In this document: in pieces, positions 1 through 36,525 of the stretch | Layout of the letters: each line of letters starts with the position of its first letter | Numbering within the stretch: position 1 is the stretch's first letter | IMG/VR virus record: IMGVR_UViG_3300044606_000252 | Location: 1-36,525 of that record | Source: a virus | Lineage: Duplodnaviria > Caudoviricetes | DNA length: 36,525 nt | Strand: one strand, 5' to 3' | Position numbers and translations under genes: made by a program | Notes under the pieces: generated by a model | Told to the model about the DNA's origin: nothing | Database searches by the model: none | What the model saw: the letters and a program-made list of their open reading frames with translations, nothing else

Positions 1-3000
1 GCCGTCCTGTTGCGCCTGCTCCACGGCCTCGATCTGCGTCAGTTTGGCGATGTCGGCGGCTTCTTCCGGCGTCGTCGCCGTGTCGTTTTGCTCCGAGTAG
101 CTGGAATAGCCTTGCTCTACGGCCAGGGCTGCATCGAAATATTCCCCCGCCACGTCGTCGTCATCCCCAGTGATGAGGACATGGCACGGCGCGCCCCGGT
201 CCGTTATGGACCACGCATGATGCCAGGTGTTCTCCTGAAGCGTCCCAATCGCATGGCGCGTCCAGAAGCGTGAGAAATAGATGCCGCCGTCCGGCGTCGC
301 AATCCATTTCACGAACCGGTTGTCGCCGATCTCGCGGATATTGCCAGACGCCTTGGAGTCCTTGCTTGCCGTAAAGCGCTTCAGCTCCGCGCCCAGTTCC
401 AGCACACGGAAGGTAGCCGTATAGGCGCTCACCGCACCGCTGTAATGCACCTGGATCGGCCCGGCGGTATCCACGCGGTAGCTATTCGTGCCGTCGGTGA
501 AGTGATCCAGGTTGAACGTCCACACCGGCGCGCCGTCGATTTCGACCGTGACCAGTTCGCGCTCCACGGCCACTCGCAGGTTGATGAGCTTCGTCACGTC
601 ATCGGTGTAGTTGTATTGCAGCCCGCTCACCTGGGCGTTGCTGCCGGCGATGTTGAAATCAGCCACCGGCACAACAGCATGCGCCAGGAAGCCGTAGTCG
701 CCGCTGGCAGTCGGCTGCACGTCGGTCGTGTCTGGGGTCGTCTCGGCGCTGGCGTTGGTGTTGGTGGTCGATAGCAGGATACGCACGTTGCCGGCGCTCC
801 CGGCCTGGAGGTTGGCGCCGGTGTTGTAAACCTGAAGCGATAGCCGATAGTAGTTGCGGAAGAGGATGTTCAACCGGATGTCGCTGGTTGGGTTGCCGCT
901 GGAATTCGTGGCGCTACCCACCAGGTGTACCTGCGCATCCAAGCAGAAGTTGGAGCGGTTCGACACCAGCGGGATGCTCTGCGGCGTAGTCGTCAGCGTC
1001 GTCTGCCAGGCGCTGGTAGGGTCGGTGTGATAGGTGGCGAACTGCGCTTTGCGCATGCCGGCCATGCAGCACAATTGGTCGATGGCATCCTGCACGGCTT
1101 GAAAACGGCCAGCGTACAGTGCAAATCGGCTCACCTGGATCGTGGGCGGCGTACCCGCCGCATCGTGCGGGTGATATAGCACCGGCGCCTCGCTCGAATG
1201 GCCGACCTTCTTGGTGCCCCACTTTCCGCGCTCCTCGATCACCAGCACGTCCCTGGATTCGCTCTTGGATTCCGGCGTGTAGCTTCCCAGCGTGCCATAC
1301 ATCTTGTCATACATGCCGATGGTGACCGACGCCGCCTCGACGTCGCGCGACCGCACATACCAGGCCGTCTGTTCATCTTCGTTGCTGGTCTCCTGGGTGC
1401 GCATGAAACCGCCCGAGCCCGAATCGTTGCGCCCCGATAGCGTCGCCATCATGCCGACGGGGTCATCGATCCGCCCTAAGTCCCCCTGGACGTAACCATT
1501 GATAGCCTCGGGCGTGCTAGTGAACGTCGGGCTTGGCGCTGACTGCGGGTTGACGACGGCATAGGCGGTCGGGATGACCGTCCATTTGGCGTAGTTGCGC
1601 TTGGGGCTGATGTAGTGATCGTTGAGCGTCGCCGGGAAACCGGCCAACTCTGTCCAGTTGGATAGCGTGGATGCCGGCAGTGCGGTCAAGCGATACGTCT
1701 TGTTCAGGTCGGTACGGTTGCAGTAGTCCCCCACCCTCGGCGCGCCGTAGATCGTATGCGTGAGTGCCAGCATCGCCGCCTGGCTGGCCGCCTGGTAAGC
1801 CACATTGGTCGTCTTGTTCCAGGACCATAGCTCCACCAGTTCCTGCTTGTAGCCGATCACTTCGTCATCACAGATCAGTTCATCGTCATTCGGCAGTCCC
1901 TTTTCGGACATCCAATAATCACAGATGCGATTGTGGCTGAAGAAGAAACGCCACGGGCTGGGGGCCGATCCATTCCATTCCCAGTTGCCTTGCGGAACGG
2001 GATTCGTCGCGTCGAAGCCGCGTGGTTGGACGTCCACAATGGTCCCCGATCCGGCGGCGGAGGTTGACCACGGCTCGCCGGTGTCATAGATGTCATGCTG
2101 GATGCCATCGCTCTTGATGTGGCGGAAGAATGCGGCGTCATTTTCATCATTAACGATGAAGCCAAGCCCATATAGGATCAACGCTGTCTTCGAGGCAGGC
2201 GGGTCGGTCACTAACATGGTCGTTGAATTTTGCACGTTGGTCGTGCTGGCGCCGGAATTCATCCATGCGCCGCGCTGGCCGGTGCGAAAGTAGAGCACGC
2301 CGGCGCCGCCATATGTATAGCGAAGCCCGCATCTGAACCTGCTCTTATCGACGAATGTGGTGACGACCACATGTGAGCCGCTTGCGCCGTGATAAACGGG
2401 CATTCCGATCTCAAGTTGCCGGATCAAATCTTCACTGGCCGACGGCAAATAGATGCCGGTCGTGCCGGGATAGTCTGGATTCCCGACATCTGATCCGCCG
2501 GCGTCATGGGTCCATGAGCCGTCCAGCGCCGAGGCGTAAGCTTCCGAATCGGCGTAAGCGGACATATCAGATGCGTCGTTCAGCGAAATTAGCGTGTCGT
2601 CGTATACCGCGTGCGCCCAGGCCCCGACGTCACAATAGACGTCCGTCGAATAGGCGATGCCAGCATAATCTTTGCCGGGTTGCGAGCGTTGTTCCTGGGC
2701 ATCGAAGACGAAATCGAGGATGCAGGTGTAGCCAGCGCTATCAGCGACGTTCTCCGGCGTATAGTCGCGCGCCTTAGCGAATACCTGCACCCTCCGGCCA
2801 GAAGCCCGGAATGCCAGGTCGTATTCCGTCCCCGGTGCAAGAGCATAAGTCGCCTGAGTGCGGTAGGTGCCGACTGCTGCGCGGGTGCGCTTGCCGGTCG
2901 CGATAGCCGATTCCCACAGCCCGTTAATGCGCGCCTTGAAGTTCCAGCCGGTATCCTCCTTGTCCTCGTCGCTGGTGTCGATGGGGTTCAGATCGAATAT

Positions 3001-4767
3001 TTGCACGCTCGGTTGGGTATGGTGATACCCGCTCCACGGCGTCGTCTGGCTCTTGGGGATCAGCACCACACAGCCGGTCAGGTCATCCTCGGATGCCCCG
3101 AAGACAAAGCCAAAGCTGGACAAGTGCCCCGTTGCGTGGCTGGAGAATTTCACGGATGCCAGCATGAAGCAATCGCCGCTGGCGTCCGACTCGGCCAAGA
3201 TCACGGTCGGCTCATTCAGGCCATCATAGAGCAGGTGATCGGCCTCGCTGTTGGCTGTGCCGCGATCCTCCGGCGTCTTCAAAGTCAGGTCGTCCAACGT
3301 CGTCAAGTCGGTCGCCAGCTTCACCCGCCCGCGCAGGTCAACCTCGATGGGTAGGTTGTATTTCGTGAGCGTCTTCGATCCCAGGTCGGTCGCGGCGATC
3401 TTCGTCGCATCCCGGCCGGAAACGTCGGCGGCATCCTCCGGCTTATCGATGGAATAGGCCCCATAATCGATCAGACCCACCCTATTGCCCGACTGCCAGT
3501 AGATCACGCATCCTGGCCCCAGGTGTGGCTGATTGTCGAAGGTCGCGCTACCCCCGGCGACCGTACTTGGCACCAGTTCCAATGACAGCGTTTCGCTCGA
3601 TGTGGGCGATGCGCTGACGCCGGCGCCAGGCGCTACGTAATTCGTCAGCGTGAAGCGCGCCGGCGTGCTGGGGAGTTGCAATTCAGTGGGGGTAGCCACA
3701 AATGCCGAGGCGTTGCCGCCGTAGTAGAGCGTTGAACCGATCAGGTTCAGCGCGCCATTCAGGGATGCACTGGCCAGGAACGATGAGCGCTCGGCGAACG
3801 ACCAGTTTTGACCATCCTTACTGACAAGCAGCAAATCCCAGGCGGTCGGCACCCCGCCGGATGTGCGGCTGAAGCGCCCACAGGTGTAATACAGCCCGTT
3901 GATCTTGGTCGTGGCGCTGGCCAGGCAGGAGAGTTTATCCGATTCCGCGCTGAACGGCACCAGCGGTTCCAGCGCGCTCTCGATGCCATTGTGCAGCGTA
4001 AAGCGCACCGCGCGCCCGCGCACCTGGTCGTTGGCGACGACGATGATCGTCTTCGAGTCGCTGTCATAGAAGGCATGGATGAAGCTGGCCGTTTTCGCTA
4101 CGTCGTACCAGTGCGTGGTGCCGGCGGCATACACCGTGTCGAACGGCATCTGGATCAGCGTGTTCAACTCGATCACGGCCAACGCCGGCGTCATCCACCA
4201 AAAGCGGATCGTGGAGCGCTTCGTCGCGTAATCGTGTGTGCCGACGGCGACAATCACCGAGCCATCCGAGGTTGGGCAGACGGCCTCCACGCGCTGCACC
4301 TGGCTGGACGTATTGACGAACCCCACCCCGAACGCCGGCCCATACGTAGCGCGCCCGGCCCAGTTGGAGATTGCGCCGGCATAGAGCTGAATGTTGGAGG
4401 CTCCGTGCAGCGGCACATACAGTTTGTCGGTGCCGGAGTCGTTGCGCAGGCCATAGCGCATGGCACTATAGGCGGGCGACCCGCCGTCGATCTGCGTGCC
4501 CCCGCTGAGTGCCCAGGCGGATCCCGTCGCCGGGTTGAACGATTGGAAATACGCCGCCCCGTTCGTGCGCCGATAGGTGGCAATCAGTGCGCTGCCGCTG
4601 GCGGCCAGCATGTAGTTTTGCGGCACGCCGTCGTCCAGCGTCCCAATGAGTTGCGACGTGAAGGAAGCGAAGGACAGATGCTCCCTGCGCGCAAACGCCG
4701 CAAAGCTCGTGGAAATCCCATGTTGCTCCTGGGCAGCGAAGATAGTGCTGCTGCCGGGCCGGCTCAT
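1..4767 (-). CDS. Very large tail/baseplate protein (at least 1589 aa, 3' end beyond the window; absent from the ORF track)
   Basis: ATG at 4767 overlaps the TGA of the upstream gene (ATGA) and follows SD GAGGTG. Most of the frame down to position 1 was read by eye with no stop. The plus-strand ORFs 10, 445, 925, 1198, 2611 and 3808 are its in-register antisense shadows. It contains the tail-fibre-type module ASQAAMLAL..GDYCNRTD..TYRL...TLSNWTEL (about 1645-1790) and lies after TMP and Dit. Confidence 0.8.
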   Translation of the reverse strand, partial: MSRPGSSTIFAAQEQHGISTSFAAFARREHLSFASFTSQLIGTLDDGVPQNYMLAASGSALIATYRRTNGAAYFQSFNPATGSAWALSGGTQIDGGSPAYSAMRYGLRNDSGTDKLYVPLHGASNIQLYAGAISNWAGRATYGPAFGVGFVNTSSQVQRVEAVCPTSDGSVIVAVGTHDYATKRSTIRFWWMTPALAVIELNTLIQMPFDTVYAAGTTHWYDVAKTASFIHAFYDSDSKTIIVVANDQVRGRAVRFTLHNGIESALEPLVPFSAESDKLSCLASATTKINGLYYTCGRFSRTSGGVPTAWDLLLVSKDGQNWSFAERSSFLASASLNGALNLIGSTLYYGGNASAFVATPTELQLPSTPARFTLTNYVAPGAGVSASPTSSETLSLELVPSTVAGGSATFDNQPHLGPGCVIYWQSGNRVGLIDYGAYSIDKPEDAADVSGRDATKIAATDLGSKTLTKYNLPIEVDLRGRVKLATDLTTLDDLTLKTPEDRGTANSEADHLLYDGLNEPTVILAESDASGDCFMLASVKFSSHATGHLSSFGFVFGASEDDLTGCVVLIPKSQTTPWSGYHHTQPSVQIFDLNPIDTSDEDKEDTGWNFKARINGLWESAIATGKRTRAAVGTYRTQATYALAPGTEYDLAFRASGRRVQVFAKARDYTPENVADSAGYTCILDFVFDAQEQRSQPGKDYAGIAYSTDVYCDVGAWAHAVYDDTLISLNDASDMSAYADSEAYASALDGSWTHDAGGSDVGNPDYPGTTGIYLPSASEDLIRQLEIGMPVYHGASGSHVVVTTFVDKSRFRCGLRYTYGGAGVLYFRTGQRGAWMNSGASTTNVQNSTTMLVTDPPASKTALILYGLGFIVNDENDAAFFRHIKSDGIQHDIYDTGEPWSTSAAGSGTIVDVQPRGFDATNPVPQGNWEWNGSAPSPWRFFFSHNRICDYWMSEKGLPNDDELICDDEVIGYKQELVELWSWNKTTNVAYQAASQAAMLALTHTIYGAPRVGDYCNRTDLNKTYRLTALPASTLSNWTELAGFPATLNDHYISPKRNYAKWTVIPTAYAVVNPQSAPSPTFTSTPEAINGYVQGDLGRIDDPVGMMATLSGRNDSGSGGFMRTQETSNEDEQTAWYVRSRDVEAASVTIGMYDKMYGTLGSYTPESKSESRDVLVIEERGKWGTKKVGHSSEAPVLYHPHDAAGTPPTIQVSRFALYAGRFQAVQDAIDQLCCMAGMRKAQFATYHTDPTSAWQTTLTTTPQSIPLVSNRSNFCLDAQVHLVGSATNSSGNPTSDIRLNILFRNYYRLSLQVYNTGANLQAGSAGNVRILLSTTNTNASAETTPDTTDVQPTASGDYGFLAHAVVPVADFNIAGSNAQVSGLQYNYTDDVTKLINLRVAVERELVTVEIDGAPVWTFNLDHFTDGTNSYRVDTAGPIQVHYSGAVSAYTATFRVLELGAELKRFTASKDSKASGNIREIGDNRFVKWIATPDGGIYFSRFWTRHAIGTLQENTWHHAWSITDRGAPCHVLITGDDDDVAGEYFDAALAVEQGYSSYSEQNDTATTPEEAADIAKLTQIEAVEQAQQDG

Positions 4768-5144
4768 GGCAGCACCTCGCGTAATTTGATCGGGCGGGTC
4801 CACCAGCCGATCAGGGTCGATTTCGGCGCGGCGGCATCGGCGCTCTCAATCGTCACATTGCAGGACTCGCCCAATAGCCCCACGAATGCCAGAATGAGGC
4901 CGGCGTCGTCGGTTGTCGCCAACCACCCATCCACGTCGGCATAATCGGCATAGCCGGCTGCGGGGTCGTCGTAGCGGAACAGGAGCGTGACATCCCACGT
5001 GCGCCCGCGCGCTGTGCCCACACTGACGCGCGTGTGATTGTTCAATGTCTCGCGCACCGAGCGGTTATCAAGGGGCCGGTTGGGCTGATAACTCTCCACG
5101 TCGCATTTCAATCCGCCCAGGGTGATGTAATCGTAGGTTGCCAT
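4764..5144 (-). CDS. Putative distal tail protein / minor tail protein (126 aa)
   Basis: ATG at 5144 overlaps the TMP stop (TAATG). It lies directly after TMP and has a beta-rich composition. Function is inferred from synteny only. Confidence 0.6.
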   Translation of the reverse strand: MATYDYITLGGLKCDVESYQPNRPLDNRSVRETLNNHTRVSVGTARGRTWDVTLLFRYDDPAAGYADYADVDGWLATTDDAGLILAFVGLLGESCNVTIESADAAAPKSTLIGWWTRPIKLREVLP

Positions 5145-8100
5145 TACCAATCCCTCTCGCTCTGCTCATCGATCAGCCCGGCCAGGTGCTGAATCAGCGC
5201 GCTGCCCATTTGCTTGCCGTCGATGTTGAGTTGCACGACGGTCGATTTCTGAAGGCCTGCTGGAATGTAGACGCTCGGGGTATAGCGTCCACCATTGCCG
5301 CTACCGGTGCCCCCGGTGCTGCCCGTGCCACCCGTCCCGGTTCCCCCTGCCCCATCGAGGCCAGCCAGACCACCGGTGCCACCCGCGCCGGCACCGGCAA
5401 GGCCCAGGCTACCAAGACCGCCTTGCATGGAGCCCAATAGCGCGGCGTAAATGGATGCGCCCAGGTTCGTCGCCGCTGCGATGGCTGGACCGGCCACATT
5501 CATGATGGCCGTGACGATGCCCATCATGGCGGTTTGGACTTTTGGCATGTTGGCGATGACCTGCTGTTCGATGCCGGTCACGATAGGGATGCCGATCTCG
5601 CGCCCCGACAATTTCGAGGGTGACTTAGCTTCGATGGCGACCTTGCCGCTATCGATCACATCTTTCAGTTTGCCGTTGAGCGCGCTCTCAATGGCGTTGT
5701 CCTTCCCGATGGGCGCTGCGATACCCTGAGTGATCGCCGTCCCCACCCCGGCGAGTTGATCGTTGTAATCATCTTTCCACGAACTGGCGCTCGTCAGGCT
5801 GGCCAGGTTCAGCTTGGGCGTGACCTCCACATCATTGAACATATCGCCCAGCCGATCCTGGATGATTTTCTTGTCCGCCTGCGGGATGCCGGCGCTGGCA
5901 TTGGACATGCCGGCAATTTGGAAGTTAATCGACGGGGTGATGGTGATGGCGTTTTCTGGGTCACTTTCGATACGCTTCGCCTCATCCTTAAGTGCCTGGA
6001 GGCGCTGGAAGACAAGCGCTTGGGCGACCGTCGTCGCAAATGCGTTGGCTTCTTCCGGCGATGCGCCGGTATTGAGCTGTGCCTGGAAGTTTGCATCGAA
6101 GGAATCCTTATAGGTTGTCCCAATCTCTTTCCCGTAGTCGGCGGCATATTGATCTGCCTTTAGTTTTGCCTGACCTCGTTCAGCAGCACCCGGCGTGAAG
6201 TCGAATGCAAATGCTCCGCTGGGGGTCGTCAATCCTTTCTTTGCGTCAAGCCACAACTTGCCCCAATCGGTCTCTTCAGTAGCGTTATCTAAGCCGTTCT
6301 TTATTCCATCTCGCCACGATCCTGTCATCAGGCTGGTGAATACGCCCGAAAACCCCTTCTGCCGAAGCGTCTCGCTGTACTTATTGAATTCCTGATCTAG
6401 CTCCTCTGCTGATGGCAACCCAGGAATATTGATGCCGAGCTTTTGCCCTATCCCACTCACGAACCCAGTGATGAATTTACTTGCCGCCATTTCGCCGGCA
6501 ATGGCAAGGTTGGAGACAGACTTCGCCAATTTCCCGAGGAATGCCTGCATAGACGCATCAAGCTGCTCCTGCGGAACTGCATCCGGGAATCCCGCCATCG
6601 TTGCTATCCATGCGCCAAGATTCAGCAATAAATCGCCCGTCGTGGCACCGGCGGATAGGCCCACGTTGCCAGCAAGTTTTTGCATCGACGGGGTGATGTC
6701 CTCCACCGTCAGGTTCAGGAATGTGAGTGCGGCATCTCCAACGCTGAACGCAGTTTTTACAGCCGCCTTAACCTTATCTTTGGTATCCTCTGAAGTTAAT
6801 GCGGTGGCCGCCGAATCCACCCATCCACTAACAAGCTCAGCGGCATCCGGCAGCACGACGTCCAGCGACACCTTACCACCGAGAATGTCACCCACTTTCT
6901 GAGCGCCTGTGGGAGATGGTGGGCCGATCACCTCCGGCTGAAAACTAGTCGTTGGGATTACCGATGGCGGGTTCATCGCTGGGCCAAAGAAGAATTCTTT
7001 CGCCTTCTCATACGCGGCGCTGATGCGCTCCAGCGCGCCGCCGACCGAATTTCCCAACGATTCGCCCCAGGCCTCCAGTTGCCCACTATTGCGAATCTTC
7101 AGGAAGTCGTCCAGCACATGGTTGGCGAATTTTGTCACTGCCTCAGCCGCCGGCGTGAAAATCTTTGGCATTGTCAGGACGAACACATCCTTCATCGTGG
7201 ATTCGAGGCCCAACAGCGTTCGGCTCATGCGCTCAGACGCGCCACCGAAGTTCTCATCAGCGTATTTCACGAAATCGGTTGTGAACTGTTCCCAGGTGAT
7301 CTTGCCGCTGGCGAGAGCCTCATTGAAGGAATCCAGGTCCGTGACGGTGACACCGGACTGTTTGCCGACATATTTCAGCACGTCCATCAATCCGAAGCCG
7401 GCCTGTGCGAGCTGGCGCACGTCGGCCTGGGTCACCTTCCCCACCAGGCGGATTTGCGCGAAGTTATACGCCATGCGGTCCAGCATGTCGTTGCTTGCGC
7501 CGACGCCGGCGGCCATCTCTAGCATGCCGCGCGTGAACTCGACCGATTCCTTATAGCTATAGCCGAAGGCCAGTGCCATTCGGTTGGTGTTCTGGACGGT
7601 TTCGACCTGGTATGGAGAGAGGATGGCGAGGTTGGCCAACTCTTCCATCATCTTCTTGGCTTCGCCCGTCGCTTTGGGGAGCGCCTCAGCCAGCGACATC
7701 TGGCCGACCGTGTATTCCTTCGTAACGGCCACCATGCCACTGGTGGCCTTCTCCCCGGTGGTCATCTTATCCGTGTATTTGGAAAGCTCAAGATCAAGAT
7801 TTCCCAGCTTGACCTTCTGCTCATCAATCTTGAAGTTCAGGTCACTCGTCTTCCATGCGGCATCCTTCGTCTTATCGGTAATCAGGGTGAGGTTATGCTC
7901 ATAGGTCTCAATCTGATGATTGACCTTGCGCTGCGTATCAAGCAAGCCCTGATATTTCCCCCACTCTTTCTCGGTCAGCCCGTTGAACGCATCCAATTCC
8001 TTGTTGGCGGCGGCCTGGACGTAGGTGGTCTCCTTGACGGTTTGACCGCGCGTCATTTCGCGGGCGATCAGCGATTCAAGCCCAACCTCCATCTGCTGCA

Positions 8101-8335
8101 TCTGGCCGGTGGAGTTGTAGATATTCGAGGCGAAGCTGGATATGCCGGAGGCTAGTGCCTGGATGCCCTTCGATGCGAGGTCGCCCAGAGCATTCGCCGC
8201 CGTCAATGCCGCGCCGGAGATGCCGCCCAGGCTGCCTGCGGTTGAGCCGGCATCGCTACGCACCCTGGCCATCGCGCTATGGAAGCTGGATGTATCGGCG
8301 CCGACGACGCCCTGAAGTTCGAGAATGTCTACAAC
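5144..8335 (-). CDS. Tape measure protein (1063 aa from proposed GTT start)
   Basis: Long Ala/Gly-rich helical protein with a tape-measure N-terminal domain (SPYQVETV..LAFG..NFAQIRLVGKV..DVRQLAQAG..SRTLLGLESTMKD) and the IEAKSPSK motif. It follows the tail chaperones. SD GGGGTG is followed by CATTT and GTT at 8335. The ORF-track start (8395) merely translates the terminator hairpin. Confidence 0.9.
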   Translation of the reverse strand, partial: VVDILELQGVVGADTSSFHSAMARVRSDAGSTAGSLGGISGAALTAANALGDLASKGIQALASGISSFASNIYNSTGQMQQMEVGLESLIAREMTRGQTVKETTYVQAAANKELDAFNGLTEKEWGKYQGLLDTQRKVNHQIETYEHNLTLITDKTKDAAWKTSDLNFKIDEQKVKLGNLDLELSKYTDKMTTGEKATSGMVAVTKEYTVGQMSLAEALPKATGEAKKMMEELANLAILSPYQVETVQNTNRMALAFGYSYKESVEFTRGMLEMAAGVGASNDMLDRMAYNFAQIRLVGKVTQADVRQLAQAGFGLMDVLKYVGKQSGVTVTDLDSFNEALASGKITWEQFTTDFVKYADENFGGASERMSRTLLGLESTMKDVFVLTMPKIFTPAAEAVTKFANHVLDDFLKIRNSGQLEAWGESLGNSVGGALERISAAYEKAKEFFFGPAMNPPSVIPTTSFQPEVIGPPSPTGAQKVGDILGGKVSLDVVLPDAAELVSGWVDSAATALTSEDTKDKVKAAVKTAFSVGDAALTFLNLTVEDITPSMQKLAGNVGLSAGATTGDLLLNLGAWIATMAGFPDAVPQEQLDASMQAFLGKLAKSVSNLAIAGEMAASKFITGFVSGIGQKLGINIPGLPSAEELDQEFNKYSETLRQKGFSGVFTSLMTGSWRDGIKNGLDNATEETDWGKLWLDAKKGLTTPSGAFAFDFTPGAAERGQAKLKADQYAADYGKEIGTTYKDSFDANFQAQLNTGASPEEANAFATTVAQALVFQRLQALKDEAKRIESDPENAITITPSINFQIAGMSNASAGIPQADKKIIQDRLGDMFNDVEVTPKLNLASLTSASSWKDDYNDQLAGVGTAITQGIAAPIGKDNAIESALNGKLKDVIDSGKVAIEAKSPSKLSGREIGIPIVTGIEQQVIANMPKVQTAMMGIVTAIMNVAGPAIAAATNLGASIYAALLGSMQGGLGSLGLAGAGAGGTGGLAGLDGAGGTGTGGTGSTGGTGSGNGGRYTPSVYIPAGLQKSTVVQLNIDGKQMGSALIQHLAGLIDEQSERDW

Positions 8336-8342
8336 AAATGCA

Positions 8343-8458
8343 CCCCAAATAAAAAAGCGCCCGCTCATCATCAAGATGAACGGGCGCTTATGCACGCGGG
8401 TTCGTAATATTCTGCTCTGCCGCCGGCGTGGGCATCTCTGCGAGCGCTCGGGCGACTT
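8343..8458 (-). repeat. 116-bp leader repeat, copy 1 (structured leader plus intrinsic terminator)
   Basis: 114/116 identical to 14672-14787. It ends in GCGCCCGTTCATC-TTGAT-GATGAGCGGGCGC-TTTTTTATTT on the minus strand. Confidence 0.95.
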
Positions 8459-8464
8459 TCAGCT

Positions 8465-8493
8465 ATTATATGTTGCGGAGGGTTGAATGTCAC
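8465..8493 (-). promoter_or_regulatory. Sigma70-type promoter feeding repeat copy 1 and TMP
   Basis: GTGACA (8493-8488), N17, TATAAT (8470-8465), placed about 7 nt before the repeat. Confidence 0.65.
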
Positions 8494-9182
8494 GCTATCT
8501 CAAGGGCCTAATCATCATTGGCGTTCTGGTCGTCATCTGCGCGCCGTTCGTCTATGGGCAGCGCGCAAACCCAATCACCATCACCACCCCGGAACCAACC
8601 GCGACATCCATCCAGGAGCCGCTTCAGGTTATCACCTATACCGTAAAACCATCGTCCGGCGCGCTAATTCTCAGTGGTGTCCTGACGAATACCTCCAGTT
8701 CGGGCCGGCAGGATGTGCGCGTCGTCGCCACAGTGTTTGACGCATCCGACGCCGTGATTGGCGTCGGGAAATACAACCTGGCGGCACTCAATGAAGCCCT
8801 TCCCCATTACATCTACCCGTTTGAGATTTACGTAAGCGACGTTGCCAGCCAGCCCAGCCGGATCGCCTTCGACATTCAATCCGCACCCCTGACCACCGGC
8901 TCCTACGCGCCCTATACCCATCTCAAAATAACCAATACATCCATACAGCAGTCCGGCACCAGGCGCATCGTGCGGGGAACGGTCACGAACACCGGCACCC
9001 ATGAGGCGGCGCGCCCTGTCATCATCGCTATCGCCTACCTCAACAAGAGCGTACTGGACGTGGATTACACCTCGGCCCCGGTGAGCACCATTGCGCCAGG
9101 CGAATCATCGCCGTTTGAAATTACCCTCAATGCCGGCGCCGATGCCACGATTACCATCATCGCCGACGCATTGGCGAAATAA
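8487..9182 (+). CDS. Membrane-anchored moron protein with two Ig-like (FxLYD-like) domains
   Basis: N-terminal hydrophobic helix, a PT linker, and two repeats of G-x-V/L-TN..V/I-x-A..D/N..V(I/L)..PFEI. SD GGAGG. It is opposite in strand to the tail operon. Confidence 0.7.
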   Translation: MSRYLKGLIIIGVLVVICAPFVYGQRANPITITTPEPTATSIQEPLQVITYTVKPSSGALILSGVLTNTSSSGRQDVRVVATVFDASDAVIGVGKYNLAALNEALPHYIYPFEIYVSDVASQPSRIAFDIQSAPLTTGSYAPYTHLKITNTSIQQSGTRRIVRGTVTNTGTHEAARPVIIAIAYLNKSVLDVDYTSAPVSTIAPGESSPFEITLNAGADATITIIADALAK

Positions 9183-9404
9183 CTACTTCTGTTTGCTCAG
9201 CGTCACCCGCGCCCGCAATGTCGCATTGCGGCTCGCGAGAATCCATGCCGCCCAGAATTCGCCATCAGGGCGCTCTATCAGGCCCCACGGCGTGATCGAC
9301 GGCACGTAATGACACGCCTCTATGATTGCATACCAATCCGGCAGCCGGCCAGAGCCTCCGCCGGTGATTAGCCATTCATAGATCGCGTCTTCATCGGTTT
9401 TGGG
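9183..9404 (-). CDS. -1 frameshift extension of the tail assembly chaperone (gpGT-like)
   Basis: Slippery heptamer C CCA AAA at 9404-9398. The -1 frame reads PKTDEDAIYEWLITGGGSGRLPDWY...LSKQK to TAG at 9183-9185 and has no good independent start. Confidence 0.75.
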   Translation of the reverse strand, partial: PKTDEDAIYEWLITGGGSGRLPDWYAIIEACHYVPSITPWGLIERPDGEFWAAWILASRNATLRARVTLSKQK

Positions 9405-9715
9405 GCTTCCCCCACGTCGGAGTAGATTGCCGCGCGAATCGCGTTCAACACCGGCAGCGGCACGTCATTCGCCAATGTCTCCGGCGTGATCGGGATCGGC
9501 TCACCGCCCTTCGTGATTTCCCATCCAGCCACCAGGTCACAGATGAATTCCATCGTCACGTCCAGGGCTGTTCCTTCTGGTGCCTCTTCCAACTGGCGCG
9601 TATATTCGCGCAGTTTCTCGCGCGTCGCCATTTCCGGCCGGTACGTGATCTTGAACGCCTTCGGCCCAAACGTCACGGGAATCTCGCGCCCAGTCGTTAA
9701 TTCACCAATGTCCAT
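9368..9715 (-). CDS. Tail assembly chaperone (gpG-like)
   Basis: Lies between tail tube and TMP. SD GAGGTG precedes the ATG at 9715. Contains LVAGWEI..GEPIPIT and a slippery site near the 3' end. Confidence 0.8.
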   Translation of the reverse strand: MDIGELTTGREIPVTFGPKAFKITYRPEMATREKLREYTRQLEEAPEGTALDVTMEFICDLVAGWEITKGGEPIPITPETLANDVPLPVLNAIRAAIYSDVGEAPKPMKTRSMNG

Positions 9716-9751
9716 GCTCACCTCATAAAATCATGAATGGATTCTGTCGGA

Positions 9752-10744
9752 TTACAGGCTGGTCAGCATGTTCACCAACTTGACGCTGACTCCCTTGCCC
9801 CACGTCCCGTCGTGCAGAATATCGAAGTCCCAGCCGCGTGTGGCGATGGTGTCCACCGCATCTCGGTTGTTCGGCTTGTTGACCCCGATCTTGCAATCGA
9901 CCTGGAAGAGATAGTTGTAGCCATCCTCGATCTCGGTGCCGGTGTATTGGATGCGCATCCATTTGGCGGCACCGGCGCGCATGGCGGTCAGAAATGCGGC
10001 ATTGTCGGCGTTGATCGCCATCTTCAGCGACGCCGTGGCTTTCAGCGTATCGCTGAAGCCGTGCACAGCCCAGGATGGGTTGGTTGAGCGGATCGGCCAC
10101 ACAGGCGCAAATCGATCCGTCCAACTAAACTTCCACTCGAACACGCGCTCCTGTGCCTCGGCGGCATCCAGTTCCGCCTGCGTATCTGCCAGGAAGATGT
10201 CTCCCTGGTCGGCCAGCAGCAGTACCGACGGCACCGTCGTCGGCGTGGCCGTCAGCGTTACGTCGTCGGTCACCTTCTGGGAAAGCGTCGTGCCGCCCAG
10301 CGTCAGGTCACTGCGCGTGCCGCCCAATTCCACTCCGTTGATTAGCATATAGGCGTACTTTTCCGCCCAGTCGGCGCTGCCGAACTCATGCGTGAAGCTA
10401 TCTACGGTCTCCTCGGCGTTCGAGGAGGGATCCCAACCCCAGGTATACGAAAGCCCCGTCGATGGGATATTGCGCGTCGGAGTCACATGCTTGAAAACCG
10501 AGTTGAACAGGTAGGCCAGCGTGTTGTAGCCTGGCCTGCCGTTGATTGCCCCTACTCCCCACTCGCGATTGGGATATGAGACAGTTGGCAACAGGAAGCC
10601 GGTCGGCTTGAACGAACCGCCTTCATAGTTGATGTCCGGCTTGATGAAGACGTCTTGCAGCAGCTTGTTCGCCGGAACGGCGGTCCCGTGCGTCGTTTCG
10701 ACGCCCAGTTGCATGATCTGGAAGACGTTTGAATTTTCACCCAT
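9752..10744 (-). CDS. Major tail (tube) protein
   Basis: 330 aa. N-terminal QLGVETTHGTAVPA and C-terminal VKLVN are typical of phage tail tube proteins. Synteny agrees. Confidence 0.8.
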   Translation of the reverse strand: MGENSNVFQIMQLGVETTHGTAVPANKLLQDVFIKPDINYEGGSFKPTGFLLPTVSYPNREWGVGAINGRPGYNTLAYLFNSVFKHVTPTRNIPSTGLSYTWGWDPSSNAEETVDSFTHEFGSADWAEKYAYMLINGVELGGTRSDLTLGGTTLSQKVTDDVTLTATPTTVPSVLLLADQGDIFLADTQAELDAAEAQERVFEWKFSWTDRFAPVWPIRSTNPSWAVHGFSDTLKATASLKMAINADNAAFLTAMRAGAAKWMRIQYTGTEIEDGYNYLFQVDCKIGVNKPNNRDAVDTIATRGWDFDILHDGTWGKGVSVKLVNMLTSL

Positions 10745-10763
10745 CTCTCACTCTCCTGAGCGC

Positions 10764-11195
10764 CTATGCGCTCGCTTGCGCCCGGATGGTGTATTCCCCG
10801 CCCAGGTGCCTGTATTCGCGCCCGTCATCAGACTGCTCGGGGTAACGGATTGGCCGCTCCCGCACGCAGTATTCAATCCGCCCCCCGGCGACGGCACCGG
10901 AAGCGCGGGTCAGAAGAAAATCGACTCGGTCGGCGATCAGTTGCGCTTGCGCGTATGACATGCCTTCGTCGATGACCTTCACCATGTACGGAGCCTCGCA
11001 CATGATGCGGATGTTGTTATGCACTTGGATGTCGTGAGCATCCCCCAGCATCTGATACACCACCAGCGGATATTTAGCGTCTGTCGGTGCGATGTCGGCA
11101 TAGATACGCTCCTCGCCGTCCAAGAGCGCCACCAGCGCAGCGTCGCCGGATAGCAGCTCGCTCAACCAGGTGTCGATCAGCCCAAGCTCGATCAT
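10764..11195 (-). CDS. Tail terminator / tail completion protein (DUF3168-like)
   Basis: LSGDAALVALL..RIYADIAP..AKYPLVVY motif. It precedes the tail tube gene. Confidence 0.75.
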   Translation of the reverse strand: MIELGLIDTWLSELLSGDAALVALLDGEERIYADIAPTDAKYPLVVYQMLGDAHDIQVHNNIRIMCEAPYMVKVIDEGMSYAQAQLIADRVDFLLTRASGAVAGGRIEYCVRERPIRYPEQSDDGREYRHLGGEYTIRAQASA

Positions 11196-11552
11196 CTATA
11201 GCACCTCCGAGCAGAGTACCTGCCGTGCGGTTTCCCATGTGCCGGTGACGATGGAGCCGGCCAGGAAAGTGCGCCCGCTGATCGCGACCTCATCACCTGG
11301 CTTGACGTCGGTGCCATAAGGCAGCGTAATCGTGGCATAGGCGCTGGGGACTTCCCGCTCGCCGATCTTGCGCACCCCCGGCTGGTAACTGGATACAGCT
11401 AACCTGGCTGGGAACGTGCCGATCAGCGTTAAGGTTTTGGTTTGCCCGCCCCGGCCATCCCCGGCATACGTCGGTCGCTGGACCGTCGCCTGATCCGGCA
11501 TGGCCTGTTCCTGCATCTTGCGCATAGATTCGAGCGCTGCTGAGTCGATCAC
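11196..11552 (-). CDS. Head closure / head-tail adaptor (SPP1 gp16-like)
   Basis: DGRGG...ITLPYGTDVKPGDEVAISGRTF pattern and synteny. Confidence 0.7.
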   Translation of the reverse strand: MIDSAALESMRKMQEQAMPDQATVQRPTYAGDGRGGQTKTLTLIGTFPARLAVSSYQPGVRKIGEREVPSAYATITLPYGTDVKPGDEVAISGRTFLAGSIVTGTWETARQVLCSEVL

Positions 11553-11953
11553 AGTTGGTACTCCGATAGCCGCTCACCTGTCGCAGGCGACACGAAATAG
11601 CGCGTCCCTGCCGTGATCCACTTCTTCAACCTTGGCCCTAACCGGCTACGGGCTGCGCGCATTTCCGGCCCCAGCATCGGCTGAGCGCTCATGCGGCTTG
11701 TGCCGAACTCGTTGTAGATCGTATAGGGCACAGAGTCATAGATGCGCCAGCCGGCGCGCCGCCCAACGCCGATCCGCTGCCGGTTCCAGCCACGGCGCAT
11801 AGCCCCCGTGCGCTCGCGCGAGCGCCGTTTGCAGCCCTGGACGATCTCCGCCGCCTCCTCGGCTGCTGCGTTATCGGCGGCAGCCTGCGTAGAGGCCATC
11901 AGGGTATCCAGCTTGGCCGTATTGAGCTTGAAGTCAGCCCAGATCGCTGGCAT
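11549..11953 (-). CDS. HK97 gp10-like neck/tail completion protein
   Basis: RTGAMRRG...VPYTIYNEFGTSRMSAQPMLGP matches the HK97-gp10 family signature. Confidence 0.8.
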   Translation of the reverse strand: MPAIWADFKLNTAKLDTLMASTQAAADNAAAEEAAEIVQGCKRRSRERTGAMRRGWNRQRIGVGRRAGWRIYDSVPYTIYNEFGTSRMSAQPMLGPEMRAARSRLGPRLKKWITAGTRYFVSPATGERLSEYQL

Positions 11954-12485
11954 TGGTGTCGCTCCTCACCAGGCTGGCCGTGATCGGGCGAGTCTGCGCG
12001 CGATATTTGTCAATGAGGGCTTGGATCATGCGGGATTGCTGCGACCGGCTGAAACTGGCGCCGGCGCTGGAGAAGTCGAATTGGTCAGACACTTTCGACA
12101 GCTTCATCTCCAGCAAATCGGCGGCGGTGGCATAGAGGTCATAGACCTTCCCGCTCACGTAGACAGGCATGTCCTGGTGCTCGGCAAAGTGCCACACGCC
12201 GATCAGCAGTTCCGCCGTCTCGCTTGTGAGGGTATCCCAATTGCTATCTTGCAGGACATAGTCGCCCTCCCACGCGCCGATGCCGGCGTAGTAATCCTTG
12301 TACAGAACTACGCCTCCAGAGCCATATTGTTCACGCGGGGTCAACTCCGTCGGCGGCATGTCGGTGCGATTCACGTCCAGCGTCGCCTCGATTTCATCGT
12401 CGCTGAACATCGGCGATGCGCTCACCGGGTCTTTGATGAGCAGGCGAATCCGTTCGATGAGCTGGATCATGCTGTTGCGCGCCAT
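11934..12485 (-). CDS. Head-tail connector / adaptor protein
   Basis: IERIRLLIKD...FSDDEI...DLYATAADLLE...FSRSQ pattern. SD AAGGAG. It lies after the capsid genes. Confidence 0.7.
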   Translation of the reverse strand: MARNSMIQLIERIRLLIKDPVSASPMFSDDEIEATLDVNRTDMPPTELTPREQYGSGGVVLYKDYYAGIGAWEGDYVLQDSNWDTLTSETAELLIGVWHFAEHQDMPVYVSGKVYDLYATAADLLEMKLSKVSDQFDFSSAGASFSRSQQSRMIQALIDKYRAQTRPITASLVRSDTNASDLG

Positions 12486-12712
12486 CACTTCTCCTTACGC
12501 GAACGTTTCGGCGCGTCAGCAGCCGGCTCTTCCACCGCAGGAGGGGCTTTCTCCGGCTCAAGAGTCGGCGTCGCCGGCGCATCGGCGGAGGCGGGAGCAG
12601 GGACGATTGCGTATTCGTCCTTGTACCAGCGGATCAGTTCTCTCGCCTTCTCCTCTGGCATCTCCCACACAGCGCCGGTGCGCTGCACTTTCAGCCAAAC
12701 CATCTCAGGCAT
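12485..12712 (-). CDS. Small head-region protein (75 aa, Pro/Ala-rich C-terminus)
   Basis: Translationally coupled on both sides. A short folded N-terminus is followed by a low-complexity tail, as is common after capsid genes. Confidence 0.55.
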   Translation of the reverse strand: MPEMVWLKVQRTGAVWEMPEEKARELIRWYKDEYAIVPAPASADAPATPTLEPEKAPPAVEEPAADAPKRSRKEK

Positions 12713-13079
12713 AGTGCGTCGGCCACTGGAACGCGGTAATCGTCCCAGCAAAACCAGCTTCCAAGTCCACGTTCATGGACCCATTGGCCTGAATGAACCG
12801 GTCACTCGAAAGCGGGCCGATCCACACGGTAGCCCCTGCCCCAACGGCGACCACCTTATCGCTCAGTCCGGCCCGCTGTGCCGGCGGGTTATTGCCTGCC
12901 TTGACCGTCAGGTTCTTGGACGCCTCCGCGCTATTTGCCACCCGCAACACAATGCGCTGGGATTGACCAACGGCCAGGATGTTGTGCCCGTTCGTCGGGT
13001 CCGCCGTGGTGCCTGCCGGATCAGCCAAACCGGCATCCGGCGTAAAGGCACTCAGCGGAATATTCGTTCTATCAGCCAT
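12705..13079 (-). CDS. Putative capsid decoration / auxiliary head protein (124 aa)
   Basis: SD GGAGGT. Beta-rich, and located immediately downstream of the major capsid gene. Confidence 0.55.
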   Translation of the reverse strand: MADRTNIPLSAFTPDAGLADPAGTTADPTNGHNILAVGQSQRIVLRVANSAEASKNLTVKAGNNPPAQRAGLSDKVVAVGAGATVWIGPLSSDRFIQANGSMNVDLEAGFAGTITAFQWPTHYA

Positions 13080-13155
13080 CTTCTACCTCCACCGGCTTAT
13101 GCCGGGGTAATGAGCCTTAAAGACTTATGCGCTCTTCGGGTTTATCGCGTCAGGT

Positions 13156-14025
13156 CTACAGCGTGCCCTTGCTCGCGGTAATCACGCCCAGCGCATCGGG
13201 CCGGACGACCTTGGCGCCATACAGTGCCAGACCCTTCACGGCATCGGCAAAGCGAGCCTCGGGCCGGTAGGCTTCGGTCTGGTTTATTTGCATGGCGTGA
13301 GAAATCGCCATCGGATGGCCGAACATCAGCTTGTACTTCGCGCCGGACGTATTGCTGATGTTATTGGACGTCAGGATGTTAAACCCGGATACTCGCCGAA
13401 TCTGGCCATTCAACAGGCGCTCATCCTGCGGCGGCGTGCCGAATTTAACGAAACGCTCATCCTGCAACAGCAATGCCTCGATCCACGGCGGGATAATCAG
13501 CCAACGCCCAGCCTGTGGCACATTCGCCTCGTCCAGCTTGGTCTTGGCGTTGACGATCAGGTTGTAGGCACCCGAATCGCCGGTGCCCAGACCGACCGTC
13601 TTCGGCGTGGTGTCGTCGCCGATCAGGTTGGCCGACGCCGCGTCGGTGTACATCCCGGCGATGTAACCGTCGATGGTGTTGTTCAACGCATAAGCCGCCT
13701 CGCCCATTGCGTCATCCATCAGCTTTGGCTTCTGTTGCGCCTTATCGACGTCGTCGATCTGGAAGTTGAAATACTTCGATTGGGTGATGGTGAGCACTGT
13801 CTGCGCATCGCTCAATGTCTCTGGCGCAGTGATATTGGTGTTCTTGGTGTAATTTCCAATGCTCACGCGCCCAATCGAATTGATCTTGACCGAATCTCCC
13901 AGCGCGGTGATTTCGCCCTCATAGTCGCGGTTCACGACGCCGGGCTGCGCAAACACCAGCACCTTGTTCAGGTTGGCGAGCAAACGGGCGGACCAGACGG
14001 TAGGAATAAAGTTATCCAGGGACAT
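13156..14025 (-). CDS. Major capsid protein (HK97 fold, P22-coat-like family)
   Basis: MSLDNFIPTVWSARLLANL..NRDYEGEI..GDSVKI..IDDVDKAQ..FADAVKGLALYGAKVVRP. It follows the scaffold gene. Confidence 0.92.
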   Translation of the reverse strand: MSLDNFIPTVWSARLLANLNKVLVFAQPGVVNRDYEGEITALGDSVKINSIGRVSIGNYTKNTNITAPETLSDAQTVLTITQSKYFNFQIDDVDKAQQKPKLMDDAMGEAAYALNNTIDGYIAGMYTDAASANLIGDDTTPKTVGLGTGDSGAYNLIVNAKTKLDEANVPQAGRWLIIPPWIEALLLQDERFVKFGTPPQDERLLNGQIRRVSGFNILTSNNISNTSGAKYKLMFGHPMAISHAMQINQTEAYRPEARFADAVKGLALYGAKVVRPDALGVITASKGTL

Positions 14026-14027
14026 TT

Positions 14028-14651
14028 CTACTTACCTCGTAAAAACGCTTGCACTTCGTCCCAGCGAGCATTCACTTCGTCCGGCGACATCTTCGCAATC
14101 ACCTCTGGGGTCAGCTTTACGGTGCCCCCATTGGATGGATTGGTCGTCCTGGTCGGCGGAGTCGTCGGCGGCGGGGGAGGCGTCTGAGAACCTTTCAGCC
14201 ACGGCCTAGCTGTGGTGAGCGCATCCAGCGCTGCCTTCACAGTGTCGGCGTTTGGCTCCCCATCATCGCCATAGGTGATGGCCTTGGTATCCATCAACCT
14301 GAAGGCCGCTTCCTCATCCACAATGCCAAGTTGGCGCGCAGTGCGCTCCACGTTCAGGCGCAACTTCAGGCTCTGAATCTCTGGCTTCGCCGTGGACTCA
14401 AATGCCTCAAGCGCCTTCACGCGCTCAGCTTGCTTCTGGGATTCGGTCTTCTGCGATTCCTCGATCTTCTGGAGCTTCTCTTCCAGCTCCTTCTCACGAA
14501 TGCGCCGTTTGGCGTTTTCGTCTCGCAGGGCACGAATAGTTTTGTCCGCTTCATTCGCCCCGCCATTCCCCTGGTCTGCCGGTAGCACAGGCTGCGGATT
14601 TCCGCCTGTTGGGTCGCCCCCCTGGGGCTGCTTGTTGTCGTCGCTTGGAAC
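14028..14651 (-). CDS. Capsid scaffolding protein (207 aa from proposed GTT start)
   Basis: Coiled coil (ALRDENAKRR), PWL motif and C-terminal capsid-binding helix. AGGAGG-N6-GTT at 14651, with an in-frame TGA 6 codons upstream. The N-terminus (V/M)PSDDNKQPQGGDPTGG is typical of scaffold proteins. Confidence 0.85.
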   Translation of the reverse strand, partial: VPSDDNKQPQGGDPTGGNPQPVLPADQGNGGANEADKTIRALRDENAKRRIREKELEEKLQKIEESQKTESQKQAERVKALEAFESTAKPEIQSLKLRLNVERTARQLGIVDEEAAFRLMDTKAITYGDDGEPNADTVKAALDALTTARPWLKGSQTPPPPPTTPPTRTTNPSNGGTVKLTPEVIAKMSPDEVNARWDEVQAFLRGK

Positions 14652-14671
14652 CGTTGACCTCCTGGGTCAGT

Positions 14672-14787
14672 CCCCAAATAAAAAAGCGCCCGCTCATCAT
14701 CAAGATGAACGGGCGCTTATGCACGCGGGTTCGTAATATTCTGCTCTGCCGCCGGCGCGGGCATCCCTGCGAGCGCTCGGGCGACTT
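14672..14787 (-). repeat. 116-bp leader repeat, copy 2 (structured leader plus intrinsic terminator)
   Basis: 114/116 identical to 8343-8458. Confidence 0.95.
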
Positions 14788-14796
14788 ATAGCCCAG

Positions 14797-14824
14797 ATTG
14801 TAGCGTCTGCTTTTTGGCTGTCAA
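14797..14824 (-). promoter_or_regulatory. Sigma70-type promoter feeding repeat copy 2 and scaffold-capsid
   Basis: TTGACA (14824-14819), N16, TACAAT (14802-14797). Confidence 0.7.
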
Positions 14825-14877
14825 CCTACCTATCAGACATATAATGGGCCATATAAGAAACACAGGGGGTGTTTCAT

Positions 14878-15534
14878 ATGACCACAAACCAATATGATGA
14901 CGGAATCCAGAAACTTGAAGAGCTTTTACGTCAAAAGCGAAGCACATTGAATGTGCTAGGGGGTAAGTTTGCCGATGCAGCGGGGCAATTCCTGAAAGAC
15001 TGGTATATGGATGAAGCCACACGCATGGTAAAGAGCTGTCCAGACGTCACCAAACAACTCGCTCACAATGATAGACTCTCGGGATTTAAGTCAGCAGTCC
15101 AAACTCTTCAGCAGAAAGCGACTGAGGCTGCGCATGAATTTATCATGACGGGCGATGTATGGTGGCACTATAACGGCAATCCACCTGCCATTGCTGAATT
15201 TACCATGCACGGAGGGAGCTATCCTGCGGGAGCCGATAAAGCCATACGACTAGCAGCAGGCCTGCTTGCACCTATCCTAGAAAAATACAACTATCTATCC
15301 ATATACACAAATGCAAATGTGATTTGGCGCGAGCAAGATGTCCCTGCTGGGCAAATTAAGGCGAGGCCTATGTACCCAAGAAGTTCCCCTCTGAAATGGT
15401 CCAGCGAGATGACAAAAATCTATTCAGAATACTCTGAAATATTAGAGAGCTTTGCTCCTATCGAAATACAAATTGTCGAATTAAGGAAACAAAAAGAACA
15501 ATCTGAAGCCGATGATCTGTGGAGTAAAGCCTAA
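14878..15534 (+). CDS. Low-GC moron, hypothetical protein (218 aa)
   Basis: Visibly more AT-rich than the flanks and opposite in strand. TATAAT at about 14840 and SD AGGGGG. It has N- and C-terminal coiled coils. No family was recognised. Confidence 0.75.
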   Translation: MTTNQYDDGIQKLEELLRQKRSTLNVLGGKFADAAGQFLKDWYMDEATRMVKSCPDVTKQLAHNDRLSGFKSAVQTLQQKATEAAHEFIMTGDVWWHYNGNPPAIAEFTMHGGSYPAGADKAIRLAAGLLAPILEKYNYLSIYTNANVIWREQDVPAGQIKARPMYPRSSPLKWSSEMTKIYSEYSEILESFAPIEIQIVELRKQKEQSEADDLWSKA

Positions 15535-16161
15535 TCAGCGATATTCAAACGTGCAATGGCAGTTCGTCCGGCATTGGCTATCGCCGATCCTGGGAAGTGT
15601 CCCAATCGTCTGCCAGTCCCGGCGTGCATAGTCCACACAATCAGGGCAGTGCTCGGCCACACCCAGCACGCGGCGCTCCTGAAACATTCCGGCATTGATC
15701 GCATCGGCGCGCCGGATTTCCTCATAGATGCCGCGCACTGCCTGACCATACATCCGCGCGCGAACGATCATCCGGCCATCCATCTCCTGCGCGCCGGTAT
15801 AGATTTCAAATGCGAATCGGTGCAGGAATTCGTATTGCCGGCGAACCTCCCACCCCACCCTGCCCCAATCCGAGGGCGTCATCTGTGCCCAGCCGCCTCT
15901 GGCCAGCGCGCCGGCGGCACAGGCCATGCGCTTGACGGTCAAGGCAAACTGGGTTTCCCACTCGGCCAGCGTCAACCGACCGCTCTGCAATTGAATGGTC
16001 AGGGCCTCCAGGCGCGTCTGGCTCGATTCGATGAACCGATCCAGCGCTGTCCGCACCTGGGCGAATGACACAAACCGGCCGGAATTGACATCCTGATACC
16101 GTCCAGTGCGCGCGTCCCAGTAGTACGCTGGCGTGAGATCACTGAGGCGTATTGGGGGCAT
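15535..16161 (-). CDS. Head morphogenesis / minor capsid protein (Mu gpF / SPP1 gp7-like)
   Basis: C-terminal EHCPDC...QCRTNCHC metal motif. It lies between portal and scaffold. The start is ATG 16161 (or 16179), since the upstream region encodes a separate ORF. Confidence 0.75.
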   Translation of the reverse strand: MPPIRLSDLTPAYYWDARTGRYQDVNSGRFVSFAQVRTALDRFIESSQTRLEALTIQLQSGRLTLAEWETQFALTVKRMACAAGALARGGWAQMTPSDWGRVGWEVRRQYEFLHRFAFEIYTGAQEMDGRMIVRARMYGQAVRGIYEEIRRADAINAGMFQERRVLGVAEHCPDCVDYARRDWQTIGTLPRIGDSQCRTNCHCTFEYR

Positions 16162-16321
16162 CCTGCTTCTTTCTGGCATCTGCCAATCGTCGATATTTCG
16201 CCGGCGCATGTCGCCGCCACAGCGCCTTGGCGACCTGAATGTCATGCGGCGTGACCTGCGCGAGTGCCATCAGGCTGGTGTAATCCAGCGGTGGGCCGAG
16301 AGGTTTACGAGTCTCTTGAAC
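16139..16321 (-). CDS. Hypothetical 60-aa protein with GTT start (not in the ORF track)
   Basis: AGGAGG-GAACCG-GTT. It reads (V/M)QETRKPLGPPLDYTSLMALAQVTPHDIQVAKALWRRHAPAKYRRLADARKKQDAPNTPQ*, with an in-frame TGA 6 codons upstream, and fills the gap in the operon exactly. Confidence 0.7.
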   Translation of the reverse strand, partial: VQETRKPLGPPLDYTSLMALAQVTPHDIQVAKALWRRHAPAKYRRLADARKKQDAPNTPQ

Positions 16322-16331
16322 CGGTTCCCTC

Positions 16332-16625
16332 CTAAACGCTCACCAATTCCCCGTTGGTCATGAAGCCGTGCCAGATGCCAACCACATGAATGGAGGGGGT
16401 CAGCGTAGGGGCTTCCCGATTTCCGTCCCATTGCCAATCCTCAACGTTCGCCAGTGGCGCCGGTGATAGCCGGCATGAGCCAAAGTCGCCCTCTTCAGTT
16501 CCATTGGGCACGCGGATGTATATCTTCTCGTTATCGTCGGTGAAGGCCCAATCGCCCACCTTTCCATTCTGGAGAAGGTCGGTAACGCTCTCTCGCAATT
16601 TACCTTTGGCGTTCTCTCGGTTCAT
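16332..16625 (-). CDS. DUF6527-like protein
   Basis: WQWDGNREAPTLTPSIH...WHGFMTNG signature. ATGA-type coupling to the upstream gene. Confidence 0.7.
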   Translation of the reverse strand: MNRENAKGKLRESVTDLLQNGKVGDWAFTDDNEKIYIRVPNGTEEGDFGSCRLSPAPLANVEDWQWDGNREAPTLTPSIHVVGIWHGFMTNGELVSV

Positions 16626-16864
16626 TGTTCTGCCCCCAGGTCGCGCAACACATCCCCAACGATGAGGTCTGCCAAACGCTCCGCGCCGCCATTCGCCTGC
16701 ACCCAGAACTGCATCATGGCTTTAGGGTCAAATGGCTCGGCCTTAGCGATAGCGGTAAATTCGGAATCATGCTCGGTACAAAACCTCATGCCGGCGTCGG
16801 CCTGGTTTGGCGCCTGGGGTTTATCACAGCCAAAGTAATCACACTGCTTTATTGGCTCACTCAT
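16622..16864 (-). CDS. Small Zn-finger-like hypothetical protein
   Basis: CDYFGC...FCTEH. Coupled to the portal stop codon. Confidence 0.6.
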   Translation of the reverse strand: MSEPIKQCDYFGCDKPQAPNQADAGMRFCTEHDSEFTAIAKAEPFDPKAMMQFWVQANGGAERLADLIVGDVLRDLGAEQ

Positions 16865-18354
16865 TGGTTCACCTCCGGCACCGTGTCAGCCATCGATGCC
16901 TTGACGCGGCGCGTCATCTCACGATCCTGCGAATCCATGATGCGCTTGATCTCAGTGTCCGAATATCCCATCTCGCGCAAGCGCTCCTCCGATGGCAACC
17001 CGGCAGCGTCGGCCTTATCCTTTGCCATCTGCACCTTGTTCTCTTCGGCGATACGGGACTGTTCCTTCTCCCAGTCGTAGCCTAGGCGCTCGCTGATCGT
17101 CTGGCCAGATGCCCACTTGTTGTTAAAGTCGATTTGATAGTTACCGCGTTCCTCCACCTCGTTGCGTGGCATCGGGTTGCCCCACTCCAGCGTAATATCA
17201 GCTTCTGGCCCGAACCCGCCCATCTCCAGGATGTGTTGCGCCAGAATGATGAGCATGTCGCCGTATGTGTCGCGCTTGATGGTCGTCATCTCCATCAGCG
17301 GGCCATAGAGGATTTGCAGCGCGACGCCGGCGATGGCGCCGATGGATTCAAGCTTGGCAACCGAAATGGGGGGGACTCGTGCCAGGATGAACAGGATGTC
17401 ATAGAGCCCGTTGTACAGCGACAGTGACCCCGCGATGTCGCCATGCGCTTCCAGCATCTCCATCTTGGCTGCGGTCGGGAGCAAGATCGATTCGTCCACG
17501 GCCACATTCACCTCGCCCGCTTTGACCCCCGTCCCAACGACCTTCGGGTGAGCGTGAATGCGATTGATGCGGATTGAGTTCGATAGGATGAAGTGAATGC
17601 GCCCGATCAGATGCAGAATATCGTCTTCCAGGTCGCTGCGCCCATAGAACTCGTTCGCCGCCGGCAGGTTCTGGCAATCCACAATCGGTGGCCACGAATA
17701 AGGCCATTGCACCGGCGGGCCATCCTGCACCCATGAAGAGCCCTCGCGTGAAATTTCGTCCTGAATGACCCACGTCGCCCCGCCCTGCTCATTGATACCT
17801 GTTCGCTCGATGGTCTGGCGCTTGACAAAGCTCTTGCCATTCTCATCCGTCGCGGGATACTGGATAACGTATTTCGATACGTCTTCGATGTCGTCAGAAT
17901 CCCATACGGCGTGGATGGTTGACGGATCGACAGAGTAGAAACGTGGGAACCGACTGCCGGGCTTCGGAGCTTCCAATTTGATGAACACATGCCCGCCGAT
18001 GGCACCCGACTCGGCCAACTTACGCGCAAACGTGTTGAACTTGTTCGCTTTCAGCGTGCCATTCAGAAACTGATCTTGCGGGCTCCCTTTGGTATTCGTC
18101 CCCTCGTCCTCCGACGCATCATCCGATCCCCCAACGTCAAATTCCACACCGGCGCCGAACAGGAAAGCCGTCCCCTTATCGACGATGATCCGGGCCAAGT
18201 TTGGCTTGACGTTGTCGTTTGCCTGCCCCGGCTTTGTCTTCAGTGGGTCGGCATAATCACCGTCATATGCGTTCTGAGCGGTCTTGATCCGCGCGATTCG
18301 CGCCATCTCAGCCGCTGCCGCAATCTCAACGATTTGCCTGCTAATGATGTTAAC
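16861..18354 (-). CDS. Portal protein (SPP1 gp6-like; 497 aa from proposed GTT start)
   Basis: NLARIIVDKGTAFLFG, YGRSDL, AGVALQILYGPL. It follows TerL. AGGAGG-N6-GTT gives (V/M)NIISRQ. An alternative ATG at 18378 lies inside TerL. Confidence 0.9.
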   Translation of the reverse strand, partial: VNIISRQIVEIAAAAEMARIARIKTAQNAYDGDYADPLKTKPGQANDNVKPNLARIIVDKGTAFLFGAGVEFDVGGSDDASEDEGTNTKGSPQDQFLNGTLKANKFNTFARKLAESGAIGGHVFIKLEAPKPGSRFPRFYSVDPSTIHAVWDSDDIEDVSKYVIQYPATDENGKSFVKRQTIERTGINEQGGATWVIQDEISREGSSWVQDGPPVQWPYSWPPIVDCQNLPAANEFYGRSDLEDDILHLIGRIHFILSNSIRINRIHAHPKVVGTGVKAGEVNVAVDESILLPTAAKMEMLEAHGDIAGSLSLYNGLYDILFILARVPPISVAKLESIGAIAGVALQILYGPLMEMTTIKRDTYGDMLIILAQHILEMGGFGPEADITLEWGNPMPRNEVEERGNYQIDFNNKWASGQTISERLGYDWEKEQSRIAEENKVQMAKDKADAAGLPSEERLREMGYSDTEIKRIMDSQDREMTRRVKASMADTVPEVNQ

Positions 18355-18364
18355 CCTCACCCTC

Positions 18365-19753
18365 CTAACCAAAAACATCGGGGCCTTTTTCAGCCCTCGC
18401 GCTTCCCGCAATCAGCTCGTTGTATGAGAGCGAGCTGCCATCCATGATGTCGTCGTGCGGCAAATCCGGCTGCCCGTGCATGTGATGCAGCCACATCTCG
18501 TTCCACTCTCCGCGCAGCACTTTGACGTTGCCAGCTTTCGCCTGCGCCGCAAACGCCTTGGCGCGGGTGATCTTGTCTGATCCACTCCGCACGGCAGCCA
18601 CGTCGAACCCGTCTAGCAGCCCTACCAGGCGCATCGCGTCACGGACCGCCGCTGCGCCAGGCTCCTGCTCAAAACGCACATAGTGCTCAGTCCCACTTTG
18701 GCGCGCCTGGGTGATGTCCTGCTGAGCCGTATTCACAAACAACCGGTCCGTCTCAGTGGGTCCTTCCTGAACGGCAATGCAATCCATGACGTAATAGATG
18801 CCGTTGACGCGCCTGATCTTGACGCCGGCGGTATAGTCCGGGTCGGCCTTGGCCATCTTGCGCTCGGTCGCGGCGAAGTCCCAGCCTCGGCACTCCTCGC
18901 CGCCGGCAGGCACGGCATCGACGATCTCAAACCATGCCCGGTTGAATATCTTGCCGGCGGTCGGCCTGATCTTCCAGTTGCCACCCAGCAGGCGCTGCAT
19001 ATCGACCTCGCTCAACGCCATCAATTTGGCTTTGTAGCCGGGGTCCTTCTGCATCAGCATCTGGTTGTCATCCAGGCTGGAGGGGATGAAGGTGAGCGAG
19101 GTGGGCGGCGCAAGTTTGGCTTGCACAGGATGCGCATACATCGCCTCTTCCATCGTGTCGTACCAGTGCATGATGTCGTTGATGCGATAGAACCAGCGAA
19201 TCACGCCACCCCGTTCAGGGATCGCGTAACCGGTATCCTGGTTGATCCACCATGCAATCAGCTTGGCGACGAACGAATCGGGATCCGGGTTGCAGGAAGC
19301 GCGCGTATAGGGCTTCACACCGCACGTGGAGCGGTTGCGGCTGAGCATGTAGAAGAATTGTTTTTCCGTGAAATGTGTCAGCTCATCCCACTCGATCAGC
19401 GGAATTTGCGCGCCCTGCCATTGCTCCACGTCCTTCTCGTACTGCATCGAGTCCAGCGTGACGCGCATGCCGGTTGGGAATGTATAGAACAGGTCACTAT
19501 TGTTGAACTTCGGACCGAACGGCGCATAGAGTGAGCGCGTCTCATCCAGCAAACCGCCCTGGAGGATGATCTGCGGGCGCATACGCCGGAAGATCACGGC
19601 ACCGAAATTCGGATTATTCAGGTGGCGCAATGGCTCGACGGCCAACGACCATGTCTTGCCCCCGCCGGCAGCGCCACCAAAGATGACAATGTCTGCCGGC
19701 GACGCAAGGAACAACTCCTGGCGTGGCTGGGGCCGAATGTCAATGGACGTCAT
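18365..19753 (-). CDS. terL: Terminase large subunit
   Basis: Walker A GGAAGGGKT, Walker B IEWDELTHF, coupling motif SCNP, and nuclease motifs GWDFAA and HDDIMD. Confidence 0.95.
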   Translation of the reverse strand: MTSIDIRPQPRQELFLASPADIVIFGGAAGGGKTWSLAVEPLRHLNNPNFGAVIFRRMRPQIILQGGLLDETRSLYAPFGPKFNNSDLFYTFPTGMRVTLDSMQYEKDVEQWQGAQIPLIEWDELTHFTEKQFFYMLSRNRSTCGVKPYTRASCNPDPDSFVAKLIAWWINQDTGYAIPERGGVIRWFYRINDIMHWYDTMEEAMYAHPVQAKLAPPTSLTFIPSSLDDNQMLMQKDPGYKAKLMALSEVDMQRLLGGNWKIRPTAGKIFNRAWFEIVDAVPAGGEECRGWDFAATERKMAKADPDYTAGVKIRRVNGIYYVMDCIAVQEGPTETDRLFVNTAQQDITQARQSGTEHYVRFEQEPGAAAVRDAMRLVGLLDGFDVAAVRSGSDKITRAKAFAAQAKAGNVKVLRGEWNEMWLHHMHGQPDLPHDDIMDGSSLSYNELIAGSARAEKGPDVFG

Positions 19754-20318
19754 CGCCGTTACCCTCTACCGGCGGCGTGGCAGTATCGTCGCGCCCATTC
19801 TGGGGGATGTAGAGCGTGACTGTCGCCGCCGACGTTTGAATCGGCCCACCGCCGGCGCCAGTATGCTCCTGGCGCGTCTTCAGCGCGAACTCGTCCGGGT
19901 GCAAACGCTCCAATAACCATGCGGCAGCCTGCCAGGTCCTGGAATCCGCACTGGCCGCATGGATACGTGACAGCAGTGAGGATTTTCGGCGGGGAATTGC
20001 CCCTTTTATGTACTTGAAAAATTCTAAGAAAGGGGCTTCGCGCTCTTTGGGCTTCGCGCGGGGGTGCGCGATCAGGCGGTTATATTCCTTCTCGCCGCGC
20101 AGCATCCAATTGTAGAAACTGCCCTCGTCGATGCCGTTAAGGATTGCGGCGTCCTTGTTGGGTAACCCCAGGCTGATCGAATCGCCAATCCGTTTCGCCA
20201 GCTCTGGGGTACACAACGTTTTACGCCCACGCTGAGACTCAGCCTGGGCTGCTTGCGGCTTAGGAGTTGCCTTGGTTCTCTTTGGTTTTGCTTTGGGTTT
20301 AGCTTTCGCCTTGGTAAC
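19740..20318 (-). CDS. terS: Terminase small subunit (192 aa from proposed GTT start)
   Basis: GRKTLCTPE HTH start, WQAAAWLLER, EHTGAGGGPI. It overlaps the TerL start. The reading frame extends through a KAKAKPK repeat up to AGGGG-N6-GTT, with an in-frame TAG 4 codons upstream and no ATG/GTG in between. Confidence 0.85.
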   Translation of the reverse strand, partial: VTKAKAKPKAKPKRTKATPKPQAAQAESQRGRKTLCTPELAKRIGDSISLGLPNKDAAILNGIDEGSFYNWMLRGEKEYNRLIAHPRAKPKEREAPFLEFFKYIKGAIPRRKSSLLSRIHAASADSRTWQAAAWLLERLHPDEFALKTRQEHTGAGGGPIQTSAATVTLYIPQNGRDDTATPPVEGNGDDVH

Positions 20319-20341
20319 CGTTAACCCCTAGCCAATTCAGA

Positions 20342-20455
20342 CTACGTACCAGATGAACGACCACCGCCACCACCGACGGCGCGGCGGATTCGGCCTACGA
20401 CGTTGCGGGCTCCGCGAATGATGCGGGCGAAGACGCCCTGTCCACGACTACGAAC
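20342..20455 (-). CDS. 37-aa Arg/Gly-rich amphipathic peptide (GTT start; not in the ORF track)
   Basis: AAAGGAGG-TAAAC-GTT. It reads (V/M)RSRGQGVFARIIRGARNVVGRIRRAVGGGGGRSSGT*. An alternative GTG at 20473 lies upstream of the SD. Confidence 0.7.
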   Translation of the reverse strand, partial: VRSRGQGVFARIIRGARNVVGRIRRAVGGGGGRSSGT

Positions 20456-20954
20456 GTTTACCTCCTTTCCCACTCGCTTTCATTGGAAGTGAGAGATTTG
20501 ATAGTTTCTCGTCAATTCTGGCCTGGCGATACTCGACATCCGCGGGCGGCAAGGTGAGACCAAGCGCCCTTGCCACCACGGCACCATCGAGATACTTATC
20601 ACCATGGACCAGAAGGCCGAGCTGATCCAGGAAGGATTCTTTTTGTTCGCGCGTCTGGAAGCAGATCGCGCACCAGAATTCGCTATCGACGGCGGCCATC
20701 CGGCGCTTCTCTTCAGCAGCCGCACGGGCCCTGAAAGCTTTCAGCGTCTCGCTGGCTTCGGCAACTGTGTCTTTTTCCAGGTCGCCGGTATATTGCATGC
20801 CTTCCAGCGGGTCTTTTGCCTCCCCCATCGACAGCTCATCAAACGGGATGTCCGGCACGTCGAATGACACGCCGGCGCCAGCATCGAATGACACATTCGT
20901 CTGGTCGAATGAAATCTCCGATGGGTCAGTGACGGGTGTTCTGGTGCGTGGCAT
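20448..20954 (-). CDS. Hypothetical protein, partner of the PP-loop enzyme (168 aa)
   Basis: AGGAGG SD before the ATG at 20954. Acidic N-terminus followed by DSEFWCAICFQTREQKESFL..GDKYLDG. Confidence 0.75.
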   Translation of the reverse strand: MPRTRTPVTDPSEISFDQTNVSFDAGAGVSFDVPDIPFDELSMGEAKDPLEGMQYTGDLEKDTVAEASETLKAFRARAAAEEKRRMAAVDSEFWCAICFQTREQKESFLDQLGLLVHGDKYLDGAVVARALGLTLPPADVEYRQARIDEKLSNLSLPMKASGKGGKRS

Positions 20955-21669
20955 AGCACTTCCTCCTAAAAATGTCGATGTCCGCCAGGGGGAAGAACTG
21001 GAGGATGCGTCGATAGTCGCTCGGATAGTGTTCTTGCAGCGGCTCCATGAACCGGCGGTCGATACCGTCGAAGCTACGACCAAACAGGCGATAGTCTACC
21101 GGCAACTTGACGCCGGCAGCATTGATCTCCTCGATCAGCCTTGCCTTGTTCCAGTCCCACACCGGGAAGAATGTCCGCCGGCGCTCGTTGATGGCGCCGT
21201 AGCGCGTGATCGCCGCCCGGCGTGTCGGCGAGTCTGCCGCCCGTACACCGGTGGCCATCCAGGGTTTCTCCTTATACCCCAGGTCTTCCGCAAGCCAGCC
21301 GACCAGGTCGTCATAGTTCGGCTGGGGAAAATTGATCTCTTCGATGATATGACAACGCTCCGGCGCCTGGAAGGTGAAGTTGTTGAGCCAGCGATAAAAG
21401 GATGGATGTGGGATGCGATAGATGCGCGTGTGGAAGAACTGTTCGTAGTATGCGAGAGACTCCTCCACGAATTCCAATTCCGGCACCAGCCACATATACA
21501 CGGGAATGATGCGCTTGAACGCATATTTGCGCTTGCGCAGTTCCAGCCATGCGGCAATGGAATCCTTCCCACATGAGAACGACAGGATGATCGTGTCCGT
21601 GCGGGCTTGGATCGTCTGAATTACCTTTTCCCCAGAGAGCGGTAGTGATACTTGTTTAACGCACCCCAT
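20926..21669 (-). CDS. PP-loop adenine-nucleotide alpha-hydrolase (PAPS-reductase-like) protein
   Basis: SFSCGKDS PP-loop, TGVRAADSPTRR, FFPVWDWN. SD AAGGGAG before the ATG at 21669. Confidence 0.85.
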   Translation of the reverse strand: MGCVKQVSLPLSGEKVIQTIQARTDTIILSFSCGKDSIAAWLELRKRKYAFKRIIPVYMWLVPELEFVEESLAYYEQFFHTRIYRIPHPSFYRWLNNFTFQAPERCHIIEEINFPQPNYDDLVGWLAEDLGYKEKPWMATGVRAADSPTRRAAITRYGAINERRRTFFPVWDWNKARLIEEINAAGVKLPVDYRLFGRSFDGIDRRFMEPLQEHYPSDYRRILQFFPLADIDIFRRKCYATHQNTRH

Positions 21670-21686
21670 TCTAGCAACTCCCTTTA

Positions 21687-21718
21687 AAGATGGATAGCCC
21701 CACCCTTCCGGCGATGGA
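21687..21718 (-). terminator. Strong hairpin after the 21735-22172 gene (possible terminator)
   Basis: GCCCCATCCTTCC-ATCGCC-GGAAGGGTGGGGC on the minus strand. The U-tract is weak. Confidence 0.45.
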
Positions 21719-21734
21719 AGGATGGGGCACTTGT

Positions 21735-22172
21735 TCAAGCCGGCTGGGCAACAGTAGCCCATTGCTGCGCGTGCAGGTTGCGCGCCCACATGCGAGCAAA
21801 TGAGGCGATGTCAGCCATTGCACGAGGGGCATACTTCGCGATCCTATCCTGGCTGGGAGCCAGCTCCGCGCATTCGCGCCAACCGCCGCATGGCCGGCCC
21901 ATCACCGAGATGGCCGGCTGGGTGATCTCAGTCGGCACCCATACCCCATAGCCGGTAAAGAACACGACCTCGGGGTCGGCGACGCTGTCGCTGTTCTGGG
22001 TGAAGTAGTGAGCCACGGAGATTAAGTTTTTACCGATCTTCTCAATCACAAGCGGATAAAACCCCGGCATCTCAAGCCGAAGGTGAGCACCTACCCGGGC
22101 CGTGCTCAGGTCAAAGTGATGGGCCTGGGTGATTCTGTCGATTTCCTGTTGCATGGATTTGCATGTGTTCAT
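21735..22172 (-). CDS. DUF6908-like hypothetical protein (probably leaderless)
   Basis: ISVAHYFTQNSDSVADPEVVF motif. The ATG lies 7 nt after a TACAAT -10 element and has no SD. Confidence 0.65.
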   Translation of the reverse strand: MNTCKSMQQEIDRITQAHHFDLSTARVGAHLRLEMPGFYPLVIEKIGKNLISVAHYFTQNSDSVADPEVVFFTGYGVWVPTEITQPAISVMGRPCGGWRECAELAPSQDRIAKYAPRAMADIASFARMWARNLHAQQWATVAQPA

Positions 22173-22291
22173 GTGACTAATTGTAGCGGTACTTCACAAT
22201 TAGTCAATACCCAAACATGCCAAATTTAGTATGAACTTTCCCACTCTTACCCTATTGACATATTGTGAAATATCACTACAATTAGTCATAT
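22171..22291. promoter_or_regulatory. Back-to-back mirror-image promoters (cassette 1)
   Basis: 39-bp inverted repeat (33/39 identical) at 22171-22209 and 22253-22291. Each arm is TTGAC(T/A)-N16-TACAAT. Confidence 0.85.
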
Positions 22292-22313
22292 ACAAACAGG
22301 AGGAACCTTACAG

Positions 22314-23084
22314 ATGAAAGCTTCAGAACTCACCTTCGGCATTGAAATCGAGTGCTACCTGCCCCAAACGTTGGCCCATCAGTTCCCAGTTGGCAGTTAT
22401 CATCGTGGCCTGCAAATCCCCGGTTTCCCCTCTGGCTGGAATGCTCAGGCCGATAGCAGCGTTACGACCCATGCCCCATCCGGCTATTTCGGCATCGAGA
22501 TTGTTTCTCCTGTTCTGAGCGGCGAAGCTGGGCTGTGCCAGGTGGCAGACGTGCTTGTGACACTGAATGAATTGCAAGCGAAGTCAACCGAAGCCTGCGG
22601 CATCCATGTGCATATCGGGGCGGCTGATTTCACCGAGGACGAATTGCAGCGGATTATCCGGGCCTTCCAGCGATATGAGATGGCCTTTTTTGCCCTGAAC
22701 GGTAACCAGATGAATGCCCGGCTAACAAGCCATTATTGTGCCCCATCTACACGGTGGGACGGCACCCGGTATCAATCCCTGAACACAACGAACCTCGGCA
22801 CCCGAAACAAGAACACTATCGAGTTTCGGCTGTTCTGTGCGAATTTGCAGCCTGAATTTGCCGTTGCCGGTATCTACATGGTGACGGCACTGGTTAGCCG
22901 GATGACTGAGACAACTATCAAATGCAAGACGGAGCAGCTTACCCCGCAGTTTGCGGTTAAGCGATTCGTGCATGACCACTTCAGCGGTGAGAATGCGACC
23001 AAATACACCATCCTGCCAGATGAAGACCCGGCAGACGTGGCCGAATTTCTCACGGCCAAATTGGGCGAGGCGGTAATGGAATGA
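22314..23084 (+). CDS. Amidoligase (COOH-NH2 ligase type 2 / Amidoligase_2, glutamine-synthetase-like fold)
   Basis: FGIEIE, DSS, EIVSPVL, CGIHVHIG, RYQSLN and TIEFR motifs. SD AGGAGG. Confidence 0.88.
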   Translation: MKASELTFGIEIECYLPQTLAHQFPVGSYHRGLQIPGFPSGWNAQADSSVTTHAPSGYFGIEIVSPVLSGEAGLCQVADVLVTLNELQAKSTEACGIHVHIGAADFTEDELQRIIRAFQRYEMAFFALNGNQMNARLTSHYCAPSTRWDGTRYQSLNTTNLGTRNKNTIEFRLFCANLQPEFAVAGIYMVTALVSRMTETTIKCKTEQLTPQFAVKRFVHDHFSGENATKYTILPDEDPADVAEFLTAKLGEAVME

Positions 23085-23701
23085 AACAAGTGACTGTAGC
23101 ACTGCACCCAGGATCGTGCGCGGAGGAGGTAATCAACCTCCTCCGCGCTTTATCGGCAAAGGTAGTCGTGATCGACTCATTGGCGTTGGCGCGTGGGGCG
23201 ATTTTCTCGCGTCTGCTCCTGCTGGGCGGGCCCGACATTAACCCCTTCTGGTATGGACAGTCGGCCACGCACACTCGGCGCATCGACAAGGAGCGCGACC
23301 TGATCGAATGGACGCTGGTACGCCGGGCGCTGGCAGATGAAATCCCCGTCATGGGCATTTGCCGTGGGCACCAAATGCTGGCGGCAGCCGCCGGCGGAAG
23401 TCTGTATCAAGACATTTACGCCGACGGCGCAACGCCCTATCACGCCCCAACGCACCGGCTGACGGACGTGTTGTTGCCGCTGGCCGGGCATATCCCGGTT
23501 TGCCAGGTGAATAGCTACCACCACCAGGCCGTGCGCACGCCGCCTTACGGCTGGGAAGTCGTCGCATGGTCAAGCGATGGGCTGGTCGAAGCCATCCATC
23601 GCCCCGGCGCCCTGGGTGTCCAATGGCACCCTGAAATGATGGTACGCTCCGATCCGCGCTGGCGGAAGCTCTTTAAATGGTTTTTGGCTGGGTTGGAATA
23701 G
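23081..23701 (+). CDS. Class I glutamine amidotransferase (peptidase C26 / PuuD-like)
   Basis: GGPDINP, RD..E, GICRGHQ nucleophile elbow, VNSYHHQAV, GVQWHPE (Cys-His-Glu triad). ATGA-coupled to the amidoligase. Confidence 0.9.
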   Translation: MKQVTVALHPGSCAEEVINLLRALSAKVVVIDSLALARGAIFSRLLLLGGPDINPFWYGQSATHTRRIDKERDLIEWTLVRRALADEIPVMGICRGHQMLAAAAGGSLYQDIYADGATPYHAPTHRLTDVLLPLAGHIPVCQVNSYHHQAVRTPPYGWEVVAWSSDGLVEAIHRPGALGVQWHPEMMVRSDPRWRKLFKWFLAGLE

Positions 23702-23718
23702 TGAAATAACGCTACAAT
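23700..23718 (+). promoter_or_regulatory. Third copy of the cassette-1 operator/-10 motif
   Basis: AGTGAAATAACGCTACAAT resembles TGTGAAATATCACTACAAT (22264-22282). The ATG follows 6 nt after TACAAT. Confidence 0.6.
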
Positions 23719-23724
23719 ATAGCT

Positions 23725-24021
23725 ATGAGCAAACTCTACACCACTGGCGACGTCGCCCAAATGCTGAACCGCAAGCAGGTTTCAATTGCGATGAACGCCG
23801 TCCGCCACAACATCGGGCAGGTGATCGGGAAGATGCGCCTGTTCACCGAGGAGGATGTGGAGAAGTTGCGCGGTATCACGTCGCGCGGCCCGGGCCGGCC
23901 TGCGGACCCGACAGCGAAATATCACAAGCAGCACAAAACTAGGAAAGCTCCGGTTCCGTCGCCAGAATCAGCGCCTGCACCCGAGGGAGCAACTCGGCGG
24001 GCACGCCGTGCTCGTGCATGA
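23725..24021 (+). CDS. Small helix-turn-helix (MerR/excisionase-like) DNA-binding protein
   Basis: LYTTGDVAQML...RLFTEEDVEKLR...GPGRP. Confidence 0.75.
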   Translation: MSKLYTTGDVAQMLNRKQVSIAMNAVRHNIGQVIGKMRLFTEEDVEKLRGITSRGPGRPADPTAKYHKQHKTRKAPVPSPESAPAPEGATRRARRARA

Positions 24022-24133
24022 GTAACCCCAGCGCTCGCACATGAATCTCCTCGCGTGGTGTATCTCCCACTTGTAGCTGCATCTCCAGCGCCATCACGAC
24101 GCCTTTGACGACCAGGGCCCATGAATCACTCAT
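23939..24133 (-). CDS. Possible 64-aa hypothetical protein downstream of the tRNA
   Basis: ATG at 24133 with a weak SD (AGGG) and a protein-like composition. It overlaps the low-complexity tail of the convergent HTH gene. Confidence 0.35.
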   Translation of the reverse strand: MSDSWALVVKGVVMALEMQLQVGDTPREEIHVRALGLLMHEHGVPAELLPRVQALILATEPELS

Positions 24134-24146
24134 GGGCCCTATTCTA

Positions 24147-24220
24147 TAGCGGGGGTGGGAATTGCACACCACGACCTCCAGTTTGTTGGACTGGCGAGCT
24201 AACTTCTGCTCTACCCCGCG
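24147..24220 (-). tRNA. Initiator-type tRNA (tRNA-fMet scaffold) with anticodon AAC (reads GUU)
   Basis: CGCGGGG-TA-GAGC-AGAAGTTA-GCTC-G-CCAGT-CCAACAA-ACTGG-AGGTC-GTGGTG-TGCAATT-CCCAC-CCCCGCT-A. It forms a full cloverleaf with C1xU72 mismatch, G2:C71, C3:G70, A11:U24 and A73. The anticodon is at 24187-24185. CCA is not encoded. Confidence 0.9.
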
Positions 24221-24264
24221 TCAGATGGCGCGCTTTCACGCGCCACACTCACACAACACTCGCG

Positions 24265-26190
24265 CTAATCCATCACCCACTTCGACGGATCAGCGTCGCT
24301 TGACTTCAGGATGTAATCGATGCCGTAACCGCCCGACCACTGCGGATCGTTCCGCGCGTTTGTGTAGATCATGTAGCCGCGATGCGGGTTCTCGTAGGCC
24401 TTGCTATTCACGATCAGCGGCATATCTAGGATTTCCAGCGTGCGTTCGACGTAGACCTCCGCCTGCTTCGGCGTAATCCCCTGTGCCGAAGCACCGCCCT
24501 GGCCCATCTTGTCCATGAACCCTTCCGTGCCGATCACGCGCTGAACGTTCGGATCGAACAGGATGCCCATTTCCTCCCAGAAGAGGAAGTTGGAACGTGT
24601 CAAGAACCAATCCCAGGGATAGATGATCCGGCCGGAGCTTGGCAGCGCGCCATAGACGTTGATACCTTCGGCGGGCGTCATCCAGGTCATCTGGAAGCCT
24701 TTCTCGCTGGTATAGCGCCGGATGATCGCCGGCTCGCCCCACACCATCGCCGGCTGGCCCTGGGTGACCATGCTCAGCGCATTCACCTGCGGGACGGTCC
24801 GGCTCTCATACAACCAGGTGGGATCGGGCACGTAGCAATGACCGTCGTACCACCACTCACATGGGGTGCCGCCGGGCGTGCCGTCCAGGGTCTGGTTGTT
24901 GTACAGACCTCTGAACGCATTTCCGAATTCGGTGCGCGTCTCTTCATCCGTCCAGTCGTAGCAACCCATCGGGGCATTGCCGAAGGTAAATCGTCGGTAG
25001 CCGACCTGGTACGCAAGCGTGGCCGTCTCAATCCACTTCTTGGCGATACGCTGGAACCAATCATGGATCGATTCGCCGGCGCGTCGCCCGAAGCCCCAAT
25101 CGCCCTCATTGTTGAGGATGAGGAGCACCAGCGGCTTGACGTCGTCGGGCAGGTATTGCTGCAATGCGACGATTTGCGCCGGGCTCAGATCGGTATCGAC
25201 GTTCCAGGTGCGCTGCGCGCCATCGTGGCCGGCACGGATCGCGTCACGCAAGACGTCTGCCGACATGCAGGTCACGCGCCCCCTCTTCGTTCCCAGGCGA
25301 GACAGGTAGTTATCCAGGCCGTCGTGCAAGCTATGCACACCGACGATGCGCGGATAGCGCGTGCTGTTCACTTTTGTGAAGCTGAAGATGAGCTTGGATG
25401 ATCCGCCATGCTCAAAATACTCAAGGGTTACCCAATGCAACCCGGCGCTCAGCTTGCAGGTGACGCTATAGGTCGCAACCTGCGGCTGCCACTTGTCCAG
25501 CACGACGTCGCCATCGATACACAGGCGCACGCCGTCATCGGCAGTGACGGTAAAGCGATAGGTGCCTGCCTCGAACGAATGCCAGCGCGAGAACCTGGCG
25601 CTGTAGGAATCTACAGGGACGCCTTCGGCGGGGCTGCCGGTGCCGACGTCCATTGACAGGTTAGGCCCTGGGTAGGTTTTCGTGGCGATAGCCTCCCCTT
25701 CCAGGTTCTCATTCGCATAGAACGACGCAACCCAATCCATATCCACAGTAATTACCGTCACAGTGACCTTGAAGTCTTCCGTCTTGCCGTCCTTGTATGT
25801 GACCGATAGCGTGTATGTCGTCGTCTCAGCCGGCGTGCGAGTGCGGCTCATCACGCCTTCTTCGTCCACGCCATCCAGCTTGACGGCATCTACGCCTTCG
25901 ACCGACCATGAAAGCGTCGTGGATTGCCTCGGCGTGATTTGGCTCGGCTGGGCCGTAAAGGACACAGCGGGATGTACAACTGGCGCGTCTGGATCGGCGA
26001 GATATGCCGCCGACGCATACCCAGTCGCAAGCCGAATGCCGTTATTAAAGAGACCAAATGACGCCCACCCATTCGTCACTGCCTCCACTTCGATTTCGGT
26101 GCCTTTCGGCATCAGCGCAAGGATCGCCGAATCCGTGTTCGGCGCCAGCCTGACATGCAGGTTCTCCGTCGTAATGCGTTTCTCGCTCAT
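24265..26190 (-). CDS. Modular cell-wall/glycan protein: SH3b + Ig-like + PA14 + putative glycoside-hydrolase barrel
   Basis: LHVRLAPNTDSAILALMPKGTEI..GW..GYASAAYL (SH3b), DSYSARF..GTYRFTVTADDGVRL..LEYFEHGG (PA14), and LNNE / DGHCY / GTEG consistent with a GH-A-like barrel. It lies in the lysis operon. Confidence 0.7.
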   Translation of the reverse strand: MSEKRITTENLHVRLAPNTDSAILALMPKGTEIEVEAVTNGWASFGLFNNGIRLATGYASAAYLADPDAPVVHPAVSFTAQPSQITPRQSTTLSWSVEGVDAVKLDGVDEEGVMSRTRTPAETTTYTLSVTYKDGKTEDFKVTVTVITVDMDWVASFYANENLEGEAIATKTYPGPNLSMDVGTGSPAEGVPVDSYSARFSRWHSFEAGTYRFTVTADDGVRLCIDGDVVLDKWQPQVATYSVTCKLSAGLHWVTLEYFEHGGSSKLIFSFTKVNSTRYPRIVGVHSLHDGLDNYLSRLGTKRGRVTCMSADVLRDAIRAGHDGAQRTWNVDTDLSPAQIVALQQYLPDDVKPLVLLILNNEGDWGFGRRAGESIHDWFQRIAKKWIETATLAYQVGYRRFTFGNAPMGCYDWTDEETRTEFGNAFRGLYNNQTLDGTPGGTPCEWWYDGHCYVPDPTWLYESRTVPQVNALSMVTQGQPAMVWGEPAIIRRYTSEKGFQMTWMTPAEGINVYGALPSSGRIIYPWDWFLTRSNFLFWEEMGILFDPNVQRVIGTEGFMDKMGQGGASAQGITPKQAEVYVERTLEILDMPLIVNSKAYENPHRGYMIYTNARNDPQWSGGYGIDYILKSSDADPSKWVMD

Positions 26191-27443
26191 AGATTCCTCT
26201 CGTAAAGCACAATTGAGGTGATGATCCGAGCCGGTGTCCAGGTGGGGTTGAGCGCATAGCGCAGGAGCGAAGCGCTCTCCTCCGCCGGGACCGGCCAGGG
26301 ATCATGGATGAGATAGTCGTCGCCGCGCTTGGCGTAGATCAGCACCCAGTGATATTGCGGCCCAGGCGCGGGGCTACCGTCCACTTCGACGATCACAGGG
26401 TTCCCATTCGCCAGCGCGCCATCGACGACGTCCATCGGCGCGGCCACGTCGCGGCAGCGCACGATCCGGGCGAATTTGATGTCGGGGAAGAGCGTATTCA
26501 GCGCGCTGAACACAAACAAGTTCTTGGTGTTGCCGGTATAGCCCTTGCCGTACCCAAGCGCCTTCAGTTTTGCGTTGAGCGTCGCCGGCGTTTCCTGCTT
26601 GCCGAAGCCATTCGTGACCATCGTCGCGCAGGTCAGTAAGCAACCGTATGTGCCGATGGTGGACGTCTTGTCGCCGTATCCGAGCTGATCCCCCGCCCAC
26701 GCAGGATCCCGCTGTGAGAGCGGCTGCGTGGCGAACATAGGGGCTTCAGGGGCCGGTGGCGGCGCTGGCTCCTGGGCGATGGGCAAAAGCATTTCAAGCG
26801 GCACATTCAGGATGTCAAGATCAATGGCACTGGACTCAACACCATAGGTGCTGCCATTGCCGCCTGAGCTATGCTGCCAGACCGTCCAGGACGACCACGG
26901 CTCCGGGACGATCAAACTCGCTTCAGAAATATAGGCTGCCAGCCAGAGCGAATAGTCGGCCAGCCAGGGAGCGCTGCCGACGTTGGGCATATACCAGGTG
27001 CCGGTATACACCACCGGCCGGCGATTGGCGATCTGTGTAATATTCTCCAGGCAGACCTTCAGGCGCTGGCGCCAGGCATCACTCCACGCCTGCTTCGGCA
27101 TCTCCACATCGACCACCGGCGGCAGTTCGCCATAGTCACTACCGAGTGACTGAAATAGTGCCTTGACCTGCTTATCCGGGTCTATCTGGGGATAAAAGGC
27201 CAGGTAGGCGCCCCTAGGCAGTTTCCCCCTGGATTCGGCCCAGTTGCGGGCAATGTTTACGTCCTGCCCATCCGCCAGCGCTGCGCGAATCCAGGCGAAG
27301 CATGCCTGAGTAGATAGAGTCGTCCAGTTGATCTTCCCCTGCCATTGCGATACGTCCACGCCATGAATGCGCGGATCGGTTTCTGGAATAAGGGTTGGCA
27401 CCTTGCGATACTGCCCGGCGGCCATCCCTCGCCATAGGTCCAT
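26187..27443 (-). CDS. Endolysin: GH25 muramidase plus C-terminal peptidase C39-like domain
   Basis: GVDVSQWQG, VVDVE, LWLAAY, WQHSS, IDLD (GH25). SQRDPAW..GTYGCLLT..HWVLI..IHDPW (C39-like Cys-His-Asp). Confidence 0.88.
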   Translation of the reverse strand: MDLWRGMAAGQYRKVPTLIPETDPRIHGVDVSQWQGKINWTTLSTQACFAWIRAALADGQDVNIARNWAESRGKLPRGAYLAFYPQIDPDKQVKALFQSLGSDYGELPPVVDVEMPKQAWSDAWRQRLKVCLENITQIANRRPVVYTGTWYMPNVGSAPWLADYSLWLAAYISEASLIVPEPWSSWTVWQHSSGGNGSTYGVESSAIDLDILNVPLEMLLPIAQEPAPPPAPEAPMFATQPLSQRDPAWAGDQLGYGDKTSTIGTYGCLLTCATMVTNGFGKQETPATLNAKLKALGYGKGYTGNTKNLFVFSALNTLFPDIKFARIVRCRDVAAPMDVVDGALANGNPVIVEVDGSPAPGPQYHWVLIYAKRGDDYLIHDPWPVPAEESASLLRYALNPTWTPARIITSIVLYERNL

Positions 27444-27444
27444 G

Positions 27445-27849
27445 CTATTTCTCCTCCGGCATTTCTTCCGGTGTTTGGCTCAGCGCCGCGAGTTGTGCAA
27501 CCAGCCGCGCAGCCCAGGCGCGATAGATGCGGTTCTCTCGCCGTAGTTCGTCGTTTGCCTTGCTGAGTTCCTCATTCGCCTCGCGCAGCTCCTGGTTCTC
27601 CTGGCGCACGGCAACCAGTTCCGCCTTGAATGCAGCGCGGTCGGCGTCTTGCTGTTTCCTGAGCGCATCGAGTTGCTCACGCAACATCTTGACGACCGTT
27701 TCGGCGGATTCAATGGTGCTGTTATCCGCCTCTGCGAGGGCCTTCCGGGCATTTGCCGCTGCCAACCTCTGATTCCCAATCAGCGCTGCCGCAGCAATCC
27801 CCGTAGAAACGATACTGATAGCAATAGGTACAGCCTCAATGAATTCCAC
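27445..27849 (-). CDS. Membrane-anchored coiled-coil lysis-cassette protein
   Basis: GTG start after SD GGGGAG. One TM helix followed by a long coiled coil. It precedes the endolysin. Confidence 0.65.
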   Translation of the reverse strand: MEFIEAVPIAISIVSTGIAAAALIGNQRLAAANARKALAEADNSTIESAETVVKMLREQLDALRKQQDADRAAFKAELVAVRQENQELREANEELSKANDELRRENRIYRAWAARLVAQLAALSQTPEEMPEEK

Positions 27850-28120
27850 GAAATCTCCCCCCAATGAAGAAATAGAGCCCAAGCGTTACGCCGGCATGGA
27901 TGATGATCGATAGCCCCCACACATTGAGTTCCAATGCGATACGGGTGGCATCTGCGACGATCACCAGTGCGATGAATGCGGCGGCGTTGAATAGCCATAG
28001 CAACGCCGGAACAGCCAGACGCCATTGGCGCCGGTTGTGCTTGATCCAGCGGCATGCTGCTGCCGTTGCTATCATCAACGTCACGGCAGCTACCAGCTCA
28101 AGCGCATCTGGCAGCGTCAT
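27836..28120 (-). CDS. Three-TM membrane protein (holin-like)
   Basis: Three hydrophobic segments. Coupled to both neighbouring genes. Confidence 0.6.
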   Translation of the reverse strand: MTLPDALELVAAVTLMIATAAACRWIKHNRRQWRLAVPALLWLFNAAAFIALVIVADATRIALELNVWGLSIIIHAGVTLGLYFFIGGRFRGIH

Positions 28121-28527
28121 CAGTTCTTCGCTGTAGCGCTCCCGAATGCGTCATAGACCCCCGATGCGATCAGCCCAAGCATGAGCCCATACACGATGAC
28201 GGCAAACCAACCCCCGAAATCGACTGGGACATCCTGGCTCACCATATATGCCGCGCCGAACACGATGCCGATAGCCATCGATGCCACCGTCAGCCAACGC
28301 CCTGCCAAGCCCAAGCGCTTGGATAGCTCCACCAGCCCCAGCACCAGGAGCACCAGCGGCACGCCGGCGACAGCGGCGCTCGTAAATGCACCGAAATTAG
28401 TTGGGGCGGATTGGAATGCCGGGGAAAAAGCTCTGGCCTGCACGACGGCGGTCGGGATCAGGACGCAAGCGACTAACACGCACAGAACGATGAATGGCCT
28501 CACCAAACGACGGAAGACAGATTGCAT
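28120..28527 (-). CDS. Putative holin
   Basis: About four TM segments with LVLGLVELSKRLG and GLMLGLIASGVYD, a holin-type ending. SD GGAGG. First gene after the leader terminator. Confidence 0.75.
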   Translation of the reverse strand: MQSVFRRLVRPFIVLCVLVACVLIPTAVVQARAFSPAFQSAPTNFGAFTSAAVAGVPLVLLVLGLVELSKRLGLAGRWLTVASMAIGIVFGAAYMVSQDVPVDFGGWFAVIVYGLMLGLIASGVYDAFGSATAKN

Positions 28528-28540
28528 AGCAAACCTCCAG

Positions 28541-28596
28541 AAATAAAAAAAGCGCCCACCAGAAATGATTCTGGTGGGCGCTCAATGCGCGGACCT
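28541..28596 (-). terminator. Leader terminator before the lysis cassette, related to the 116-bp repeat
   Basis: CCGCGCATTG-AGCGCCCACCAGAA-TCAT-TTCTGGTGGGCGCT-TTTTTTATTT. Confidence 0.8.
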
Positions 28597-28637
28597 AAAG
28601 TCTTAAGTTGTAGAAAGACAGCGAGGCGTCAGCCGAG

Positions 28638-28859
28638 CTAATCTTCCTTAATGGCAGATAGGTGAATGCGAATCTCGATCATTTTCACCACAGCCGCCAA
28701 TGCCGCCTCTGACGCTGCGAGTATAACATCCGCCATCCAACTGCGGGAATGGCAGCTCTCACGATATAGATTTAGTGCCGTCATGAGGGACTGCAACCCC
28801 CGCTTTGTCTCTATCGCTATTTTCCGCTCATTAACGGATATTTCTTGCATGACATCCAC
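28638..28859 (-). CDS. Hypothetical helical protein (about 70 aa)
   Basis: Open frame between the promoter and the leader terminator. The start is uncertain and there is no clear SD. Confidence 0.4.
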   Translation of the reverse strand: MDVMQEISVNERKIAIETKRGLQSLMTALNLYRESCHSRSWMADVILAASEAALAAVVKMIEIRIHLSAIKED

Positions 28860-28938
28860 TTTGTTGGCCGCGACGGATTAGATCGCGGCCACATACAGGA
28901 GGAGAATCACATGGCCATCCACACATGGCACAACCGCG

Positions 28939-28966
28939 CTTATAGCACAAACGTTTTGTTCGTCAA
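28939..28966 (-). promoter_or_regulatory. Sigma70-type promoter for the lysis/tRNA operon
   Basis: TTGACG-N16-TATAAG with TG at the extended -10 position, directly after a terminator. Confidence 0.6.
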
Positions 28967-28976
28967 GCGGTGAGAC

Positions 28977-29002
28977 AAAAAAGCCGCCTGAGCGGCGGCT
29001 TC
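28977..29002 (-). terminator. Intrinsic terminator
   Basis: AAGCCGCC-GCTCA-GGCGGCTT-TTTT after the lipoprotein gene. Confidence 0.8.
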
Positions 29003-29025
29003 AAATGGGTAGGGTGGGGCGGATT

Positions 29026-29634
29026 TTATGGCAGACTCTCGCAAACCAACCCATCATGATCGTTCCCATCCAGGCGGAACGGATTCGCTCCCCCCACTAC
29101 CCCACCGCAATAGTTCCAGCACGCCTGGGCTTGCGCCTGGGTCGTGAAATCAGCACAATCCAGGTCCGGCCCATTGCAATCACACGGCGCGGCTGCCGCC
29201 GGTGCCGGGGCTGCCGGCTGGGCAGGCACTGGGGTATCGGTCGGAACGACTGAAACAGGCTCAGCCGTCGGCACGTCCGTAGGAGCCGGGGCGAGCGTCG
29301 GAGCTTCCGTCGCCGCCGGCGTAGCGGTTGGCGGCTCGGTCGCTGCCGGTTTCAGTTCTGGCGTTGCAGTATCGGGCATTGCCGTATTGGTCGGCTCAGT
29401 CGTCGGCGTATTGGTCGATGCGATTGTGGGAGTTGGCGCCGGCGTCGCAGTATCGGTCGGTACTGCGGTTTCGGTTGGCGCACTCGTATCGGTAGGGGCA
29501 ATGGTCGCTGTATTGGTTGGTGCGCTTGTGGCGCTGGGAGAGGGAATGGTAGTCGGCGTGCTAGTGGGTGGTTGACCGCATGCGGCAAGCAGGGCAAGAA
29601 AAACGATCACGGCGAACAGCTTTGAAAAACGCAT
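29026..29634 (-). CDS. Lipoprotein with Pro/Thr-rich linker and excalibur-like Ca-binding domain
   Basis: Lipobox LAAC, PT repeats, C-terminal DLDCADF...LDGNDHDGLVCE. SD AGGAGG. Confidence 0.8.
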   Translation of the reverse strand: MRFSKLFAVIVFLALLAACGQPPTSTPTTIPSPSATSAPTNTATIAPTDTSAPTETAVPTDTATPAPTPTIASTNTPTTEPTNTAMPDTATPELKPAATEPPTATPAATEAPTLAPAPTDVPTAEPVSVVPTDTPVPAQPAAPAPAAAAPCDCNGPDLDCADFTTQAQAQACWNYCGGVVGGANPFRLDGNDHDGLVCESLP

Positions 29635-29685
29635 GGATTCCTCCTGTGAATGTGTGGGTCCCTACCCTATTCTGGCACCGTTCCG

Positions 29686-29720
29686 AAAAAAACAAAAGAG
29701 CCACCCGCATGGATGGCTCT
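29686..29720 (-). terminator. Intrinsic terminator
   Basis: AGAGCCATCC-ATGC-GGGTGGCTCT-TTTGTTTTTTT. Confidence 0.8.
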
Positions 29721-29737
29721 GAGGGGCAGGAGAATGG

Positions 29738-30661
29738 TTATACGGCTTCGTCGGTCTCAGGATTGAGGGTACGTAGAACATCCGTGCTTTCGATATTTGG
29801 CGGCGTGGTCCTGATCCGCTCTATTGGATCATTACCACCACGAAGAACGTCTTCGATCTCCCAATGCCAGTGGTTGGCCTCACCGACATCGCGGGTTACC
29901 TTGCGTTCCTCGCCAAAGTGTACGCGCTCGCGTACCCAGCCTACGCCGTCCTCGTCTTCGAACTCGAAGACGCTATATTTCCACTCTTCCCCGCTCCCGT
30001 CCTTCGTGTCGTTGCGAGCCCGCGTATGGGTATAGCGCGGGTCGGTGTACAGACAATCACCGTGGCTCAATGGTGATGGCCCGCTCTCGCGCCAGTGCTC
30101 GCGCAGCTTGAACACCGGGCGGGCGCCGATCCCGCTGAAGCGCTTGACCTGGCGTACCTGCCATGCGACATAGACCATTTCATACTTCGGCGCCTCGATC
30201 CAGGGGAGGTATTCCACTGCATCGCGCATGAGCAACTTGACCATCACGGCGGGGATCAGCATCCCGACCAGGCTGTGAGCATACGGAATGTCGTGCTCAC
30301 AGTCCATTGACCACTCTTTCTCGGTCGTGTCGAAGCCAACCGAGTTAATGAGGTTCAGTTCCTCCATCCGTGCAAGGATCTCGGCTTCCTTGTCGGCGTC
30401 ATCCGAGTATGGGTTATTCGGAGCACTAGAGATGTTCGACCATACGAACAACTCCGCATCGCCGAATACCACGTCTGCTCCCGCTAGGCAGTCCGGTGAT
30501 GTGCCTGGACCATATTCAATGGTCCGATTCGACTTATACGGGGAGCAACGATGCTCAAGAATGACGTTGCCGTGCTCAGACGTGATGTTCAAATTAGTCC
30601 GGTCCTCAAGCGATTGGATAGTTGCGACAAGTCGGTTAAAGTTTGGTTTATTTGTAGCCAT
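29738..30661 (-). CDS. Hypothetical protein (307 aa)
   Basis: SD GAGAGG and a long acidic ORF. No family was recognised. Confidence 0.7.
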   Translation of the reverse strand: MATNKPNFNRLVATIQSLEDRTNLNITSEHGNVILEHRCSPYKSNRTIEYGPGTSPDCLAGADVVFGDAELFVWSNISSAPNNPYSDDADKEAEILARMEELNLINSVGFDTTEKEWSMDCEHDIPYAHSLVGMLIPAVMVKLLMRDAVEYLPWIEAPKYEMVYVAWQVRQVKRFSGIGARPVFKLREHWRESGPSPLSHGDCLYTDPRYTHTRARNDTKDGSGEEWKYSVFEFEDEDGVGWVRERVHFGEERKVTRDVGEANHWHWEIEDVLRGGNDPIERIRTTPPNIESTDVLRTLNPETDEAV

Positions 30662-30765
30662 TTCGATTCCTCTCTACCATCTCCGCCGCGCTCGCGCATC
30701 AGCGGAGGTGATGAATTATCTAGTTGCTCCTGTTGATGCCGGTTAGTCACTCCCCGGCAACACTT

Positions 30766-30969
30766 TCAGAATGTCAGAGCGTTATGCTCTTTCAAGAACT
30801 TGATTGCCTGGTCGAATGCGTCCGACAAACCGTCCCGTTTAGCCTTCAGCTGAGAGACCTTAGCGGCACTGGCCCGGCGATCCTTCTTGGCTGCCCGGAA
30901 GGCCTCGTCGGCTTCTGCATACTGCTTGCGGATTTCATTTTCCTTTTCAATTGTCATTTCTGTTTTCAT
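30766..30969 (-). CDS. Small coiled-coil hypothetical protein (67 aa)
   Basis: SD AGGGAG before the ATG at 30969. First gene of the leftward arm of cassette 2. Confidence 0.65.
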   Translation of the reverse strand: MKTEMTIEKENEIRKQYAEADEAFRAAKKDRRASAAKVSQLKAKRDGLSDAFDQAIKFLKEHNALTF

Positions 30970-30989
30970 TTCTGTTCTCCCTGCATGGA

Positions 30990-31131
30990 TAGATATTAGC
31001 ATATCTGCTAACAACTGTCAATAGCAAAACTTGACAAATCTCAACCGAGTTTTCACAAAGATTCATCCAAACTTGTCAAGTTTTTATGCCTTTTACCCCT
31101 TGACAGTTGTTAGCATATCTGCTAATATCTA
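30990..31131. promoter_or_regulatory. Back-to-back mirror-image promoters (cassette 2) with palindromic operators
   Basis: 32-bp inverted repeat (30/32) at 30990-31021 and 31100-31131. Each arm is TTGACA-N17-TAATAT and contains TTAGCA-N4-TGCTAA. An inner perfect 12-bp IR lies at 31026-31037 / 31073-31084. Confidence 0.88.
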
Positions 31132-31153
31132 GTCAATCAAGGAGAGATGAATC

Positions 31154-31897
31154 ATGTACACAGTAACGGTAGAAGCAAAGCCAAAATACGACGAATCCAA
31201 AGACCCTCGCACAACGGGCGGTGCTTTCACAATCTCACAGCGGATGCCCAGGGACCTGTGGGACAAACTCAAGTCTCACGGCTGGTGCTGGTACGTCAGC
31301 AATGACGACATCGAAGATTTTGGCAATTACGGTGCTCAGCCTGGTTGGCGATACAACGTCGAAGCCCTGCGGCTGATCGTCCGGCAGGGAAATGAACTGC
31401 TGGTGGATGGTGAGAAAGTCACCAGCACCAGGGGGCTCTCCGACCTGTGGTCACCGGCGGGCATGGCGGCCCAGCAGGCGAAGGTCGATGCTGAGAAGGC
31501 CGAGGAAGCCAGGCGGGAAGCAATTAAGGCCCGTATCGGTGAGATTGCCGGCTACATTCGCGATGCCGGCGAACGACCAGAGGGCAGCCAGGCGGTAAAT
31601 GGCGAGATGATCCTGGATTCCGGCAACATCTACGGGAGCGGACGCTGGTTCACCATCACACCGTACCACATCTGGTACGTGAAAAATAACGGCGGCGATG
31701 GCGACAACTGGGCGAGCAACAACGTCATCACTGGCGGCGCTGGCGCGATTGGCTGGCGCATCCCGTTCAACCAGGTCATCGCCGATGAACTCCGCCGCCT
31801 GGCCAACGGCCAACTCAGCCGGGACTTCACACTGCCAGCACTCCCTGAGAAGCCAGCAACACCGAGTGACACTTTGAGTGATTTCTTTCAAGACTGA
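31154..31897 (+). CDS. Hypothetical protein (247 aa)
   Basis: SD AAGGAG. C-terminal domain WYVKNNGGDGDNWASNNV..GAIGWR. No function assigned. Confidence 0.75.
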   Translation: MYTVTVEAKPKYDESKDPRTTGGAFTISQRMPRDLWDKLKSHGWCWYVSNDDIEDFGNYGAQPGWRYNVEALRLIVRQGNELLVDGEKVTSTRGLSDLWSPAGMAAQQAKVDAEKAEEARREAIKARIGEIAGYIRDAGERPEGSQAVNGEMILDSGNIYGSGRWFTITPYHIWYVKNNGGDGDNWASNNVITGGAGAIGWRIPFNQVIADELRRLANGQLSRDFTLPALPEKPATPSDTLSDFFQD

Positions 31898-31937
31898 ATC
31901 AACGCCGGCGGGGTGACTAAGCCGGCCTAGGAGCAAC

Positions 31938-32198
31938 ATGAAACTCATCCACTACTCAACCAATCCAAATTTCAAGCCGCGCGCGATCCAAACCGTGGAC
32001 GGCATGGGCAAGGGATGCTTCTTCTACCCGGAGGGCGAAGAGGTCGAGTGGACTAATCGGTTCCGGTTTGAATTCTGGCTGGACGATGAAACGAAGGCGG
32101 AGTTCGTCCAGGAATTTGAGGCGGGTGAGTTCCCAGATGTGGACCACAAGATAACCGAATTGTTCGTAAGAGCAAAAAACCTAAAATACTTGAGGTAG
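31938..32198 (+). CDS. Hypothetical protein (86 aa)
   Basis: SD AGGAG. MKLIHYST..F......MGKGCFF weakly recalls an ADP-ribosyltransferase-fold N-terminus. Confidence 0.6.
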   Translation: MKLIHYSTNPNFKPRAIQTVDGMGKGCFFYPEGEEVEWTNRFRFEFWLDDETKAEFVQEFEAGEFPDVDHKITELFVRAKNLKYLR

Positions 32199-32201
32199 TC
32201 A

Positions 32202-32438
32202 ATGCCACACTATTTTTATCACGTCGAAGGCCCCGAAGGCCATGAAGTTTATCGTGACCAAAAGATGATCGCCGGTCCATTTGCTGATCCGGCGCGTGCT
32301 CGCGCCGTAGAAGAGCGATTGGCAAAGCAGCAGAGCGTCAATGCTATCTTCACCGTGCTGCCATCCGACTTTGATACGTCGCACATTGATTCAACATGCA
32401 CGATTTCACGTGCATGCTGGAAGGCGCCGGCGGAATAA
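32202..32438 (+). CDS. Hypothetical protein (78 aa)
   Basis: SD GAGGT and tight operon packing. Confidence 0.55.
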   Translation: MPHYFYHVEGPEGHEVYRDQKMIAGPFADPARARAVEERLAKQQSVNAIFTVLPSDFDTSHIDSTCTISRACWKAPAE

Positions 32439-32662
32439 TGACCACTGGCCCTCACACGGCACAAACCACACTCGCCAAAGCAGCACGGCTAGCCGTGCTG
32501 CTCGCGTTAGACGATGCCGGTCTACTGGAAGGCCGGTCGTTGCAGGACATCGCGGATGCGTTGCATCAGGACAATTACCGCTCCACGATCTCGCGCGACC
32601 TGCGCCTGTTGCCGCAGGTGCGCCGCATCCGTAACCAGGCAATACAACGTTTAAGGAGATGA
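32438..32662 (+). CDS. Small HTH protein (74 aa)
   Basis: TAATG coupling. RSLQDIADALHQDNYRSTISRDL is an HTH pattern. Confidence 0.65.
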   Translation: MTTGPHTAQTTLAKAARLAVLLALDDAGLLEGRSLQDIADALHQDNYRSTISRDLRLLPQVRRIRNQAIQRLRR

Positions 32663-32665
32663 AGC

Positions 32666-33202
32666 ATGGCAGTCTATGAAGTTGGCAAACCTTACAACCC
32701 CGGCATGATGAGTTGGCCGGAGGCCGCGCAGTACAACTACCGGCAGGGCGGGCACGAGCTGGTGCTGTTCTACCTGCCACCCATCGACGACGATGAGGTA
32801 ATGGCGGTCACGAAGCAGGAGGCTCGCTTCGGGGTTGACGTGGAGGGAGACGTGATTTTCTTCCTCTATCGGTTTACAGGCGATGAAGATTGGAGCGATT
32901 GCCCGTATAGCATCCACCTAGTACCACCGGATCAACGCACGGTGCCGCCGATCCTGGGGAATGACGAGTTGGTATTACTCAGCGTCATCCTGGTTGATGC
33001 CGAATCCGGCATCGTTCGCGGCCTCCGCGCGGTGACGCTATCACGGACCGTTTCGCGCGCGCTGGTGACGGCGATCCGCGCGCAAGCGGCAAAGCCGTGG
33101 GACGTCAAACAATACGATTTTCAACTTACGCAGGCACACCAGCGGATCAGCGTCCGCGAGATGGCGCGCCGGGGTGTCACCTGCAAGGCAGGCGAGAAAT
33201 GA
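32666..33202 (+). CDS. Hypothetical protein (178 aa)
   Basis: SD AAGGAG. Protein-like sequence (WSDCPYSIHL, VILVDAESGIVRGLR). Confidence 0.7.
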   Translation: MAVYEVGKPYNPGMMSWPEAAQYNYRQGGHELVLFYLPPIDDDEVMAVTKQEARFGVDVEGDVIFFLYRFTGDEDWSDCPYSIHLVPPDQRTVPPILGNDELVLLSVILVDAESGIVRGLRAVTLSRTVSRALVTAIRAQAAKPWDVKQYDFQLTQAHQRISVREMARRGVTCKAGEK

Positions 33203-33609
33203 AAGCGAGCCGATATTCCATCCACCCGTTGCGTCCCGACCCCGGCGCGGATTACCTGTGGTGCATCCTCCCGGATCCCGACGATGGCACGCCGGGGTTT
33301 GTGATCGGGGATCTCGAGGACCTGGCGCCGCTACGCGATGTGCTCGATGCGGCGATCAAAGGCAAGCACGGCGACGAAATCAGCCCGGTCGATCAGCGCC
33401 TGGGCTTCATCTGGGTCACGGTGCCGGAGGCGCTGGAATATGCGCGCCTTGCCAATGACCCGGTGAGCCGGCCACTCGTTACGCGAGCATGCCGGCTGGG
33501 GCAAATCGAGGATGCCCGCCGTGATTCGCGCGGCTGGGTGTTCCCTCGGTCGCGATTTCTCGCCTGGCTGGGCGGCAGGAAACGCATTCCGGGTCCCGCA
33601 AAGAAGTAA
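33199..33609 (+). CDS. Protein with C-terminal HTH_17/excisionase-like DNA-binding domain (136 aa)
   Basis: ATGA coupling. WVTVPEALEY..VSRPLVTRACRLGQI..ARR..RGWVFPR. Last gene before a terminator. Confidence 0.7.
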   Translation: MKASRYSIHPLRPDPGADYLWCILPDPDDGTPGFVIGDLEDLAPLRDVLDAAIKGKHGDEISPVDQRLGFIWVTVPEALEYARLANDPVSRPLVTRACRLGQIEDARRDSRGWVFPRSRFLAWLGGRKRIPGPAKK

Positions 33610-33613
33610 ACAC

Positions 33614-33640
33614 AGCCGCCCAGATGGGCGGCTTCTTTAT
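33614..33640 (+). terminator. Terminator between convergent genes
   Basis: AGCCGCCC-AGAT-GGGCGGCT-TCTTTAT. Confidence 0.7.
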
Positions 33641-33888
33641 TCCACCTTCATTCCCCCGAATACAGCCCGCCTTAGTTTCTCCAGCGACGCCCCCTTCGCC
33701 TGCTCATTCTCCACCATCCCACGCACCAACCTCAACAGACCCTCCACCGTCGCGCGCTGCGTCAGCCCCAACGCGCCGGCGATCATGTTCGCGTCCTCCA
33801 CCGCCTGGCCAGTGACACGCAGATTGGTCAGGGCAGGGCGGGCGCGAGTGTCACTGTCACTCGCCTGCACGCGCGATATGTCACTCAT
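33637..33888 (-). CDS. Small ribbon-helix-helix-like DNA-binding protein (83 aa)
   Basis: SD GGAGGAG. TNLRVT (beta strand) followed by two helices (LGLTQRATVEGLLR). Confidence 0.55.
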   Translation of the reverse strand: MSDISRVQASDSDTRARPALTNLRVTGQAVEDANMIAGALGLTQRATVEGLLRLVRGMVENEQAKGASLEKLRRAVFGGMKVE

Positions 33889-34027
33889 CACCACTCCTCC
33901 ACACTCCCCCACTGCCGCGCACGGGCAGGGAGGGCAAAACATCGTCGTAGCGCCGGAACGAACGGAACGACGAACGAGAACGAACGAACGATAGCTGGAG
34001 TGTCACTCAATCAGTGACACTGTCACT
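33811..34027. repeat. Cluster of seven TGTCACT/AGTGACA heptamers plus a (GAAC)n-like tract
   Basis: Heptamers at 33811, 33849, 33855, 33879, 34001, 34013 and 34021. GAAC(G) tandem tract at 33956-33990. Confidence 0.75.
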
Positions 34028-34670
34028 CCTCATCCTCCCTGGACTCATGACTGAGCGCATCCACCCAATCGCGCATCATCTCCTGTGTCACCCCCGGTGC
34101 CCACTTGAACCCCCGCCCATCATTCACAAGCGGGGCGTTTTTGATCTGGCTCAGGAAATACGCCACGTGCCCGTAATCCTCGGCCTGCATGCGCCACCGG
34201 CTATCCCGGTTTGGCTTTGGGAACTGACTTTCTATGAAATGCTGAAGCGCGGGGTAGCTAATATCCATCCGGTTCCCGGCGCGGTCGAAATCCGTCACCA
34301 ATGCCGGCGACGGATCGAACCCCGTGGCCCAGTTCGTTCTGCCCGTCTGCCCGCTCGGAAGTGCCGGCACAGCGCTGAACGGCACTTCCGAGCGGGGGGC
34401 TTGCGGCATCTGCATGTGCAGCGCCATCACGTCGCACTTCATGCGATGCTCCTTCACGCGCCACCACATCACCAGATATACGATGCACGGCAGAGCGATG
34501 GCGGCCAACATGATCGCCGCAGACCACTCGATGGAATGTGTCAACATATACAGCAACACAAACACGGCAAACATGATGAAGATGAGCGCAATGAGCTTCG
34601 TCCCCCCGCCGTCATCGATCACAAACGGAGCGCTGCTGTCACGTTCATACCCATAGCGCGAATCCCTCAT
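34023..34670 (-). CDS. Two-TM membrane protein (215 aa)
   Basis: SD GGAAGGGG. Two hydrophobic helices followed by a soluble domain. Confidence 0.7.
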   Translation of the reverse strand: MRDSRYGYERDSSAPFVIDDGGGTKLIALIFIMFAVFVLLYMLTHSIEWSAAIMLAAIALPCIVYLVMWWRVKEHRMKCDVMALHMQMPQAPRSEVPFSAVPALPSGQTGRTNWATGFDPSPALVTDFDRAGNRMDISYPALQHFIESQFPKPNRDSRWRMQAEDYGHVAYFLSQIKNAPLVNDGRGFKWAPGVTQEMMRDWVDALSHESREDEE

Positions 34671-34775
34671 TTCCCCTTCCTCCCAGTAGACATCAGGAGC
34701 ATGATGCCGAATGCCAACACCATCACTGCCAGTACCGCAATGGCAAGCTCAGTGGGCGATAGAGTCATCTGGGCA

Positions 34776-35513
34776 TTACTCCTGGCTTGCGGGATGTTCC
34801 GCAAGCACAATGTGCCCATTGCGCCTAATTTCGCCCGCCGACTCCAGGCGCTTGACACGTTGCGCAACCGCCTGCCTGGAAATTCCGAGAGCTTGCGCCC
34901 ACTCCGTCAAGGTGCCTTGCGGGTTGTCCCGTATCACGTCTGCAAGTGTCAACACCTTGCCGGAAGGTTGCGGAAGTTGTTGCATGGCCGGCAACGGGGT
35001 TGCCGTCTGCCCGATGGCGACGTTACGCACGGCGTCATCCGCCTTACGCTCAGGTTGCGCCTTGCGCGGCCCTGTTGCGGTCGCCAGATGCTCCGCAATG
35101 GCACTTGCCGCAATGATGAACAGAGGCGCAAGCGCCATAGGGATAGACCACGCAACGACACCATCTCTTCCCCACATCTCTGTCAACGTCATGTCGTTGG
35201 ATGTTGCGGCAATGGACGGAATTAGGATCGCTGGAATGCTGATAAACATGGCAACAATGAGCATAAACAGCCCATATCCAGCAAGGTTACGCTTGCCATA
35301 GCGTGACAACATTGACGTTGTAAACCACACTGACAATGCCTCAACCAACATCATCCCGAGCCCGCTCCAGGCATGGATTGCGGCCCAACTCGGGATGTCA
35401 ACCGTTGCGTGTGCCTCAAAACCAAAGGCGTCCATCCATCGCGGTGCTCCGACAATCATGGCGCCTGCAATCAGTAGCAGCCCCGGTCTATCTTTTAACT
35501 GATTTATTTTCAT
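34776..35513 (-). CDS. Multi-TM membrane protein with C-terminal winged HTH
   Basis: Four TM segments, a linker, then NPQGTLTEWAQALGISRQAVAQRVKRLESAGEIRR. Confidence 0.75.
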   Translation of the reverse strand: MKINQLKDRPGLLLIAGAMIVGAPRWMDAFGFEAHATVDIPSWAAIHAWSGLGMMLVEALSVWFTTSMLSRYGKRNLAGYGLFMLIVAMFISIPAILIPSIAATSNDMTLTEMWGRDGVVAWSIPMALAPLFIIAASAIAEHLATATGPRKAQPERKADDAVRNVAIGQTATPLPAMQQLPQPSGKVLTLADVIRDNPQGTLTEWAQALGISRQAVAQRVKRLESAGEIRRNGHIVLAEHPASQE

Positions 35514-35520
35514 GCCAACC

Positions 35521-35907
35521 TCACATCTCTGGATGCTGACGCTGGTAGTTATCCGCCAACATCATCACAAAGTTCGCGACATCTGCTGCCTCACGCCAAA
35601 CCTGCTCAGGAGATTCATGCTCGAATGCCATCGCGTTCGATAGCTCAGACAATTCTTCATGCAGTCGGGTGAAGAGATAGCCGAACGTGCAGCCGGCCCA
35701 GTGGCCTTTCGCTTCGTTCGCACGTAAGCGCTCTTCCATTGCCCGCGCAAGGGTGATTACCTCGGGACGGGCATCGAGCGCCTTCGTCTCAATCAACTGG
35801 TTAATCTCCACTTCCAGGGCACGGAATCCGTGGACGATGCGCTTCCACTCATCAAGTGACAGCACAACCTGGCGCGTTCCTAATGTTGCAAGTTCATGTG
35901 TTCTCAT
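35521..35907 (-). CDS. MazG-like all-alpha NTP pyrophosphohydrolase domain protein
   Basis: RLHEELSEL...WREAADVANFVMMLAD acidic motif. SD AGGAG. Confidence 0.65.
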   Translation of the reverse strand: MRTHELATLGTRQVVLSLDEWKRIVHGFRALEVEINQLIETKALDARPEVITLARAMEERLRANEAKGHWAGCTFGYLFTRLHEELSELSNAMAFEHESPEQVWREAADVANFVMMLADNYQRQHPEM

Positions 35908-35915
35908 CGTTCTCT

Positions 35916-36266
35916 CTATCTCCTATAGACGGGCCAGTGATATTGCTGCGGGCGATAGGTGGTCACGGTCAGCATATGTTCCTTTTCTCGCACCTCACCA
36001 TCGATCACATCATCGATGACTTCGCCTTCGATCCGCTGGGGCTGCCGCCTCCTGGCCGCCATGATCCAGCCGACCAGGAATCCGCATGGAAACATCACTC
36101 CCGTCGCGACGAACGCGCCGGCCAGCAATGCGACCGTCTGGCGATCAGCGGTCGTGTACGTGAAGATGGCGATTCCGGCGACGGTCAGGATTGTCAGGAT
36201 AGAGACGATCCTGGCGAACAACTCACCGCGCCTGGCGCTCTCACGATATGGACTCACGTTACCCAT
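35916..36266 (-). CDS. Two-TM membrane protein (116 aa)
   Basis: SD GGAGG before the ATG at 36266. Two hydrophobic helices. Confidence 0.65.
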   Translation of the reverse strand: MGNVSPYRESARRGELFARIVSILTILTVAGIAIFTYTTADRQTVALLAGAFVATGVMFPCGFLVGWIMAARRRQPQRIEGEVIDDVIDGEVREKEHMLTVTTYRPQQYHWPVYRR

Positions 36267-36525
36267 AGAAATCCTCCAGTCCCTCAAGTCCGGCGCGCAG
36301 CATATCCTCCGGCACCGGGTACATCTCGCTCGTATGGTCTCGCCAACCCTCCGCGGCCGGAAAATATTGCAGCGCGGCCAGGTGGGCGGCGCCCTGGGCT
36401 TCCGCGTCTGACTCAGCCGTGATGAGGTAAGGCAACACAGCGGGTGCGTCACCGATCTCGATGAACATGATGCGCTTCTTCTCTATGCGCTGATGCGCAT
36501 AGAGATAACCAAAATACAAGCTCAT
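36259..36525 (-). CDS. Hypothetical protein (88 aa, start at the window edge)
   Basis: Open frame overlapping the next gene's start. Upstream context is not visible. Confidence 0.55.
   Translation of the reverse strand: MSLYFGYLYAHQRIEKKRIMFIEIGDAPAVLPYLITAESDAEAQGAAHLAALQYFPAAEGWRDHTSEMYPVPEDMLRAGLEGLEDFYG

What the first reader, a model, noticed from the sequence alone, without database searches (positions are those of the whole stretch)
8333..24220. Candidate new system: a phage-encoded AAC initiator tRNA that unlocks GUU-start late genes
Seen: (i) a tRNA at 24147-24220 with initiator architecture but anticodon AAC; (ii) six late genes whose SD points to an in-frame GTT, the exact Watson-Crick complement of AAC. 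The two observations are independent and match. Established: bacterial initiation uses tRNA-fMet(CAU) at AUG/GUG/UUG, and GUU is at best a trace-level start. Engineered E. coli initiator tRNAs with altered anticodons (for example the valine anticodon GAC) initiate at their cognate codon with the corresponding formyl-amino acid. Inference: the phage uses an orthogonal start codon and tRNA pair as a translational lock. TerS, portal, scaffold and tape measure (one or more gatekeepers for packaging, head and tail assembly) would be made only once the tRNA, transcribed at the end of the lysis operon, is present. This could silence leaky late expression in the lysogen, time morphogenesis, or bypass host defences that cleave tRNA-fMet(CAU). 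I know of no described natural example.
Basis: partly seen in the sequence, partly recalled or inferred. Interest (0 to 1): 0.97.

Follow-up and report, generated by a model that had tools for sequence, protein, structure and literature searches.

The report
Phage tRNAs with private start codons
Six late genes of this phage have the valine codon GUU where a start codon should be, the phage carries a start-type tRNA whose anticodon matches GUU, and in other phages that anticodon and that codon change together, so these phages likely start some proteins with a private start codon, which would put virion assembly under the control of their own tRNA.

Summary
Confirmed, and wider than the window. 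The tRNA at 24147-24220 (-) has a tRNA-fMet acceptor and D stem (C1:U72 mismatch, A11-U24) and anticodon AAC, but keeps only the middle pair of the 3GC stem. Six late genes have a Shine-Dalgarno (SD) 5-6 nt before an in-frame GTT.

IMG/VR scans found a family of such tRNAs. The first codon of a linked small Arg/Gly-rich ORF is the anticodon's complement in 15 of 16 sequence clusters: AAC/GTT, GAC/GTC, TAC/GTA, GGT/ACC (permutation 4 of 2,000,000). Where the tRNA is absent or decayed, that ORF starts with ATG. An unrelated provirus with anticodon CAG has SD-CTG on TerS, TerL, capsid and tail genes.

Best reading: phage initiator-like tRNAs decode private start codons (about 0.85). The purpose is likely gating of late translation (about 0.5; untested).

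Caveats: no expression data. The two nearest complete relatives use ATG for portal and scaffold. The window tRNA has an odd elbow and T stem. My literature searches found engineered precedents only.

The parts
24147..24220 (-). initiator-like tRNA, anticodon AAC (C1:U72, A11-U24, A73, au/GC/ua anticodon stem, no encoded CCA)
   Evidence: Rfam; sequence; alignment to relatives; closest GenBank phage tRNAs are tRNA-Met/fMet
24113..24141 (-). 12-bp hairpin just 3' of the tRNA, no U tract (possible processing or stability signal; inferred)
   Evidence: fold z -5.6
20342..20455 (-). 37-aa Arg/Gly/Ser-rich ORF, AGGAGG-5nt-GTT; the family's conserved target
   Evidence: homologs start GTT in G001 and G006 and ATG in tRNA-less loci
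19740..20318 (-). terminase small subunit, GTT start; no ATG/GTG/TTG before codon 37 of the open frame
   Evidence: G006 TerS also starts at GTT; G001 uses ATG
16861..18354 (-). portal, AGGAGG-6nt-GTT; an SD-less ATG lies 8 codons upstream
   Evidence: GTT aligns with the Met start of G001 and several homologs
16139..16321 (-). 60-aa ORF, AGGAGG-6nt-GTT
   Evidence: homolog P0112 conserves residues upstream of the first ATG
14028..14651 (-). head scaffold, AGGAGG-6nt-GTT, in-frame stop 6 codons upstream
   Evidence: SD and GTT kept in an about 88% identical strain; top homologs 198-212 aa
5144..8335 (-). tape measure protein, GGGGT-6nt-GTT
   Evidence: a relative keeps GTT and has a 1-nt insertion that puts the upstream ATGs out of frame
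20926..21669 (-). PAPS-reductase-like (PP-loop) gene, ATG; marker gene linked to the tRNA family
   Evidence: PHROG 2302; linked in 16 clusters
20448..20954 (-). 168-aa acidic hypothetical protein of the same cassette, ATG
22180..22207 (-). sigma70-like promoter predicted for the PAPS-to-terminase operon (separate from the tRNA's unit; inferred)
14672..14792 (-). 121-nt leader (copy 1) ending in a strong hairpin plus U tract just before the scaffold SD
   Evidence: no significant Rfam match
8343..8463 (-). 121-nt leader (copy 2, 97% identical) before the tape-measure SD; holds the two upstream ATGs
24265..28527 (-). holin, GH25 endolysin and SH3/PA14 genes upstream of the tRNA on the same strand (co-transcription inferred)

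Best explanation
The phage carries a tRNA-fMet-derived tRNA with anticodon AAC and six late genes with SD-spaced GUU codons, and this tRNA likely starts those six proteins, which would make their translation depend on the phage's own tRNA. Shown: the tRNA anatomy, the six codons, and anticodon/first-codon covariation across phages. Inferred, step by step: (1) the tRNA is transcribed behind the lysis genes; (2) host ValRS charges it, through A35, C36 and A73; (3) Fmt formylates it and the 1:72 mismatch keeps it off EF-Tu; (4) it enters the P site at SD-GUU, where host fMet-tRNA gives only background. Most likely purpose (about 0.5, untested): a second, translational condition on late expression. 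The GUU genes include the first gene after each repeated leader (scaffold, tape measure) and the small ORF before TerS. In Bacteroidota-type relatives the small ORF ends within -1 to 4 nt of the next ATG, so one private start could hold back a whole coupled operon.
For: Covariation: 15 of 16 clusters with a scorable small ORF match; permutation 4 of 2,000,000, and 2e-4 after collapsing to 10 lineages chosen from the PAPS tree. By locus, of 65 loci: AAC gives GTT in 32 of 33, GAC gives GTC in 29 of 30, TAC gives GTA in 1 of 2. L127 (GGT) has three ACC-start ORFs. Many of these codons directly follow an in-frame stop. tRNA-blind set of 80 PAPS loci (four anticodons re-read by eye): GAC/GTC 66; AAC/GTT 1; no tRNA with about 4 kb upstream gives ATG in 3 of 3; four loci with a decayed tRNA have ATG. 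Window-type cassette: GTT in 3 of 3 with the tRNA and 0 of 16 without (Fisher p 0.001). On the PAPS tree AAC occurs in five separate places and TAC once. An HNH-like insert that breaks the tRNA is followed by an intact copy (2 of 4 such loci checked). Provirus G011 (anticodon CAG) has SD-CTG on TerS, TerL, MCP and major tail. Engineered E. coli i-tRNA-AAC initiates only at GUU, with Val or fVal (bioRxiv 10.64898/2025.12.21.695813). G30 is the most crucial 3GC base in E. coli (PMC5389676), and the window tRNA keeps it.
Against: No expression, charging or N-terminal data. Only 1 of 68 distinct non-CAU family tRNAs has full 3GC and 37 of 68 have C30-G40; that change failed in E. coli (PMC5389676). 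The window tRNA departs from its kin at the D/T elbow and T stem. G001 and G006 carry the AAC tRNA but use ATG for portal and scaffold; G001 also uses ATG for TerS and tape measure, and its small-ORF GTT is followed at once by TTG. Portal homolog P0002 (72% identical) has Gly at the aligned position and a Met 7 residues upstream. L244 (AAC) and L516 (GAC) have ATG small ORFs; L244 has SD-GTT on two other genes, and L516 was not examined further. No matching start was found for TAT (L144), TTT (L170), TAC (L120) or AAC (L134) loci. The CAC loci cannot be told from ordinary GTG use. In many relatives the tRNA lies in the same operon as its target, which weakens a purely temporal lock. CTG is the commonest Leu codon in G011 and a rare known start (recalled).
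Confidence: 0.8

Rival explanations
1. Same initiation pair, but no regulatory purpose. Once a phage had such a tRNA, start codons drifted to its codon and made it indispensable (a neutral ratchet or addiction).
For: The set of recoded genes is patchy: six here, two in G006, one in G001. The anticodon changes freely. Loss of the tRNA goes with return to ATG. An HNH-like gene rides with a replacement tRNA copy.
Against: Recoded starts were seen only on late or packaging-region genes in the window and in G011. The same small ORF is the target across distant clades. The origin of the tRNA is left unexplained.
Confidence: 0.25
2. The GUU codons are read at trace level by host fMet-tRNA to keep these proteins scarce, and the phage tRNA is an elongator, a decoy or, in this window, a decaying copy.
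For: No 3GC stem; odd elbow and T stem here. Host fMet-tRNA does initiate weakly at GUU. Unformylated 1:72-mismatch tRNAs can elongate (PMC6393288).
Against: Does not predict covariation over four codons. GTT is only 34 of 354 internal late Val codons. Scaffold here, and MCP and major tail in G011, are high-copy proteins. The only one of 68 parsed family tRNAs lacking D-loop GG also has G55, like the window's, which looks compensatory.
Confidence: 0.1
3. The point is the N-terminal residue: formyl-Val resists deformylation and changes stability or function of the small basic peptide and the virion proteins.
For: Most anticodons found read Val (58 of 68). fVal persisted at about 30% in the engineered system.
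Against: Homologous small ORFs work with ATG, ACC or GUN, and CTG and AAC starts also occur.
Confidence: 0.08
4. The tRNA lets late translation bypass host defences that cut or block tRNA-fMet(CAU).
For: Changed anticodon loops would escape CAU-specific nucleases (recalled).
Against: Fifteen of the 21 late genes listed, including MCP and TerL, keep ATG or GTG and still need host fMet-tRNA.
Confidence: 0.07

Closest known systems
Engineered E. coli i-tRNA-AAC / GUU orthogonal initiation (bioRxiv 10.64898/2025.12.21.695813; 10.1101/2021.05.25.445580)
   Same: Initiator body with AAC anticodon; cognate GUU start; Val/fVal N-terminus expected.
   Different: Built in the laboratory on metY with the full 3GC stem. 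The phage tRNAs are natural, lack 3GC, and come with their own recoded genes.
Bacterial tRNA-fMet and phage tRNA-fMet copies (e.g. Pseudanabaena phage Pan5, Mycobacterium phage Myrna)
   Same: Acceptor and D stem, 1:72 mismatch, A11-U24; nearest GenBank phage matches at 75-81% identity.
   Different: Anticodon is not CAU; no 3GC stem; Val rather than Met predicted.
Phage stop-codon recoding with suppressor tRNAs (bioRxiv 10.1101/2021.08.26.457843)
   Same: A phage tRNA changes the code, and the recoding is proposed to regulate late and lytic genes (title and start of abstract).
   Different: Acts in elongation at stop codons. Here the start codon is changed, on selected genes only.
Rare non-canonical bacterial starts such as AUU in infC (recalled)
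   Same: Non-AUG start as a control point.
   Different: Read by host fMet-tRNA under IF3 control; no dedicated tRNA.

Membership tests
bacterial initiator tRNA-fMet | 1:72 mismatch | tested here: met
   C1:U72; 67 of 68 distinct family sequences
bacterial initiator tRNA-fMet | A11-U24 pair | tested here: met
   68 of 68
bacterial initiator tRNA-fMet | three consecutive G-C pairs 29-31:39-41 | tested here: not met
   au/GC/ua in the window; full 3GC in 1 of 68
bacterial initiator tRNA-fMet | anticodon CAU | tested here: not met
   AAC
bacterial initiator tRNA-fMet | formylated and delivered by IF2 to the P site | not testable with these tools
   inferred from G2-C71, C3-G70, the 1:72 mismatch and PMC5389676 / PMC6393288
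elongator tRNA-Val | ValRS identity elements A35, C36, A73 | tested here: met
   present in the sequence; elements as stated in the preprint
elongator tRNA-Val | paired 1-72 | tested here: not met
   C1:U72
elongator tRNA-Val | cognate codon enriched inside phage genes | tested here: not met
   GTT is 34 of 354 internal Val codons
phage stop-codon recoding system | in-frame stops in late genes plus a suppressor tRNA | tested here: not met
   late genes are open under table 11; the anticodon is AAC
T-box or other known leader RNA (for the 121-nt repeat) | Rfam match | tested here: not met
   best scores far below the gathering cut-offs

The most novel reading that the evidence does not exclude
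Unrelated phages have repeatedly turned tRNA-fMet into private initiators for codons the host barely reads (GUU, GUC, GUA, ACC, CUG, AAC) and placed those codons on the first or rate-limiting genes of packaging, head and tail modules. This forms a translational AND-gate that keeps virion proteins silent in the lysogen and until late infection: natural start-codon reassignment used as a genetic switch.
Probability: 0.5. Interest if true: 0.97.

Novelty: categorically new. Interest (0 to 1): 0.93.

Why it matters
Bacterial initiation is taught as one tRNA (CAU) with a 3GC stem. A natural family of initiators with other anticodons, each paired with its own start codon, would be a new kind of code variation at the start position. 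It offers a testable function for some phage tRNAs, which is a long-standing open question. It would explain mis-called or missed phage genes: the gene callers truncated this portal, scaffold and 60-aa protein (P0001, P0113, P0111). It also supplies evolved orthogonal initiator/codon pairs and natural tests of how 3GC-less tRNAs pass ribosomal checks. A cultured phage, Bacteroides phage BS-TP2 (PQ571275.1), carries an unannotated GAC member.

Tried and rejected
ARAGORN and gathering-level Rfam found nothing in the window. My first tRNA pattern was too strict and gave 0 hits. An SD-based blind count over all tRNA loci gave no enrichment: most loci are Bacteroidota-like with few SDs, and the small ORFs fell under the length cut. 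The automatic ORF picker mis-picked frames outside cluster 0, and the A-box 'blind start' score often chose internal codons; I used its first-start-capable-codon column instead. In one search, 33 of 58 clusters could not be scored. Three tRNA-less clusters were mis-picked, and the pick for cluster 1 was a wrong ORF; one search shows ATG for these four. No homolog was found for the tape-measure N-terminus. No RNA holder was listed, which says nothing about expression. The relative's indels at 18369 and 18376 do not settle whether the portal's upstream ATG survives. The PAPS-like profile hit only CysD and PAPS reductases, plus Cap9 at E 0.89, which is not significant. The Atlas gave no family for the 168-aa protein. 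Pairing of the -1 base with tRNA position 37 holds in Bacteroidota-type loci (A:U, and G:C in L165) but not in the window (1 of 6) or G006. RNA editing of the start codon and a T-box mechanism were considered and rejected: no support, and the codons sit at ribosomal spacing with no alternative start. No structure or complex jobs were run. Supplements were not opened; those of the two engineered-tRNA preprints (closed) could hold details on A34 modification.
Full report
Observation. The window is a virus record whose minus strand carries a siphophage late region: holin, GH25 endolysin, SH3/PA14 protein, then PAPS-reductase-like gene, TerS, TerL, portal, scaffold, capsid, tail and tape measure. 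Named portal homologs are from Chloroflexota MAGs, so a Chloroflexota host is my inference. A tRNA lies at 24147-24220 (Rfam 41.1 bits). It has the tRNA-fMet acceptor CGCGGGG, a C1:U72 mismatch, A11-U24, A73 and anticodon AAC. It lacks the full 3GC stem (au/GC/ua), has C33, no GG in the D loop, G55 and a bulged T stem. Its nearest annotated GenBank phage matches are tRNA-Met or fMet. Six genes have an SD 5-6 nt before an in-frame GTT and no canonical start with an SD: 20455, 20318, 18354, 16321, 14651 and 8335. GTT is 34 of 5732 internal late codons.

Gene by gene. TerS: no ATG/GTG/TTG before codon 37 of the open frame; G006 TerS also has GTT as its only start near the 5' end. Scaffold: in-frame stop 6 codons upstream; an about 88% identical strain keeps the SD and the GTT (contigs of one study); top homologs are 198-212 aa against 207 from GTT. 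Portal: the Val aligns with the Met of G001 and of P0013, P0019 and P0023. Against this, an SD-less ATG lies 8 codons upstream, and P0002 has Gly at that position with a Met 7 residues earlier. 60-aa ORF: conserved residues lie upstream of its first ATG. Tape measure: the weakest SD; its upstream ATGs sit in the repeated leader hairpin, and the relative keeps GTT while a 1-nt insertion puts them out of frame. 37-aa ORF: see below.

A tRNA family. The relative G001 (capsid 78% identical) has a syntenic fMet-like tRNA, again AAC. A later scan added CAG and CAC. Of 68 distinct non-CAU sequences that parsed, 67 have a 1:72 mismatch, 68 have A11-U24, one has full 3GC, 30 have G30-C40 and 37 have C30-G40. 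A PAPS-reductase-like gene lies downstream in 16 clusters, followed in most by ParB-like, terminase and portal genes.

Covariation. A 35-70-aa Arg/Gly-rich ORF lies next to that gene. In 65 loci with PAPS within 1.1 kb, its first start-capable codon is GTT in 32 of 33 AAC loci and GTC in 29 of 30 GAC loci (the exception looks frameshifted). It is GTA in one TAC locus; the other TAC locus has no such ORF. L127, anticodon GGT, starts the homologous ORF and two others with ACC. Many of these codons directly follow an in-frame stop. One row per cluster gives 15 of 16 matches; 4 of 2,000,000 permutations reach that, and p is 2e-4 after collapsing to ten lineages. Nine of the 25 clusters had no scorable ORF and were left out. 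On a PAPS tree AAC appears in five separate places and TAC once (37 chosen rows, long branches flagged), so several switches or module exchanges are implied.

Co-occurrence. Eighty loci were picked by PAPS homology alone (the best 80 of 571; many near-identical, some overlapping the first set). They gave GAC/GTC 66, GAC/ATG 5 (four with a decayed tRNA, L516 intact), AAC/ATG 3 (all one phage, L244, which has SD-GTT on ParB and on a 149-aa gene), AAC/GTT 1, no tRNA/ATG 3, and 2 too short (four anticodons re-read by eye). For the window-type cassette, 180 loci fell into 58 clusters and 25 could be scored. The two with the tRNA have GTT; none of the 23 without does. Restricted to loci with at least 4.5 kb upstream and adding the window, this is 3 of 3 against 0 of 16. 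Where an HNH-like gene breaks the tRNA, an intact copy follows (2 of 4 checked). Riemerella phage RAP44 has no such tRNA in the 5.7 kb fetched and has an ATG small ORF. Bacteroides phage BS-TP2 has an unannotated GAC tRNA and a GTC ORF that also has an internal ATG.

An independent case on structural genes. Complete provirus G011 has a C1:A72 tRNA with anticodon CAG between TerL and a 483-aa gene (portal by position, not scanned). SD-CTG starts fall on TerS, TerL, that gene, the major capsid, the major tail protein, a 128-aa gene and a 43-aa ORF. The other genes listed use ATG, GTG or TTG, apart from one 58-aa frame with a weak-SD CTG inside the endolysin gene. L098 (anticodon GTT) has SD-AAC on the next gene. 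No match was found for L144, L170, L120 or L134.

Mechanism. Shown: anatomy, codon placement, covariation. From papers: engineered i-tRNA-AAC initiates only at GUU, 8-10-fold over background, with 59% Val and 30% fVal (bioRxiv 10.64898/2025.12.21.695813; abstract, Introduction and first Results section read; the 2021 preprint 10.1101/2021.05.25.445580 seen as passages). The 1:72 mismatch favours Fmt and avoids EF-Tu, and a 3GC-less initiator is non-functional in initiation in wild-type E. coli (PMC6393288; start of abstract and passages). [quoted passage not shown] Bypass of the 3GC defect by an extended SD is known to me only from a title in that reference list (PMC4210040). Inferred: ValRS charging, formylation and P-site entry. 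I put about 0.85 on initiation by the phage tRNA. For purpose I favour gating (about 0.5). Here the tRNA follows the lysis genes, while its targets sit behind a separate predicted promoter and two copies of a 121-nt leader with a terminator-like hairpin. In the 80-locus set the small ORF's stop lies -1 to 4 nt from the PAPS ATG in all 79 that could be measured, a coupling geometry. That leaky portal, terminase or capsid protein can trigger host abortive-infection sensors is recalled, not tested. The rivals are a neutral ratchet, N-terminal chemistry, defence bypass, and host-read trace starts.

Comparison and novelty. It works like an engineered orthogonal initiator and echoes phage stop-codon recoding (bioRxiv 10.1101/2021.08.26.457843, search listing and start of abstract only). 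It fails membership of tRNA-fMet (anticodon, 3GC) and of elongator tRNA-Val (1:72). Searches found no natural example; I read titles and abstract starts only, and the library lacks most subscription papers. Unchecked AI notes of this scan describe an AGC version (e1-6224063) and an AAC-start version (e1-8121665) in other genomes; these are leads, not support. Verdict: real, categorically new as far as I could search, function strongly implied by covariation, purpose untested.

Noticed in passing
window 8343-8463 and 14672-14792 (-); similar hairpin at 28550-28583: A 121-nt, 97% identical structured leader precedes scaffold and tape measure, with promoter-like hexamers upstream and a strong hairpin plus U tract just before the SD; looks like an antitermination-controlled late leader; no significant Rfam match.
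   Followed up: partly
L560:17808-17881 (G011) and 10 similar loci among L533-L559: fMet-like tRNA with anticodon CAG and seven SD-CTG starts on packaging, head and tail genes in a complete provirus; merits its own study.
   Followed up: partly
L456, L458 (about 2810-3450); also L461, L464, L154, L155, L157: An HNH-like ORF (motif read by eye, not scanned) interrupts the tRNA after the anticodon arm; in L456 and L458 a second complete GAC tRNA follows.
   Followed up: partly
L540, L543, L553/L557 (CAC); L144 (TAT); L170 (TTT); L203 (GAT): Further fMet-like bodies with non-CAU anticodons; no cognate start established.
   Followed up: partly
L091, L140, L127, L227, L259 upstream of the small ORFs: A conserved context of an A-rich box then GCYGA precedes the private codon; -1 A can pair with tRNA U37, and L165 has -1 G with C37.
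   Followed up: partly
window 20342-23701; BS-TP2 gp52-gp55: The PAPS-like / acidic or ParB-like / small basic peptide cassette is widespread before terminase genes, often with amidoligase and GATase genes nearby, and in BS-TP2 an ASCH-domain gene right after the tRNA; function unknown.
   Followed up: partly
window 14857-15534 (+), 16334-16862: A close strain lacks both stretches (contig joints), so they are probably recent insertions.
   Followed up: no
window 30976-31145 and 22164-22298: 46-nt inverted repeats flanking divergent promoter regions; possible operator sites.
   Followed up: no
window 9183-9730 (-): Two overlapping ORFs in different frames before the tape measure, the usual place of a tail-chaperone frameshift (recalled); no slippery site was checked.
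   Followed up: no
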